From: Candidatus Latescibacterota bacterium
GTDB lineage: Bacteria > Latescibacterota > UBA2968 > UBA8231
Direction: 5' to 3'
DNA: 64,000 nt
Assembly: GCA_965204725.1 (NCBI GenBank)
Contig: OZ242005.1
Span: 576,001-640,000, forward strand
In this document: positions 1-64,000 of the stretch, piece after piece
Layout of the letters: each line of letters begins with the position of its first letter
Numbering within the stretch: position 1 is the stretch's first letter
Program-made: the position numbers and the translations under genes
Notes under the pieces: generated by a model
The model's input: only the letters and a program-made list of their open reading frames with translations
Told to the model about the DNA's origin: nothing
Database searches by the model: none

Positions 1-1
1 T

Positions 2-883
2 CTCGATTTGCACACCGGCGCGTTAGTGTGGCAGTACCAAGCCGACGGCGAGATCAAGTCCTCCCCCACCGTGGCCGACAGCACCGTGTACTTCGGCGAC
101 GAAGCCGGCACCTTCCACGCCATCGCCACCCAGAGCGGGCGGCGGCGCTGGACTTTCGCCGCCGACGCGGGCATCACCTCCTCGGCCAACTACGCCGACG
201 GCCGGCTCTACTTCGGCAGCTATGACCAGCATCTGTACTGCCTCAATGCCGCTGCCGGGACCCTAATTTGGAAAGTCGCCACCGAGGGATATATTCACGG
301 TACGCCAGCGCTGTACGAAGATCGCGTGGCTGTGGCTGGTTGCGACGGGTACTTGCGGCTTTTGGACCGCACCGACGGTACGCAGCACCAGCAGCTCGCG
401 CTCGGCGGGTACGTAGCCTCCAGCGCCGCCATCCACGCGGGCCGTGCGTACCTAGGCACCTTTGGCAACGAAGTACTAGGCGTTGATTTGGGCGCGGGAA
501 AAATCGGCTGGCGCTACGCTCATGCGGTGCGGAAATTCCCGTTTTACTCGTCGCCAGCCGTGGCCGATCAAGCACTCGTCATTGGCGGCCGGGACAAGCT
601 CCTGCATGCCCTCGACCCGCAAACCGGCCAACTCTTATGGACCGTTGCCGCGGGAGCGCGGGTGGATTCATCGCCGGTCATCGCCGGCGAGTACCTCTAC
701 GTAGGAGCCGATGCGCTCCTCGCCCTCGCCCTCGCCTCGGGCGAGGAGGTCTGGCGCTTTGAAACGGGCGCGGCCGTTGCCGCGTCGCCGGCCATTGCCG
801 CGGGTCGGCTCGTCATTGGTGCCACCGATGGGGTGCTGTATTGTTTCGGGCGCGAGCGCACCCAGTTGAAATTCTCAAAGTGA
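2..883 (+). CDS. PQQ-binding-like beta-propeller repeat protein (BamB-like), 5'-truncated by window edge
   Basis: Repeated blades SSP-x-V-x-D-x-x-VY-G-x-x-D-x-x-L-x-ALD-x-x-TG-x-x-x-W; frame is open to the window start. Confidence 0.85.
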   Translation, partial: LDLHTGALVWQYQADGEIKSSPTVADSTVYFGDEAGTFHAIATQSGRRRWTFAADAGITSSANYADGRLYFGSYDQHLYCLNAAAGTLIWKVATEGYIHGTPALYEDRVAVAGCDGYLRLLDRTDGTQHQQLALGGYVASSAAIHAGRAYLGTFGNEVLGVDLGAGKIGWRYAHAVRKFPFYSSPAVADQALVIGGRDKLLHALDPQTGQLLWTVAAGARVDSSPVIAGEYLYVGADALLALALASGEEVWRFETGAAVAASPAIAAGRLVIGATDGVLYCFGRERTQLKFSK

Positions 884-940
884 CCCACTACTGACCGATC
901 GTTAAGGTATATTACGTAAGTGATTGTTTTTAATAAATTT

Positions 941-2188
941 ATGAAGTGGGGGGGGGGATGCCCCCGCAAAATCTGCCGCGTCCTGTTTTGGGTCGGCGGA
1001 AACGTGTTATTGTTCGCCTTGACTTGGGCGTTTATCGCGGTGGTCGGCGAAGTCTGGTTGCGGTTGTTGCAGCGGCCTTTCCAGCATAAGAGTCGGCCCA
1101 CGCACTTTGTCCCGAAGGTGGGCTGGATGATCAAACCCAACGCGGAAGTGCGCGCGACGAACCGCCTTGATTACTGGACGGTCTCGCGCACCAATAGCGA
1201 TGGCTTTCTCGACCGCGAACCCATTCCCCCTGAGCGCGCCACGGCAAGCTGCCACATCGCCCTGATCGGCGATTCCTTCGTCGCCGCCGAGGAAGTGCCC
1301 ATCGCCGATAAATCGCACCTCCGGCTCGAAGCGCTCGCCGCCCGAGCACTGACCGAGCTAGACATTACCACCTCGGCGTTTGGGAAACGTGCCACCGGCC
1401 AGATCAACCAACTGCCGTTGTACGACGAGTTTGCCCGGCGGCGGCGTCCCAAGCTGGTGGTGCTCGTATTTGTACTCAACGACTTCATGGACAACTCCTC
1501 GGTCTTGAAGAGCCTGTGGCGTGGATGGGATCCAGACCGGATGCCGTGGGTGTCCGCCCGCCGAGACGCCGAGGGCCGCATAAAACTGCTCCCGCCTGCT
1601 CCCGACGGTTGGCGACAGCGGCCTCAGCCATATCTTGTGAAGCGCATGCTGATAACCGCGTCTTGGTATTCCTATTTCGCGAATTGGTTGGATGCCAAGC
1701 TCAAGGTCGCTAGGATCGGTCAGTATTCTTACGACTGGGTGGAAGAGTTGCGCCAGCGCCCCGGTCCGGTATATGAATCGTTGTTGGGCGGCTGGCAACC
1801 CAAGGCGGGACAGCGCATAGATTTGATATTCAACCACAAGGACCTGCCGCCGTTTTTCAAGGCGGCCTTGGACTTCACGGCCTTCGGCTTAGATCAATTC
1901 AAGCAACGCGCCGACCGCGACGGGGTGTCGTTGGTGATCCTATCCACCTACACGATGGGAACCCGCGGCAACCCTGCTTATGACCGCATGTACGCCTTGG
2001 CCTCAGCGCGGGGAATTCCCGTCATTGACCAGTACGACTACATCCTCAGCCAAGGTGCCGAGATCAAGGATGCACATTGGTCGCGCGACGCCCATTGGAA
2101 CGCCGCCGGTCACCAGTGGGCGGCCGAAGCCTTGCTCGAATACCTCAAGCGGAACCCAGCGGTCTGCCGAGCGTCCAAGCCGCGCTGA
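941..2188 (+). CDS. SGNH/GDSL hydrolase-family membrane-anchored protein (AlgX/AlgJ-like)
   Basis: N-terminal TM helix, GDSF block I, LND block III, DAHWN (DxH) block V; alternative GTG start at 920; AT-rich upstream region. Confidence 0.75.
   Translation: MKWGGGCPRKICRVLFWVGGNVLLFALTWAFIAVVGEVWLRLLQRPFQHKSRPTHFVPKVGWMIKPNAEVRATNRLDYWTVSRTNSDGFLDREPIPPERATASCHIALIGDSFVAAEEVPIADKSHLRLEALAARALTELDITTSAFGKRATGQINQLPLYDEFARRRRPKLVVLVFVLNDFMDNSSVLKSLWRGWDPDRMPWVSARRDAEGRIKLLPPAPDGWRQRPQPYLVKRMLITASWYSYFANWLDAKLKVARIGQYSYDWVEELRQRPGPVYESLLGGWQPKAGQRIDLIFNHKDLPPFFKAALDFTAFGLDQFKQRADRDGVSLVILSTYTMGTRGNPAYDRMYALASARGIPVIDQYDYILSQGAEIKDAHWSRDAHWNAAGHQWAAEALLEYLKRNPAVCRASKPR
948..957 (+). repeat. G10 homopolymer tract in codons 3-6 of the SGNH gene
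   Basis: atgaagtGGGGGGGGGGatgc read directly. Confidence 0.9.
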
Positions 2189-2247
2189 TTGCAACGCAAA
2201 GAAAACGGCCTCTTTCCCAGCGGCGAGATTATCGCTACAATTTTCTT

Positions 2248-3579
2248 ATGAATAAAAACGACCCGGCAACCACGCGCACCAACCGCCCCGAAACCGAGGT
2301 AGGCAGTGTTTTTGTCTCCAACTATCCGGCCTACTCGTTTTGGGGCGAAGCGGATGTCCCGCAGGCGCACCGCGCCCTCGCCGACCCACCGCGCCCCGAC
2401 ACCCAGCTCGGCCTTTACCTCCACATCCCCTTCTGCCGCAAGCGCTGCAAGTTTTGCTACTTCCGCGTTTATACCGACAAAAACAGCGAGCAGATCCAAA
2501 CCTATCTCGACGCCCTCGCCCGCGAGGTCGAACACTACGCCCAGCAGCCAGCAATCAAGGACCGGCCCCTGCACTTTATCTACTTTGGCGGCGGCACCCC
2601 CTCCTACATCAGCTCGCGCCACCTGCGCTCCTTAGTCCAGCGTCTCAAGGACGCCATGCCTTGGGACCGCGCCGACGAAATCGCCTTTGAATGCGAGCCG
2701 GGGACTCTAACCCAAGCCAAATTGGAAGCCATCCGCAGCATCGGCGTCACCCGCCTCAGCTTAGGGATAGAAAACCTCGACGACGCGATTCTACGCCACA
2801 ACGGCCGCGCCCACGTCAGCAAGGAAATTTACCAAGTCATGCCTTGGATCCACGCGCTCGGCTTCGATCAGGTCAATGTCGATCTAATCGCCGGCATGGT
2901 CGGCGAGGCTTGGCCGAGCTGGCGTCAGACCGTGCAACAGACCATCGCGCTCAACCCCGACAGCGTCACCGTCTATCAGATGGAGTTGCCCTACAACACG
3001 CTCTACTCCAAGGGCCTGCTCGCGGGCGACGGCGAGCCGCTGGCCTTGGCCAACTGGAAGACCAAGCGCGCCTATCACGCCTATGCCTTCGAGCAATTAG
3101 CCGCCGCTGGCTACGTGCGTTCAAGTGCCTACACCATGAAGAAAACGCCCGACGCCCGCTTTGCGTACCGCGACGCGGTGTGGACCGGCCAAGACCTAAT
3201 CGGCACGGGCGTTGCCTCCTTCTCGCATCTGAGCGGAGTTCACTATCAGAACGCGCCACACTGGGACTCCTACCTCGCCGCTGTCCACCGCGGCGACCTC
3301 CCCATTCACCGCGCCTTCGCCACCGACCGCGAAGAGCAACTGACCCGCGAGGTGATTTTGCAACTCAAATTGGGCGCGCTGGACCCCGCGTATTTTCGCG
3401 CCAAATTCGGGGTCGATATTGCCGTTCACTTTGCTGCGGCACTCAGCGGCCTGCGCGACGAGGGCCTGCTCCATTTCGATGCGACCTCAATCGCCTTGAC
3501 CGACGAGGGCCTCATGCGCGTCGATCAGTTGCTGCCCGACTTGTACCAACCCAAATACCGCAACGCACGCTATACCTGA
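2248..3579 (+). CDS. HemN/HemW-like (coproporphyrinogen III oxidase family) radical SAM protein
   Basis: LYLHIPFCRKRCKFC (CxxxCxxC), YFGGGTPS, RLSLG, NVDLIAG; ATG at 2248 preferred over the ORF-track start, which overlaps the upstream gene. Confidence 0.85.
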   Translation: MNKNDPATTRTNRPETEVGSVFVSNYPAYSFWGEADVPQAHRALADPPRPDTQLGLYLHIPFCRKRCKFCYFRVYTDKNSEQIQTYLDALAREVEHYAQQPAIKDRPLHFIYFGGGTPSYISSRHLRSLVQRLKDAMPWDRADEIAFECEPGTLTQAKLEAIRSIGVTRLSLGIENLDDAILRHNGRAHVSKEIYQVMPWIHALGFDQVNVDLIAGMVGEAWPSWRQTVQQTIALNPDSVTVYQMELPYNTLYSKGLLAGDGEPLALANWKTKRAYHAYAFEQLAAAGYVRSSAYTMKKTPDARFAYRDAVWTGQDLIGTGVASFSHLSGVHYQNAPHWDSYLAAVHRGDLPIHRAFATDREEQLTREVILQLKLGALDPAYFRAKFGVDIAVHFAAALSGLRDEGLLHFDATSIALTDEGLMRVDQLLPDLYQPKYRNARYT

Positions 3580-3597
3580 ACCTAATAGGAGGTAGCA

Positions 3598-4833
3598 GTG
3601 AAAAACGCGATCGCACTTCTGCTCTTAACCGCGGCGGCCCAAGCGGCCGACTGGCCCCAATGGCGCGGCCCTGAGCGCGACGGCATTTCCCGCGAAACCG
3701 GCCTTTTCACCGCCGAGCAACCTTTTGCCGAAGCATGGCGCACCCCCCTCGGCCGGGGCTTTTCTGGCATCGCCATTGCCGACGACCGGGTCTTTACCAT
3801 GTTCGCCCAAGGGGACGACGAGTTCGCCGTTTGCCTCGACGCCCACACCGGCGAGGAGCGCTGGCGCTTCCGCACCGGCCCGTACTACACAGAAACCCAA
3901 GGCGGCGACGGCCCGCGCTCAACGCCCACGGTCGATGGCGAGCTCGTCTATGTGCTCGGCGCGCACGGCCAGCTCTACGCCCTATCGGCCGACAGCGGCG
4001 CCAAGATGTGGGAAAAGGACTTGGTCGCCGAGTTTGACAGCAAAGTACCGCGGTGGGGGTTTAGTACTTCCCCCTTAGTCGAGGGGAATTTGCTCCTGGT
4101 CGAAGCCGGCGGCGTCAACAGCAACTTCCTCGTCGAAATGGTCGTCGACCGCCGGGCGTCAGCCACGGTCATCGCCTTCGACAAGGCCAGCGGCCAAACC
4201 GCTTGGACCGCCCTCGACGACAAGATGAGCTACTCGTCGCCCATCGCCTTTACCGCGGGCGAGCAGCGTCAACTTGCCTTTTTTACCGCGTACTCCCTGA
4301 CCGGCTTGGCCCCGGCCGACGGTCAGACCCTCTGGACGTATCCTTGGAAGACGCGCTACGACATCAACGCCGCCACTCCGATCTTCATCCCGCCCAATCG
4401 CGTCTTTATCTCCTCGGGCTATGACAAGGGCGCCGCGGTCGTGCAAATCGGCCCGGGCGAGGAGGTCGAGGAAATCTGGCGCAACAAAGCGATGAAGAAC
4501 CAATTTACCACCTCGGTGTACTACCAAGACCATCTCTACGGCTTTGACGACGCAATCCTCAAGTGCATTGACGCCCGCACCGGCGCGGAACAGTGGATGG
4601 CCCGCGGCTTCGGCAAAGGCTCCCTAATCGCCGCCGATGGCCACCTCATCCTGTTGGGCGAACAAGGCAATCTCGGCCTAGCCGAAGCCACGCCGACCGG
4701 CTTCCACGCCAAGGCCAGCTATCCCGCCTTGTACGGCCGCTGCTGGACAGCCCCTTCGCTGGCCGATGGCCGCCTCTACCTACGCGACGAAAGCGAAATA
4801 ATCTGCCTCAATATCCAAGGGGCGGCCCCATGA
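3598..4833 (+). CDS. Secreted PQQ-binding-like beta-propeller protein
   Basis: Signal peptide then DWPQWRGP; GPRSTPTV, SYSSP, WTAPSLADGRLYLRD; AGGAGG RBS. Confidence 0.85.
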   Translation: MKNAIALLLLTAAAQAADWPQWRGPERDGISRETGLFTAEQPFAEAWRTPLGRGFSGIAIADDRVFTMFAQGDDEFAVCLDAHTGEERWRFRTGPYYTETQGGDGPRSTPTVDGELVYVLGAHGQLYALSADSGAKMWEKDLVAEFDSKVPRWGFSTSPLVEGNLLLVEAGGVNSNFLVEMVVDRRASATVIAFDKASGQTAWTALDDKMSYSSPIAFTAGEQRQLAFFTAYSLTGLAPADGQTLWTYPWKTRYDINAATPIFIPPNRVFISSGYDKGAAVVQIGPGEEVEEIWRNKAMKNQFTTSVYYQDHLYGFDDAILKCIDARTGAEQWMARGFGKGSLIAADGHLILLGEQGNLGLAEATPTGFHAKASYPALYGRCWTAPSLADGRLYLRDESEIICLNIQGAAP

Positions 4834-7034
4834 GGAAGATCCGCGATGCGCTAGGCCGCCAAGGATCGAGGGCATCTTGCCCTCGTCGAAGACGAGACGC
4901 CCTCGATCCCGGCCACAAAGTAAGCGGCGCACCTTTCGCGCTGTGGCTCTTTGCGCTGGTGCTGACGACAACGCTCGCCCACGCCCAGCGCACAGCCGAC
5001 TCGCTCCACGTCGTCGGCGAGACCATCGTCACGGGCGCGCGCCTAGCCATCCCCCGCGCCAATGCCATCGCCACCAAGACGCCGCTGCCCCTGCGGAAAA
5101 CCCCCTTGAGCGTCGGAATCGTCCCCCAAGCCCTGATCGAAGCGCAGGACGGCGCGACGCTCTCGGACGCACTGGCCAATGTCAGCGGCGTCGGCGTCCA
5201 CACCAACTTTGGCGTCCACGACCTGTTCTACCTGCGCGGCTTTGACTCGCTCGCCAACGGCTTGGTGCTCTCCGACGGAGCACCCGAACCCGAGGCGACC
5301 TTCTATCAGCTCTACAACGTGGCCCGCGTCGAGGCCCTCAAAGGCCCGGGGGCCTTCCTCTACGGCGGCAATCCCCTGTCGGGCACCATCAACCTCGTCC
5401 GCAAGCGGCCGGTCCCGGCCAGCCACTTCGCCCGCGTCAACGCCTCGGTCGGGAGCTTCGCCACCTACCGCGCCACGCTCGACGCGGGCCGTGACGCTGT
5501 GCGCGTCAACGCCCTGTGGCAGGACTCGGAAGGCTACCGCGACGGCAAAACCAGTTCGATTCTCGCCGTAAACCCGACGCTGCGGCTGGACCTCAGCGAG
5601 CACTCGACGCTGCACCTCGACTACGAATACCTGACGAGCGAACACCGCTCCGACTCGGGGCTGCCCATCGTCAATGGCGCGCTGCCCAACGTGCCGCGCA
5701 CCCGCTCGTACCAGTCGCCCTTCGACCTCTCCACCCAGACCATCCAGCGCGTACGCGCCGATTACGAATGGCGTCTAACGCCCAATTTTACCTTGCGCGA
5801 CAAACTCTACTACACCCGCCTCGACTGGCCCTCGCAGGGCACCCTCTTCAACGGGGCCTTCCCCAATGCCGCCGGTTCGCTCGACCTCGCCCGCAGCTTG
5901 CTCGACCTCGACGATCAGCAGCGGATTGTCGGCAACCAACTCGAGGGCCTGCTCGCATTGCAAACCGGCGGCATTGAGCACCAGCTCCTCCTCGGCGTTG
6001 AGATCGCCCACCACGCGGACGACTTCACGCTCGACGTGGCGGTGCTTTCGCTGGTCGATCTGTCCACCCTCAACGCGACGTTGCCGCCGAACTTGGCCCC
6101 CTTTATGCCGGCCGAAGCCGGAACCGATTCCCTCCGGGTCCCCCTCCCCGACCAAGCGACGGCCGGCGAGACGGCGGCGCAAGTGCTGGCGTCCTACTTT
6201 GTCGATCGCATCATCGTCAGCCCGCAGTTCGAGCTTTTGCTCGGGGGCCGCTTCGACCGGATTGACTACGAAGATGTTCTCACCGCGACCGAGCGCGAGT
6301 ACCGACAGGTAAGCCCCATGCTCGGCGCGGTCTTTGCCCCCAGCCCGAGCCTTTCGCTCTACGCCAATGCGGGCCGCGCCTTTGCCCCGCCTTCCGCGCA
6401 AGTCGTCGGCGACCGCGACCCGGAGGAAAGCACGCAATACGAAGTCGGCGTCAAAGCCGCGCTGCTCAACGACCACCTCAACGTGAACCTCGCCGCCTTT
6501 CACCTCGACAAAGAGCGCATCGCCATTCCCGACGACAACGGGATTACCCAGCAACTCGGCGACCAACGCACTCGGGGCTTGGAACTCGAACTGGCAACTC
6601 GGCAGTCCCAGTGGTACGCCCAAGGCACCTATGCCTTGCTCAACGCCGAGCTGACGCACTTCCGCGAAGCCGTATTCGTCCCCACCGCCGCCGGCTTCGT
6701 TCCCCAGATATTCGACCGCACGGGCAACGTGCCGGCCTTCGCCCCCGAGCATCTTTTGACGCTGTGGGCGGCCCGCGACTTGGGTGAAAATCTCACTGTG
6801 GCGGCTGGCATCCGCTACGTCGATAGCCAGTTCGTGGCCGAGGACAATGTCTATGAAATCGACGGCGCGCTGACGCTCAACTGTGGGCTGACCTACCGGC
6901 GGGGGCCGGGGCTTTTGCGGCTAAACCTCAAGAATGCGACCGGCCGCGAATACGAGACCCGGGGCTTCGGCAGCACCTCGGTCATCCCGGCGGCCCCATT
7001 CTCCTTCAAAGCAACCCTAGGATATTCGCTATGA
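4830..7034 (+). CDS. TonB-dependent (siderophore-type) receptor
   Basis: ETIVTG TonB-box-like segment, ATKTPLPLRKTPLSV, LRGF, RVEALKGPGAFLYGGNPLSGTINLVRK plug motif, C-terminal strand ATLGYSL; ATGA overlap with the upstream stop. Confidence 0.9.
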   Translation: MRKIRDALGRQGSRASCPRRRRDALDPGHKVSGAPFALWLFALVLTTTLAHAQRTADSLHVVGETIVTGARLAIPRANAIATKTPLPLRKTPLSVGIVPQALIEAQDGATLSDALANVSGVGVHTNFGVHDLFYLRGFDSLANGLVLSDGAPEPEATFYQLYNVARVEALKGPGAFLYGGNPLSGTINLVRKRPVPASHFARVNASVGSFATYRATLDAGRDAVRVNALWQDSEGYRDGKTSSILAVNPTLRLDLSEHSTLHLDYEYLTSEHRSDSGLPIVNGALPNVPRTRSYQSPFDLSTQTIQRVRADYEWRLTPNFTLRDKLYYTRLDWPSQGTLFNGAFPNAAGSLDLARSLLDLDDQQRIVGNQLEGLLALQTGGIEHQLLLGVEIAHHADDFTLDVAVLSLVDLSTLNATLPPNLAPFMPAEAGTDSLRVPLPDQATAGETAAQVLASYFVDRIIVSPQFELLLGGRFDRIDYEDVLTATEREYRQVSPMLGAVFAPSPSLSLYANAGRAFAPPSAQVVGDRDPEESTQYEVGVKAALLNDHLNVNLAAFHLDKERIAIPDDNGITQQLGDQRTRGLELELATRQSQWYAQGTYALLNAELTHFREAVFVPTAAGFVPQIFDRTGNVPAFAPEHLLTLWAARDLGENLTVAAGIRYVDSQFVAEDNVYEIDGALTLNCGLTYRRGPGLLRLNLKNATGREYETRGFGSTSVIPAAPFSFKATLGYSL
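4863..4909. repeat. REP-like palindrome inside the receptor N-terminus
   Basis: GGATCGAGGGC...GCCCTCGATCC 11-bp inverted repeat; internal hairpin CGAGGGCA-tct-TGCCCTCG. Confidence 0.7.
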
Positions 7035-8314
7035 GTGCCTGCGATCGCCTCAAACGCCCCGAGCTGACCGCGTATCAACTCAAGCGCCTGCATGCCCTGC
7101 TCCGGTCTGTGCTGGCGACCAACCCCCTGTACCGCGGCAAGCTCAACGAGGCCGGGATCGCGTACGCCGAGGATATCGCCTCCCTCAACGACTTGGCCCG
7201 CATCCCCGTTACCAGACGCGCCGAGCTTTCCGCCGACCAAATCGCGCATCCCCCTTATGGGACCAACCTCACCTATCCGCTCGAATGCTACACCCGCATC
7301 CACCAAACCTCCGGCACCACCGGCCAGCGCCTGCGCTGGCTCGACACCGCGGAAAGCTGGGAATGGTGGAGCCGCTGCTGGTTGGAGGTCTATCGCGCGG
7401 CCGGCGTCGGCCCTCGCGACCGCATCTTTTTCGCCTTCTCCTTTGGCCCTTTCATCGGCTTTTGGAGCGGGCACCAAAGCGCCAGCCGCACCGGCGCCCT
7501 AATCGTTCCCGGCGGCGGCATGTCTTCGGAGCAGCGCCTAGAGGCCATCATTGAAAACGAGGTCACCGTCCTCGTCTGCACGCCCACCTATGCCCTGCAC
7601 TTGGGAGAAGTCGCCCGCGCTCGCGGCCTCGACCTCGCCGCGAGCAGCGTCCACACCACCATCCACGCCGGCGAGCCGGGCGCGAGTGTGCCGGCGACCC
7701 GCGCCCAAATCGAGCGCACTTGGAACGCCCGCTGCTTCGACCACGCCGGGGCCACCGAAGTTGGCGCTTGGGGTTTCCAATGCGACAAACAGAAGGGCTT
7801 GCATATCAACGAGGGCGAGTTCATCTGCGAGGTCATTGACCCGCAAACCGGCGAACAGGCCAGCAAGGGCGAGCTGGTCATCACCAATCTCGGCCGCGTG
7901 GGGATGCCGGTCCTCCGCTACCGCACCGGCGACCTCATCGATCCCGAGTCCCCGTACGCGACCTGCGTCTGTGGACGCACCTTCCGGCAGATCCGCCGCG
8001 GCGTCATCGGCCGCATCGACGACGCCTTGCTCATTCGCGGCGTACTCATCTATCCCAGCGGCATCGAAAACATCGTGCGCCAGTTTCCCGCGGTCACCGA
8101 GTTCGCCGTGGATGTCCACCGGCGCAGCGCGCTTGATGAGTTGGAGGTGCGCCTAGAGGTCAGCGACCAAGCCGACGACACCGCCGAGCAAGTAGCACGC
8201 GCCCTCGCCCACCGGTTCGGGTTGCGCGCCGACGTCCAAATCGTCGCGCCGAACACGCTGCCGCGCTTTGAATTCAAGGCCCAGCGCTTCACCGATCACC
8301 GGACCCAGTCGTGA
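7031..8314 (+). CDS. Phenylacetate-CoA ligase-like adenylate-forming enzyme (PaaK family)
   Basis: HQTSGTTG P-loop, CTPTYALHL, AGEPG, GATEVG, LRYRTGD, GRIDD, LPRFEFKAQRFTD. Confidence 0.85.
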   Translation: MSACDRLKRPELTAYQLKRLHALLRSVLATNPLYRGKLNEAGIAYAEDIASLNDLARIPVTRRAELSADQIAHPPYGTNLTYPLECYTRIHQTSGTTGQRLRWLDTAESWEWWSRCWLEVYRAAGVGPRDRIFFAFSFGPFIGFWSGHQSASRTGALIVPGGGMSSEQRLEAIIENEVTVLVCTPTYALHLGEVARARGLDLAASSVHTTIHAGEPGASVPATRAQIERTWNARCFDHAGATEVGAWGFQCDKQKGLHINEGEFICEVIDPQTGEQASKGELVITNLGRVGMPVLRYRTGDLIDPESPYATCVCGRTFRQIRRGVIGRIDDALLIRGVLIYPSGIENIVRQFPAVTEFAVDVHRRSALDELEVRLEVSDQADDTAEQVARALAHRFGLRADVQIVAPNTLPRFEFKAQRFTDHRTQS

Positions 8315-9546
8315 GCGACGTCATCGTCATCGGCGGCGGCCCGGCCGGCAGCACAGTCGCCGCCCTCGTCGCCGAGACCGGCCGCTCTGTCCGGCTCTTC
8401 GAGCGGGAGCAATTCCCCCGCTTCGCGATCGGCGAGTCCCTAATGCCTGAGACCTACTGGACCTTCAACCGCCTCGGGGTGCTCGACCAGCTCAAAGACA
8501 GCACCTTCCCCCGCAAGCACAGCGTACAGTTTTTCGGCCCGTCGGGTCGCGGCTCCGCGCCCTTTTACTTTGCGGATACCAACCCCCACGAAAGCGCGGT
8601 GACTTGGCAGGTCTTGCGCGGCCCATTCGACGAGATGCTCCTCGACAATGCCCGCGCAAAAGGCGCGCACGTGCATCAGGGGGCCCGGGTCCTCAACGTG
8701 CTGTTGGAGGGGGAACGCGCCACCGGCGTACGCGCCAAGCTGGCCGATGGTCAAACCCGCGATTTTGCCGCGCAAGTCGTAGTCGATGCCACCGGCCAGA
8801 GCGCGCTGATTGGCCGCAAGCTCAAGCTGACCCAGCCCGAGCCCGAGCTGAAGAAGGCTTCAATTTACACCCACTATCGCGGCGGCCAGCGCGACGAAGG
8901 CATTGACGCCGGCGCGACCTTGATTCTCCACACCGCCAACCGGGACTCTTGGTTTTGGTACATTCCCCTGTCCGACGATGTGGTCAGCGTCGGCGTCGTC
9001 GGCGCGATCTCCTATTTGGTCCAAGGCCGCCGCGCCGCCGCGCAAACCATCTTCAACCAAGAGTTGGCCCAATGCCGCCCCCTGCAAGAGCGCCTGCAAC
9101 GCGCCGAGCCACTCTTTCCGGTCAAGACCACCAAGGACTTTTCCTATCGCGCCCGTCGCATGGCCGGCGAGGGCTGGGTGCTGGTCGGCGACGCATTTTG
9201 TTTTCTCGACCCGATGTACTCCTCGGGCGTGTACCTAGCCCTCAAATCCGGCGAGATGGCCGCCGACGCCATTGCCGGGGCCTTTGCCAAAGGCGACTTT
9301 TCGGCCGCGCAGTTGGGCGGTTTTGGGCCAGCGCTGGTGCGCGGCATGGAGGCGGTGCGCAAAATGGTGTACGCCTTCTACGCCAAGGACTTTAGCTTTG
9401 CCGAATTCCTCAAACGCCATCCCGAATGCAAACAGGGGGTCATTGACGTACTCAGCGGCAACCTCTTCAGCGAGCGCGTCGATCCCATTTTCGGGCCGAT
9501 GAGCGCGGTGTGCCCAATGCCCGCCGCCATTGCCTTGACGCGGTGA
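8311..9546 (+). CDS. FAD-dependent oxidoreductase, flavin-dependent halogenase-like
   Basis: GGGPAG, FPRFAIGESL, WFWYIPL (WxWxIP), GDAFCFLDPMYSSGV. Confidence 0.8.
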   Translation: MSDVIVIGGGPAGSTVAALVAETGRSVRLFEREQFPRFAIGESLMPETYWTFNRLGVLDQLKDSTFPRKHSVQFFGPSGRGSAPFYFADTNPHESAVTWQVLRGPFDEMLLDNARAKGAHVHQGARVLNVLLEGERATGVRAKLADGQTRDFAAQVVVDATGQSALIGRKLKLTQPEPELKKASIYTHYRGGQRDEGIDAGATLILHTANRDSWFWYIPLSDDVVSVGVVGAISYLVQGRRAAAQTIFNQELAQCRPLQERLQRAEPLFPVKTTKDFSYRARRMAGEGWVLVGDAFCFLDPMYSSGVYLALKSGEMAADAIAGAFAKGDFSAAQLGGFGPALVRGMEAVRKMVYAFYAKDFSFAEFLKRHPECKQGVIDVLSGNLFSERVDPIFGPMSAVCPMPAAIALTR

Positions 9547-9601
9547 CGCCTCTTTGCCTTTGTAAGGGCGATTCGCCAACCCCCTCTCGCTGGAGTACAA
9601 C

Positions 9602-9829
9602 ATGAACGCCACCGTCCGTCGGCTCCTCTACTTGGGGCTTTTGGTCCTCTACCTCCTGCACAACGACCTCTGGCTCTGGGACGATCCGCGCATCGTCTTG
9701 GGGCTGCCCATTGGGTTGCTCTACCACATCGGCTTCTGCGCGGCTGCGACCGGGCTGATGGTCTTGCTGGTCAACTACGCTTGGCCGGCCGAACTCGACG
9801 CGGAAGACGAGGAGCAGCAATCGGCATGA
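9602..9829 (+). CDS. DUF3311-like small membrane protein (SSS symporter partner)
   Basis: Two TM segments, LHNDLWLW...LGLP; overlaps the start of the SSS gene. Confidence 0.7.
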   Translation: MNATVRRLLYLGLLVLYLLHNDLWLWDDPRIVLGLPIGLLYHIGFCAAATGLMVLLVNYAWPAELDAEDEEQQSA

Positions 9830-11280
9830 CCACAGTCATCATCTTCTGCTATCTAGGGCTCGTACTCTGCATCGGCGTCCTCTCCAATCGCTTCTTTCGC
9901 GGCACGGGCGAGGACTACTTCGTCGCCAGCCGCTCCATCGGCCCCTTTCTGCTGCTGATGTCGCTGTTTGGCACCAACATGACCGCGTTTGCCATTTTGG
10001 GAGCCTCCGGCGAAGCCTACCACACCGGCATCGGCGTCTTTGCCCTGATGCCTTCGGGCGCGGCACTCATCATTCCGGCGGTTTTCTTCTTCATCGGCCC
10101 CCGCGTCTGGGCGCTGGGCAAGCGGCACAACTTACTCACCCAAGTCCAGTACTTCCGCCGTCGCTGGGACTCCGACGGCTTGGGGCTGCTCCTCTTTGTG
10201 GTCATGATCGCACTGCTGATTCCCTACCTGCTCATCGGCGTCATGGGCGGCGGCATTACCCTCGCCCAAGTTACCAAGGGGCAGATCCCCCAATGGGCCG
10301 GTGGGCTGCTGATCTGCTTGGTGGTGCTGACTTACGTCAGCTTCGGCGGCATGCGGAGCACCGCTTGGGCCAATGCCTTCCAAACGCTGGTCTTTATGAT
10401 TCTCGGCGGCGCGACCTTCTTCGTCATCGTCAACGAGTTGGGCGGGCTAGACCGCGCGCTCGCGCAAGTCGCAGCCGCGCACCCCGATCTCCTGATCAAG
10501 GGCGACCGCATCAGCCCGATCAAGCTGTTGACCTACACGTGTATCCCGCTGTCGGTGGGCATGTTCCCCCACCTGTTTACCCACTGGCTCACCGCCCAAA
10601 GCGCCCGCACCTTCCGCTATCCCCTGATGCTGTATCCCCTGTGCATCGCCATCGTCTGGATCCCCAGCGTGCTCTTGGGAATTTTTGGCCGCATTGACTT
10701 TCCCGGCCTTGAGGGCGCGGCCGCCAACTCCGTGCTCGTCAAGATGATCGACCTATACGCGCCCGGTGCGTTGGCCGGCTTGCTCGCGGCCGGCGTCTTT
10801 GCCGCCATTATGTCCTCGCTCGACTCGCAGGTGCTCTCCATCAGCAACATGTTCACTCAAGACATCGTCCGGCACTACCGCAAGGGCGACGAGCTGAGCG
10901 AAAAGGCCCAAGTCCTGTGGGGCCGCCTCTTTGTGATCGCGATCTTAGCCATTACCTACGTGCTCTCGCTGGTCTCGGCCCGCAGCATCTTCTCGCTCGC
11001 CGTCTGGTCCTTCACCGGCTTTGCCGCGCTCTTTCCGGTGGTCGTCGCCGCCCTCTTCTGGAAGCGCAGCACCCAATACGGCGCCTTGGCCTCGGTGCTC
11101 ACCGTGGCCGCGCTCTGGTCCTACTTCTTTTTTCAGGGGTGGCAAATCCCCGGCTACACGGTCGGCATGACCGGGGTGATGCCCGTGGCCGTGATCCTAG
11201 CCGCTTCGGCCGCGGCCATGGTCGGCGGCTCGCTGCTGACCAAGCCCCCGGCCAAAACCACTGTCGATGCCTTCTTCTAA
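9826..11280 (+). CDS. Sodium:solute symporter family transporter
   Basis: EDYFVASRSIG, GGMRSTAWANAFQ, AAIMSSLDSQ; ~13 TM segments. Confidence 0.9.
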   Translation: MTTVIIFCYLGLVLCIGVLSNRFFRGTGEDYFVASRSIGPFLLLMSLFGTNMTAFAILGASGEAYHTGIGVFALMPSGAALIIPAVFFFIGPRVWALGKRHNLLTQVQYFRRRWDSDGLGLLLFVVMIALLIPYLLIGVMGGGITLAQVTKGQIPQWAGGLLICLVVLTYVSFGGMRSTAWANAFQTLVFMILGGATFFVIVNELGGLDRALAQVAAAHPDLLIKGDRISPIKLLTYTCIPLSVGMFPHLFTHWLTAQSARTFRYPLMLYPLCIAIVWIPSVLLGIFGRIDFPGLEGAAANSVLVKMIDLYAPGALAGLLAAGVFAAIMSSLDSQVLSISNMFTQDIVRHYRKGDELSEKAQVLWGRLFVIAILAITYVLSLVSARSIFSLAVWSFTGFAALFPVVVAALFWKRSTQYGALASVLTVAALWSYFFFQGWQIPGYTVGMTGVMPVAVILAASAAAMVGGSLLTKPPAKTTVDAFF

Positions 11281-11289
11281 CGATTAGCG

Positions 11290-12576
11290 ATGCGCCTTGC
11301 CTATATCACGGCCGGGGCCGCTGGCATGTACTGCGGCAGTTGCATCCACGACAACGCGCTCGCGGCCGCCTTGGTGCGCCGCGACCTCGACGTCGCCCTC
11401 ATCCCGACCTACACCCCGCTGCGCACGGACGAGGAAAACGTCGCCCTCGACCGCGTCTTCTACGGCGGCGTCAACATCTTCCTGCAACAGCAGTGGTCGT
11501 TTTTTCGCCGCACCCACCGCTTCTTCGACCGCATCCTCGACTCGCCGTTCCTGCTCCGCACCCTCGCGCGCTTTGGCTCTGCTACCAACGCCCGCGCTTT
11601 GGGGCCGCTCACCGTCTCGATTCTCGCCGGCGAGGAGGGGAACCAACAAAAGGAACTCACCCGCCTCATCGCCTATCTCCAGCGCGACTTCAAACCCGAC
11701 CTCATCGAGCTGACCAACGCCCTATTCGCCGGCATGGCTCGGCAATTAAAAGCCCGCCTGGGCGTCCCCGTGCTCTGCGCCCTGCAAGGCGAGGACCTTT
11801 TCTTGGACGGCCTGCCCGAACCCCACAAGACCCAAGCCCTGCACACCCTGCGCCAACGCGCCCAAGACATTGACGCCTTCATCGCGCCGTGTGCGTACTA
11901 CCAAGCGCAGATGGCCGCATACTTGCAGGTGCCGCGCACAAAAATCCACGTGGTCCCGCTCGGCCTCAACCTGACGGGACACCGCCGAGAGCCACCGCTC
12001 CCCTCCGACGGCCCCGGCAAAATCGGCTACCTCGCCCGGATATGCCCGGAAAAGGGCTTTCACCTGCTCGTCGATGCCTTCCGGCGCTTAAAAGAGCAGC
12101 CCGAATTTGCCGCCCTCCGCCTCGAAGCCGCGGGCTATCTCAGCGCGTACGACAAGCCTTACTTTGCGGAGCAAGTGCAAAAAATCCGCCGCTGGGGGCT
12201 AGCCGACTCGTTTGCCTATCACGGCGAGGTCGATCGGCGCGAAAAAATCCGCTTCCTCTGCTCGCTCCACGTCTTTTCCGTCCCTTCGGCCTACGCCGAT
12301 CCCAAGGGTCTGTCGGTTCTCGAAGCTTTAGCCAACGGCATTCCGGTCGTCCAGCCCAACCACGGCGCGTTCCCCGAGCTAATCGCGGCCACCGGCGGCG
12401 GCCTCCTCGTCGAACCCCATGCCTCCGCGCCCCTCGCCAACCAGCTTGCCGCCTTGCTCCGCGACGAAAAGCACCGCCGCCAACTCGGACAAACCGGCCA
12501 AACAGCAGTCCACACTCGCTTCCACGCCGACGCCATGGCCGCGGAGACGCTCGCCGTGTACGAGCGGTATCTGTAG
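11290..12576 (+). CDS. Glycosyltransferase family 4 (GT-B)
   Basis: ARICPEKG, VPSAYADPKGLSVLEALANGIPVV; N-terminal GMYCGSC. Confidence 0.85.
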   Translation: MRLAYITAGAAGMYCGSCIHDNALAAALVRRDLDVALIPTYTPLRTDEENVALDRVFYGGVNIFLQQQWSFFRRTHRFFDRILDSPFLLRTLARFGSATNARALGPLTVSILAGEEGNQQKELTRLIAYLQRDFKPDLIELTNALFAGMARQLKARLGVPVLCALQGEDLFLDGLPEPHKTQALHTLRQRAQDIDAFIAPCAYYQAQMAAYLQVPRTKIHVVPLGLNLTGHRREPPLPSDGPGKIGYLARICPEKGFHLLVDAFRRLKEQPEFAALRLEAAGYLSAYDKPYFAEQVQKIRRWGLADSFAYHGEVDRREKIRFLCSLHVFSVPSAYADPKGLSVLEALANGIPVVQPNHGAFPELIAATGGGLLVEPHASAPLANQLAALLRDEKHRRQLGQTGQTAVHTRFHADAMAAETLAVYERYL

Positions 12577-12577
12577 C

Positions 12578-12780
12578 TATAGCAGTCCTAAATGACTTGC
12601 AAGCATGTAGAGATGCTTCGACTACGCTGCGCTACGCTCAGCATGACACACAGACGGCTGCTTCGACTGCGCTGCGCTCAGCATGACACACAGACGGCTG
12701 CTTCGTCCCCCAGACCTTGTCATACTGAGCGAAGCGAAGTATCTCATACCCAAAACGCCATCCAGAACATCCCTTATGAA
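12578..12780 (+). mobile_element. MITE type A (TA-bounded, REP-like cargo), right end missing
   Basis: Starts TATAGCAGTCCTAAATGACTTG; colinear with the reverse complement of 55967-56187 up to CCCTTATGAA; internal 40-bp-period repeat containing CGCTCAGCATGACACACAGACGGCTGCTTCG. Confidence 0.8.
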
Positions 12781-12782
12781 GG

Positions 12783-12810
12783 TTGACAGTGTAATACAAT
12801 GTGTTACACT
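12783..12810 (+). promoter_or_regulatory. sigma70 promoter with overlapping palindromic operator for higBA
   Basis: TTGACA-N16-TACACT with TGn extension; inverted repeat AGTGTAA...TTACACT. Confidence 0.7.
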
Positions 12811-12817
12811 TTTATAC

Positions 12818-13093
12818 GTGATCACAAGTTTCAAGCATAAAGGGCTTGCCGAACTTTTTGAGCGGGGTCACAGCCGCCGAGTGCGTTCGGATTTGCAAAG
12901 GCGCTGCTTGCGTCGTTTGGAAATTCTCGATCAAGCGGAATCATTGGCAGACTTGAATATACCGGGGTTCAACTTTCACGGTCTGCAAGGGTTGCCCAAA
13001 CGTTATACTATTCACGTCAATGGCCCGTGGTGTATCACGTTTGAATGGCAAGATGGGGATGCACTTAGGGTCCATTTTGAGCAATATCATTGA
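12818..13093 (+). CDS. higB: HigB/RelE-like toxin (plasmid maintenance killer family)
   Basis: MITSFKHKGL...PGFNFHGLQG...YTIHVNGPWCITFEW...YH. Confidence 0.9.
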   Translation: MITSFKHKGLAELFERGHSRRVRSDLQRRCLRRLEILDQAESLADLNIPGFNFHGLQGLPKRYTIHVNGPWCITFEWQDGDALRVHFEQYH

Positions 13094-13100
13094 GGTGACA

Positions 13101-13457
13101 ATGGCCGAATATTCCGTCAACCGTCCGTTGAAGCGTGCGCCTGTTCATCCGGGGGAGATTCTGCGCGAAGATGTATTGCCGTCGCTTGAGTTATCGGTTA
13201 GTGAAGCTGCGCGACGGCTCGGTGTTTCGCGTCAACAATTGCATCGCGTTTTGGCTTGCACGCATCCGATTACAACCGAAATGGCACTTAGAATAGGAAA
13301 ACTCGTCGGCAACGGTCCTAAGCTGTGGTTGCGCCTGCAACAAGCTCGTGATTTGTGGCGTGTGGAGCAGCGTTTGGAAGACGAACTTGCAAAAATAAGA
13401 CCTGCAAATTCGACGCACTCCCAACGCGAAAGCATTGCTGGCGTCGCGCCGAGCTAA
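13101..13457 (+). CDS. higA: HigA antitoxin (XRE-HTH)
   Basis: PVHPGEILRED, AARRLGVSRQQL, ITTEMALRIG, WLRLQ; GAGG RBS. Confidence 0.9.
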   Translation: MAEYSVNRPLKRAPVHPGEILREDVLPSLELSVSEAARRLGVSRQQLHRVLACTHPITTEMALRIGKLVGNGPKLWLRLQQARDLWRVEQRLEDELAKIRPANSTHSQRESIAGVAPS

Positions 13458-13513
13458 TCGCGGCCACCGGCGGTCCACACTCGCTTCCACGCCGACACCG
13501 TGTACGAGCGGTA
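13449..13513 (+). repeat. Decayed duplicate of the GT4 gene 3' end
   Basis: Three exact blocks match 12374-12398, 12508-12531 and 12554-12569, in order. Confidence 0.9.
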
Positions 13514-13534
13514 CACCTAGAAAGGATCATCGCC

Positions 13535-14005
13535 ATGACTTGGCTCATCTTCGCCCTCCTCACTGTCGCTAGCTGGGGCCTCTACGGCGTCCTGCTACAC
13601 GCGGGTCAGATCGCCATGGCCGACCCGGTAAATGGCCGCTACAAAGCCTTTCTCTTCGTCGGCTTGGCCTATCTGCTCGCTGCGGTCTTTGGCTCGCTGA
13701 TCGTCCTCGCTTACAGTGGGGCGAATTGGCTCTACCCGGCCAAGGGCGTCTTTTGGTCCACGGCCGCCGGCATCGCCGGCGCCATCGGCGCGTTGGGCGT
13801 CCTGCTCGCCTTTGGCGCCAAGGGGACGCCGGCCGTGGTCATGTCCATCGTCTTTGCCGGGGCGCCCATCGTCAACGCGGTCGTCGCCGCGCTCGTGCAT
13901 CCGCCCGCCGGGGGCTGGGCGACCGTGCGCTGGCCCTTTGTCCTCGGCATCGTCTTGGCCGCCTTGGGCGGCTGCTTGGTCACCTTCTTCCGCCCGGGCA
14001 ACTGA
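13535..14005 (+). CDS. EamA/DMT-like small membrane protein
   Basis: Five TM segments, WGLYG, VMSIVFAGAPIVN; AAGGA RBS. Confidence 0.7.
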   Translation: MTWLIFALLTVASWGLYGVLLHAGQIAMADPVNGRYKAFLFVGLAYLLAAVFGSLIVLAYSGANWLYPAKGVFWSTAAGIAGAIGALGVLLAFGAKGTPAVVMSIVFAGAPIVNAVVAALVHPPAGGWATVRWPFVLGIVLAALGGCLVTFFRPGN

Positions 14006-14006
14006 C

Positions 14007-14423
14007 GTGTCGGCTGCGTTTTGCACGCGCCGCCGCGTCGAGTGGGCCGATACCGATCAGGCCGGTATCGTTCACTTTGCCCGCTTTTTCGTCTTTATGG
14101 AGGCGGCCGAGCACGCTTTCTGGCGCAGCCTCGGCCTGAGCGTCCACCGCGAGCACGACGGCGACCTCATTAGCTGGCCCCGCCTCGTCGCCGAATGCGA
14201 GTACTTCCGGCCGGTCGCCTTTGAAGACGTCCTCGACATCGAGCTATACCTCGAAAAGCAGGGCGAGAAATCCCTCAGCTTTCGCTTCGACTTCCACTGC
14301 AATGGCGAACCGATCGCCCGAGGGCGGCTCAAGGTGGCCTGCTGCGTCTGCAATCCGGGCGAGCGCATCCGCGCCATCCCCATCCCAGCCTGTATCGCCC
14401 GCAAACTGGCGACGCCTCCATGA
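14007..14423 (+). CDS. Acyl-CoA thioesterase (4HBT/YbgC hot-dog family)
   Basis: VEWADTDQAGIVHFARFFVFMEAAE; GTG start after the upstream stop. Confidence 0.85.
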   Translation: MSAAFCTRRRVEWADTDQAGIVHFARFFVFMEAAEHAFWRSLGLSVHREHDGDLISWPRLVAECEYFRPVAFEDVLDIELYLEKQGEKSLSFRFDFHCNGEPIARGRLKVACCVCNPGERIRAIPIPACIARKLATPP

Positions 14424-15097
14424 ACCCAGTTCCGGCCCTCGTCGCCTCTACGGTCTGCAAGCACTTCGCCCTCGGCGACCAGACCATTGAAGTGCTGCGC
14501 GGCGTTTCGCTGCGCGTCGATAAGGGCGAGTCTGTGGCGCTTATCGGTCCGTCCGGTTCGGGCAAGAGCACCTTGCTGCACCTGCTCGGCACCCTCGACC
14601 CCCCGACCTCGGGCCAGATCGCCATCGCCGGCGAGGATCCCCTCACCCTTGCCGAACCGCAACTCGCCCGCTTCCGCAACCAGCACATCGGCTTCGTCTT
14701 CCAAAACCACCACCTGCTGCCCCAATACTCAGCCCTCGAAAACGCCCTAATCCCGGCCCTCGCCTTTCCCCAAGCCGACCAGCGCACCCGCGCCGACGAC
14801 CTGTTGCGAGCCGTCGGTTTGGAACAGCGTCTGCACCATCGCCCGGCCGAGCTGTCGGGCGGCGAATGCCAGCGCGTGGCCGTGGCGCGCGCCTTGCTCA
14901 ACCAGCCCGGTCTCTTGCTCTGCGACGAGCCGACCGGCAGCCTCGACCGTCAGACGGCGGCCACGGTTGCCGACCTGCTCTTCGCGCTCCACCGCACCGA
15001 GCGAGCCGCCCTCGTCATCGCTACCCACGACCTCGACCTAGCGGCCCGCTGCGACCGACGCCTGCATCTGCGCGAGGGTATGTGCATCGAAGCCTGA
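14420..15097 (+). CDS. ABC transporter ATP-binding protein (LolD-like)
   Basis: GPSGSGKST, LSGGECQR, LCDEPTG, ATHD. Confidence 0.92.
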   Translation: MNPVPALVASTVCKHFALGDQTIEVLRGVSLRVDKGESVALIGPSGSGKSTLLHLLGTLDPPTSGQIAIAGEDPLTLAEPQLARFRNQHIGFVFQNHHLLPQYSALENALIPALAFPQADQRTRADDLLRAVGLEQRLHHRPAELSGGECQRVAVARALLNQPGLLLCDEPTGSLDRQTAATVADLLFALHRTERAALVIATHDLDLAARCDRRLHLREGMCIEA

Positions 15098-18000
15098 TTT
15101 ACTACTGGCGGGTTCACGTAGGCCTGCTGCTGGGGACGGCCGTCGCCACAACCGCCCTGACCGGCGCGCTCCTCGTCGGCGACTCCATGCGCGGGAGTTT
15201 GCGCGACTTGGCGTTAGAGCGTCTAGGCCGCATTGATTACGCGCTGGTTGCGGCGCACTTTTTCCGCAGCGACTTGGGCGACGCGCCCGCCATCCTCCTC
15301 AACGGCAGCGCCCGACACGCCGCGACCCAACAGCTCGCGGCTGGGGTGCAGATCCAAGGCGTCGATGCCCGCTTCGCCGCGCTCTTTCCCCAAGGCGGCC
15401 CCGCCTTGCGCGCCGGGCTTGAGCCAACGCCCGGCCAGCCGTTTCCCTCGCTCGTGGTCAATGCCGCGCTGCAACGCGCCCTCGGCATTGAGCTAGGCGA
15501 CGCAGTGCTGCTCTCGCTGGAGCGCCCGAGCGCGACCTACCGCGAATCCCTGTTTGGCCGCCGCGCTACCGGCGATATCGTCACCACGCTACGTGCGGTG
15601 CTCACCGGCGTCTTGCCCGACCGGGGCGCGGGGCGCTTCGGCCTGCGACCGCATCAGCATCGGCCGCTGAACGCATACCTCGACCTCCAAGCCCTCCAGC
15701 GCGTCCTCGGCCAACCGGGGCGCGTCAACGCCCTGCTCATCGCCGCGCCCGCCAGCCAACCCCAAGCCCTGCAAGGCGCATTCGACCAACGCCTGAGCCT
15801 TGCCGACCGCAAGCTGGCCCTCGCGCTGCACCCCAACTACATCGAGCTGACCAGCACCCGCTTGGTCCTCAACGACTCGACCCGCGCCGCGGCCTTGGCC
15901 AGTGCCGCGGCCTTACAACTCAAAACCGCGACGTTCTCGACCTATCTCGCCAACGCCATTGCGGGTAATGACCGCCAAGTCCCCTACTCAACCGTCACCG
16001 GGCTCGACGACCCCACCGGCCTCTATCTCGCCGACGGACGGCCCGCGCCGCCCCTCGCCGCCGACGGCCTCTACCTCGACGCTTGGACAGCCCGCGAGTT
16101 GGCCGCGGCCCCCGGCGACTCGATAGCCCTGACCTATTACGCGGTCGGCCCGCGCCAAGCCCTCCGCACCGAGCAGGCCCACTTCCGCCTCCAAGGGATC
16201 GTGCAGATGCGCGGCTTGGCTATTGATCCAACGCTGACGCCCGTCTATCCGGGGTTGCAGGAAGAAGGCGACATGGCTGCTTGGGACGCGCCCTTCCCCA
16301 TCGACTTGGGGCAAATCCGCTCGCAGGACGAAGCCTACTGGGATCAGTACGGGGCCGCGCCCAAAGCCTTCGTCGCGGCCCGCACCGGCCAGCGTTTGTG
16401 GCGCAGCCGCTACGGTGCGCTGACCTCCATCCGCTTTTATCCCGCCTCGCCCGCCCACCATCAAAGCCTGCGCCAAGACCTGCTAAAACGCTTGTCGCCA
16501 GCGACCGACTTCGCCTTGCGTCCCGTCCGCCAGCAGGCCATCGCCGCTTCGCAAGGGGCCACGGACTTCAGCGGCCTCTTTATCGGCTTCAGCCTCTTCC
16601 TGATCGCGGCTGCGGCACTCTTAGTGATCCTGCTGTGCAAGTTCGGCCTCGAACAACGCGCCAGCGAAGCGGGGCTGCTGCTCGCCACTGGCTACCCGCT
16701 CGCCGCGGTGAGCCGACGCTTCTTGGGCGAGGGCATCGCCTTGGCCGCGCTGGGTGGACTCCTCGGCCTCGCCGGTGCCCAGCTCTACGCCTACCTGCTG
16801 CTGGTCGGCTTGCACACCTATTGGTTGGAGGCCATTGGAACGCCCTTCCTTCACCTCCACGTCCGCTGGCCGAGCTTGGGGATGGGCTATCTAGCAACTC
16901 TGCTGCTGGTCTCGCTGGCGCTGTGGCGCACCGTGCGGCACTACCACCGGCTGCCCGTCCGCGCCCTGCTCGCCGGGGCACTCGATACCGCCCGTCCGCA
17001 CCCGCACGACCGCCGGATCGTCCTCGCCGCGCTCGCGCTCTCCCTCGCCCTCGCCTTGAGCATCCTCGCCAGTACGGCCGATGCCGCTACTGCGACCGCA
17101 CTTTTCTTGGGCAGCGGCGCGGCCGCCCTGTTGGCCCTGTTGGCCCTATTCGCGGTCTGGTTGTGCGCTCCGCCCTCGGGCCGACTTGGTTCCAGCCTCG
17201 GCTTGGGTCTGCTCAATAGCACCCGCAAGCCCAGCCGCAGCACCCTCTGCACCGCCCTCGTCGCCGGCGCGACCTTTGTCATCGTCGCGGCCGGCGCCCA
17301 TCGGCAGGTCGAGTGGGCCGACGATCCGGGCACGGGCGGTTTCGCGCTCGTCGCCCAAGCGGAGATTCCCCTGCACCAAGACCTCAATAGCGCGGCCGGT
17401 CGCCTCGAATTGGGGCTGGCAACCGGCTTGGATGCCGCGCATTTTTTTCCCTTCCGCGTCCTGCCCGGCGACGATGTGAGCTGCCTCAACCTCTACCGGC
17501 CCCAAGCCCCGCGCGTCCTCGGCGCACCGGCCGAGTTCGTCCAGCGCGGCGGCTGGCCCTTCCGGCAAACCCTCGCTCTAACGCCGGCCGAGCGCGCCAA
17601 TCCTTGGCAATTGCTCCAGCGCGATTTGGGGCCGGGCGTCGTCCCAGCTATCGGCGATTTTCATTCGGCGCAGTGGATTTTGCACAAGGGGCTGGGCGAC
17701 GACATTCCAATTGCGGAGGGCTTGGCCGCACGGTTGGTCGGGCTGTTGGACGGCAGCTTGTTCCAGAGCGAGTTGCTCATTGCCGAAGACCGCTTCGCCG
17801 CGCACTTTCCCGAGCGCGAAGGCTATGGCTACTTCCTAGTCGCAACGGAACAACCCGCCGCCGTTGCGGCCGCGCTCGAAAAGGGACTAGTGCCCTACGG
17901 CCTCGACGCCACCCTGAGTGCCGAGCGCCTGCAAAGCTACCGCGCCATTGAAAACACGTACCTATCGACCTTTCAGACGCTGGGCTTGCTCGGGCTGCTC

Positions 18001-18333
18001 TTGGGGACGCTCGGGTTGGGCATCCTCATCCTGCGCAACGTCCTCGAGCGGTGTGGTGAGTTGGCGACCTTGAGTGCCTGTGGCTTTGGCCGCGCCCGTC
18101 TAAGGGCGATGCTGCTCTACGAGCACGGCTTCCTCCTGCTCGCCGGCCAAGCAATCGGCAGCGTCGCCGCCCTCATCGCCGTGGCCCCCCGCCTCTTCGA
18201 CCCCACCCCTTTGCCTTGGGCCGCGCTGGGCCTTTCGCTCGGCTTGGTCTCGGCCGCTGGCCTATTGGCGTGTGCGGTTGCCGCACATTTAGCGCTGCGC
18301 CGCCCCCTGCTGGCGGCCCTCAAGGCCGAGTAG
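15082..18333 (+). CDS. ABC transporter permease, double FtsX/MacB-type
   Basis: ALLVGDSMRGSL, two FtsX TM clusters (EQRASEAGLL, ERCGELATL), ends AALKAE; start estimated. Confidence 0.85.
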   Translation: MHRSLIYYWRVHVGLLLGTAVATTALTGALLVGDSMRGSLRDLALERLGRIDYALVAAHFFRSDLGDAPAILLNGSARHAATQQLAAGVQIQGVDARFAALFPQGGPALRAGLEPTPGQPFPSLVVNAALQRALGIELGDAVLLSLERPSATYRESLFGRRATGDIVTTLRAVLTGVLPDRGAGRFGLRPHQHRPLNAYLDLQALQRVLGQPGRVNALLIAAPASQPQALQGAFDQRLSLADRKLALALHPNYIELTSTRLVLNDSTRAAALASAAALQLKTATFSTYLANAIAGNDRQVPYSTVTGLDDPTGLYLADGRPAPPLAADGLYLDAWTARELAAAPGDSIALTYYAVGPRQALRTEQAHFRLQGIVQMRGLAIDPTLTPVYPGLQEEGDMAAWDAPFPIDLGQIRSQDEAYWDQYGAAPKAFVAARTGQRLWRSRYGALTSIRFYPASPAHHQSLRQDLLKRLSPATDFALRPVRQQAIAASQGATDFSGLFIGFSLFLIAAAALLVILLCKFGLEQRASEAGLLLATGYPLAAVSRRFLGEGIALAALGGLLGLAGAQLYAYLLLVGLHTYWLEAIGTPFLHLHVRWPSLGMGYLATLLLVSLALWRTVRHYHRLPVRALLAGALDTARPHPHDRRIVLAALALSLALALSILASTADAATATALFLGSGAAALLALLALFAVWLCAPPSGRLGSSLGLGLLNSTRKPSRSTLCTALVAGATFVIVAAGAHRQVEWADDPGTGGFALVAQAEIPLHQDLNSAAGRLELGLATGLDAAHFFPFRVLPGDDVSCLNLYRPQAPRVLGAPAEFVQRGGWPFRQTLALTPAERANPWQLLQRDLGPGVVPAIGDFHSAQWILHKGLGDDIPIAEGLAARLVGLLDGSLFQSELLIAEDRFAAHFPEREGYGYFLVATEQPAAVAAALEKGLVPYGLDATLSAERLQSYRAIENTYLSTFQTLGLLGLLLGTLGLGILILRNVLERCGELATLSACGFGRARLRAMLLYEHGFLLLAGQAIGSVAALIAVAPRLFDPTPLPWAALGLSLGLVSAAGLLACAVAAHLALRRPLLAALKAE

Positions 18334-19618
18334 TAAGCTGACCAATGCAGTACAGATGCGATTCCGTCCGCAGGAAGAGCCGCCCTCCAGCAATGGCCGG
18401 CGACGATAGCGTAAGGGCACCGTCGAGTTCGTTGGTGGCCAGCACTTTGTACTCTGGGCCGGCTTGGAGCACGGTCGTCACCGCGTTTTCGTTGACCACG
18501 TAGAGCTTGCCGTCGGCCAAGACCGGCGAGGCGCTGACCGACCCTTGGGCTATGCGCTTCGGCCCCCACAGCACCACGCCCGTCCTAGCGTCGAGGCAGG
18601 TGGCTCGCCCGCGGTCATTGACCATGTAGAAATAGCGGCCATCGGTGACGGCCGAGGGCACGTCGGGGCCGCTCCGCCCGGTCCACTTCCAAGCCAAGTG
18701 ACTCGTAGTAATGTCTCCTGTGCCACCGGCGCGGAACGCCAGCACTGGTTTGCGGCGACTAGTCGCGTACACCATCCCGGCGACAGCCACCGGCGACCCG
18801 ACCATCCGGTAATTCCGGTCCTTGTTCGGGTTCAAGCCGCCCGCCCGCCACACCTCCTCGCCCGTGGCCGGATCGTGGCCGGTGAGATAGTCGCCGCCAG
18901 AGACTACGATTTGCGTCTGGCCGTCGTGTACGAGGACTACGGGCGAGGTATAGGCATCCGGCGACTCGCCCGCGGCGTCGGTTGGCCGCTCCCGCCGCCA
19001 CGCGACCGCGCCCGTGCCCGCGTCAAAGGCAATCAGGTAGGAAGCATCGTCCGAGTTCGTCCCGTGCAGGACCTCGACGAAGAGCTGGCCATCGTGGAGC
19101 AAGGGCGAGGAGGCGTAGCCAAACATCAGGCCGAAGGGGCCGTGCTCGGCCTGCAAGTCGTAGTGCCACAATTCCTCACCCTCCATGTCAAAGGCCCGGA
19201 TCATCCCCGTACCGGCAACGGCCAACACCCGCTCGCCATCGGTGACCGGCGAAGGAGTGGCGTTGTTGTGCTTGCGCCAATAGGCGTTGCCCTCGTCGAG
19301 TGTGCGCTGCCACAACGTGCTGCCATCGGCCGTGGACAGGCAGCCCAAAATCAGCTTTTCACCGCCTTGGATCTCCTCGCCCGCATTGGGCGACGTCAAA
19401 AAGATCCGCTCACCCCACACCACCGGCGTACTCCCGCTCCAAGAGGGCAGCTTCCGGCTCCAGACCACATTCTCGCTCGCGCTCCAAGCGACCGGCAGGT
19501 CCACGGCCTCGCTGACGCCGTTGTGGGTAGGGCCGCGCCACTGGGGCCAGTACTCCTGACTGGCATCAGCGCACAGCGCGGTCAGAATCAACACCGAGAC
19601 GAGGATGTACTTTTTCAT
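18320..19618 (-). CDS. Secreted PQQ-binding-like beta-propeller protein
   Basis: Signal peptide, YWPQWRGP, PSPVTDG, SSPAIAGGRLFLRTESHLYCIG. Confidence 0.85.
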   Translation of the reverse strand: MKKYILVSVLILTALCADASQEYWPQWRGPTHNGVSEAVDLPVAWSASENVVWSRKLPSWSGSTPVVWGERIFLTSPNAGEEIQGGEKLILGCLSTADGSTLWQRTLDEGNAYWRKHNNATPSPVTDGERVLAVAGTGMIRAFDMEGEELWHYDLQAEHGPFGLMFGYASSPLLHDGQLFVEVLHGTNSDDASYLIAFDAGTGAVAWRRERPTDAAGESPDAYTSPVVLVHDGQTQIVVSGGDYLTGHDPATGEEVWRAGGLNPNKDRNYRMVGSPVAVAGMVYATSRRKPVLAFRAGGTGDITTSHLAWKWTGRSGPDVPSAVTDGRYFYMVNDRGRATCLDARTGVVLWGPKRIAQGSVSASPVLADGKLYVVNENAVTTVLQAGPEYKVLATNELDGALTLSSPAIAGGRLFLRTESHLYCIGQLTTRP

Positions 19619-19643
19619 TGATAGGCTCCTTTCTTCGCCGCTA

Positions 19644-19714
19644 ACTCTTATACAGAAAAGACCGCTGTAGCCGCAACCAGACTTCGTCGACCACCGCGAT
19701 AAACGCCCAAGTCA
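19644..19714 (-). pseudogene. Relic fragment of an SGNH gene homologous to 1020-1093
   Basis: Reverse complement matches 1020-1063 at 43/44 nt and continues, degenerate, to ATAAGAGT. Confidence 0.85.
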
Positions 19715-19778
19715 TCAGTAGGGCCATGGCCTCACTGACGCCGTTGAACTCATGGTTGGTATTGGCTTAGGGAAAATC

Positions 19779-20783
19779 TCAGCAGTAGCTTGGTATTCGC
19801 CGCAGCCTATTGGCTCGCTCGATCAATGTCGGGTTGGGCCTCTGAGCCTTGTCTGACGGTAAGTGTATCTGAGAATTTAGGTGCCGACCCATCTGCTCAA
19901 GGCCCTCGCCGAGTTGTTGATCTCTCAACGCATTCGCCTGCTGTTCATTGAGCCGTACGTAGTACTTTGCATCGAGGTAAATCAAGCTGTTGTCGTAGGC
20001 GCGATGTATGGTCGGCGACAAGGCAAGGCCATTAGAAACATCGTCGGTCCCTTGGGCCTTTACTGGTACAATATGGGCCGCCTCCACGAGATCGAGCTGG
20101 GTCCCCGTCACCGCACAGCGGTTCCCATAAGCAGCCATAACTTGCCGACGAAAGTTCGACGCACGGGCATAGCGGCTTATCGACGCGACGACCTTTTGCC
20201 GTTCCTGCGATAGCGGCTCTAGCTCTTGTGGCTCTATATCCTCCAACTGAGAGGCCCTTAGCAAGAGGGTATATGTTGACAGGTCGCCTCCATGCCGATG
20301 CAGAGAGGCTGCGTTAAACACATAATTCAGAAACTGATCGGGACGAATTCCAACGGCTATTTCCTCGTTGTCTTTTCGGGCAAAGGCTAGGCCGTCTCCA
20401 ACAGCCGTACCAATAGCCTCTATATCGATCTGAACAGAGGGCGAACCTGCTGTAAAGGTGCGATGTCTATCTACATCAAAGCCCGCAAACATATTGCTCT
20501 CAGCGTGATACCCCAGCAAAACAGTACGGCCGCTTGGATTGATCGGCAGTGGCGAGGAAACCGTGGTCATCTGAATTCTGTGTTCGTCCGGTAAAGATGG
20601 TCGGCCGCCATGGGTAAGCGTCCATACATAGACCCAAAGTGAAATGGTATCTTCAAGGTGCTGAACCAAAAATTCTCTGGGGTGCGTAGCCGAACTTGCA
20701 GACACGTAGAAACCGGTACCACCGGATTTCTGTATGGCGTGGAGAACGGCATTGACGAGTTCGGCAGGCGAAATAGCAGGCAT
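19779..20783 (-). CDS. HNH endonuclease (putative restriction enzyme)
   Basis: FRRQVMAAYGNRCAVTG, EAAHIVP, NGLALSPTIHRAYD; lower GC; follows the MTase. Confidence 0.85.
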   Translation of the reverse strand: MPAISPAELVNAVLHAIQKSGGTGFYVSASSATHPREFLVQHLEDTISLWVYVWTLTHGGRPSLPDEHRIQMTTVSSPLPINPSGRTVLLGYHAESNMFAGFDVDRHRTFTAGSPSVQIDIEAIGTAVGDGLAFARKDNEEIAVGIRPDQFLNYVFNAASLHRHGGDLSTYTLLLRASQLEDIEPQELEPLSQERQKVVASISRYARASNFRRQVMAAYGNRCAVTGTQLDLVEAAHIVPVKAQGTDDVSNGLALSPTIHRAYDNSLIYLDAKYYVRLNEQQANALRDQQLGEGLEQMGRHLNSQIHLPSDKAQRPNPTLIERANRLRRIPSYC

Positions 20784-20789
20784 AGCTTT

Positions 20790-21788
20790 CTAGGTCCTCG
20801 TTTTGCTTTTAGGTCTTTTCTTGCCCCCGTCGTCCGCCAAGGTCTCCTCGCTATCCGTTCCATTCCACATCGCCGCAGGGTGACAAAGGCCATAAGAAGG
20901 CACTTTCTTTTTGGCTCTATGTTTGGTCGCAAACCTAAAAAGACTGCCTTCGAGGTATTCTTGGACGAGATCGCAGCAGATCCACTTGCGCTTCAAGCGC
21001 TCGGCAACCTCTCCCGTTACACAAGAGCCTGCTAAGGGGTCGAACACCAAGTCCCCCTTGTCGGTGAGCATCCTAACAAAGTACTCGGGCAATTCAGCGG
21101 GGAAGCGAGCGGGATGCGGTTTTATATCGTGCTCCTTGCAAAGTCGCAAGTAGTTGGAATTGCTCTCTGTATTGGGAATTGCAATGAGATTGGGCGGAAT
21201 AGAAGCACCATTGTCAATGTTAAATTTTTCACTAATATCGTGTCCACTCGGCCTGAGCTTGGCTCGGTATCCACCCTTGAGCAATCCTTTCATTGAATTG
21301 CTATAGGGAATCAAAACCCGGCGATTGCTAGCTTTCGGCCAAGGGGTCGGCGACAGCCACCAGACGCAATTGATCGCGTCTTTAACTCGAATGCGCCGCA
21401 CATTTACCCACTCTGCTGGCGTGGGCAACTTGGATGGATTCCACCAGAAGAATTCTTGTGCGAGATGAAAATCGAACTCCCTGCAAAGCATAATCAAAAG
21501 CTCATAGTGATAAAGCGAGCGAGTCGGCTGCCCGGGAATCCAAGCACCACCAATGTCAATGACCAGCGAACCATTGTCCTTGAGGATGCGTATAAATTCT
21601 TTGGCAAATGGCCGAAACCAATCGAGGTATTGATCCGCATCGACATTGCCGTAGTCCTTTTTGCGAACCAACCCAAATGGCGGGGACGTCATGATCAGAT
21701 TGACGCTTTTATCGCCAATATCTACCATGAGATCGAGCGCGTTGCCCCAGTAAATTTCCCCCAAATCGGTTTTGTGAAATAGTTCCAT
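20790..21788 (-). CDS. Site-specific DNA methyltransferase, beta class, N4-cytosine type, M.PvuII-like
   Basis: TSPPF motif IV precedes DPLAGS motif I; WNPSKLPTPAEWVN, RPSGHDIS, HPARFP. Confidence 0.88.
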   Translation of the reverse strand: MELFHKTDLGEIYWGNALDLMVDIGDKSVNLIMTSPPFGLVRKKDYGNVDADQYLDWFRPFAKEFIRILKDNGSLVIDIGGAWIPGQPTRSLYHYELLIMLCREFDFHLAQEFFWWNPSKLPTPAEWVNVRRIRVKDAINCVWWLSPTPWPKASNRRVLIPYSNSMKGLLKGGYRAKLRPSGHDISEKFNIDNGASIPPNLIAIPNTESNSNYLRLCKEHDIKPHPARFPAELPEYFVRMLTDKGDLVFDPLAGSCVTGEVAERLKRKWICCDLVQEYLEGSLFRFATKHRAKKKVPSYGLCHPAAMWNGTDSEETLADDGGKKRPKSKTRT

Positions 21789-21838
21789 ACCTCAAATAAC
21801 CTCCCCTCCAGTTGAGATGATAAATTAGGCTTTTCCTC

Positions 21839-22612
21839 CTAGCGAATGCCCGGCGCAAACGGCTTTGACGGATCCGCGTATTCGTTGCCGGCTCGGTCTC
21901 GGCCCCGCGCCAAGTACACGGCATGGGACTGGGTGGGTCGCATCTTCACCGTCGCCGGCATGTAGCGCATGGTGTAGCCGCAGCGCCGCTTGGCGCTGGT
22001 GTTGGGGTTGGAGCCGTGGATGATCTTGGCGTGGTGGATGTGGCATTGGCCCGCGCAAAGTTCCAAATCGACGACCCGCGACTGATCGACCTGCTCGGTC
22101 ACGATTTCGCGCCCGAAGACGTGGGTGTTGTGATCCACCTCTACATAGTCTGAAAAGCCGTGGTGGTGCGAATCGGCCACCACGCGCATACAGCCGTTTT
22201 CGCACATCGAATCGTCAATGGCCAGCCACACGGTGAGCACCTCGTGCTCGCTGAGCCGCTCGTCCCAATACGCCGAGTCCTCGTGCCACGGCACGCGCTT
22301 GCCGTCGCCGGGCGGCTTGCTGATAAAGTGGCTCGACCACAAGATGATGTCCGGGCCGATAAACGCCTCGACAAAATTGAGCACCTCGTCGGCGAGGAGC
22401 CACTCGAAAAGCGCGGGATGGGCAAAGTGCGGTACATCCATGGCCTCGGGCCGCTTGCCGGCCGGCAAATCGGCCAACAAGCCCGCGAAGAAGGCCCGTA
22501 AACGCTGGAACTTTTCGGCGGGAAAGAGCGGATGGGGATAGACGAAATAACCGTGCTCGCGGTAGAACTGCACGTCTGCCGCGGCGAGGTGCAGGGGGTG
22601 GGAAGTGCTCAT
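21839..22612 (-). CDS. Phytanoyl-CoA dioxygenase (PhyH) family Fe/2OG enzyme
   Basis: VPWHED (HxD), TVWLAID, ENGCM, IIHGS..N.S..RR. Confidence 0.88.
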   Translation of the reverse strand: MSTSHPLHLAAADVQFYREHGYFVYPHPLFPAEKFQRLRAFFAGLLADLPAGKRPEAMDVPHFAHPALFEWLLADEVLNFVEAFIGPDIILWSSHFISKPPGDGKRVPWHEDSAYWDERLSEHEVLTVWLAIDDSMCENGCMRVVADSHHHGFSDYVEVDHNTHVFGREIVTEQVDQSRVVDLELCAGQCHIHHAKIIHGSNPNTSAKRRCGYTMRYMPATVKMRPTQSHAVYLARGRDRAGNEYADPSKPFAPGIR

Positions 22613-22671
22613 CGGCGGCTACCTTTCTTCGGAGTGGTTTCGCGCTGCAATCTCAATATACGGCAATCCGC

Positions 22672-24657
22672 TCACCCGTGCAGAATCGGATGCCCCGCGC
22701 CCTTAAACCAAGCCCAGTCGAGCACAAACGACAGAAAAACCCCGCAGAAAAACCCCACCACCAGTCCGATAAATAGCGGCTTGAGCCGCTGGTAGAGCGC
22801 CACGCCGCCGAGGCGCAAGATCAACGCCTTGCAGGCCCACGCCAAGAACACCGAAAACACAATCCGCTTGACCATCCACGTAGAGGCTACGGCCAGCCCC
22901 ACCGGGTGCAGGGGCCACCACGCGACTCGGTAATACAACAACGCCAGCACCCCATAGCCCAACACCCCGCTGCCGGCCAAGCCGAGCTTGTCCCAGTCAA
23001 CGGGCGCGGGATGGCGCGTCTGCTCGGCGGCCCAGTCGAAGGCCCGGCCACCGACGCCCCCAGCGGCATTGAAGAACCACGAGCGCAGATTGCCCGCCCC
23101 GTAGTCGTAGCACAAGTAGATCGTAAAACTGGCGGTCGCGACAAAGCTGACCACCACCGCCAAGCCGAGGGCCGCGGCCAGCCTCCCGCTGCGCCGTTGC
23201 GCGTAGTAATCGTGCAACTTGAGTGCGTTGGCGGCCGAAGGCATAAAGGTAGATTGCACATCGCCGCACCACGCAAAGGTCAGCGCCAGCGCGACCAAAT
23301 TCTGCGGCCCGAGCGCCGAGCCAGCCGCGGCCACGACCATGCCCTGCGCACTCATCGGCGTCGTCAAATAGTGCAAACCGGCTTGTACCACCAGCCGCGT
23401 CAGGCCCAAGAAAATCGTCAGCGCGACCGCCAGATAAAAAGCCGCTAAGTGCAGGTCCAACCCGCTGCGCCACAGCCAGCCGAGGATAAAACCCAGCCCG
23501 GCCAACCCGCCGCCCACGGCGACCCGATAGGAAATTATCTCGTCGGCGTCGTCAATCCGCCCGGCGCGGCCCAGCGCGGTGGACCACACGGCCGCGAGGT
23601 GCTTCCGCGCCATCCACAAACTCCCCCCGACCATCGCCGCAAAGGCCCCCCAAGACTGCCAAGACAAGGGCGTCCCGCCGTACACAAACGGGTCGGCGCG
23701 CAAATTGAAAACCCCCAGTTGATTGATCAGGCCCAGTTGCACCAAGTAGAGCAGATGGAAAAACCAGACGCTGAACGAAATGGCCAGCGGGGCCAGATAC
23801 ATAAATCCCAAGACCGGGAAGTACAGCAGCAGATGGACGGCCGGGGCATGGGGGATGAGGGAAACGGTCCAGTCCCGCAAGACGGGCACTTGCGCCAAGC
23901 CCGGGAAAAAGTAGCTCGGAACGTTGAAGGCGATCAGCCCGCAGGGAATGGCAAAGCCGATCCAGAAGGCCCGGGTCTTGAACGCGGGCGGCAGCGCCGA
24001 CCCCGCGGCCACCTCGGTCAGCATCAAGGCCGCCTCGGTCAGGGGAAAGGTCAGCCGCTCGCGCTCCATCCAGTGCCGGCGCAACACCACCACCGAGCAC
24101 AGGCCGACGAAGTACAGGGCCAGCACCAACAGCAGCCACCACAGCAGCGGCTCGGCCCACGCTCCCCATGGAATCGCCCACTCTTTGCTCGGCAACCCCT
24201 CGTAGAAAAAGCGCATGGCGTCGTGCGCTGGGTCTGGGATCGCCCAATCCGGCAGATGGGGATGGACATACACCGCCCACTCGTTGGTGGGGAGTGCGCC
24301 GTAATAGGGTTTGGAGATGATGCTGAGAATCAGGCCGACGATGAAGATGGGCATGCCGCTGGCGACCAGCCCCATGATGGTGATGGTGATCAGCTCGGCT
24401 GCGCTGAGGGCGCGTTTGAGCAGTACGTTGCCCAACACGAGGATAAAGAGCGGCGCTCCCACGGCGATGGGAAAGTACGACCACGTCATCTCCGACGAGC
24501 CGACCATCCATATTGAATAGGGGCTGCCCACGCTAATGGCGACGACCAGCCCCAGCCCGAGCAACATAGACCGCCAGCTCAAGCCGGACCCGGGCAATTC
24601 TACTAGGTAGCGGTCGCTGAGATGGGCGAGGTATTGGGCGGGGATTTTCTTTTGCAA
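22672..24657 (-). CDS. DUF6785/DUF6784-like polytopic membrane protein (putative transporter)
   Basis: RRHWMERERLTFPL, WWPLHPVG, LAWACKALILRLGG, PLFIGLVVG; start uncertain. Confidence 0.7.
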   Translation of the reverse strand: MQKKIPAQYLAHLSDRYLVELPGSGLSWRSMLLGLGLVVAISVGSPYSIWMVGSSEMTWSYFPIAVGAPLFILVLGNVLLKRALSAAELITITIMGLVASGMPIFIVGLILSIISKPYYGALPTNEWAVYVHPHLPDWAIPDPAHDAMRFFYEGLPSKEWAIPWGAWAEPLLWWLLLVLALYFVGLCSVVVLRRHWMERERLTFPLTEAALMLTEVAAGSALPPAFKTRAFWIGFAIPCGLIAFNVPSYFFPGLAQVPVLRDWTVSLIPHAPAVHLLLYFPVLGFMYLAPLAISFSVWFFHLLYLVQLGLINQLGVFNLRADPFVYGGTPLSWQSWGAFAAMVGGSLWMARKHLAAVWSTALGRAGRIDDADEIISYRVAVGGGLAGLGFILGWLWRSGLDLHLAAFYLAVALTIFLGLTRLVVQAGLHYLTTPMSAQGMVVAAAGSALGPQNLVALALTFAWCGDVQSTFMPSAANALKLHDYYAQRRSGRLAAALGLAVVVSFVATASFTIYLCYDYGAGNLRSWFFNAAGGVGGRAFDWAAEQTRHPAPVDWDKLGLAGSGVLGYGVLALLYYRVAWWPLHPVGLAVASTWMVKRIVFSVFLAWACKALILRLGGVALYQRLKPLFIGLVVGFFCGVFLSFVLDWAWFKGAGHPILHG

Positions 24658-24821
24658 GGGGTGCGCTGCTTGGCAAGACTAGATTTTGATTACCATTCCC
24701 TATCTCCTAATATATAGAGAACATGGCAGCCGACTGATACCACGCATCTGGGGGGCCTCTTATTGGAAACAAAAGCGGGGGAATGCGGCCGCCGAATGAC
24801 TATTAACCAAAGGAGGATATC

Positions 24822-25106
24822 ATGAGTTGGAAGCAGTTAATGGGAGTACTAACCCTAGTTGTAGCCATGTTTTCCACGGCTATAATGATCTCAACGTATT
24901 ATAATGTCTCGGGATTTGAGAGAGTTGAGAATAGAATCGAGCAGCTTGAGGGTACACTTGGGGGTAGAATTGATAAGCTTGAGAGTCGCATCAACCATCT
25001 TGAGAGTCGCATCAACCATCTTGACAATAAGATAGACGGACTCTCGAATGAGGTTGCTGAGATAAAGGGAGCACTCAAAGCGAAAAAGATAATGGCGAAT
25101 AGATAA
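24822..25106 (+). CDS. Small TM-anchored coiled-coil protein
   Basis: AAGGAGG RBS, low GC, N-terminal TM helix, heptad repeats; 21-bp tandem repeat at 24978-25024 (LESRINH x2). Confidence 0.7.
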   Translation: MSWKQLMGVLTLVVAMFSTAIMISTYYNVSGFERVENRIEQLEGTLGGRIDKLESRINHLESRINHLDNKIDGLSNEVAEIKGALKAKKIMANR

Positions 25107-25125
25107 ATCATCATTATCTCCGAAT

Positions 25126-25303
25126 CGGCGTCCGTTGTGCTTTGACCATCTGCAAAAAACGCGCCTCCTCTCCAACCTCGTCCCCCAATAAGCGAGCGTA
25201 TTCTCGCGCCGCCTCCACTCGCCCTACCCAAACCAATTCGGACGCCAACGCCTGAAACAAACTCAACGCATAGCGGCGGCGAAAATCCTCGGCCAAAAAG
25301 GCG
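25126..25303 (-). repeat. 178-bp direct repeat: copy of the 3' end of gene 29334-31319
   Basis: Aligns ungapped to 29337-29514 with about 7 mismatches. Confidence 0.95.
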
Positions 25304-25329
25304 GCGGGGCGTCAATCATCGGGTCGATT

Positions 25330-26145
25330 CTATTTTATATGATATGATTCCTTCTCAAAAGTAATACAGCCGAGACCTCCTGCCTGCCCCTCATAGCAAC
25401 TGATGACGATAACCTTAGAAAACGGCCCCATACTCTCTTTCACCTTACTCCAAACCTCAGCCACCTCAGATTTAGTCAACACGCCGGGCACACCGCAGGC
25501 ATGATCCACTAACAGCAGCCACCAATCCCCCCAACGCCGCCACCAATCAGCTTCCCGATCACGATGTTTGTCGGGTTTGTCGGGCTTCTTCTTATCCATA
25601 CAAAGCGGAATATGCTTCAAATAACCCGCCACCACACGACTTCCCTTCCCCGTCGATATATCATTCAAGACCCACTTAGACAACCCCCTCCTTTTTCCTG
25701 TTCCCAAAATCTCCAAGATTATTCCACAATCCAAGGTCCACCGAGGCCCAAAACCATCTGGAGGAGTGAGAGATGCCATAGAAGGCGGCGAAGGCTTTTC
25801 TTTGGAAGAATCCAAATCCACCAGATACTGCAAGAGCTCTCGCAGTTGCTTTTTAACTACGCGCCTTTCAGGAATATCCTTCTCGAGAAACGGATATTCA
25901 CAATTTACAAACCACCTAGGCTCAGAAGGCTTTCGCCCAAAATCCTTCAGCACTTCCTCAATAGTCCGCCGAAGGGACTCCTGAGCCGTCTCCAAGCCTT
26001 CACTCAGACGCATGACCTCGACCGCAATCTCGTCCTCACCAATCACGAAATCCGGCGGATCAGGACAAAACCGCTTCACCTTCCCCAATCCCTGCTTCTT
26101 CAGCCATTGCAAGGCGATGGTCTCATCTCTGTTTATTTTATTCAT
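25330..26145 (-). CDS. Hypothetical protein, possible PD-(D/E)xK-fold nuclease
   Basis: Low-GC 271-aa ORF; E..A..WL...PDPPDFVI....IAVEV; LLLVD near the C-terminus. Confidence 0.5.
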   Translation of the reverse strand: MNKINRDETIALQWLKKQGLGKVKRFCPDPPDFVIGEDEIAVEVMRLSEGLETAQESLRRTIEEVLKDFGRKPSEPRWFVNCEYPFLEKDIPERRVVKKQLRELLQYLVDLDSSKEKPSPPSMASLTPPDGFGPRWTLDCGIILEILGTGKRRGLSKWVLNDISTGKGSRVVAGYLKHIPLCMDKKKPDKPDKHRDREADWWRRWGDWWLLLVDHACGVPGVLTKSEVAEVWSKVKESMGPFSKVIVISCYEGQAGGLGCITFEKESYHIK

Positions 26146-26176
26146 AGCGTCTCATCAACTTCATATTTAAGGCACC

Positions 26177-29017
26177 TTACCGAGATTGGCCCACCCAGTT
26201 AAGCTCCAGTAATTCCCGGAGCGCGTCGTCGTCGGAAATATCCGCCTTCCACCCATAAGCCTCCGCTACCGCTGCATCAAGAGCTTGGTGTGCGTCTTTG
26301 AGCCATTGCGGCTGGGCGTTGTACAGGTTCGTCAGCGTCCGTTTCTTCAGTTCCGCCGCCACCGCTTCGTCGCGCGGAACCGACCGCTTGGGATAGCCGA
26401 GCACAGGCTCCTCTACCCACTCCACCCATTCGGGCGGATTGAGCCAGCGGTCGCGCAGTTCGACTAGTCGTTGCGATGCTTCGGCGATGGCGATGGCATG
26501 CGGATCATTTGCGTAATCGGCGGCGGGTATGTCGGGCGACAGCCCTTCGGGGAACGGAAAGGTCTCGAAGGTCGTGGTCGGCGTGTAGCGCGGGCGGTCT
26601 TCCAAACTGGTGCCGAGCCTCAGCGACCACGCCTCGTGAAACCGGCTGTGCAAGATGCCAAAGGTCGTATCATCGTCGCGGGCGATAGCGATTACGGCAC
26701 TATCGGGACAGACGCGAGCATTGAGCCAAACGAACAATCGGTGTTTGGCAACGCGGGGCGTCGCAATGTAGCGCGATAGGCAGTTGAGCTTTTGCCAAGT
26801 CTCTGGACTAGGCGACACATGCCGCCACCAAAAACGCGCCCGCGCCTTGTGTTTGCCCTGTTGACGCACGGGCCGGACATGTTCTGCAATATGGGCGAAC
26901 GGTGCTTCATATAGCGCAGCGTCGGACTCGTCCATGGCGAAACCGAAATCGACGATCCACTTGCCCGCCGGACGCCGCGTCAAGTCCATGCCATTCACCC
27001 ACGGCTTGAGGACATCGGAGTTAGGTCGTCCATTTGGATTCGCCGGCAGACTAAGCCAATCGCGGGCCAAATCGCCCGGTATGTCGAACGCCCCTGCCTT
27101 AACATCGCCCATGAAGGCGCAGCCCACGTTCTGAGTAACCTTCTGTGCTTTTGTGAGATCGACGGTCCCAGCCGTCAGGTCCGAGTTGATCCGCGTAACA
27201 TCTTTACCGTCCAAGCGCACGGGCAACTCTGCGTCTTTTCGTCCAAAGCACACCAGCGACACCCGCACGGCGGCCCCATCAACAACCCACGGCTCATTTG
27301 CCCAAGCGTCAAAAATGACTCCATGCTCCACAATCCTGTCGAGCACGGCTCGATTGCGCCCACCCCGAATCGAATTGGTAGCAACCAGACCGGCGCGGAC
27401 GATCTTTTTATCGACTATCAGCCGAGCCGCTTTGTCAAACCAATGACAGACCAAATCCGCCTCTCCGTGAATCCGCTCCCCATAGAGCCGCTGCAAAAGC
27501 TCCACATATTCGTCGTTCAGCATCCTTCGCAACAACTTGCCTCCTAAAAACGGCGGATTCCCAATCACCACATCCGCCTCCGGCCACTCCGGTTCCCCAC
27601 CATTCGGCCCAACAATCGCATCGCGGCATTCAATCGCATCCAACGGCTTCAGAATCGGATCGCGCGCCTCCCCATACCCATTCCGCCGCATCCACTGAAT
27701 CTCCCCAATCCACACGGAAACGCGAGCCAGTTCCGCCGCATACGGATTGATCTCGATTCCCTTAACGTTGGCCGGCCCAATCTCCGGGAACTGACGCTGA
27801 ATGCCAAGCACCTCGGCCTCCAACTGCACCCGCTGCTCCAAATCCTTGAGCAACTGCAAGGCAATGTATAGGAAATTCCCCGAACCACAGGCCGGGTCAA
27901 GTACAGTAAACCCACGCAGCCGTTGTAGAAACGCACGCAACCGCCGCTCGGCCTCTGCAATGCGCCGAGTGCGAACAGCCGATGTCTTTGCGGACTTCGC
28001 CCGTTCCACCATAGCGGCGATCTCATCCTTTACCCCTGCCCATTCGGTCAGCCAAGGACGAATCACCACTGGCTCGACGAGAAGCATAATTTTGTCGCGG
28101 TCCGTGTAATGAGCCCCCAACTGCCCCCGCTTATCCGGGTCTAACCCACGCTCAAACAAAGTGCCGAGGATGGAAGGATCGACCTCTGCCCAATCGAGAG
28201 TTGCTGCCTTCAACACCGCTGCAATCTCTTCCCTCTCCAGCGGCAGGGCTACATCGTCGTCAAACAAGCCGCCATTGAACCAAGCGACCGGCTCAAAGCC
28301 CACATCGCCGCCCTCAGCCATCGCCTGAAACAGCCTCCGCGCATATTCGGCGAATTTCTCAGGCTGCTCAAGTGTGCGTTCTAACATCCGCGTAAACATC
28401 GCATTGGGCAGCAGGCCCACGTCCTCGGCGAACATGCAGAACACGAGGCGATTAACAAAATGTGCCACAGCCTGTGGATCGTGACCACGCTCGCACAACC
28501 CTTGCGCCAACTCTGCAAAAGACGCAGCCGTTCGTTCGGTAAGCACCTGCCGCGTCAGCCCAGGCTGCAGCCGCTCTGGGTCCGAAAAAGCCCATTTGAG
28601 CAGATCGCGCTTCTCAGCATCAACCAATTCCTCCAGCCCGATCTCGTGGATCTCGCTGACGCTATTGGTCCAATTCGTACAAATGCGAAATTGCGCCATA
28701 TCCGACACGATCAAGAGCGGCGGATTCTCCAACGCGAGCACATACTGCCGAAGCTGTGTAAAAGCGGCATCCAAGTTGGCGCGCTTGCCCTTGTATTCCC
28801 ACGCAAAATGGTGCCGCTTCCACACATCGGCCCAACCCTCGCCGCCGGTTTCCTTGCGAGCACCCTTCTCAAAGCAGTACGTCTCGCCTGTAGGATCGGC
28901 CTCAGCCGGCGTTGGCTCGTCAAGCAACCGGCACAAGTCGATAAAGTGCTCTTGCGCGGCAGAACGCTCCTTGAGATCAACTGCACGCCACTTGGCTATG
29001 AATTCTTCAGGAGCCAT
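26177..29017 (-). CDS. MmeI-like type IIL/IIG fused restriction-modification enzyme (N6-adenine MTase)
   Basis: N-terminal AD..EYK nuclease motif, GAHYT, LDPACGSGNF, GNPPFLGG, RYTPTTTFETFPFP, LDAAVAEAYGW. Confidence 0.9.
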   Translation of the reverse strand: MAPEEFIAKWRAVDLKERSAAQEHFIDLCRLLDEPTPAEADPTGETYCFEKGARKETGGEGWADVWKRHHFAWEYKGKRANLDAAFTQLRQYVLALENPPLLIVSDMAQFRICTNWTNSVSEIHEIGLEELVDAEKRDLLKWAFSDPERLQPGLTRQVLTERTAASFAELAQGLCERGHDPQAVAHFVNRLVFCMFAEDVGLLPNAMFTRMLERTLEQPEKFAEYARRLFQAMAEGGDVGFEPVAWFNGGLFDDDVALPLEREEIAAVLKAATLDWAEVDPSILGTLFERGLDPDKRGQLGAHYTDRDKIMLLVEPVVIRPWLTEWAGVKDEIAAMVERAKSAKTSAVRTRRIAEAERRLRAFLQRLRGFTVLDPACGSGNFLYIALQLLKDLEQRVQLEAEVLGIQRQFPEIGPANVKGIEINPYAAELARVSVWIGEIQWMRRNGYGEARDPILKPLDAIECRDAIVGPNGGEPEWPEADVVIGNPPFLGGKLLRRMLNDEYVELLQRLYGERIHGEADLVCHWFDKAARLIVDKKIVRAGLVATNSIRGGRNRAVLDRIVEHGVIFDAWANEPWVVDGAAVRVSLVCFGRKDAELPVRLDGKDVTRINSDLTAGTVDLTKAQKVTQNVGCAFMGDVKAGAFDIPGDLARDWLSLPANPNGRPNSDVLKPWVNGMDLTRRPAGKWIVDFGFAMDESDAALYEAPFAHIAEHVRPVRQQGKHKARARFWWRHVSPSPETWQKLNCLSRYIATPRVAKHRLFVWLNARVCPDSAVIAIARDDDTTFGILHSRFHEAWSLRLGTSLEDRPRYTPTTTFETFPFPEGLSPDIPAADYANDPHAIAIAEASQRLVELRDRWLNPPEWVEWVEEPVLGYPKRSVPRDEAVAAELKKRTLTNLYNAQPQWLKDAHQALDAAVAEAYGWKADISDDDALRELLELNWVGQSR

Positions 29018-29018
29018 T

Positions 29019-29309
29019 TCATCCTACAGCAATGCGGGTCGGCAACCGACGTATCGCCGCGCCGGCTCGCTGGTCAGCGGCGACCAGATCAAATTGCGCC
29101 TGAAGGTTCAGCCAGAACTGAGGCTCTACACCGAACCAGTGTCCAAGCCGCAAGGCCGTGTCGCCGGTCACCGACCGCTTGCCCGCGATGATCTGGCTAA
29201 CACGGTTGGGTGGCACGTTAATCTGGTGTGCCAACGCCGTGGGCGTGACGCCCATCTCTTCAAGCTCGTCCTTTAGGACTGCTCCCGGATGCACAACTCG
29301 TCTGAACAT
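29019..29309 (-). CDS. higA: HigA-family antitoxin / XRE regulator, no adjacent toxin
   Basis: HPGAVLKDEL, VPPNRVSQIIAGKRSVTGDTALRL, FWLNLQ. Confidence 0.85.
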   Translation of the reverse strand: MFRRVVHPGAVLKDELEEMGVTPTALAHQINVPPNRVSQIIAGKRSVTGDTALRLGHWFGVEPQFWLNLQAQFDLVAADQRAGAAIRRLPTRIAVG

Positions 29310-29333
29310 GTTCTATCTCCTTTTACACAAAAT

Positions 29334-31319
29334 CTACGGCGTCCGTTGTGCTTTGACCATCTGCAAAAAACGCGCCTCCTCTCCAACCTCGCCCCCCAAT
29401 AAGCGAGCGTATTCTCGCGCATCCTCCACCCGCCCCGCCCAAACCAATTCGGACGCCAACGCCTGAAACAAACTCAACGCATAGCGGCGGCGAAAATCCT
29501 CGGCCAAAAAAGCGCGTTCCAAATGCTTCAGGGCCAGATCGCGCTCGGCGAGCAGATGGTAGAGTTGGCCCTTGACAAAATCGACGAAAGGTGCGCCCAC
29601 GGCCGGATCGTGCGCGAGAAACCCCGCCTGCTTGAGCGCGGCCCGCACCTCAGCCCGCTGCTCGTCGGTAAGCACCCGCCCCTGCATCTCGATGCACCAC
29701 GCCCACTGCACAGCCGCCCACAACCCGCGCCGCGTAAACGGCACCTCGCGCCGCGCCGCCGCGTAGTAACGCTGCGCCCGCGCAAAATCCCGCTCGGTGA
29801 AGAGCCGATCCGCCACCGTCAGCGCCAACGGCCCCTGCTCCCCCTGCTGCATCCACTGCTCAACGCCGCGCCGTTCCCCCGGCGACAGCCGCTGGCCCTC
29901 CATGGCCGCCAATTGCTTGAGATAGCGCGCGTTGTGCCCATTGTACTGATGCAAGGGTGCTTGCGAGAGCATCGCCCCCATCTTGTTGTACGCGACCGCA
30001 CGCTCCACCGGCAGGTCGCCCAAGGCGCGCCGATACGCCTCCTCGCTTTGCAGCAATCCCACGTCAATGGGCTGCAACCGGGCGACGCTGTGGAGAAGGG
30101 TCCGCGCCAACAAAGCCTGCCCAGCGACCGAGAAGTGAACGTGATCCACCATCCACTCCCAACCCACGCCCGACGCGGGCGCAGCGGCCGCAAACGCCGC
30201 TTCCACATCCGCCAACGCGGCCCCGTGCTCGGCCGCGACCGCGCGAATCACCGCATTGTGCGCCGTGGGAGCGCGCCACGGCATGGTGTCCAAATCCCGC
30301 GCCCGGCGAAAAGCGCGTTGCGCCTGGGCATCCCGCCCCAAGCGCTCCAGTGCCCGGCCCTGCAAATAGCACAACCAAGCGTGTTCGCTCGAAAGGGCCG
30401 CCGCCTGCTCCAACTGCTGTAGCGCGGCCTCGGCATCCTCCGGCGCGACGTATCCCCGCGTCAGCAGCCGCGCCGCGTCCTCCACCCGCGCCTTCCACGC
30501 CGCGCCCCCCTCGGTCGAGCCAACCGGCGCGAATCCCGCGTCATTGGCGACCACCGTACACAGCACTAAGGGCACTTGCGCTCGCTCGCAGAGCCGCCCC
30601 ACGCGCCGCAAGTTGGCGCGCAAGTTTTGCTCGGCCGCCGCTCGACCGGGGCTGTGCAACGGCACCGCGCCGCGCCCGGCCGCCATTTTTATTAGATCCG
30701 TCTTGGCCCCAATGCCCCCTAGCAGGCCATCGAGCAAATGCGTCAAATGCAGTTGACGCCAAAAGTACTGTAGCCGCTGGTGCCGCCCCGCGCCGTACAA
30801 CCCGTAGAACTCGTTGTGCCCGGTATAGACGACGACCAGATCGGGCGACAGCGCCAACGCATCTTCCACCACGCGCGCCACCGCAAAGCTGGCAATGGAC
30901 GTGATGCCCAAATTGACGACCTCCACCGCTCGCTCCGGCCACGCATCCGCCAGCATCGCCTGCAAAAAGGACGCCGCGGCCAGACGCCGTGGATAGGGGA
31001 AACCCTGCACGGTTGAAGCACCGACAAAAACGACTCGGTAGCGGTTGGCCGGCGCAGGTTCGACAAAAAAGTGTTCTCCCATCTGACCCGCCGCGGTCAG
31101 CCGGCCCTTGTATTGGGTAAAAAACCGCTGGGCGTAAAACCGACTCGTCGCGTGCAGGGATTGGCCGGTCGCCTCGTCCTCGACCAAGGTTGCGACCAAA
31201 GGCGACGGCCCCAATCCCGGCACGAGCCGCAGCAGACCCTCGGCCCCGAGCACCAAGGCCGCGCCGACTCCCACCGTCGCCAAGCGAAAAAACCAGATCC
31301 TATTCGTCGCGGCCACCAC
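29334..31319 (-). CDS. SGNH/GDSL hydrolase-like protein with TPR-like repeats
   Basis: N-terminal TM helix, GASTVQG, VNLG, YTGHNEFYG, VDHVH; helical repeats; start estimated. Confidence 0.75.
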   Translation of the reverse strand: MVAATNRIWFFRLATVGVGAALVLGAEGLLRLVPGLGPSPLVATLVEDEATGQSLHATSRFYAQRFFTQYKGRLTAAGQMGEHFFVEPAPANRYRVVFVGASTVQGFPYPRRLAAASFLQAMLADAWPERAVEVVNLGITSIASFAVARVVEDALALSPDLVVVYTGHNEFYGLYGAGRHQRLQYFWRQLHLTHLLDGLLGGIGAKTDLIKMAAGRGAVPLHSPGRAAAEQNLRANLRRVGRLCERAQVPLVLCTVVANDAGFAPVGSTEGGAAWKARVEDAARLLTRGYVAPEDAEAALQQLEQAAALSSEHAWLCYLQGRALERLGRDAQAQRAFRRARDLDTMPWRAPTAHNAVIRAVAAEHGAALADVEAAFAAAAPASGVGWEWMVDHVHFSVAGQALLARTLLHSVARLQPIDVGLLQSEEAYRRALGDLPVERAVAYNKMGAMLSQAPLHQYNGHNARYLKQLAAMEGQRLSPGERRGVEQWMQQGEQGPLALTVADRLFTERDFARAQRYYAAARREVPFTRRGLWAAVQWAWCIEMQGRVLTDEQRAEVRAALKQAGFLAHDPAVGAPFVDFVKGQLYHLLAERDLALKHLERAFLAEDFRRRYALSLFQALASELVWAGRVEDAREYARLLGGEVGEEARFLQMVKAQRTP

Positions 31320-32997
31320 GCCTCGGCTTCTCCAGCATGGCCTGCACGCGCTCCAACGCCGCATCTATGTCCGCCCGCGGCGCGGCCACGGTCGCCTGTT
31401 CGAGCACCTCGACCGCCTGCTGATATTGCCCCAACCCCACATAGACGCCGGCCACGTTGCTCCACACATCGGCGCGTTCCCGCTCGCGTTCCAACACGTT
31501 CAAGAGGATGGGCAATGCGCCGGGCAAATCGCCGCGCAGTGCGCGCAACGAGCCGAGGTTGAACCAAGCCTGCCAATACGTCGAGTCGAGCCGGGTGGCC
31601 TGTTCGTATTTCAGCAGGGCCAACTCGCGGCGGCCTTGTTGCAGGTAAGCGTTGCCCAAGTCGTTGTACGTGGCGGCCCGGCCCCGCCGGTCCATCGGGG
31701 GCAGGTCCCAATTCACCGCCAGCACTAAGAGGGCGAGCAAAGCCGTCGGCCAAAGCACTTGACGCCCTTGACGCCATCTTGCGTACAGCCAGCTCCCCCC
31801 GTAAGCGGCGAACAGAATCAGCAGCGGCACGATCGGCAGGCGGTAGCGCGCTGCGACAAAAAAGGAGATCACCGCCAAGCTATAGCCGAGGACGAAAAGC
31901 ACCGGCAGAGAAAGGCCACGCCGCCGGATATGCACCATAAGGCCCAGCAGCGCGAGCGGGCTTATCAAGCCAAAGGGAAAGGCCACGCCCCACTTCCACA
32001 AAGTAGCAGCGAGAACGCTGGAATAGTTCCGCCAATAGTACATCTCTTGGTTGCGCTCTATTTCGTGGCCGCGCCAGAACTGGGCTGTTTTGGCGGCCAG
32101 CAATCCTATGTAATCGAGGGGGGTGTGCTGCATGTATTCGAGAGCCTGCCTATAAAAGAACCGGGATTTGGCCGACGGGCGGGTGATCCCTTCCCGCAGC
32201 GGCCAAGCCACCAGTTCCTCCCATTCCCACCCCGGGCGCAACGCGAGCGTCCGCTCGGTGTTGGCGTTGTTCCCTAGGTAGAAATTCACGCCGCCGTTGT
32301 ACGAGATCGGCACGATGTCGCCGCCGATGGCGTAATTTCTTAGGGTCGCAGGCGCAATCGCCAGCAGGGCACCCAGCACAAAAGGCGCGGTCGTTTTCCG
32401 CGACCGGTAGAACAGCCAGATAGCCACGCCTGGGATCAAAGACGCGAGGATCGCCGCGCTAAGCGAGGCAAGGCCCAGCGCGAAACCCGCGACCAGCGCA
32501 ACCCAGCGCGTCGGCCGCTCGACCGCACGCATTAACAGCAAGAGACTGACGAGGAAGAGAAACGTGGCCAGCCCAACCGGCAAGAGCCGGGCGTCAAAAT
32601 GGATCAGCGGCCCGTACCCCGCTGCAATGAGGCCGCCGCAGAACGCAACGCCGTGACCAAAAAGCCGCTGCCCGACCCAGTACAGCAACACACAAGTCAG
32701 GCTGCCGATTAGCGCCTGCGCCCAGCGGGCTGCGTAGTAAAAGGATTCTGGAAATGCGAGCTTGATTGAGCCGAGGAAATAAGGATAGAGCGGGGGTTGC
32801 CAAAACGGGCCTTGGCCGCGCCCCAACCAGTTGCCCGCGGCTAGGCGGGCGGCCTGCTCGGAGTAGGTGGTCGCATCGACCGCCGGCATGGTAAAAAGAG
32901 GACTGGCCGACATCTCAAACGCATGCACCACCCGCAGGCTCAACGCCAGACCAAAGACGATCCCCAAGGCCCAGCGCGGATGGCTGGCAATGGGCAT
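31300..32997 (-). CDS. GT39/ArnT-like (GT-C) membrane glycosyltransferase with C-terminal TPRs
   Basis: PFWQPPLYPYFL, NGGVNFYLGNN, FFVAARYRLP; TPRs YNDLGNAY and AWFNLG. Confidence 0.78.
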   Translation of the reverse strand: MPIASHPRWALGIVFGLALSLRVVHAFEMSASPLFTMPAVDATTYSEQAARLAAGNWLGRGQGPFWQPPLYPYFLGSIKLAFPESFYYAARWAQALIGSLTCVLLYWVGQRLFGHGVAFCGGLIAAGYGPLIHFDARLLPVGLATFLFLVSLLLLMRAVERPTRWVALVAGFALGLASLSAAILASLIPGVAIWLFYRSRKTTAPFVLGALLAIAPATLRNYAIGGDIVPISYNGGVNFYLGNNANTERTLALRPGWEWEELVAWPLREGITRPSAKSRFFYRQALEYMQHTPLDYIGLLAAKTAQFWRGHEIERNQEMYYWRNYSSVLAATLWKWGVAFPFGLISPLALLGLMVHIRRRGLSLPVLFVLGYSLAVISFFVAARYRLPIVPLLILFAAYGGSWLYARWRQGRQVLWPTALLALLVLAVNWDLPPMDRRGRAATYNDLGNAYLQQGRRELALLKYEQATRLDSTYWQAWFNLGSLRALRGDLPGALPILLNVLERERERADVWSNVAGVYVGLGQYQQAVEVLEQATVAAPRADIDAALERVQAMLEKPRRGGRDE

Positions 32998-33035
32998 CTG
33001 CTCACCTCGCAGCCCAGCGCGCTGGCTCCTCCCGC

Positions 33036-34190
33036 TCAATCCATGCGGTTGGCATTGATATAGTCCCAGTTATAAGCCATGCCCAGCCCCGGTTCTTGCG
33101 ATACGTGGACGAACCCTTCGTCGTCCATGGGATCGGCGATCTGATCGAGGTGAGGCGGGCTGGCATCGTACTCGCGCCCGGGGCGCAACAGCCCGCGCTC
33201 GTAGTAGCGGCAGGTGGCCTCCGGGGCGGCCGCGGCCAAGTGTACATGCGGCGCACCCACCCCGTGCAGCTCGCATTGCACGCCGTAGAGCTGGCACAAA
33301 TTGATCAGCTTCCAGCAGCCGGTGATGCCGCCGTAATTCACGTCGATGCGCAACATGTCGCAGGCCCCTTGCAACAGCCACTCGGCCCGCGCAAAGGGAC
33401 CGCCCTTGACGTGTTCGGGGGAACAGATAGCAATGGCGGTTTGCTGGGTCAAGCGGCGATAGGACTCCACCCGCGTCTCGACCATCGGATGCTCCAACCA
33501 GTAGTAATTGAGCACTTCCAATTCCCGCGCGACCCTCAGCGACTCTTCGAGGGTATAGACGCCGAATGGATCGAGCATCAGCACCACATCGTCGCCCACG
33601 GCCTCGCGCACCGCCCGACAGATCGCCATGTCCTCTTGGGGAAATCCCGGCAGTTGCGGCGCGGGTTCCCGCGTGTGCGGATTCCAGCAGATATTGGCAT
33701 GAACTTTGAAGGCTTTGTACCCGCGCTCAACACATGTGCGCGCCAACGCGGCGTACTCTTCGGGGCCGCCCAAGTTCGGGTAGGTGCTGGCGTATGCTTC
33801 GACCCTATCGCGGGTGCCGCCCAAGAGTTGGTACACCGGCATGCCTGCTTTTTGCCCGGCCAAGTCCCACAGCGCGCAATCGACAATCCCGAGCTCGTGT
33901 TCGGCGAGGCTGTGGCCAAACGTGGACATCTGGTCCATCCAGTGCCATAGCTTCTCGCGGTTTAGGGGATCCTCGCCGACGAGGAGGTTTTTGACGGGGC
34001 CTTCCATAGTCGCCTTGCTGCCGCCCAAGCTGTGCCCGACGACGCCCTCGTCAGTGGAAATTTGGGTGATCGCCCCGGTGCTTTCCACCTCTTCGTCGTC
34101 AATCCACACGCCGTAGCCCCAGCGCGACCCTGCACTGCGGCCGCGATGCTTGGTGCGAAAACGAATGACTTCAACATTGGTAATTTTCAT
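33036..34190 (-). CDS. Mandelate racemase/muconate lactonizing enzyme family protein
   Basis: VDCALWDLAG, YAS, KAFKVH, MLD, WLEHP, GGIT, PGLG. Confidence 0.88.
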   Translation of the reverse strand: MKITNVEVIRFRTKHRGRSAGSRWGYGVWIDDEEVESTGAITQISTDEGVVGHSLGGSKATMEGPVKNLLVGEDPLNREKLWHWMDQMSTFGHSLAEHELGIVDCALWDLAGQKAGMPVYQLLGGTRDRVEAYASTYPNLGGPEEYAALARTCVERGYKAFKVHANICWNPHTREPAPQLPGFPQEDMAICRAVREAVGDDVVLMLDPFGVYTLEESLRVARELEVLNYYWLEHPMVETRVESYRRLTQQTAIAICSPEHVKGGPFARAEWLLQGACDMLRIDVNYGGITGCWKLINLCQLYGVQCELHGVGAPHVHLAAAAPEATCRYYERGLLRPGREYDASPPHLDQIADPMDDEGFVHVSQEPGLGMAYNWDYINANRMD

Positions 34191-34257
34191 TTGGTCCTCC
34201 TCAGAAATGGATGAGAGATTTCATGTACCGGATAAAGGGACAGAACGCCCAAAAAAT

Positions 34258-34401
34258 TCAAACGGTACCACTACCTATTTTTTCGCTATTTGCGGACGTT
34301 ATTTTCTCGTCATTCCCGCGCAAGCGGGAATCCAGAGTCAGTTGATCCATTCGGTAGAAGTAAGGTAATGGGGATGTATCGACGCTACAGATTCTTGGCA
34401 T
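34258..34401 (-). pseudogene. Truncated DUF3368-type PIN toxin (first ~22 codons only)
   Basis: MPRICSVDTSPLPYFYRMDQL resembles the VxDTSPLxYL start of DUF3368; overlaps the UPF0175 3' end; runs into a dRS3-like repeat. Confidence 0.6.
34309..34335. repeat. dRS3-like palindromic repeat
   Basis: GTC-ATTCCC-gcgcaagc-GGGAAT-CCAG (ATTCCC-N8-GGGAAT). Confidence 0.85.
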
Positions 34402-34645
34402 GGAAGAAATCCTTTGCCAGTTCTTCCGGGGGTAGATTGATCGTCGATACTTGGTATGTCTTTAAGGCATCTAAAAACACAACGCGTTCCATACCCGCAA
34501 ATCGAGCGGCTTGCCCAGAAGACAGACTTCCGAGTTCAAACAGTTTGACAGCTATCAGCAGACGTCCTTTTTCGGCGAAGTGTCCAGGCGTTTCGCCGAG
34601 GGTTTGCAGAATATCATCTGGACACTCAAATGTGATTTTAGACAT
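34385..34645 (-). CDS. UPF0175 family protein (putative antitoxin)
   Basis: AVKLFELGSLSSGQAARFAGMERVVFL...EELAKD. Confidence 0.85.
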   Translation of the reverse strand: MSKITFECPDDILQTLGETPGHFAEKGRLLIAVKLFELGSLSSGQAARFAGMERVVFLDALKTYQVSTINLPPEELAKDFFHAKNL

Positions 34646-34667
34646 TATGCACTCCGTCTGGAAATTC

Positions 34668-36362
34668 TCATTGGGAAAACAACGTCTCGAGGCGGTCCTC
34701 ATATACCACAACCCGCGCTTCGTAGTCCCGCCGCAGCCCGCGCAGGAACTCGTCGGCCAAGCGGCTTTCCTCGGCGCGTTTCAACAGCGCCCGCGCCCGC
34801 TTCGCCGCTGTGTCGAAAGGCTCGGGCGCACTGCCGAAGTTCGACTCCAGCACCTTGAATACCGAATAGTACTCGCCGCCCCGCGGCATGGCCTCCGGGC
34901 CGACCACTTGGGCGGCCTGCGCCGTCACCGCTAGCGGGCCGTACAACCGGCCGACCTCGGCGTTGCGCACCGCGTCGATCAATTCTCGGTAGAAGGATTG
35001 TTCAAAGGCGTGGATGTGGAATTTGCCCTGCGCCCCTTTGCCGACGGCGCGCAAGGTGTGCTCGTCGGCGAGCGGGCCTATCGGCTCCCCTGCCTCGATC
35101 CGCTCCTTGAGCGCGGCGGCCTCGGCCCGGGTTCGCACCATGATCTCCTGCAGCGCGACCTCCTCCGGGGCGGTAAACAACTCGGGCCGCTCGTCGTATA
35201 GGTTTCTGACGGCCTCCGGCTCGATATGGACTTGGTCCTTGACCGCCGTCTGCCTAAGAGCCAAGAGTAACAGTGCGTCTTTGCGGCGCTGGTGCCAGCG
35301 CGCGATCGGCTCTTCGCGGTCCAAGCCCCTTTCTGTGGCCACGTGCAAAAACAAGGTGCGGGGCAGCAGCACGTCTTCGGCGAACCAGCGCACCGACTCG
35401 GCAATGTCGCCGGAAAAACCCATCTTCAACTCGTCAGCGTACTCCCAAAAATCGCCTACGGTGACCCGACCGCCGCGAAATTGAAAGAGCTCCTCGGCGC
35501 GTTCGGCCGCGGTGTACTCTCTCCGCCCGGCCGCGATCTGTTGCTGGAGCTGATGCAAGGTCGCGGCGTTGGCCTGCAAGTCGAGGTCGGTCCGCAGTTG
35601 CGCTAGGAATGCCTCTATCAGCGCGGTCGTCTTTTCCTCTCTCAGCTTGGCCTCCAGCGCATTGCTCGCCGTGGCAAAACTCACGGGCCGGGCGTGCATG
35701 ACTTGATAGATCCCAAACTGACCATTGGGCAAGTCAATCGGCTCTGAGTACTCGCCGACCGCGAGCGCGTTGATATACTGTTGCAGGTAAATCGGGATGC
35801 GGTTGGCAGTCAGATAGCCGTCGAGCTCCCCGCCGTGCGGCGCGGTCGATTGGTGCAGCGACCGGCTGAGCGCCAGTTCGGCGAAATCCCTCCCGTCAGC
35901 CAGACTTTGCCGAATTTGCTCGGCTTCTTGCTGCGTAGCCACGATGATCAGGCGCAGCTTAATCTCGCGCTCCTCGTCCGCGGCCTCGTAGGCCGCGCGC
36001 AGCTCCTGTTCACTGACGCGGACCTTGGCGAGGAATTCGCGCTCGAACAACAGCCGCAACACCCGCTCGGCCTTTTCCCGCCGCAGCTTCTGCGCCACCT
36101 CCGGCGCTTTGTCAAGCCCCCGGTTGAGCGCTTCTTGGAGGAAAATCTCCTTGTCGATAATCGTCTGTAAATAGTCGCGGTAGCCGTCCAAACCGGACTT
36201 CTTGGTCTTTAGCTGCTCTGGCAAGCGCTGTTCAAAGTCGATCAGTTGAGAGGCCGTTATCCGGCGGTCGCCCACTTGGGCCAAAACCGGATCTTCGAGT
36301 TCCTCAGCATCCTTTGCACAACCAGCGAGGACCAAGCCGACGCCCAAAAGTATCAGATTCAT
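34668..36362 (-). CDS. SurA/PrsA-like parvulin PPIase lipoprotein (two PpiC domains)
   Basis: Lipobox LAGC, VLAQVG..IT, GRDFAELA..S....GGEL, second EIMV...EA...GE domain. Confidence 0.82.
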   Translation of the reverse strand: MNLILLGVGLVLAGCAKDAEELEDPVLAQVGDRRITASQLIDFEQRLPEQLKTKKSGLDGYRDYLQTIIDKEIFLQEALNRGLDKAPEVAQKLRREKAERVLRLLFEREFLAKVRVSEQELRAAYEAADEEREIKLRLIIVATQQEAEQIRQSLADGRDFAELALSRSLHQSTAPHGGELDGYLTANRIPIYLQQYINALAVGEYSEPIDLPNGQFGIYQVMHARPVSFATASNALEAKLREEKTTALIEAFLAQLRTDLDLQANAATLHQLQQQIAAGRREYTAAERAEELFQFRGGRVTVGDFWEYADELKMGFSGDIAESVRWFAEDVLLPRTLFLHVATERGLDREEPIARWHQRRKDALLLLALRQTAVKDQVHIEPEAVRNLYDERPELFTAPEEVALQEIMVRTRAEAAALKERIEAGEPIGPLADEHTLRAVGKGAQGKFHIHAFEQSFYRELIDAVRNAEVGRLYGPLAVTAQAAQVVGPEAMPRGGEYYSVFKVLESNFGSAPEPFDTAAKRARALLKRAEESRLADEFLRGLRRDYEARVVVYEDRLETLFSQ

Positions 36363-36390
36363 TTTATTGTACCTTATCTACGGCTTGGCC

Positions 36391-39222
36391 CTAGCGGACG
36401 CTGCCATATACCGTCACGAAGGAAAGCGCGCCCGTCTCCCGCGCACTCGGTTGTTCAAAGCGCTCTAGACGACGTCGGCTCAGCCTAAGCCCCATCAGGG
36501 TTTGCAGGGTATAGCCCAGATACGGCTTGTCGATGGAAAACTGCACGGCGAGCGAGGTCTCGGCGAAATCCCCGGTCACATCGCCAGCGCGCAAACCACC
36601 GGCGGCCGTCTCAGCTTGGACAAAATCGCGGAAAATTAGGTGCTCGACTCCTACCTGCAACAACACGCTGTTCAAAAAGGGGCGTCGCACCAACAGCGAA
36701 AAAATCCCGCTCCAGTCTTGGCGCTCGGCAGCCGCGGCGTTGGTTAGGCGGCCAATGTTATAGGGCGTGTCGTCCATGAAAAGTTCGTGCTTGAAGCGCG
36801 GTTGCACCGCCAGCCGGCCCAGCGAAAACTGGTAGTCAAAGCGGTTGATCAGCCCCAGCCGCCGCGTGGTGCGGGCGATTTTGCGACCGGTGCGATCGCG
36901 GGCCTCGGCGTCGCGCTGCCGAATGAATTCGTGGATGAGCTTGCCCTCGCTATGGATGCCCCGGTAGGGCTTGCTGGTAAAACCAGCCCACAGCCGGTTG
37001 ACGACCGCGTCGCGCATGGCCAGCGGGTCTGCGATGGGCTGCATCGCCCCAGACGAGTTTAGCGGCCGGCCCAGCTCGGGCCGCGCCGTCACCCATTGAA
37101 CCACGTCGTCGGCAATATCGTCCTGCACCACCTTGAACACGTTGTAGAAAGCCGCATTGCCCAGCCGGGGGAAATCGCGCTCGTAGGCCAGCAGGGCGTA
37201 GCGGGTCAGGTTGTTTTCGCCCGTCGATAGGCGCTGAACGTGCTCTTGCCCGGCCATCCACTTCAAGGCCGGCGTCAGCCACGCCCCCAAGTAGGCGTTG
37301 TACCCGCGCCGGTCGCGCTTATAGGGGTAATCCGGCTCGTCGTCGTTTTCAAAGCGCTCGCCCCAACCATTGTTGTTCAAATCGAGGGCAAAGACGAATT
37401 CTGGGCGATCGACGTAGTGGCGCAAAAACTGCTCCTCGTAATCGGGCATGAAGTTCGGGCGCACGGACGTGTTGTTCTGGTTGAAATCGGAAATGAAGTC
37501 GTTGTTCTCGTCGAGCCCGGGGAACACCGCCTCGTCGGCCCAGCCCTCCTTGTCGCGCCGTTGGTCGAGGCGGATGTCGTTGTCGTCGTTGTCGTCGACC
37601 AAGTCGTAGATAAATTCCGACCGCGCCTCTTCGTCGTCGCCGTAGTTGATCCGCCCGCCCTGATCGACGAGGAACGATGTGGTATTGTACTCGGCGTCCA
37701 TGCCAAACGCCTCGCCGAAGAAGAAGAAGGGATGCAATTCTTTGGCGACGTTGATCATCCAGCCCGTCGCTGACTCGTCCCCCAACACGCCGGACGCGCT
37801 GCGGTGGGTCGAGCGCGTGATATTGGGGTACTGCCGGAACTGGTGGTTGACATTGTACTCGGCGTACAGCCGAAAACCCGCCCAATCGCTGACCTCAAAG
37901 CTGAAGCCAAAAACCTGAGTCGCGGTCGGCAAACCGTAGTCGAAAACAACCCACTGCTGATTGGAGTTGTCGCGGACATTGTCGGCCGCCCGCACTACGG
38001 TTAAGAACTTGGATTGGGCACCCAACGGCTCGTTGTCGGTCTGGACATCCGAGGTGACGGCGACCCGGTAATCGTTGTTGAGCAGGAAGCGGAACCGCAC
38101 CGCAGTGATGTTGTTGACCAAGTCGGCGTCGTCGATGAGGTCTTCCAACGCCGCCACGGCCGGGGCCTCCGCGGAAAAATTGTACCGATAGGTGAGCGCG
38201 CCCTCGCTGCCCGCTCCTTCGGCCACGGGAAAGCCATTGCGCGTGGTGCCCCCTTCCACCTGCGGCTGAAAGCCGATTTGGCTGCCGACCAGCACGGTGT
38301 CGCGGCCGCCGATTTGGGTATGGACTTCGATGTCGCGGTCAAAAACCATCGGGCCGCCCACGCCGTCCTCGGGCGAGTCGTCGGTTATGCGGACGATGAT
38401 CCAGTTGATGCGGTTCTCCAGTTGACCATTGGTCAGCTTGCCCTTGAAGGGGTTGCCGCCGCGGTCAGCTTGCGCCCGGCCGTTGTGGGCGTTGACAAAG
38501 GTCGCGCCCAAGCGCACGGCGTTGAGGGCCTTCCATTCGCTCCTGAAGCCGAGCAAATTGGTAAAGTTTTCCGTGACGACCGGGACGCGCACCCCCGGCG
38601 CGATCTGATCCACCGGCAGGCTAATCCGCGCCATCAGCACAGTCGCGGCCAAGCGATCGGCCGCATAGTCGAATTGCACCCCGTTGAAGCGGGTTTTGCG
38701 GAACGTCATCGGCGTCAACGTGGTGTTGATCAAGTCGCCGATGGTCACCCCCAAATAGTGCTGGCCCTTGGCGTCGGTGGCGATGAGCAGGTTGCTAAAC
38801 CACGAGTTGTAGCGGCCGTCCGGCTTGAGCAGGCCCGAGCCCCCCGAGCTGGTCGGCTGCCGCTGCCGCCAGTCGTACACCAGCCAACCCTTGGTTAAAT
38901 AGCGGCCGTACAGGTCGTAGAAATAATCGCCTTCCTGCGCGGGCGAAAAATAGCGCCGGTAGGGCGTCTGGGCGTAGTTGGTGTACTCCCACTGCCAGCG
39001 GTATTCCGGGGCCATTTCCTGCGGCATGTACCAGCGCTTCAACGCGGGGACCAACGCCGCCTGCTGCGTGAGCGGCCCGGTGGCGTAGTAGGAAACCCGG
39101 TCCGCCTCGTTGATCCCCAAGCGGTTGCCGTAGTCGGGCTGGGCACTCGCCGGCGTCAGCCCGGCCAACAAGCAAACCACCGCCCACCTAATGCGCGGCC
39201 CCTTGGTCGAATCGCGTCGCAT
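36391..39222 (-). CDS. Secreted ~940-aa protein, probable outer-membrane beta-barrel with Ca-binding motifs (paralog B)
   Basis: Signal peptide; DDNDDND, DENNDFISDFNQN, DLNNNGW; amphipathic strands at the C-terminus; paralogous to 39222-42020. Confidence 0.65.
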   Translation of the reverse strand: MRRDSTKGPRIRWAVVCLLAGLTPASAQPDYGNRLGINEADRVSYYATGPLTQQAALVPALKRWYMPQEMAPEYRWQWEYTNYAQTPYRRYFSPAQEGDYFYDLYGRYLTKGWLVYDWRQRQPTSSGGSGLLKPDGRYNSWFSNLLIATDAKGQHYLGVTIGDLINTTLTPMTFRKTRFNGVQFDYAADRLAATVLMARISLPVDQIAPGVRVPVVTENFTNLLGFRSEWKALNAVRLGATFVNAHNGRAQADRGGNPFKGKLTNGQLENRINWIIVRITDDSPEDGVGGPMVFDRDIEVHTQIGGRDTVLVGSQIGFQPQVEGGTTRNGFPVAEGAGSEGALTYRYNFSAEAPAVAALEDLIDDADLVNNITAVRFRFLLNNDYRVAVTSDVQTDNEPLGAQSKFLTVVRAADNVRDNSNQQWVVFDYGLPTATQVFGFSFEVSDWAGFRLYAEYNVNHQFRQYPNITRSTHRSASGVLGDESATGWMINVAKELHPFFFFGEAFGMDAEYNTTSFLVDQGGRINYGDDEEARSEFIYDLVDDNDDNDIRLDQRRDKEGWADEAVFPGLDENNDFISDFNQNNTSVRPNFMPDYEEQFLRHYVDRPEFVFALDLNNNGWGERFENDDEPDYPYKRDRRGYNAYLGAWLTPALKWMAGQEHVQRLSTGENNLTRYALLAYERDFPRLGNAAFYNVFKVVQDDIADDVVQWVTARPELGRPLNSSGAMQPIADPLAMRDAVVNRLWAGFTSKPYRGIHSEGKLIHEFIRQRDAEARDRTGRKIARTTRRLGLINRFDYQFSLGRLAVQPRFKHELFMDDTPYNIGRLTNAAAAERQDWSGIFSLLVRRPFLNSVLLQVGVEHLIFRDFVQAETAAGGLRAGDVTGDFAETSLAVQFSIDKPYLGYTLQTLMGLRLSRRRLERFEQPSARETGALSFVTVYGSVR

Positions 39223-42020
39223 TACTCTACCCCAGCGTACACCGAGATAAAACTAGTCCCAAAGGAGCGGCTCTCGCTCTGCTTGACGAGGCCCTCGGCA
39301 CTCAACACCACGGCCTCGTCCCACCGCTTGGTATAACTAAGGCCGAACTGGGTGGTCAGCTTGTAGCCGAGATAGTGCCCGAGCGTCGTCCACTGCAAGG
39401 CCAAGACCAAGTTGCGAAAATCGCCCGTGTCTGCGGTGGGGCCGTCGGCCAGCAATGCGTCTTCGTCTAGGACCAACTCGCGGAACATCGAATACTCCAC
39501 GCCGCTTTCGAGGAAGGAGTTGTTCAACACCGGCAGCCGCGCCTGCACAATGCCGATGCCCATCCACTCCTTGCGATCGGGCTCGGCCCGCAAAAAGGCC
39601 GTCTGGTTGAGGTATTCGCTTTTGAGCTTGGGTTGCAGCACGAGCTGGCCGATTTCGTAGGTGTAATCCGCCTTATTGATCAGCCCCAGAAACTGGGTGC
39701 GTGGATTGAGAATGGGCGCGTCGCCGCTTTTGAACGCCTGACCGCGCTGGCGGAAGAGGCTGTACTTGAACTTGTTGATCACGTTTAATTTTTTGACCGG
39801 CGCATAATCGAATTGCACGTAGCTGTCATTGACCCAAGTGTCCCGAGCCGGCAGGATGTCCTCGACGAGGGCCAGCGAGACCGTCTGCAAGTCGGGCGTT
39901 GGCTCGCGGCGAATGTCCGGGATGTTGTCGGCGACCTTTTTCAGGGAATTGAAAAACCGCAAGCGACCCCAGCGCGGGTGGTCGCGGTCGTACGCGAAAA
40001 CGCCGTACGTCACGTGGTTGCGGCGGTCGGACGAGATCTCGTTTTCGCGCAGCCGCCCTACGGTCAAGCGCGCGTCCGGCGTCAGGTGCTGGCCGACGTA
40101 CACATTGTACCCCCGGTGATTGCGGCGATAGGGGTAGTCGGGCAAGTCGTCGTTTTCAAACCGGTCGATCCAGTTGTTGTTGTTGAGGTCAATGCCGAAG
40201 AGGAATTCTGGGCGATCGACGTTGTAGCGGAAAAACGGCTCCTCGTAATCCGGGATGCGATTGCTCAGGGAGACGTTGTCGTTCTGGTTGAAATCCGAGA
40301 CGAAGTCGTTGTTTTCGTCCCAACCGGGAAAGACGATCGCATCGGGGCCGCCTTGGCCCCAGCGGTTCCAATCCGGCGTGCGGTCTTGGTCGTCGTTGTC
40401 ATCGACGAACTCATAGACCGAGGTGCGCTCGTCGTCGTAATACACGCTGCCGCCCGAATCGACGATAAACGCCGTCGTCGAGTACGCCGGGTCCATGCTG
40501 AAGGCTTCGCCGAACAAGAAAAACGGATACGCCTGCTTGGAAACATTGACCATCCAAGCGGCCGCGTCGCGGGCGTGGGTATTCAGGTTGCGATCCGAGT
40601 TGACGAGCGTGAGGTTGGGATACTGGGTGTAAGCGCGATTGATGTCGTACTCGGCATAGGCATCAAAGCCCAGCAACTGCAACACCTCCAGCGTGAACCC
40701 AAACACCATGTTGGCCGACGGCAACCCATAGTCGAAGACGACGCGCTGTTGGTTTGAATTGTCCGTCACATTGCCGGCCGCACTGCGGACGTCAAAGAGC
40801 ACGGCCCCGGCTTGCTCCAAATCCAAGCTCGTAAGCGGCGGACTGGGTAGGCTGCCGCGCCCGATCTGGCGGTCGGACCAAACTTGGATCTTGTAGTCGT
40901 TAGCAACGACCAAATCGAACTGGATATCGACGATCTCGGTCGGCCTGGGGCCAATATAGGCCAAGTCGGCGAAATCGTAGTTGATGACGATTTGCTCCTC
41001 GCCATCGGCCGCCAAAAAACCCTCCCGGGGGAAGCCGCCAGTGACGACCGGCCACTTGGTCGGATCGGCGACCACCTCCCGCCAGCGGAATTTCGTGCGC
41101 TTCTTGGTGTTGAAGTCCTCGGCCGTAATGATGATGTCGTGGGCAAACAGCGCCGCCCCGCCCCGACCATCTTCCGGGGAGTCGTCGCTCAGGACCACGG
41201 CGATGGCCCGAATAGGGTCGCTGCCCTGCTCGGCCCCCAAGGTGCCGACGAGCGGGTTGCGTTCAAACGCCTCGGCCAGCGTCTGCGAGTGATGGGCATT
41301 GACCAGCGTCGCGCCGAGCTTGACGAAATCCCCCACCTGCGCGGTGGCCCGGCCCCCCATCATATTGGTCGCGTTGGTCGAGGTGCTGGGCTGGCGCTCG
41401 GGGGTGGTGCCGAGAATGGCCTCGCTGGCGCGGGAGAACAACAGCGTCGCTTCGTATTTGTCTGCGGCAAAGTCCATCTGGATGCCGTTGAAGCGCGGCT
41501 TTGAAAAGGTCAGCGGGGTCAGGGCCGTGCGAATGCGCTCGCCGATGGTTATCGCCAAGTAATACTGATCTCGTGCGTCGGAAGAAACCGTGACGGCGTT
41601 GAACCACGAATTGAACTTGGGGTCTTTGTATATCGACGAACCAAATTGGCCCGGTTGGGTCTGGTTCCAGTCGAAAATCAACCAACCCCAAGTCTGGTAA
41701 TTCCCGTACAGGTCGTAAAACGGCCCGCCTTGGCGGTTGGTGTTGACGTAGCGCTGGTATAGGTCGCGTGCGTAATTCGAGTACTCCCACTGGCGAAAGC
41801 CGTAATCGACGTATAGCTCCTGCGGCACGTACCATTTCTTGAGCGCCGGATCGAGGGCATCGAAGAGGACGCCCGGCCCTCTGGGCTCAAAGGTGAGCTG
41901 GGCGCCGCGCTGGGTCCCGAAACGACGGTCCAGCGACTGGCCGACCGCCCCGGTCGCCGGCCATACCAGCGCCAACGCCCAGAGGACCAACCACGCGGAT
42001 ACCCCCCTAGTTCTGCCCAT
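39222..42020 (-). CDS. Secreted ~930-aa protein, probable outer-membrane beta-barrel with Ca-binding motifs (paralog A)
   Basis: Shares PALKxWYxPQE, FYDLYG, DDSPEDG, DNSNQQxVVFDYGLP and RFENDDxPDYPY with paralog B; TAATG coupling. Confidence 0.65.
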   Translation of the reverse strand: MGRTRGVSAWLVLWALALVWPATGAVGQSLDRRFGTQRGAQLTFEPRGPGVLFDALDPALKKWYVPQELYVDYGFRQWEYSNYARDLYQRYVNTNRQGGPFYDLYGNYQTWGWLIFDWNQTQPGQFGSSIYKDPKFNSWFNAVTVSSDARDQYYLAITIGERIRTALTPLTFSKPRFNGIQMDFAADKYEATLLFSRASEAILGTTPERQPSTSTNATNMMGGRATAQVGDFVKLGATLVNAHHSQTLAEAFERNPLVGTLGAEQGSDPIRAIAVVLSDDSPEDGRGGAALFAHDIIITAEDFNTKKRTKFRWREVVADPTKWPVVTGGFPREGFLAADGEEQIVINYDFADLAYIGPRPTEIVDIQFDLVVANDYKIQVWSDRQIGRGSLPSPPLTSLDLEQAGAVLFDVRSAAGNVTDNSNQQRVVFDYGLPSANMVFGFTLEVLQLLGFDAYAEYDINRAYTQYPNLTLVNSDRNLNTHARDAAAWMVNVSKQAYPFFLFGEAFSMDPAYSTTAFIVDSGGSVYYDDERTSVYEFVDDNDDQDRTPDWNRWGQGGPDAIVFPGWDENNDFVSDFNQNDNVSLSNRIPDYEEPFFRYNVDRPEFLFGIDLNNNNWIDRFENDDLPDYPYRRNHRGYNVYVGQHLTPDARLTVGRLRENEISSDRRNHVTYGVFAYDRDHPRWGRLRFFNSLKKVADNIPDIRREPTPDLQTVSLALVEDILPARDTWVNDSYVQFDYAPVKKLNVINKFKYSLFRQRGQAFKSGDAPILNPRTQFLGLINKADYTYEIGQLVLQPKLKSEYLNQTAFLRAEPDRKEWMGIGIVQARLPVLNNSFLESGVEYSMFRELVLDEDALLADGPTADTGDFRNLVLALQWTTLGHYLGYKLTTQFGLSYTKRWDEAVVLSAEGLVKQSESRSFGTSFISVYAGVE

Positions 42021-42050
42021 CAAATTCCTCCATCAAAGGTCGATACGGAC

Positions 42051-42383
42051 TCACGCCTTCCGAGCATTCCTCAATTTGCCGACCCAAGCCAGTACTACGA
42101 TGACCACCGGCCAAAACATGGTATTGATTAGATCGTGAATACTCGCCGTCAGGGCTGTCTGGCGAAAGTAACTCAGATAGGTATAATCGTCGCGTAAGTC
42201 AAAAACCTCCATCAGGGCCGCCGTAATGGCGACCGGGATCAAACAACGCGATTCAATCGCGCCCTTTTTCCACAGGACTACGGCCCCAAAAAACACGAGC
42301 AATCCGAGGTGAACGTGGATCGAGTCGTGTGAAAGCTCCAAGAGGGTGGTGATTACGGACTTAGCGTTTTGATAGGTGGACAT
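42051..42383 (-). CDS. Small hypothetical membrane protein
   Basis: Three TM segments, HDSIHVH, lower GC, GAGG RBS. Confidence 0.65.
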   Translation of the reverse strand: MSTYQNAKSVITTLLELSHDSIHVHLGLLVFFGAVVLWKKGAIESRCLIPVAITAALMEVFDLRDDYTYLSYFRQTALTASIHDLINTMFWPVVIVVLAWVGKLRNARKA

Positions 42384-42410
42384 TGCCTCGTTTTTATTCC
42401 ATGTGTGCCG

Positions 42411-44618
42411 TTAATAAACCATTTCGACGACGCCCAGTGCCGCTTCCTTTTTGGCATCGGTCGCCAAATGGACGCGGAAGAGGTAGATGCCCGGGGGCGC
42501 CCGTCGGCCCGCCGAGTCCGTGCCGTCCCACGCTACGGCAAAACTCCCGCCTCCTTGCTCGCCGGCAAAGAGCGTACGGACGCGCCGCCCAGCCAGATCG
42601 AACACGCGCACAGTAAGCGGCGCGGCATCAACCAACCGCACCAGATCGCAGTGGATCCGGGTTTCGTCGTTGACCCCATCGCCGTTGGGGCTGAACAGAC
42701 GCGGTTGGGCCGCGACGTTGATCATCAGTCGGCGGCCCGCCAGCGGCACCTTTACCGCTAGGTCGTTTGGGTCGGCCGCCCCTAGGGGGATCAAATCGTC
42801 GTCCGCGGGTCCCAAGTCGGCTGCGTTGCCGCCGATGACCCGCTGGCCGAGGGCGTCGGCGGTGCTGTTCCAAGCAGTGCCGGCAAAGGTCGTACCAAAC
42901 CGCAGCACTCGGCACTGGAAGCGGATTTTGACCACCGCCGCCCGCCCGGCCGCCAAATCGCTTTCCTCAATCGCGGGAAAGCGCACCCGTAGATACCGCT
43001 CGGTCGCCGCTTCCACGGCAAAGAGGCCGCTGGCGTCTGAGACGGGCAGATCGGTCAAGGCGACGCCGGTGAAGTCGGCCGTTTGCACCGCGCCGTCGGC
43101 GTGTACGACCTCAATGGTCTCGACCGCTTCGGCCCGCACGGGCGTGGCGATCTCAAACACGTCAAACCCCAAATCGACGCCCCGGCGCATTTTGGTCGGC
43201 AGGACGGCATACGTGAACGACACCGGAACGCCCAGCTCGACTTGGCGCGGGACGACCTCGCTGACGATCCGCTCGGTCAGCGGCGGGTTCGACACCGTAA
43301 AGGCGAGGGCACCCAACGCCCGGGCGGATTCTAAATCTTCGCTCGCAAATTCGGCCTTCAACTGGAAGTAGCGGCGGGGGCCGGGCGAGAGGATGGGCAC
43401 ACCGAGCGTATCCTCGGCCGTTCGCTTGTACGGCGGCGACCAGCGGCTCCACGCGACTAGGTCGTCGCGCACATCGCCCTTATCCGCATTTCTCAAATCG
43501 TCGTACTCGTCCTGCGTCAGCGCGACTTGATTGCGCTCGACAATGGGCAGGGCGTTGAACAGGTCGAGGGCCGCTTGGCCGTCCTCCATGGCGTCGAGGT
43601 CAACCGCATCGCCTGCGGCCGTGGTCGCAACCGCTCCTTCCCGCCACGGCACGTCCTCGCCGTAGCCGCGATGTTGGCGGGTAAATTCCACAGGAGTGTC
43701 GTCCCAACCGCTACGCGAACTTATCTGCAAGCGCGACAGACGCTCGACTCCTACGTGCTCCTCTTGCCAGCGGACGCGCCCCCACAGCGCCAATTCCGCG
43801 CCAAAATCGAAGACATTGGAAAGATAATCGGCGCGGGGCACAAAACCGGAGCCAAAGACGCGAAATTCCGCGATCTCAAATCCCACAGTGGTCTGGGATT
43901 TTAAGCGGATGTAGCGGACGTATTGCGGCGGGATGGTCAGTTCGACGACCGGCTCTTCGTTTTCCGGCTCCAGTTCAACGGTGGTCAGCACCGGCTGATT
44001 GGCGACCTGCGTTTCTTCGCTGCCGTCGTTGAGCAGCAACTCAAAGCCCCGCAGAAAATCGTTTTGGAACGGAAAGTCCGGGGTGGGGAAATCGGGGTGC
44101 GCGTTGCGGGGAAAAAACTGGATGCGCTCGACCCCAAACCGCGCCCCGAGATCGAAATCCATGATGACCCCCAAGGAGTTGACTTGGCTCGCCCCTCGGG
44201 CTGTCTTGCGCTCAAAGGCGGTCGCGGGGTCGTCGTCAATCATAAAAATCAACTGGTCTTTTATGACCTGCGACAATATGGTCGGCGCACCGAGACGACC
44301 GCCGCGGTCGAGAAGGCCCAAGGCGATATTCGCGGTCTCATCCGCCCGTTGCGGCGTCATCCAGCCCAGCCGGCCAGCCGCGTCAAATTCGAGTACATTG
44401 CCCGGGGTATTGCTGACCTCGACCTCGGTCGGGCCGGTTTGGATCAAGGCCGCAATGGTCCCGCCGCCGCCAGCCCACTCCAACCCGTCCTCGCCGCCCA
44501 TGACGATGGTACGGCGTTCAGCCCCTAGGTCTTGGACCACCAAAAACATCAGCACGAGGGCCTTCGCGCCCAGATACAACACAGCCGATTCTCTCCTCGA
44601 TCGGTTGGGATAGGTCAA
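42411..44618 (-). CDS. Secreted discoidin-like + FlgD-Ig/CHU_C-tailed protein (paralog 3)
   Basis: DFDLGARFGVERIQFFPR, EIAEFRVFG, FSPNGDGVND, VFDLAGRRVR, WDGTD..G...PPGIY. Confidence 0.75.
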   Translation of the reverse strand: MTYPNRSRRESAVLYLGAKALVLMFLVVQDLGAERRTIVMGGEDGLEWAGGGGTIAALIQTGPTEVEVSNTPGNVLEFDAAGRLGWMTPQRADETANIALGLLDRGGRLGAPTILSQVIKDQLIFMIDDDPATAFERKTARGASQVNSLGVIMDFDLGARFGVERIQFFPRNAHPDFPTPDFPFQNDFLRGFELLLNDGSEETQVANQPVLTTVELEPENEEPVVELTIPPQYVRYIRLKSQTTVGFEIAEFRVFGSGFVPRADYLSNVFDFGAELALWGRVRWQEEHVGVERLSRLQISSRSGWDDTPVEFTRQHRGYGEDVPWREGAVATTAAGDAVDLDAMEDGQAALDLFNALPIVERNQVALTQDEYDDLRNADKGDVRDDLVAWSRWSPPYKRTAEDTLGVPILSPGPRRYFQLKAEFASEDLESARALGALAFTVSNPPLTERIVSEVVPRQVELGVPVSFTYAVLPTKMRRGVDLGFDVFEIATPVRAEAVETIEVVHADGAVQTADFTGVALTDLPVSDASGLFAVEAATERYLRVRFPAIEESDLAAGRAAVVKIRFQCRVLRFGTTFAGTAWNSTADALGQRVIGGNAADLGPADDDLIPLGAADPNDLAVKVPLAGRRLMINVAAQPRLFSPNGDGVNDETRIHCDLVRLVDAAPLTVRVFDLAGRRVRTLFAGEQGGGSFAVAWDGTDSAGRRAPPGIYLFRVHLATDAKKEAALGVVEMVY

Positions 44619-47188
44619 TACGCCACGTGCAGCACGCGCTGAACCCCCGTTTGCCGGACGCCGCGGTCCGAATCTGCGTCCACGTCGATCCGCAAGATAT
44701 ACACCCCGGGCGGAACCACCTGCCCCTGCTCGTCTTGGGCCGCCCAGTCAATCCCGTATTGCCCGGCCACTAAGGGCTTGTAGGCATCGAGCCGACGCAC
44801 CAAGCGGCCACCGAGGTCGTAGATTCGCACTTTGACGGGCCGCGCCCCGCTCAGCCGACGCACGGTGAAATCAATGGTTAGCGCGTCGTTGACCCCGTCG
44901 CCGTTGGGCGTCACGACCTCGGGCTGAATGCCCAAGTCGCCGAGGACTTTGTCGTCCTGCACCGACGCTACGATCTGCAACCCCCCGCTCTGGGCCAGTT
45001 CGGTGACGTCCGCGGGGTCAACTTGCTGCCACGAGTTGGCCAACGACGAATTGCCCAGCGCCGCTTGCAGGACGACCCCAGGCGAAAACAGGGCCGTAGT
45101 AAACCGCACCTCAAGCAAGTCGATCTGCCCGCCCCGCTCGACCAGCCGGTCGAGGCGCAACCAGAGCGAGTCCGAGCGCGTTTCCACCACTTCTACGGCG
45201 AGCTCCTCGGGTTGGCCGCTGGCCCACTGCGCCGAGCTACCCAAGCGCAACGCGCCAAACTCGAGCGACATATCCGGCGGCGAGCGCACCAAGATCTCAT
45301 CAAAGCCCAGATCCTGCGGCCCAAAGGTCGGCTCGACAAACAGCGAAACCTCCTGCGGCGCACCCAAGCGCGCAAAGACCCCGAGGTCTAGTTCGCCCTG
45401 AAGCTGCTTGGCGACCGGCGGATTGAAGTTCAAGCGGATGGAGTGCAATCGGGCCGCCTCCATGGGGTCGGCGGTCGCCAACCGGGCGCGCAATAGCAGG
45501 TATTGACGCGGGCTGGGCGAAGTAATGGGGTCGCCGGAACGCACGTAGGGCGCGCTCCAATTGCTCCAGTCGGAACCGGCCACCTGTAGGGTGTCGATTC
45601 GACCCTTCTTAAAAAAGCCCAACTTCTCGTATTTGCCCGCCGAGACTTCCACGCCGCCACTGTCGTAGTACCGATAGGCTTCGGCCACCTCGTTGCCGGT
45701 GCGGGTTTGGATTTGCACCGCCGTGCCCGAGGGCGCGTCCGCCTCCCATTCGATGGACACGAGGCTCTTGGCCCCCTGCAAGGGAATCAGCCCCGACTCC
45801 AGCGCCACCTCGGGATGATACCCTTCACCGTAGATCTGCACTTCGCGGACACGCGCCTTATTCCCCTCTCGGCCCGACTCGCTGCTGGCAAAGGGATAGG
45901 CTAGGCGCACAAAGCGGGCCGGCGTCGGCTCGAAGGTGTTGACCTCAAACGCCGTGCCCAAGCCGCGGACCTGGGCCGGCGCCGCCCACAACCGGCCGCC
46001 ACCGGGGGCGGGCGTACCATCTGAAGTCTGGATTTCGTATTGGTGAAAACTGGCACCCGTCAGCCGGCCGCCGGCGACGCTGAGGTTGTACCATAGCTGC
46101 ACGGTGTCGAGCCAGTAGGAAGCCCCTAGGTCAAACTCCAGAAAGCGCTCGCCAAAGGCCACGTTCCCCGTCTGAAAGGCTTTGAGATTAAAGGTCAGAT
46201 AGGTCCCCTCCCCATCGACGAGGTTGCCCACAGACCCTTCGTGCGAGCTTTCGGCGCTGCCATTGCGGTCGAGGATCAGGCCCTGCGAAATGTTTTTGCC
46301 CAGCTCATAGACAGCCAACTCGGCCAAGCGCGGCCGCTCCCGCCGATAGTAGCGCACCGAGCCGCGCAACTGCGGGTCAATCGCCTCGTAAATCGCTTGC
46401 TCGACCTCCACCTCCCCTTCCCCCACCTGCTTGTAGAAAACCACGTCTCCCCGGTCGCGCCTCGCCAACGCTTCATACTCGTCGGCCGACACCTCGACCG
46501 CACGTCCTCCGTCGCTTTCGGAGACCACGATTTGGACGAAGCGCACCATGTCGCCGGCAAAATCCACCCCGGGCACCGGATTGATGAGCTCCCCGCGGTT
46601 CAGGTCGAACTCAAACGCGCGCTGGTTTTTGTTGTCGCTGGGCGTCCGGTACACCAAGTGCATGGGCACTTTGCCCGCCACCTTGTTGCCTTGGTCCGCA
46701 TTGTCAGCCGTTAGCACCGCGAACTGTAGGAAGGGATCGCCCTGCCCCTCGGGCACAAATTGCAACCCAATGCGCGTGGCGTTGATCAACCGCCCCATAT
46801 CGACTTGGAACCACCAATCCCGCAGCGGGCTGTCCGGGTCGGGTTCCCAATAGGTCGTTGCGTCGCCGTCGAAGAGGTTGGCGACCGCCGCCTGATTGGT
46901 CCCGGCCTCAATCGCGTCGAGGATGGTCGCGTTGTCGGGATCGGAAGCGGTGCGCCGCAGGTGTTGGACAATGTCCGTCACGGCGTTGTGGTCCTTGGGC
47001 ACGAAGGCCGGAGCGACCGCCCCGCTGGCCGAGAGGTCCAGCGTCCCCTCGACAAAGGCCCAATGGCTCCAGTGGCGTTGGGTATTTACGGCGACGTGGT
47101 CGGAGCGCAAGGCGTGATTCTGCGCCCCAACCAACCCCCACAACCCGAGCCCCATCCCCAGCGCCAGTGCGAATTTTTCGCGGACCAT
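44615..47188 (-). CDS. Secreted double-discoidin + FlgD-Ig/CHU_C-tailed protein (paralog 2)
   Basis: AGGAGA RBS and ATG at 47188; LFDGDATTYWEP, VTPNGDGVND, IYDLGGRLVR, VPPGVY. Confidence 0.75.
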   Translation of the reverse strand: MVREKFALALGMGLGLWGLVGAQNHALRSDHVAVNTQRHWSHWAFVEGTLDLSASGAVAPAFVPKDHNAVTDIVQHLRRTASDPDNATILDAIEAGTNQAAVANLFDGDATTYWEPDPDSPLRDWWFQVDMGRLINATRIGLQFVPEGQGDPFLQFAVLTADNADQGNKVAGKVPMHLVYRTPSDNKNQRAFEFDLNRGELINPVPGVDFAGDMVRFVQIVVSESDGGRAVEVSADEYEALARRDRGDVVFYKQVGEGEVEVEQAIYEAIDPQLRGSVRYYRRERPRLAELAVYELGKNISQGLILDRNGSAESSHEGSVGNLVDGEGTYLTFNLKAFQTGNVAFGERFLEFDLGASYWLDTVQLWYNLSVAGGRLTGASFHQYEIQTSDGTPAPGGGRLWAAPAQVRGLGTAFEVNTFEPTPARFVRLAYPFASSESGREGNKARVREVQIYGEGYHPEVALESGLIPLQGAKSLVSIEWEADAPSGTAVQIQTRTGNEVAEAYRYYDSGGVEVSAGKYEKLGFFKKGRIDTLQVAGSDWSNWSAPYVRSGDPITSPSPRQYLLLRARLATADPMEAARLHSIRLNFNPPVAKQLQGELDLGVFARLGAPQEVSLFVEPTFGPQDLGFDEILVRSPPDMSLEFGALRLGSSAQWASGQPEELAVEVVETRSDSLWLRLDRLVERGGQIDLLEVRFTTALFSPGVVLQAALGNSSLANSWQQVDPADVTELAQSGGLQIVASVQDDKVLGDLGIQPEVVTPNGDGVNDALTIDFTVRRLSGARPVKVRIYDLGGRLVRRLDAYKPLVAGQYGIDWAAQDEQGQVVPPGVYILRIDVDADSDRGVRQTGVQRVLHVAY

Positions 47189-47213
47189 AGCCAATCTCCT
47201 CAACGAGCCGGTT

Positions 47214-49202
47214 TCAATAGGCGACCGCGGCAACCCCAGTGCGCTGCTGCGGCCCCTCTTCGGTCTGTACCTCAACGCGGCAAATGTACACCCCCGGGGC
47301 CACCGGCTGGCCGCGCTCGTCCAAACCGTCCCATTGCCGCCGGTGGCGACCGGCCGCGTCGCGCCCCTGATACACCGCACGCACCAACCCGCCGGCCAAG
47401 TCCCGCACCTCCACCACGGTCGGGGTCGGCACCACCAGTTTGAGCAGATTATAAGTAATGTCCAATCCGTCGTTGACGCCGTCGCCGTTGGGCGTAAAAA
47501 CGCCCCCGGCCAAGTCGAGCGCCCCAAGGACCCGAGTGCCCAGCGCAACCGCCTGCACCGAAAGGGTGTTGCCGTCGCGCAGGGCTGTGGCATCGCCCGC
47601 CTGCACCGACTGCCCAATCTCCTGCGGGGTTTGGCTGTCGGACACGCGCCCGGCAAAGGTCGCTCCGTAGCGGAAAATCTCGCCGCTGAAATCCACCTCC
47701 ACCACCTCTTCCGTGCGGTCCACGTCCAGCCTCGGTACGCCGACCACCAGCCGCTCGCCGCCTTCTTCGATCCGCTCAAAAGCCACCGCTTGCCCCCCGA
47801 TCCGCACGTCGTCAATGCTCACCAAGCGCCCGCCTTGAGCCGAGATTTCCAAGCGGTCAAACCCCGGATCGTCGAGTCCAATGGTGGGCCGGATGGCGTA
47901 GGTAAACTGCGTCACTTGGGCCGTTTCTGCCTGATAGGGATCAATTTCTCCCACCAGCGCCGCGACGGTCGGCCGCGACGCGGTAAACTCCAAGTAATTC
48001 ACCCGGCTGCCCGCGGCGACATTCGATTGGAAGTCCAAATCAAATTGCACAAAACGCCGGGGCTTGGTCGCCGACCAGCGCGTCCCGGTGCTGTCGCTAA
48101 AATCGTAGGTCGTCGACCAGAAATCCCAATGGTCGGCATCGCGGGTGATCCGGCCGCGCTCGGAAATTTCCAAGCGTCCGTAGGTCCGCAGGGTCAGCGG
48201 CCTGCCCCTGCTGTCGTAGTTCACCTGCTCGTCGCCGCGGAACGTATGACGCCAGTATATGTTGGGGTCGGCATCGCTGCCGCTCTGGCTGCGGACGTTG
48301 ACCGTGGCCTCAGCGTCCTCGCGCCCCGACCAGCGCAGTTCGCCGAGCGTGACCTCTTGGCCTAAATCGAGGATGTTGGACCGGTACGAGGCGTTGGGCA
48401 CATAGCCGGGGGCGAAGATCTCGAACTCGGCGATCTCCCAATCGCGCGTCGGCTGCGAAGGCACAAACAGCACCACGCGCCGAATGTACTCACCGGTGAG
48501 TTCCACCTCCACGGTGGAGCGGGTGTTTTCCTCGACCTCCAATAGCGCGTTGAAATACATGTCTTTGCGGTTGTACAGATCGCGGTGCGCCCGGTTGATG
48601 AAGTCCAAGCAGTTATCCGTCCGCCCGGCCGTACACAAATCTACGCTGCTGATCCCGGCTTCCTCAATCGTCAGCGTATTGGTCCAAACGTGAAAGAGTT
48701 CGATGTAGTTGTCTTCGTTGCCGGTGCGCGTAAAAAAGCGGAGGCGATCTACGGCAAATAAACCCCCGAGGTCGAACAACAAGGTTTTGCCGAACCGCAA
48801 GTCATCCCCCACGTTCACCCGATTCGATCCCTTCTCCTCGTAATAGGCCGTCTCGCGATCGCCGTCGTTTATCAAGACGATATCGTCGGTTTCGATCCAA
48901 GCCTGAAAGCCTTGGGTCTGCAAGTAGCCGCCGCGATCTTTGACGGTCGGCGCGATGTTGAAATCAGCGGGAAAGAACAACGGGGCAATGCCGTCGGGAG
49001 CAATCGTCAGGGACTCGCTGACCCCCTGCAAGTCGGCATCGAGCGCGGCCCAGCTAAATTGGACGAAATCAGCTTCCCCGCTGGCCACTTCGGGCGGCAG
49101 CGGCAAGCCCTCGCCACCCAACCGATAGACGGTCAATCCCACCACCGGAGCACTGCTCGCGGCCAACAACAGCGCGACGCAGCATCCTCTAAATGCGACC
49201 AT
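47214..49202 (-). CDS. Secreted discoidin-like + FlgD-Ig/CHU_C-tailed protein (paralog 1)
   Basis: FDLGGLFAVDRLRFF, WEIAEFEIF, VFTPNGDGVND, WDGLDERG..VAPGVY. Confidence 0.75.
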   Translation of the reverse strand: MVAFRGCCVALLLAASSAPVVGLTVYRLGGEGLPLPPEVASGEADFVQFSWAALDADLQGVSESLTIAPDGIAPLFFPADFNIAPTVKDRGGYLQTQGFQAWIETDDIVLINDGDRETAYYEEKGSNRVNVGDDLRFGKTLLFDLGGLFAVDRLRFFTRTGNEDNYIELFHVWTNTLTIEEAGISSVDLCTAGRTDNCLDFINRAHRDLYNRKDMYFNALLEVEENTRSTVEVELTGEYIRRVVLFVPSQPTRDWEIAEFEIFAPGYVPNASYRSNILDLGQEVTLGELRWSGREDAEATVNVRSQSGSDADPNIYWRHTFRGDEQVNYDSRGRPLTLRTYGRLEISERGRITRDADHWDFWSTTYDFSDSTGTRWSATKPRRFVQFDLDFQSNVAAGSRVNYLEFTASRPTVAALVGEIDPYQAETAQVTQFTYAIRPTIGLDDPGFDRLEISAQGGRLVSIDDVRIGGQAVAFERIEEGGERLVVGVPRLDVDRTEEVVEVDFSGEIFRYGATFAGRVSDSQTPQEIGQSVQAGDATALRDGNTLSVQAVALGTRVLGALDLAGGVFTPNGDGVNDGLDITYNLLKLVVPTPTVVEVRDLAGGLVRAVYQGRDAAGRHRRQWDGLDERGQPVAPGVYICRVEVQTEEGPQQRTGVAAVAY

Positions 49203-49234
49203 ACGAACATCTCCCAAGGAGAAGGACTTTATAA

Positions 49235-49269
49235 CTGAAGGGGAGATGCCCTAGACACCTCCCCTTCAG
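49235..49269 (-). terminator. Strong stem-loop after the CBM9-like gene (terminator or mRNA stabiliser)
   Basis: CTGAAGGGGAG...CTCCCCTTCAG; ~16-bp stem with G-U pairs on the minus strand; weak U tail (TTATAA). Confidence 0.7.
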
Positions 49270-49300
49270 AGACTACAGGTACTGACAGACGCGAAGCAAA

Positions 49301-50263
49301 CTATTGGATATAGACCGCCTTGATGCGCCCCCAGCTTTCTTCTTCCACCGAGGTGCCGGTGCCGAGGCTGCTGAAATCCACGCGGGGATCAATCGGCGCG
49401 AGCAGGAAGTCCGAGCAATTGACGCAGTCGAACCACATCTGGATGTTGGGGTTGATGCCCCAGCCGCCATCGCTGGCGCCGCCGTTGTCCTCTTCGGCCG
49501 AATCCATGTCGTGTACGACCCAGCCCAAGCCGATGGTATTGCCCTCGACAAAGGTGTGAATTTGGCTCTCGTCCGGGCCGACCCAGTAGAAATCGTCCCA
49601 AGCAACCGACATCACCTCAATGCGCGCGGTGACCTCGCCGGAGTTGACTTCGCCATCTAGCTGGAACCCGTAATCGCCCCACGGGGGCTTGTCGTGCCAA
49701 GTGGAATTGCTGTTGAAGAACCACTTCCAACCGACGGCTCGGTTGGCATCGGGCAATTCAGGCCAGACATAGTGGGCGTTCTGGGCCAGCCGGCCTTGGT
49801 TGCGCTGGCGCTCTTCGTCGTCGTCGTAGTCGTCGGGGAGCGCGAAGTGCCGGTCGCCGCCGTGGTCGGCGTCGATCATGATTTCCCAGCTATCGTCGCC
49901 CGCGGCCACCGCGCCGACGCCATTGCGATCCCAGTAGTTGTCAAAACGCTCCATCATCAGGTAGAGGCGGTTGGTTCCCGCGCTCCACGCACCCACCACC
50001 CGAAACGACAGATTGCTCTCATCGTTTTCGTGGCCCAAGCCGAGATAGTACTCGAAGTGCGAGTCAAAGGGAACGTAGTAATCCTCTGGGACGATATCCC
50101 ATTCCGAGAGGTCGCCGTCCAAGGTGGGTTCCTGACCTGCGGGCCACTGGAAAAGCGTACCGGAGTCAATGCCGGGGATCGGCACATGGGCCGATGCCGC
50201 GCTGGCCTGTAGCAGGATGCCGAGGGCCAAAACAGTCGCGCTGCTCAGAATTTTCTTCTTCAT
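49301..50263 (-). CDS. Secreted CBM9/DOMON-like protein with C-terminal SWGxIK motif
   Basis: Signal peptide MKKKIL...ASA, PTLDGDLSEWD, DDSWEIMIDADH, ends TSVEEESWGRIKAVYIQ; GAGGTG RBS. Confidence 0.75.
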   Translation of the reverse strand: MKKKILSSATVLALGILLQASAASAHVPIPGIDSGTLFQWPAGQEPTLDGDLSEWDIVPEDYYVPFDSHFEYYLGLGHENDESNLSFRVVGAWSAGTNRLYLMMERFDNYWDRNGVGAVAAGDDSWEIMIDADHGGDRHFALPDDYDDDEERQRNQGRLAQNAHYVWPELPDANRAVGWKWFFNSNSTWHDKPPWGDYGFQLDGEVNSGEVTARIEVMSVAWDDFYWVGPDESQIHTFVEGNTIGLGWVVHDMDSAEEDNGGASDGGWGINPNIQMWFDCVNCSDFLLAPIDPRVDFSSLGTGTSVEEESWGRIKAVYIQ

Positions 50264-50368
50264 AATGCGATTCACCTCATAGGTTCGTGGATTAAACGGG
50301 TCAAAAAACGAAAGTGAGCTTCTAATGCCAAACGGCCTCTGCACCTCCTTTCATCAGCTCTTAATAAT

Positions 50369-50386
50369 TGCTAAACAACATTAGCA
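50369..50386. promoter_or_regulatory. Palindromic putative operator in the AT-rich promoter region
   Basis: TGCTAA-N6-TTAGCA. Confidence 0.4.
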
Positions 50387-50425
50387 CAATATGCAAAAAA
50401 CGGCAAACAATTATGTTGGCGGCGG

Positions 50426-52450
50426 CTAGTTGGCAACGTCCTCCGCCAGATACCAAGTCTCTGGATAGTACGGCCACGTCCAGCGCGAATCCCAGCCCCA
50501 ATAGCCTTGGGGCGGCACGTTGCGCAGCTTGCGGCTGACTACGACCGGATGCGGCCCCAAGCCAATGACGCCGAGTGCCCACAGGTTTTCGGCTTGGCTG
50601 CGGAGGATTTTCTTGCCCAGCGCAATGCGCTCGTCCTCGTCTGTGGTGCGGCGCAACCTCTCCCACCAGCCAAGCAGCTCCCGGATCTCGGCCGGCGGCT
50701 CCCACCCGAGCGCGCCGTCGGAAAAGTACCACCGCGTCCACTTGGACCACTGGCTCTGCTCCCAGCCGCCATTGGTCGGCACGTACCAGTACGGCTCAAT
50801 GGGAAAGAGGATGTCCGCGTTGCGGTCGGCGTGCCATATAGTCATGTCCATCAAGCCCGCCCGGGCGCGAATTCGTTGCAGCGTGCCGCTGATCTGCTTG
50901 AGATGGATGGCGACGCCCACCTCGCGCCAGTAGGCCGCGACCAAGTCCAAGGTGACCTGCTTGGGCGTCTCCCCGATCATGTACTCCAAGGTGATTTGCA
51001 ACGGCTCGCCGTCGAGCCGCTCGCGCTGGCCATCGCCGTCGCGATCGACGAGCCCCATTTCGTCGAACAGGGCCTTGGCCCGCGCTGGGTCAAACTCGGC
51101 CCACGCAGCGGCAAATTCTGGCTCGAAGTAGCGGCTCGAAGGCACCACCGTCAACTGACGCGGCACCCCGTAGCCAAAGTACACGATGTCGTTGATTTCC
51201 TCCCGATGGATGGCCAGCGACATGGCCCGCCGGAAGCGCACATCCTGAAAAATCCGCCGCAGCTCCGCGTCGGGATGATTCAAATTGAACTGCAACACCA
51301 CGTCCGAGCCGTAGGGCCGCGGCCAGACGTACGTGGAATAGCCGTTGCGCTGCTCAAAGCGCTTAAACAGCGGAATATCAGCCGTCATAAACTGCCGCCC
51401 AGCAAAGTCGATCTGTCCGGTCGCGGCTTTTGCCGCCATGATCTCGGGGCTATCGACCCGCTGCACCTCCAGATAGTCGATATAGGGCAACTGGTTGCCC
51501 TCGGGATCGACCTTGGGGTAGTAGGGATTGCGGCGCAGCAAGGCGCGGGTCGAGGTCCGGCTGACCAGCACGTACGCGGTCAGCACCGGGCGGTTGAAGG
51601 GGATCAGATCGGTCGTGCTGTTGACGGCCCCGAAATAGGTGCGCCAGTCCTGCAAACCGAGCGCTTCGGCCTCGCGCTCCAACTGCGCCCGCTCGGTAAA
51701 CGCCGGATGGTAGCGGCGCATGAAGTGCGCTGGCACTGCTAGGCGCGCACTGTTGTGGGCGAGGTGGTTGACAAACAGCGGCATGGGCTGGGGAAAGTGA
51801 TAACTGAAGCTGTGGGCATCGTGCTTTTCAATCCGCGCCCCTTTGAAGCGAGGCTCCACGACCGGCGTGAGTTCCTCGTTCATCAGCACGTGGTCGAACC
51901 AGAACGCATAGTCGTCGGCCGTCACCGGATGGCCGTCGGACCACTTGTGCCCGGGGCGCAGGGTGATCCGCAAGGTCCGCGCCCCATGGAGGTATTCGGC
52001 CTGTTGGGCAAAATTCGGCAGGTTCAGCCGCATCTGCGGCCCTGGGCGCAGCACCCCTTCGGGCACGTTGATCAGGCTTTCACCGGCAAAAAACAGCCGG
52101 GCCGTACCCCCGTAGCGGCCCAGTTCGCCGCTGGGTTCGACCACCACCGGATCGTCGGGCAGGCGCTCGGCGACCGGCGGCAATTCACCGGCCGCTACCG
52201 CTGAGTCGAGCACGGGCGATTGGCCGAAGCGCTGCAAGCCCACGGCCGAAGCCGTAGCCGGCGGCCGGAACCAAGCCTCCGGCCACGCGCTGCGCGGGAT
52301 GTCGCCCGTCGGCGCCGCGCGCTGGACCGCGGCCGCCGGGTGCGGACGCTCCGTTTCGACCGGCGCACAGCCCAACCACGCCACCGCGCCGACGCGCCAT
52401 ACCATCTTACCCCATCCAATCGCCTGCATGACCTCTTTCCTTTGGCCCAT
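50426..52450 (-). CDS. ABC transporter substrate-binding protein, family 5
   Basis: GELPPVAERLP, GRYGG, KWSDGHPVTADD, RNPYYPKVDPEGNQLPYID, FRRAMSLAI; lipobox-like WLGC. Confidence 0.88.
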   Translation of the reverse strand: MGQRKEVMQAIGWGKMVWRVGAVAWLGCAPVETERPHPAAAVQRAAPTGDIPRSAWPEAWFRPPATASAVGLQRFGQSPVLDSAVAAGELPPVAERLPDDPVVVEPSGELGRYGGTARLFFAGESLINVPEGVLRPGPQMRLNLPNFAQQAEYLHGARTLRITLRPGHKWSDGHPVTADDYAFWFDHVLMNEELTPVVEPRFKGARIEKHDAHSFSYHFPQPMPLFVNHLAHNSARLAVPAHFMRRYHPAFTERAQLEREAEALGLQDWRTYFGAVNSTTDLIPFNRPVLTAYVLVSRTSTRALLRRNPYYPKVDPEGNQLPYIDYLEVQRVDSPEIMAAKAATGQIDFAGRQFMTADIPLFKRFEQRNGYSTYVWPRPYGSDVVLQFNLNHPDAELRRIFQDVRFRRAMSLAIHREEINDIVYFGYGVPRQLTVVPSSRYFEPEFAAAWAEFDPARAKALFDEMGLVDRDGDGQRERLDGEPLQITLEYMIGETPKQVTLDLVAAYWREVGVAIHLKQISGTLQRIRARAGLMDMTIWHADRNADILFPIEPYWYVPTNGGWEQSQWSKWTRWYFSDGALGWEPPAEIRELLGWWERLRRTTDEDERIALGKKILRSQAENLWALGVIGLGPHPVVVSRKLRNVPPQGYWGWDSRWTWPYYPETWYLAEDVAN

Positions 52451-52536
52451 CTCCTTGACGGGTTGGGCGAAGTTTTATAGTCTGTATCCCCGCCAGCCCT
52501 TCAGCCCCTGCGCGGCGCGCTGTGCCGCAAAACGCC

Positions 52537-53769
52537 ATGACCGCACAACCCCAGTTACAACCAGCCGCCCCCCCTCAGCCCCGCTGCGCGGCGGCTCGCC
52601 TCCTCCACGAGGCCCTCGCCGACGTCCCCTTCCCTTGCCAGTTCACTTTTGCCCACGGCGAGACCTTGCACCTAGGCCCGCCGGGCGAACCGGCCTTTCG
52701 CGTAGTCTTTCACGCCGACGAAGTGCTCGGCAAAAGGCTTGACGAATACGCCATTGGGCGCGCTTACGTCGAAGGCCAAATCGAGATTGAGGGCGATGTG
52801 CGCTGCTTTCTAGGGTTGCGCCAGTACATCCGGGGCAGGGTCAGCCTCGGCTTCTTGCTGCGGGCCTACCTCCAGCTCTTTTGGCGCAACCGCATTCGCC
52901 TCAACCGCGCCTCCATCGCGCATCACTACAACTTCGGCGACGACTTCTACTTGGCGTTTGTCGATCGCCAGTACCACCTCTACTCGCATTGCCTTTTTCA
53001 CCGCGACGACGAGACGCTCGAACAAGCGGCCGAGCACAAATTTGCCACCATGGCCCGCGCTCTGCGTCTGCAAGCCGGCGACCGCCTGCTCGACATTGGC
53101 GCGGGCTGGGGGGCCGTCACCCGCTACGCTGGCCCGCGCGGCATCCACTGCACGGCCCTGACCATTGCCGAGGACTCGCACCGGCTGCACCAAAACCTCA
53201 TCGCCGACCAAGGGCTGACCACCTGCGCGGTTCGCCTCGAAGATTTCCTCGCCCACGATCCGCCCGAGCCGTACGACGCCATCGTCATCTTCGGCGTCAT
53301 CGAGCACATCCCCCACTACCGCGACTTTGTCGCGCAAGTGTGGAAGTGCCTCAAGCCCGGGGGCCGCATTTATCTCGACGCCTCGGCCACCCTCGAAAAA
53401 TACAAGGTCAGCAATTTCGTGCGCCGCTACATCTATCCCGGCACCCACACGTACTTGTGCCTGCCCGACCTGCTGCAAGAGTTCCTCATGCACGGCTTCA
53501 AGGTGGAAGAAGTGATCGACGAAACGCACGACTACGCCCGGACGCTGGAGCACTGGGCCGCGCGCTTTGAGGCCAACCGCCAAACCATCGTCGAGCGCTG
53601 GGGCGAAGCCGTCTTTCGGGCCTTCCGCCTGTACTTGTGGGGCGGCTCCCAGGCCATGGACCACCACCAACTCCAAGCCTACCACTTGGTGGCCCAGCGC
53701 ACCGAGGCCCCCGGTATCCGGCCGGGGTTTTTCAAGCGCTTGCTCTACTTCATCCGCAGTCTCAATTAG
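52537..53769 (+). CDS. Cyclopropane-fatty-acyl-phospholipid synthase family SAM methyltransferase
   Basis: IAHHYNFGDDFY, YSHCLF, LLDIGAGWG, YIYPG, YARTLEHW, FRLYL. Confidence 0.85.
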   Translation: MTAQPQLQPAAPPQPRCAAARLLHEALADVPFPCQFTFAHGETLHLGPPGEPAFRVVFHADEVLGKRLDEYAIGRAYVEGQIEIEGDVRCFLGLRQYIRGRVSLGFLLRAYLQLFWRNRIRLNRASIAHHYNFGDDFYLAFVDRQYHLYSHCLFHRDDETLEQAAEHKFATMARALRLQAGDRLLDIGAGWGAVTRYAGPRGIHCTALTIAEDSHRLHQNLIADQGLTTCAVRLEDFLAHDPPEPYDAIVIFGVIEHIPHYRDFVAQVWKCLKPGGRIYLDASATLEKYKVSNFVRRYIYPGTHTYLCLPDLLQEFLMHGFKVEEVIDETHDYARTLEHWAARFEANRQTIVERWGEAVFRAFRLYLWGGSQAMDHHQLQAYHLVAQRTEAPGIRPGFFKRLLYFIRSLN

Positions 53770-53797
53770 GCGGTTTCTCACGTCCCGTCCCATCCCC

Positions 53798-55717
53798 TTG
53801 TCTGCCTTCTCTTGGCGCGCCGTCGGCACGGGTTTGCTCCTCGTTGGGGCGATCAGCGTCCTAAGCCCTTGGGGCATCCTCATCGTCAAAGGCTCGCAGC
53901 TCACCAGCAATGCCATCCCGGTCATCGCCGTCCTCTCGCTCTTTGTGCTGACGGCCGCGGTCCTGCCCCTGCTCAAGATGCTGGGCCGGGCGTGGGCCTT
54001 TTCCCGCGCCGAACTCATCGCCGTGTACGCCATGATGCTGGTCGGCGCGGTCGTGGTCACCACCGGCTTCACCGGCACCTTTTTGTCGGTCATCACCGGC
54101 GCCGCGTACTACGCCACACCGGAAAACGCTTGGCAGGAGCTTTTCGTCCAATACATCCACCCCGCGCTGGCTCCCACCGATACCGAGGCCGTGCGCCTGT
54201 TCTACGAAGGGCTGCCCCAAGGCCGCGCCATACCATGGGCCGCTTGGACCCGCCCGCTCGCCGCTTGGACCTGCTTTATCTTCGCCTTCTACTGGGTCCT
54301 CTTTTGCCTCGGCGTGTTGCTCAGAGGCCAGTGGGTCGCCAACGAGCGCCTCGTCTTCCCGCTCACCCGCCTGCCGCTGGCCATGCTCGAAGGCGCGGAC
54401 TCGGCGTCCCGCCTCGGCGGCCTGTTCAAGCACCGCCTGCTGTGGCTGGGCTTTGCCGTGCCGCTTGTGCTGCACTCTTGGAACTCGCTTCACCACTACC
54501 ACGACGCCTTCCAGCCCATCGCCCTGACCGGCAGCTTGTCCCTGCTTCAAGGCAGCGTCGGCCTGCCTTGGCGGATCAACCTGCCGATTTTGGGCCTCGC
54601 GTACCTGATGGCGCTCAGCGTCTCCTTCAGTATATGGTTTTTCTTCTTGATCTACACCCTCGAAAAAGTCGTCTTTGCCCGCATCGGCCTCGTACTCGGC
54701 GGCGGCGATATTTGGACCTCGGGCGGCGGCACGATCCCCATTTCCCATCAGCAAGCCGGCGGCCTCTTGGTGCTGGCCCTGTTCGTGCTGTGGACCGCCC
54801 GCACCCACCTGCGCCGCCTGTGGCGTCAAGCCTTAAACGACGAACCCGCCCCCGGCGAGCTCATGGCTCCGCGCACGGCGTTTGGCGGCCTAGTGCTCGG
54901 CGTGGCGTTCATGGTGGCTTGGCTGACGCTCACGGGCCTCGCCCTGTACGTGGCCGTGCTGCTAGTGGCCGGGGCGCTCATCGTCTTTATCGGCTTGTCG
55001 CGCATCGTCTGCGAGACCGGGATTCCCGGCTGCCAGACGCCCATGGTCCCGCAGGCTTTCATCACCCGCGGCATAGGCCCAGAGACCCTCGGCCTCGGCA
55101 ACATGACCGGCTTGGGCTTGAGCACGGTGTGGATGGGCGAGACCGCGGCCAACATGATGAACGCCATCATGCACAGCCTCAAGCTGACCTCCGGCGATTC
55201 GCCCGCGCCGCGCTGGCTGCTTGGGGCGCTGTTCGCCGCTATTGCCGTGGGCCTTATCGGCTCGATCTGGTTTACCATGACTTTGGCCTATACCTATGGC
55301 GGCATCAACTTGGACGGCTGGTACTTTGGTGCCGCGCCGCGCTGGCCTTTTACCTACATGGCCTCGGTGTACAACGCGCCCGAGCCGTCGTTTGCCCCGC
55401 GCCTCGCCTTCACCACCAGCGGGGGCTTGGTCATGGCGGCCCTGCTCTTTTTGCGCCACCGCTTCACGTGGTGGCCCCTGCATCCGTTGGGTTTTCCCAT
55501 CGCCTCCACCCTTACCATTGTGTACTATGGCTGGTTGTCCATCTTTTTAGCTTGGCTCTGCAAGGCGACCATCCTGCGCTACGGCGGGGTGCGCGCCTAC
55601 CGCGCTCTGATGCCGTTCTTTTTGGGGCTGATCCTCGGCGAGTTCACCACGGCCTGCCTGTGGCTCTTCATCGACGGAGCCTACGGCGTCGAGGGCAACA
55701 TGATCTTCAACTTCTGA
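53798..55717 (+). CDS. DUF6785/DUF6784-like polytopic membrane protein
   Basis: RGQWVANERLVFPL, WWPLHPLG, LAWLCKATILRYGG, PFFLGLILGE; TTG start estimated. Confidence 0.72.
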   Translation: MSAFSWRAVGTGLLLVGAISVLSPWGILIVKGSQLTSNAIPVIAVLSLFVLTAAVLPLLKMLGRAWAFSRAELIAVYAMMLVGAVVVTTGFTGTFLSVITGAAYYATPENAWQELFVQYIHPALAPTDTEAVRLFYEGLPQGRAIPWAAWTRPLAAWTCFIFAFYWVLFCLGVLLRGQWVANERLVFPLTRLPLAMLEGADSASRLGGLFKHRLLWLGFAVPLVLHSWNSLHHYHDAFQPIALTGSLSLLQGSVGLPWRINLPILGLAYLMALSVSFSIWFFFLIYTLEKVVFARIGLVLGGGDIWTSGGGTIPISHQQAGGLLVLALFVLWTARTHLRRLWRQALNDEPAPGELMAPRTAFGGLVLGVAFMVAWLTLTGLALYVAVLLVAGALIVFIGLSRIVCETGIPGCQTPMVPQAFITRGIGPETLGLGNMTGLGLSTVWMGETAANMMNAIMHSLKLTSGDSPAPRWLLGALFAAIAVGLIGSIWFTMTLAYTYGGINLDGWYFGAAPRWPFTYMASVYNAPEPSFAPRLAFTTSGGLVMAALLFLRHRFTWWPLHPLGFPIASTLTIVYYGWLSIFLAWLCKATILRYGGVRAYRALMPFFLGLILGEFTTACLWLFIDGAYGVEGNMIFNF

Positions 55718-55724
55718 CTTTGCG

Positions 55725-55869
55725 TATAGCAGTCCTAAATGACTTGAGATCATGGAATGTTCATCGGCACTGTTTTTTGCCTGACGAGGCGTCATTCCCG
55801 CGAAAGAACGTCACCCCGTGCCCCGACACGGGGCGGGAATCCAGTCTTGAAGGATGTAGGATTGCTATA
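55725..55869. mobile_element. MITE type B (TA-bounded) with nested dRS3-like cargo
   Basis: TIRs TATAGCAGTCCTAAAT / ATGTAGGATTGCTATA (14/16); cargo GTCATTCCCGCG..[GTCACCCCGTGCCCCGACACGGGG]..CGGGAATCCAG. Confidence 0.8.
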
Positions 55870-55966
55870 TACGGGCCGTTTGACTTAGCCAGTGAAATGC
55901 CGGACCCTTGGCACGGCGTCCAGTTAAGAAAAGGAGCAAACGGCCATGCCCCCCGCAAACGGTTGC

Positions 55967-56187
55967 TATAGCTGTCCTACATCGTTCATAAGGGATGTTC
56001 TGCATGGCGTGTTGGGTATGAGATACTTCGCTGCGCTCAGTATGACACGGTCTGGGGTACGCAGCCCCTGTCTCTGGGTCACGCTGAGCGCAGCGCAGTC
56101 GAAGTCCCCGTCTCGGTGTCATGCTGAGCGTAGCGAAGCGTAGTCGAAGCATCTCTACATGCTTGCAAGTCATTTAGGATGGCTATA
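55967..56187 (-). mobile_element. MITE type A, complete copy
   Basis: TIRs TATAGCTGTCCTACAT / ATTTAGGATGGCTATA; inverted homologue of 12578-12780. Confidence 0.85.
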
Positions 56188-56226
56188 TACGCTAGACGAC
56201 CTCTCAACCGCATGCCCCCCATAGCC

Positions 56227-57393
56227 ATGCGCTGGCTATTGCTGCTAGTCCTATCGGCCGGGCCGGGGTGGACGCAGGTGGATGTGCTGCTAACCAAAAT
56301 CGACGAGGGCATCGCTTGGGTCAGCCCCTATTGGGGGTACAACGCGCCCAAACTAATTTTCGACGGCACGGCCTATTACACCCTAGGGCTGTGGGGGGCC
56401 GAGCCGGCCACGGCGCGAGGGGCGATCTACAAGCTAGAAGCCGGGCAATGGCGGCGCGGTTATACGTGGGATGGCTTGAACTACCAACCGGGCCTGCTGC
56501 TCCTCGATAGCCAGCAGCACCTCATCCTGATTTACCCCACCCTCAACGGCCCGCCCGTCGCGTTGCGGGCGACCGAGCCGGGGCAAATTGACCGCTTTGA
56601 GCCGTTGCCCGTGCCGCCGTTGAGCAAGGCCGGGTACATGGGGGCCGGGATCTACCGAGAGCGGCTCGTCGTGGGCTGTATCGGCGACCCTGCTACCTAT
56701 ACCTTCCAGCTAGCCGTGCTCGACTTGGACACACGGACTTGGACCGACCCCTTTGTCTTGGCCCCGGCCCAGCGGCGCGACGAGCCTTTCACCACTTGGC
56801 TATACCCCATCGTCCAGCCCGATGCGACCGGGATTCATCTGCTCGTGAGCAACCAGCCCGATCCAACGGCCCGCTACGACCGCATCCTCTACCTGCACCT
56901 GCCCTACCCACCAACCCAACCGCCTCAGCCCGAAGTGATCGCGCAAGGCGAGATGGCCTTTGGCGAGGCCATGCTGCGGACGCCCGACGGCCACATCTAC
57001 GTCACCGGCCAGTACCAGCCCGCCGGGCAGCCCAACCAGCTCTACATTTTCCGGCGCGATCCACAGACGCACTCTTGGAGTGGTCAAGCCCTGAGCCTGT
57101 CGCAAGTGGCGGCCGTATTCCAAGCACCCGACGAGCCAGCACGCCTGTGGATTCCGAGCACCTACGGCGCGCAACTGCGGCTCTATGTCTCGGAGGACGC
57201 CGGGGCGCGCTGGAGCGCGGTGCCCCTGCCGGGCTTGGAGGAGCAGTCGCTGGTCTCTACCTTTTTCATGCACGGCATCTCCGCGGCCAGTGGCAGCCTC
57301 GTGCCGCCGGAGCCTACCGTGGTGTTCAGTGCCGGCGTCCATCCCAACTACCAGTTGTGGTTCGCCCAATTTAAGACGCGACTGATTCGCTAA
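56227..57393 (+). CDS. Secreted hypothetical protein, possible BNR/sialidase-like propeller
   Basis: Signal peptide MRWLLLLVL; Asp-box SEDAGARW. Confidence 0.6.
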
Positions 57394-57415
57394 TCCATCG
57401 CAAAAAGGAGCTACC

Positions 57416-57730
57416 ATGATCCGCAAAGCCTTTGTCATGCAAGTCAATCCCGACCAACACGCCGAATACGAAAAGCGCCACAACCCGATATGGCCTGAGC
57501 TGGAGCAGACCCTCAAGGAACACGGCGTCCACAACTACTCCATCTTCCTCCACCCAGACACCCACCAGCTTTTTGCCTACGTGGAACTCGAAGACGAGGA
57601 GCGCTGGCAGCGCATCGCCGAGACGCCGGATTGCCGCCGGTGGTGGACGTACATGAAGGACATCATGGCCACCCACCCGGACGACAGCCCGCGCGCCCAA
57701 GACCTGCGCGAGGTGTTCCACATCGACTGA
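57416..57730 (+). CDS. rhaM: L-rhamnose mutarotase
   Basis: [47 protein letters not shown]. Confidence 0.95.
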
Positions 57731-57802
57731 GTTCGCACGCAAAGCGCGTCGTCCTTAGCTTCTATCCGCTAGCTAACTTCGCTGCGAAATTCGGCTGAAA
57801 AC

Positions 57803-59146
57803 ATGCACATTTTGGTCATAGGTGCCGGCGCCATCGGCTTCCAGTTGAGCAAGCAACTGAGCCAAGACGGGCACGACATTACCCAGATTGACACTGATCC
57901 GCGGCGCGTCAAGCGCGTCAGCGACCAGCTCGACATCATCGTCGCCGAGGGCAACGGCACCAGTTTGCAGGACTTGCGCGGGATCGGCATCGAGGAGGTG
58001 GATATCGTCGCCGCCATGACCACCAACGACGAGGTCAACCTGCTCGCCTGTAGAATGGCCAAGAAGCTAGGGGTCCAAGAGGCCATCGCCCGCGTCCGCA
58101 ATCCCGAGTTTACAGCCCCCGACTTTATTTTTAGCCCGGAAGAGCTCGGCGTCGATCAGTTCATCCACCCCGAGAAAGAAACCGCCGACGCCATCGCCCG
58201 CCTCATTCGCCAGTCCAGCGCCACCGATCTGGTCGAGTTTTCCGAAGGCAAACTCGTCTTGCTCGGCACCCGCCTCGACCCCCAGTCCTCCTTGCTCCAC
58301 GCGCCGTTGACCGAGTTGGGGCGGCAGTTTGCCGACATTCCCATGCGCATCGTCGCCATCCAGCGCAAGCAACAGACCTTGATCCCCCGCGGCAACACCA
58401 CCCTGCTGCCCGAGGACCGGATCTTCGTCATCAGCGATCCCGACTTCATTCCCTCGGTGGTCCGCCTGACCGGCCACACCGACCACCGCATCGAGGACAT
58501 CGCCATCCTCGGCGGCGGCCTCATCGGCCGGTTCGTCGCCGAAGAGCTCTCGGCGCAGATGCGCGTCAAGCTGATCGAAAGCCGCGTCGGACGCTCGCGG
58601 CAAATCGCCGACCAACTCGCCAACGTGCTGGTCATCCAAGGCGACGGCACAGACTACGACCTGTTGGCCGTAGAAGGGCTCGCCGACATGGATGCCTTTA
58701 TCGCCGTCACGGGCAACGACGAGGTCAACATCATCTCCACGCTCGTCGCCAAGCACCTCGAAGTGCCGCGCGCCATCGCCTTGGTCAACAACGTCGGGTA
58801 CATGCCCATCACCCCGGCCATCGGGCTCGATTCGGTGTTGAGCAAACAGCTCCTGACCGTCAACGCCGTCCAGCGCTACGTGCGGCACCAGCGCATCGCC
58901 TCCATCGCCAGCCTCCCCGGCCTCGACGTGGAAGCGGTCGAGTACATCGCCCGCGACGACAGCAAAATTACCCAAAAGCCCCTCATCTCCATCCGCCTGC
59001 CCAAAGATTCGATTATCGGTGCCGTCGTCCATCGCGATCGCGTGGTCATCCCCCGAGGCGATACGCGCATCCGCCCCGGCGACAAAGCCGTGGTCTTCGC
59101 CCGGCACTACGTCCACGAGGCCGTGCGCAAAATTTTCGGCGGCTAG
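57803..59146 (+). CDS. trkA: Trk potassium uptake NAD-binding subunit
   Basis: Two RCK domains (GAGAIG, GGGLIG), DEVNL, ARVRN. Confidence 0.93.
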   Translation: MHILVIGAGAIGFQLSKQLSQDGHDITQIDTDPRRVKRVSDQLDIIVAEGNGTSLQDLRGIGIEEVDIVAAMTTNDEVNLLACRMAKKLGVQEAIARVRNPEFTAPDFIFSPEELGVDQFIHPEKETADAIARLIRQSSATDLVEFSEGKLVLLGTRLDPQSSLLHAPLTELGRQFADIPMRIVAIQRKQQTLIPRGNTTLLPEDRIFVISDPDFIPSVVRLTGHTDHRIEDIAILGGGLIGRFVAEELSAQMRVKLIESRVGRSRQIADQLANVLVIQGDGTDYDLLAVEGLADMDAFIAVTGNDEVNIISTLVAKHLEVPRAIALVNNVGYMPITPAIGLDSVLSKQLLTVNAVQRYVRHQRIASIASLPGLDVEAVEYIARDDSKITQKPLISIRLPKDSIIGAVVHRDRVVIPRGDTRIRPGDKAVVFARHYVHEAVRKIFGG

Positions 59147-59154
59147 GCAACGCA

Positions 59155-60603
59155 ATGCACGCGGCCGTTGCATTTCGGGTGCTGGGCGTCCTGCTGACGT
59201 TGTTTAGCGTCACTATGTTAGTCCCCGCGGGCGTGTCGCTCCTCTACCGCGATGGCGCGGCCAACGCCTTTCTGTCGGCCTTTGCCATTACGCTCGTCAC
59301 CGGCTTGGCGTGCTGGTTGCCCGTGCGCCGGCAGCGCGCCGAGTTGCGGATTCGGGATGGCTTTTTGGTAACGGTCTTGTTCTGGGCCGTCTTGGGCTTG
59401 TACGGCGCCTTTCCCCTGATGTTGTCCGACCAGCCCCAACTGAGCGTCACCGACGCCGTATTTGAGTCCCTCTCGGGCTTGACCACGACCGGGGCCACGG
59501 TCATCGAAGGGCTAGACGACCTGCCGCGCTCCATCTTGTTATACCGTCAGCAACTCCAGTGGTTGGGCGGCATGGGCATCATCGTCCTCGCCCTTGCCGT
59601 GTTGCCCATGCTCGGCGTCGGCGGGATGCAGCTTTTTCGCGCCGAGATCACCGGCCCCATGAAGGATTCAAAGCTGACCCCGAGAATCACCCAGACCGCC
59701 AAGGCACTTTGGTACATCTACTTGAGTTTAACCGCAGCCTGTGCCGTGGCCTATTGGCTGGCTGGCATGACGCCATTCGACGCCATCGCCCACAGCTTTG
59801 CCACAGTTTCCATCGGCGGTTTTTCAACCCACGACGCCAGCATCGGCTTTTTTAACAGCCAAGCCATCGAGCTGGTCGCCGTCTTTTTTATCATAATATC
59901 GGGCATCAACTTCACGTTGCACTTTTACGCCTTTCGCCAGCGGTCTCTACACCCGTATCGCACCGACTCCGAATGCCGCGCTTACCTGACCATTTTGCTC
60001 GCCACCGCCCTCGTCGCCGCGCTAATACTCTTTACCCACGACGAGCACGACGCCATCGCCTCCCTGCGCTACGGCCTCTTCGCCACCGTGTCCATCGTCA
60101 CCACCACCGGCTTTAGCATTGCCGACCATTCGGTCTGGCCCAGCGTTCTGCCGTTTTTATTGTTCCTCGGCTCGTTTGTCGGGGGGTGCGCCGGCTCAAC
60201 AGCCGGGGGCATCAAAACGATGCGCCTGTTGCTCATTCTAAAACAGGGGAGCCGCGAGATCACGCGCCTGATTCACCCCAACGCCGTCCTCCCCATTAGG
60301 GTGGGGCAACGGTCGGTTCCCGATCGGGTCATGGAAGCGGTGTGGGGGTTTTTCTCGATGTACGTGCTGACGTTCACGATCATGTTCATCGCCGTGCTCG
60401 CCACCGGCTTGGACCTGACGACGTCCTTTTCAGCGGTGGCCGCCTGCATCAACAACTTAGGCCCGGGCCTCGGGCAAGTCGTTCACCACTACGGCGACAT
60501 CAATTCGGTCGCCAAGTGGATTCTGTGTTTTGCCATGCTGATTGGGCGGCTGGAGGTTTTCACGCTCTTGGTGCTGTTCAGCCCGGGGTTTTGGCGCAAG
60601 TAA
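59155..60603 (+). CDS. trkH: Trk potassium uptake membrane subunit
   Basis: FESLSGLTTTGAT, QWLGGMGII, SIGGFS, TTTGF, GSTAGGIK, NNLGPG, GRLE. Confidence 0.95.
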   Translation: MHAAVAFRVLGVLLTLFSVTMLVPAGVSLLYRDGAANAFLSAFAITLVTGLACWLPVRRQRAELRIRDGFLVTVLFWAVLGLYGAFPLMLSDQPQLSVTDAVFESLSGLTTTGATVIEGLDDLPRSILLYRQQLQWLGGMGIIVLALAVLPMLGVGGMQLFRAEITGPMKDSKLTPRITQTAKALWYIYLSLTAACAVAYWLAGMTPFDAIAHSFATVSIGGFSTHDASIGFFNSQAIELVAVFFIIISGINFTLHFYAFRQRSLHPYRTDSECRAYLTILLATALVAALILFTHDEHDAIASLRYGLFATVSIVTTTGFSIADHSVWPSVLPFLLFLGSFVGGCAGSTAGGIKTMRLLLILKQGSREITRLIHPNAVLPIRVGQRSVPDRVMEAVWGFFSMYVLTFTIMFIAVLATGLDLTTSFSAVAACINNLGPGLGQVVHHYGDINSVAKWILCFAMLIGRLEVFTLLVLFSPGFWRK

Positions 60604-60644
60604 TATCCGCGACCTAAGTACTGTTGCCGCTGCGTCCGGGATCC

Positions 60645-61223
60645 TTAGGAGGCTGGAGGCTGGTGTCGTGTAGTAATATCCGCGACGATGGCGGCCAGTG
60701 CTTCCCACAGGTAAGCCGCCAAGCTGTAATCGACCCACAGGCGGTACGCGCGCTGCCCATCCTCGCTGCGCGGCAGGACCGCACAAGCCGCACCCGCCAC
60801 CTGCGTGTACACCATCCGTCCTGCCGGCGCACGGGCCAAATCCACCGCGCAAGCCTGCGCCCAAATGCCCGCGGTCGCATGGCCGCGCACCACCAAGGTC
60901 GCCGACTGCTGCTCCACCCGATACACGCCGGCCTCGGCCGCGTCCAACGCCGCGTTCAGCCGCGCCCAGAGCGCGTCTTGGGGTCGGCACTCCAAGATCA
61001 GTTCGCCCGCACCCACCCGCGCCAAAACCCCGTCCGCGCCCACGAGCCGCGTGTCGTATATCCGCGCTGGCAATCCGAGCGTGTGCTGCTCGGCCCACTC
61101 GACCAAGCGCGGACCTTTGGCCCCGATCTGGACCGTATCAACCGGATGGTGCAAGGCGGCCTGCACCGCAGCCGGTGCGTCGGCGACGAGATGAGCGATG
61201 GGACTTTGGCGCGTCGCGGTCAT
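60645..61223 (-). CDS. Sarcosine oxidase gamma-subunit-like protein
   Basis: [36 protein letters not shown]; ATGA overlap with the hsdR stop. Confidence 0.65.
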
Positions 61224-63433
61224 CCGCTCCATCCTTCCGACAGCACTTCGGCCTGGGCTAGGACGGTCTGGGTGGCGTTTTCTCGCTGGTCTGGCGGGTA
61301 GCCGTGGCGTTTCAGGGTGCGCTTGACCAACACGCGCAACTTTGCCCGCACGTTCTCCCGCAGCATCCCCACCAAGCCGCCCGGCTTATCCCTGAACACG
61401 CGGTTGACGCGGGCAATGGCCTGCATCAGTCCGTGTCCGCGCATGGGCTTATCTACATACATCGTATGCAGGCTTGGCGCGTCAAAGCCCGTCAGCCATA
61501 GATCGCGGACTATCACGACGCGGAACGGGTCGGCCGCGTCGCGGAACCGCTTGGCGAGGGCTTCCCGCCGGGGCTTGCTGCGAATGTGCGGCTGCCATTT
61601 CAGCGGATCGGACGCCGCTCCGGTCATCACTACCTTGACCGCGCCCTGCATGTCGTCCTCGCGGTGCCAGTCGGGGCGCAGGCGCACCAATTCGCGGTAG
61701 AGCGCGATGCAAATGCGGCGGCTCATGCAGACGACCATGGCCTTGCCCTCCAGCACGGCCAAGCGTTGCCCAAAGTGTTCTACGATGTCTTGGGCGATCA
61801 GCCGCACACGCTGGTCCGCGCCGACGATGGCCTCTAGCTGGGCCCAACGAGCCTTGAGCTTTTCCTTGCGCTCGATTTCCTCGCCCTCGGTGGCCTCTTC
61901 AAAACCCGAGTCGATGCGCGGTCGCTCCCCCTCGTCAAGGGCCAGTTTAGCGAGCCTGCTCTCGTAGTAGATCGGCACGGTCGCCCCATCCTCGACCGCA
62001 CGTTGGATGTCGTAGATGCTGATGTAATTGCCGAACACAGCGCGGGTGTTGGCGTCCTGCTGCTCAATCGGGGTGCCGGTGAAGCCAACGAAGGAAGCCT
62101 GCGGCAGCGCGTCGCGCAGATGGCGGGCGAACCCGTCGATGAAGTCGTACTGGCTGCGATGCGCTTCGTCGGCAATGACCACGATGTTGCGCCGGGCGGA
62201 AAGCAGCGGATGCACGTCGCCCTTTTCTTCGGGAAAAAACTTCTGAATGGTCGTAAAGACCACGCCGCCCGATTCGACCGCCAGCTTGCGGCGCAAATCG
62301 GCCCGGCTGGTGGCCTGCACTGGCGGCTGGCGCAGCAGGGCTTGGCAACGCGCAAATGTGCTGAAGAGCTGGTCGTCGAGGTCGTTGCGGTCGGTGAGCA
62401 CGACGACCGTTGGATTCTCCATGGCCGGCTCGCGGATGACGGCCCCCGCGTAAAAGGCCATGGTCAGGCTCTTGCCCGACCCTTGGGTATGCCAGACGAC
62501 GCCAATGCGCCGGTCGCCGCGCTCGCCCCCGGGGGACTGACCCGTTTCGTACCGCCCTTGCGTCTCGGCGGCGCGCTCATCGGCCTGCTGCACCGCTCGC
62601 AGGGTCTCGCCCACGGCCACCCGCACCGCGTGGAACTGGTGATAGCCGGCCATCTTCTTGGCGAGCGCACCGCCGCCGCTGTCCTCAAACGCGATGAAGT
62701 CGCGCACGAGATCGAGAAAGCGACGCGGCTCGAATACGCCTTCAATCAGCACTTGCAGCTCGGGTAGGGAGGCTGGGGCGAGCCCTTCGCCAGCGACCGT
62801 GCGCCACGGCTTGAACCACTCCCACCCGCTGGTCAGCGTCCCGATCCTCGCCTCAACTCCGTCCGATACCACTAGGGCCGCGTTCATGGCGAATAGAGCG
62901 GGCAATTCGGCCTTGTAGGTCTGAAGCTGTTGCCAAGCGGTTCGGATGGTGGCGTCTTCGTCCGCCGGGTTCTTGAGTTCGATCAGCGCTAGCGGCAGGC
63001 CGTTGACGAATAGCGCGATGTCGGGACGACGGATATATCGGTTCTCAGCGACCGTGAACTGGTTGACCGCGAGCCAGTTGTTGGCCTCTGCGTCGTCAAA
63101 GCTGACAACCTGCGCTTGCGCCCCGCGGACTGAACCGTCGCTCGCTCGGTATTCGACCGCCACGCCGTTCACCAGCATAAGATGGAAGGCGCGGTTGCGC
63201 GTTTCGAGGGTTGCGCCCTCCGGGCGGGTCAGCTTGCGGCGGGCGTCGTCAAGCGCACTATCGGGCAACGCGGGATTCAGCCGAGCCAAGGCGTCCCGCA
63301 GCCGTTGCTCCAAGACGACCTGACCGTAGTCGGTGCGCTCCGCTGCGGCAGCACCGGGGGCAATCGTCCAGCCGAGGCTTTCGAGATAAGCGAGGGCCGC
63401 GTCTTCGACGGTGGCTTCGGTGAAGGGGGTCAA
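61220..63433 (-). CDS. hsdR: Type I restriction endonuclease subunit R with large in-frame C-terminal deletion (possible pseudogene)
   Basis: RPD...[40 protein letters not shown]; jumps from DKPGGLV directly to LRENVRAKL. Confidence 0.88.
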
Positions 63434-64000
63434 GGTGTGTCCTCGTCCGGCGCATCCTCATTCAGGATGACATCTGCAATGCGCGGGTTCAGCAATCGCC
63501 AGCGTTGGCCGGTGCGCTCTAGATCGCCCTCCATGACGAGCGGCGACTTCGTCTTGTGAGCCTGTATGGCTCGCTCGTAATCGGACTGTTTTAGAACGGC
63601 CACGACCTCTTGGTTTTGCCCCTTAATGGATGCCCGCAGGGCAATGGTTCCTTCCGTATCCGTCTCGTAGCGTTTCAGCCTCTGCACGACGCCAAACAGG
63701 CGTATATCCGGTCGCGGTTCGCGCTCGCGAAATGACCGGGCAACTTGGCGCAGGATCGGCGCATCGTGAGCGGCGAAGCGAACGACGTTCCGGGCGGTAC
63801 TCATCGGATGGGTGCGCGCCCAAACCAGACTGATGTCGAGGGTTGGGAACGGCTCAATTAGCTTGACGAGTGCCTCGCACAAATTGGCACTCACTCCACG
63901 CGCTACGGCTTCCGAGAAAGCACCAGCGTCCCCGCCAACCGTTTTTTCGGTCGCCTCGCGGGTCGCTGCCAGCGCATCCGCCAGACGCCTTGTCACCTGT
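63430..64000 (-). CDS. Hypothetical protein of the type I RM locus, 5'-truncated by window edge
   Basis: Open frame to the window end; TTGA overlap with the hsdR start; [10 protein letters not shown]. Confidence 0.6.

Follow-up and report, generated by a model that had tools for sequence, protein, structure and literature searches.

What does a bacterium build with seven adjacent genes in which proteins bearing secretion-type C-terminal domains stand beside two paralogs of ~930 aa, and do these genes suffice to bring their products to the cell surface? The locus lies in a 64,000-nucleotide stretch of a Latescibacterota genome, hereafter the window. Latescibacterota form a widespread, uncultured group of which little is understood. 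Literature searches on T9SS, outer membrane or polysaccharide utilization in Latescibacteria/Latescibacterota returned no description of the cassette; the accessible text of one paper mentions porins and TonB import and not the cassette (PMC4454575). We take it to be an undescribed gene set of these uncultured bacteria, which combines giant putative outer-membrane barrels with three surface proteins of sugar-binding type and probably assembles a capture complex on the cell surface. We tentatively read the locus, at a little under an even chance, as a single copy of a cassette that is repeated in the Latescibacterota genome and builds an outer-membrane surface complex.

Organization of the locus

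The first-pass annotation described seven co-oriented and partly translationally coupled genes. Re-derivation of the open reading frames (ORFs) and their starts placed all seven on the minus strand in that order and with the proposed content, namely one CBM9-like protein, three mutually paralogous proteins ending in CHU_C/FlgD_ig tails, two ~930-aa paralogs and a parvulin lipoprotein. Coupling is seen at the barB-barA junction, where stop and start codon share one base (TAATG). The genes and their surroundings are as follows.

50426-52450, minus strand: SBP_bac_5 solute-binding lipoprotein (189.6 bits), directly upstream of the cassette; possible accessory gene
49301-50263, minus strand: swg, ATG at 50263; 320 aa, exported, CBM9-like family
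47214-49202, minus strand: tailA, 662 aa; beta-sandwich protein with a type-B-like T9SS C-terminal domain (FTPNGDGVND...)
44615-47188, minus strand: tailB, 857 aa; F5/8 type C (discoidin) domain and type-B-like C-terminal domain
42411-44582, minus strand: tailC, 723 aa; tail paralog with FlgD_ig and CHU_C matches
42051-42383, minus strand: doubtful hydrophobic ORF of 110 aa inside the tailC-barB gap
39222-42020, minus strand: barB, 932 aa; member of a novel, predicted outer-membrane barrel family
36391-39222, minus strand: barA, 943 aa; second barrel paralog
34668-36362, minus strand: ppi, 564 aa; parvulin-type peptidyl-prolyl isomerase (PPIase) lipoprotein, by family-model matches
31300-33039, minus strand: PMT_2+TPR membrane protein, downstream; possible accessory gene
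29334-31364, minus strand: GDSL-like protein of 676 aa, downstream; possible accessory gene

Apart from the barB/barA overlap, the operon genes are 25 to 98 nt apart, save for a gap of 390 nt between tailC and barB. The 110-aa ORF in this gap has no Pfam match and no match of at least 60 aa among the cross-genome matches listed, and probably lies outside the module. The tailB start was set at ATG 47188, which is preceded by GAGGAG and begins a stretch resembling a signal peptide, in preference to an ORF of 1066 aa that is over-extended upstream. The start of tailC is ambiguous (44618, 44582 or 44549). Signal peptides of the operon proteins were assessed by eye. Scans for promoters and terminators gave no excess over shuffled sequence (4 vs 4.0 and 17 vs 20.6, respectively).

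The tails and the type IX secretion genes

The three tail proteins are mutually paralogous, with 24-30% identity. All three match FlgD_ig in Pfam (tailC 46.9, tailB 30.5 and tailA 36.1 bits), and CHU_C (PF13585; cut-off 27) is matched by tailB with 38.3 bits, by tailC with 31.2 bits and, below the cut-off, by tailA with 25.6 bits. TIGR04131 (cut-off 35) reached 18.9 and 17.5 bits in two of the window tails and had no match in tailA. Among 50 tail paralogs in the genome, CHU_C was found in 44, FlgD_ig in 49, the type B model TIGR04131 in 16 and the type A model TIGR04183 in 6 (E<=1e-3). The motif P[ND][GN]DGxN[DE] occurs 76 times in the six-frame translation of the genome, each time 80-99 aa ahead of a stop; 62 occurrences lie inside barrel clusters and the other 14, judged by their coordinates, in orphan tail paralogs.

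Ahead of this domain the tails have features of carbohydrate-binding proteins. F5_F8_type_C (PF00754) was matched by tailB (35.6 bits, cut-off 28.2) and by 6 of the 50 genome paralogs, and not by tailA or tailC in the Pfam scan. A profile of the tail family, searched against PDB, found the CBM32 chain 4a41 (8.7e-5), the discoidin chain 4zz5 (1.6e-4) and CBM6. The AlphaFold model of tailC (pLDDT 92.8, pTM 0.85) is a chain of beta-sandwiches closing with the C-terminal domain, and its Foldseek neighbours are multi-domain beta-sandwich proteins, including C5a-peptidase Fn domains, PrgB Ig-like domains and RbmA.

The genome has several of the T9SS components that could export such tails. SprA reaches 485.4+116 bits over a cut-off of 200 and PorU 623.3 bits over one of 420; a PorV-like gene adjoining PorU stays under its cut-off (150.5 bits, cut-off 250). 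PorU-like C-terminal tails are carried by at least 50 further ORFs. GldK reaches 66 bits against a cut-off of 350, through an FGE-type domain only. GldL, GldM and GldN had no match in the genome and the control genomes were equally silent, so that a full T9SS is neither shown nor excluded. TIGR03519 (PorP/SprF) matched the genome twice (44.1 and 42.7 bits, cut-off 90.55), both times outside the window.

A family of predicted giant barrels

barA and barB share 39% identity across 963 alignment columns. Neither has a Pfam or NCBIfam family at E<=0.01, and the profile of their family found nothing among PDB sequences at E<=1. The AlphaFold model of barA (pLDDT 67.7, pTM 0.67) has ~24-26 long strands, with residues 22-145 and 547-625 below pLDDT 50. 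All 50 listed Foldseek neighbours and all 50 listed VIA neighbours of the model are outer-membrane barrels or engineered derivatives. In VIA the closest is SlpA (7zgx, Z 15.9, 413 residues aligned), with AlgE at Z 15.1, the OprD family at ~Z 14, FimD at Z 14.0 and maltoporin at Z 13.5; the best Foldseek neighbours have E values of 4e-8 to 1e-6, TM ~0.2 and identities of 6-10%. Predicted fold and structural neighbours thus agree with the earlier proposal that the 930-aa proteins are barrels, and the two paralogs are predicted to be large outer-membrane beta-barrels, from a barA model of middling confidence.

Several known barrel families were considered and set aside. PorP/SprF membership was rejected as there is no TIGR03519 or PF11751 match and the proteins have 943 and 932 aa against ~300 aa. 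They have no plug domain and no TonB_dep_Rec match, which speaks against a TonB-dependent receptor or SusC; the same kind of scan does detect the true TonB-dependent receptor of the window at 4593-7034. None of the seven proteins matches an usher, chaperone or pilin family in Pfam or NCBIfam, and the sole TIGR04189 (SprA) match of the genome is at C1:3.03 Mb. The earlier statement that no recognisable PorP, SusC/SusD or chaperone-usher genes lie in the window thus holds for the operon in the Pfam, NCBIfam and TIGR03519 scans.

The first-pass annotation also proposed a self-contained export machine, in which the giant barrels would act as SprA-independent translocons for the three tailed proteins. 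The barrels are big enough for this, with the ushers FimD and PapC as well as LptD and SprA among their Foldseek neighbours, a tail gene usually stands directly upstream of a barrel gene (at 23 same-strand junctions in the genome), and GldL, GldM and GldN went undetected. Such a machine is not needed, however, and the proposal is weakened, since SprA, PorU and a PorV-like protein are encoded in the genome. Furthermore, the tails bear a domain of the T9SS-signal type, the cassette encodes no energy source or periplasmic chaperone-usher partner, and the likeness of the barA model to FimD, PapC and SprA is the generic likeness of big barrels. We regard self-contained secretion as very unlikely. 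In the favoured explanation, a surface complex built by a repeated cassette, the tails would instead use the T9SS of the cell.

The parvulin lipoprotein and the C-terminal tag

By sequence family, ppi is a parvulin-type PPIase, with matches above cut-off to Rotamase_2 (PF13145; 55.8 bits, cut-off 27) and Rotamase (PF00639; 37.9 bits, cut-off 21.7). It starts with an L-A-G-C lipobox and has SurA/PpiD/PrsA-like flanks. NCBIfam PPIase models match it partially, all under cut-off, and no equivalog was reached. The genome has ~30 ppi paralogs, chiefly inside cassette copies.

The swg gene product has no Pfam family at E<=0.01 and no NCBIfam match. It is called CBM9-like after its paralogs, 6 of 21 of which match CBM9_1 (PF06452; best 1.4e-9). 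The same family was found on 2 of 62 database homologs of swg, and the swg-family profile matched one xylanase chain in PDB (E 0.0053). The protein terminates in a C-terminal tag, TSVEEESWGRIKAVYIQ, which is conserved in the paralog alignment. Its consensus, T-[SA]-V-E-x2-[ST]-W-G-x-[ILV]-K, is strictly C-terminal and is borne by 41 exported proteins of several folds. Other genomes use the T-A-V-E variant, and the tag is seen only in genomes which also have the barrel family. No mention of the SWGRIK tag was found in the literature, and we report it here as a new putative tag.

Repetition within the genome and across the phylum

Twenty-eight groups of genes in the genome contain a barrel, 18 of them with at least two tails, swg and ppi, and the six module families span 382,878 bp, or 7.0% of the genome. 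This share of DNA suggests that the cassette is probably central to the contact of the cell with its surroundings. barB is the more widespread barrel type, being present in nearly every cassette copy, and 33 genomic matches are closest to it. The arrangement in the window, with one CBM9-like gene, three tails, two barrels and one PPIase, is one variant and not a fixed arrangement: most copies have a single barrel and the gene order varies. A CHU_C tail and a tagged CBM9-like protein also lie at C1:244-258 kb, there next to a PorP-like barrel of 317 aa (44 bits, cut-off 90.55) and with no giant barrel.

The barrel family was found in 35 of 61 sampled genomes of the phylum. The genes co-occur in many other genomes, which supports the first-pass annotation, and the cassettes of other Latescibacterota have the same gene order or a shuffled one. 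Near-identical DNA is present in sequencing runs with the labels sponge and marine metagenome, 14 runs containing half or more of the sampled words, and no RNA run was among those listed. The cassette also occurs in MAGs with other habitats in their record titles.

Genes beside the cassette copies

Neighbouring genes were scanned in 183 of 197 non-module ORFs, leaving out 13 shorter than 150 aa and 1 outside the extracted loci. The ORFs were filtered by a home-made GC3 rule in place of a gene caller, and this filter missed nearly all of the copy at C1:3.34-3.35 Mb, which is lower in G+C. FG-GAP/UnbV_ASPIC families (19 ORFs) and TPR proteins were abundant; DUF6785/DUF6784 was found in 11 ORFs, PMT_2 in 8, ABC permease parts in 8, GDSL in 3 and solute-binding proteins in 3. 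A copy of the SBP_bac_5 gene with 73% identity flanks another cassette at C1:5.28-5.32 Mb. Sugar/acid catabolic families (MR_MLE, GFO_IDH_MocA, DHDPS, AP_endonuc_2) lie near copies. Glycoside hydrolase and polysaccharide lyase families were absent from all 183 ORFs, which fits poorly with a role in polysaccharide utilisation, and a sulfatase fragment was found in one.

These neighbours bear on two further explanations. In Sus-like import, the barrel would mainly be a substrate channel fed by the tails and the CBM9-like surface binders, with one nutrient for each of the ~28 copies and the tails maybe anchored elsewhere, e.g., by PorU. Polysaccharide utilisation loci are repeated in a similar way, lectin-type domains are present, inner-membrane and periplasmic transport genes recur beside the copies together with the catabolic ones, and substrate channels (AlgE, OprD family, maltoporin) are among the neighbours of the predicted barA structure. 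We nevertheless consider this explanation unlikely, as plug, TonB box and any match to TonB-dependent receptors are missing from the barrels, hydrolases and lyases are missing from the scanned neighbours, ExbB stands beside two atypical loci only, and the barA model gives no reading of the channel state.

Alternatively, the complexes may form an adhesin or surface-layer array for attachment to host matrix or particles, the copies giving surface variety. The modelled tail, a rigid beta-sandwich chain without an enzyme domain whose neighbours include C5a-peptidase, PrgB and RbmA, would suit this role, as would the rank of the S-layer-bearing SlpA at the top of the barrel neighbours, the wealth of FG-GAP/UnbV_ASPIC and TPR proteins and the sponge- and marine-labelled runs. 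Against it, MAGs whose titles point to other habitats carry the cassette, so that host attachment is not its general role; there is also no sign of switching between copies, and the transport genes beside them would be left without explanation. We hold an adhesin array improbable.

A model for a proposed surface complex

Returning to the capture complex built by a repeated cassette, the gene content, paralogy and repetition, the predicted folds and the T9SS genes are observed, whereas we infer as follows how the tails are exported, how they meet the barrel, what the tag does and what is bound. The tail paralogs would be exported by Sec and then cross the outer membrane by the T9SS through their type-B-like C-terminal domains. 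A co-encoded ~930-aa barrel, in place of a small PorP/SprF protein, would receive the tails and hold them at the surface; in the window copy this partner would be the barB and barA pair. The barrel has as its large loops a beta-sandwich insert and a stretch rich in Asp/Asn, and standard barrel topology would place both on the outside. The ppi product may be a dedicated periplasmic chaperone or a subunit, and the CBM9-like protein may join the complex by its conserved C-terminal tag. Such a complex would capture specific glycans or glycoconjugates and could pass them on to the barrel and nearby transporters of the inner membrane. Specificity for particular ligands is suggested by the ~28 diverged copies together with the discoidin/CBM32-like and CBM9-like exposed domains, the repetition of the cassette itself suggesting substrate-specific capture.

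In favour of this model we count the tail-domain matches, the position of the motif, the T9SS genes, the predicted barrels, the adjacency of tail and barrel genes, the locus with a swapped PorP-like barrel, the lectin-type domains, the repetition and the conservation. Against it we count that CHU_C is near its cut-off and TIGR04131 below cut-off in all three window tails, that GldL, GldM and GldN were undetected, as they were in the control genomes, and GldK matched only through its FGE-type domain, that the barrels lack sequence likeness to PorP/SprF and are three times larger, that they have no plug or TonB-dependent receptor match, that glycoside hydrolase and polysaccharide lyase families are missing from the 183 scanned neighbours, and that the barA model is of middling confidence.

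If the barrels do partner type-B-like T9SS cargo, the cargo-shuttle principle of Bacteroidota reaches another phylum and extends to a very different and much larger barrel. If they also import what the lectin-type domains catch, the cassette would be a second way, independent of SusCD, in which an outer membrane can capture nutrients selectively. A farther-reaching version, which we hold doubtful, sees in it the Latescibacterota's own capture and uptake machine, a functional counterpart of SusCD in which a new family of giant barrels is combined with a dedicated parvulin lipoprotein and with lectin subunits delivered by the T9SS. Here the tag would serve as a docking or sorting signal of a new kind, recruiting CBM9-like, Cache, PD40, FGE-type and solute-binding domains, periplasmic or at the surface, to the barrels. 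The tag could be a new protein-targeting signal, and it is easily searched in metagenomes.

Relation to known systems

As the first-pass annotation expected, the cassette matches no characterised system, either by sequence (Pfam, NCBIfam, PDB) or in the literature searched. Sus-like systems and polysaccharide utilisation loci of Bacteroidota combine SusC/SusD with surface glycan-binding proteins. With these the cassette shares many diverged copies of a barrel and carbohydrate-binding-type surface proteins, with transport genes nearby. It differs in having no TonB-dependent receptor, plug or SusD, in surface proteins that are non-lipoproteins with T9SS-type tails, and in the absence of CAZyme families from the 183 neighbouring ORFs.

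SlpA of Deinococcus (7zgx, 8ae1), MtrB (6r2q), LptD (4q35) and FimD, all neighbours of the barA model, are barrels which hold partners. The resemblance is one of big barrels in general; the cassette family has no profile match to any PDB chain. SprA with a bound PPIase subunit (PDB 8gl8, according to the entry title) likewise joins a very large barrel and a PPIase, whereas the PPIase of the cassette is a parvulin-type lipoprotein, one per cassette, and its barrels are not SprA homologs.

A further parallel is T9SS type-B cargo with its cognate PorP/SprF-like shuttle or anchor, as in SprB-SprF and PG1035-PorP. Type-B cargo is described as binding its PorP-like protein for surface anchorage (PMC9143113) and as needing a specific, genetically linked SprF-like shuttle (PMC12618676). 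Shared with these pairs are the ~90-aa C-terminal domain with PNGDGxND and a CHU_C match, a cargo gene that adjoins an outer-membrane barrel gene, and the presence of SprA, PorU and a PorV-like gene in the genome. Unlike type-B cargo, the window tails score below cut-off for TIGR04131, and the cassette partner is a ~930-aa barrel with no PorP/SprF sequence match. The cassette further has three paralogous cargos per barrel and adds a parvulin lipoprotein and the CBM9-like protein with its tag, and it is present in ~28 copies per genome, in Latescibacterota instead of Bacteroidota.

Gene content of the cassette

The cassette consists of seven co-oriented genes:

Genes of the cassette in the window
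49301-50263, minus strand: swg, CBM9-like exported protein, ATG at 50263
47214-49202, minus strand: tailA, paralog with a CHU_C/FlgD_ig-type C-terminal domain
44615-47188, minus strand: tailB, paralog of tailA, ATG at 47188 preceded by GAGGAG (the 1066-aa ORF as listed is an upstream over-extension)
42411-44582, minus strand: tailC, third tail paralog, start uncertain
39222-42020, minus strand: barB, ~930-aa predicted giant barrel protein
36391-39222, minus strand: barA, paralog of barB
34668-36362, minus strand: ppi, parvulin with an LAGC lipobox

The stop codon of barB overlaps the barA start codon by one base (TAATG), and the other intergenic gaps measure 25-98 nt except for 390 nt upstream of barB. 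Judged from hit coordinates, the tailC-barB gap is 46-75 nt in four of the closest loci and 211-665 nt in three others, and the 390-nt gap may be an insertion. G+C is visibly reduced within it (42024-42410), and it contains a 110-aa hydrophobic ORF (42051-42383).

FlgD_ig was found by Pfam in tailC (46.9 bits), tailB (30.5) and tailA (36.1), and CHU_C (cut-off 27) scored 31.2, 38.3 and 25.6 bits, respectively; tailB additionally contains an F5/8 type C domain. No Pfam or NCBIfam match was obtained for swg, barA or barB, the latter two being 39% identical. Signal peptides were assigned by eye only. The first-pass annotation described seven co-oriented genes for a CBM9-like protein, three tailed paralogs, a pair of ~930-aa paralogs and a parvulin lipoprotein, which is correct, as gene coordinates, domain matches and the barA-barB identity agree with it.

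The predicted giant barrel family

The same annotation had proposed that the paired proteins are barrels, and structure prediction supports this for barA. Its AlphaFold model (31 sequences; pLDDT 67.7, pTM 0.67) has about 24-26 long antiparallel strands by our own count. Foldseek neighbours listed were outer-membrane barrels throughout (SlpA, MtrB, LptD, FimD, and SprA), with a TM of only about 0.2, and VIA returned SlpA (7zgx, Z 15.9, 413 aligned), AlgE (15.1), the OprD family (about 14), and FimD (14.0). The family profile found nothing among PDB sequences at E<=1. None of 120 listed barA homologs had a Pfam domain, the sole name given being "hypothetical protein", and the named organisms among the matches listed were Candidatus Latescibacteria/Latescibacterota MAGs. 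These structural neighbours and the lack of family matches point to barA and barB as predicted barrels of a family without a described relative.

In the model, even-numbered strands are followed by a beta-rich insert (residues ~250-420) and by a near-invariant stretch rich in Asp/Asn (~540-635); both would point outward under usual barrel topology. Residues 22-145 are conserved, yet modelled at pLDDT <50. At 413192-415707 of contig C1, one barrel paralog appears divided between two frames (profile positions 49-776 in one, 778-937 in the other), which probably reflects a frameshift or a disrupted gene.

Copies within and outside the genome

The genome (5.43 Mb, 2 contigs, 94% complete, 10% contamination) gave 41 matches to the barrel profile, corresponding to about 38 genes. 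Counted by tblastn with the window proteins as non-overlapping matches of at least 150 aa, there were 50 tailB-type, 37 tailA-type, 28 tailC-type, 33 barB-type, 7 barA-type, 30 ppi, and 24 swg copies. They form 48 groups, with at least one barrel in 28 and at least two in 9, while 18 unite swg and ppi with a barrel and two or more tails; altogether the cassette families occupy 382,878 bp (7.0% of the genome). Among same-strand junctions with a gap <300 nt, 23 had a tail gene immediately preceding a barrel and 7 had swg preceding tailA, and there were 5 each of a barrel followed by a second barrel and of a barrel followed by ppi. One full copy (C1:3338000-3357000) has 48-55% G+C compared with about 60-65% elsewhere, which suggests recent acquisition.

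Of 644 candidate stretches in public genomes, at least 620 code for a relative; 76 loci were retained. The proposed arrangement of one swg, three tails, two barrels, and one ppi is one variant. Among the 12 closest loci listed, 9 (L018, L019, L021, L023, L024, L026-L029) keep the order tailA-tailB-tailC-barB-barA-ppi; L020 and L022 have only a partial barA behind other DNA, and L025 begins inside barA. More distant loci among those listed keep the families in a changed order, either tailC-barB-barA-swg-tailA-ppi (L076, L081, L083, L084, L088, L090, L093) or ppi(reverse)-swg-tailC-barrel-tailA-tailB (L074, L075, L077-L079).

At E<=1e-20, the barrel family occurs in 35 of 61 sampled genomes of the phylum and, counting genomes other than that of the window, in 10 of 13 taxonomic families; it was absent from those sampled of families f2 (0/16), f3 (0/3), and f7 (0/5). 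DNA near-identical to window positions 39222-46000 (at least half of sampled words) was present in 14 runs, with labels including sponge metagenome and marine metagenome, and none of the runs listed was an RNA run.

Tail proteins

The tailC model (50 paralogs; pLDDT 92.8, pTM 0.85) is a chain of beta-sandwich domains with the C-terminal domain last. The alignment of these 50 comprises tailA- and tailC-type proteins, tailB-type being left out; at E<=1e-3, FlgD_ig was found in 49, CHU_C in 44, TIGR04131 (type B) in 16, and TIGR04183 (type A) in 6. The structural neighbours of tailC are all multi-domain beta-sandwich proteins with low TM-scores: PorU, RbmA, C5a peptidase, Ig-like domains of PrgB, alpha-2-macroglobulins, and galactose oxidase, which has a CBM32 domain at its N-terminus. 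The tail-family profile matches FlgD Ig domains (3osv, 2.6e-9), CBM32 (4a41, 8.7e-5), and discoidin domains (4zz5, 1.6e-4), as well as CBM6 and neuropilin b1.

Six-frame translation of the genome yields 76 instances of the motif P[ND][GN]DGxN[DE], always 80-99 residues upstream of a stop. Since 62 occurrences are in barrel clusters and the remaining 14, by coordinates, in orphan tail paralogs, the PNGDGxND-type C-terminal domain is exclusive to the tail family in this genome.

A C-terminal tag

Mean identity among the 21 swg-type proteins aligned is only 25%, and 20 of them end in T-S-V-E-x2-S-W-G-x-I-K plus 3-10 residues; in the swg of the window, the C-terminus lies at 49301-49350. No NCBIfam model matched more than one of the 21, the hits being two stray single-member ones. 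In six frames the genome contains [ST]WGx[ILV]K 55 times, 43 of these within 12 residues of a stop. Tagged ORFs of at least 100 aa number 41, all with starts that look signal-peptide-like by eye; 21 are swg-type by BLAST, and the other 20 have CBM9_1 (1), sCache_2 (2), PD40 (3), FGE-sulfatase (1), SBP_bac_3 (1), LTXXQ (1), or no Pfam family (11).

Other genomes have T-A-V-E-x2-[ST]-W-G-x-I-K, giving the strictly C-terminal general form T-[SA]-V-E-x2-[ST]-W-G-x-[ILV]-K with 3-10 residues after it. With a relaxed DNA pattern, the tag was detected in 18 of 61 sampled genomes (reversed control, 0 matches), all 18 within the 35 barrel-positive genomes, and in 0 of 26 barrel-negative ones. As related genomes are not independent, this co-occurrence should be taken as a lead rather than as a test.

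Neighbouring genes

Of 197 non-module ORFs located up to 5 kb from a cassette copy in the genome, 183 were scanned; the others were 13 ORFs <150 aa and one outside any locus. Because of the GC3-based ORF filter, the scan missed almost all of the low-G+C copy at 3.34 Mb. FG-GAP_3 + UnbV_ASPIC proteins (19), DUF6785 + DUF6784 membrane proteins (11), PMT_2 proteins, mostly with TPR (8), ABC permease parts (8), PhyH (5), solute-binding proteins (3), FGE-sulfatase domains (3), GDSL-like proteins (3), and one sulfatase fragment were identified, and TPR-only proteins were numerous. Glycoside hydrolase and polysaccharide lyase families were found in none of the 183. Similar company is seen in the window, with SBP_bac_5 upstream of the operon, MR_MLE, PMT_2+TPR, and a 676-aa GDSL-like protein downstream, and DUF6785+DUF6784 membrane proteins at 22672-24657 (minus) and 53567-55717 (plus).

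The window also contains restriction-modification genes (19779-21788, 26177-29017, and 61220-63433), namely an N6_N4 methylase with an MTaX1/HNH partner, an MmeI-like fused enzyme, and a type I R subunit. Three PQQ_2/BamB-like beta-propeller proteins (2-883, 3598-4833, and 18320-19618) and a TonB-dependent receptor (4593-7034) are present as well.

T9SS genes and a PorP-like exception

The first-pass annotation proposed a self-contained machine for export or anchoring and suggested checking the genome for T9SS core genes, which are found in part. SprA (a single 2198-aa frame; 485.4+116 bits, cut-off 200) and PorU (623.3, cut-off 420) exceed their cut-offs, and a PorV-like gene adjoining PorU stays below (150.5, cut-off 250). 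GldK matched through FGE-type domains only (66 bits, cut-off 350). Nothing follows from the lack of GldL, GldM, and GldN matches, because control genomes were equally silent. With 51 of 165 candidates scored, at least 50 further places match the final ~80 positions of the PorU model, which indicates many other putative T9SS-type cargo proteins.

PorP/SprF matches were limited to two places (44 and 43 bits, cut-off 90.55). At one, C1:244-258 kb (L168), a 317-aa PorP-like barrel (44 bits, under cut-off) takes the position held elsewhere by the giant barrel, of which there is none at this locus; it adjoins a tagged CBM9-like protein and a tail protein of the CHU_C/FlgD_ig kind. This single case fits the idea that the two barrels play the same part. 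The locus also has ExbB, a PMT_2+TPR gene, and a TPR/YfiO-like protein of 1081 aa; in a second atypical copy (C1:92-109 kb), ExbB occurs again, together with a TPR protein of 1090 aa.

Comparison with known systems

We found no description of the cassette in the main texts of the literature searched, nor any mention of the tag motif or DUF6785 in that literature. New here are the surveys of T9SS genes and of neighbouring genes, the exclusivity of the PNGDGxND domain to tails, the tag, and the exceptional locus with a PorP-like barrel.

In Bacteroidota, type-B cargo is anchored by binding a PorP-like barrel (PMC9143113) and relies on specific, genetically linked SprF-like shuttles (PMC12618676). 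From its likenesses to and differences from this arrangement, we tentatively read the cassette as a T9SS-assembled surface lectin complex on a dedicated barrel, probably for specific capture of glycans or glycoconjugates. Among the alternatives, we consider import through the barrel unlikely, an adhesive layer rather improbable, and a self-contained translocon more improbable still. It resembles the Bacteroidota system in the kind of C-terminal domain, in the linkage of cargo and barrel genes, and in a genome with SprA, PorU, and a PorV-like gene. Unlike PorP/SprF, its barrel belongs to a new family and is three times the size, and the cassette further differs from the type-B system in its fixed trio of cargos, its tagged CBM9-like protein, its parvulin lipoprotein, and its roughly 28-fold repetition.
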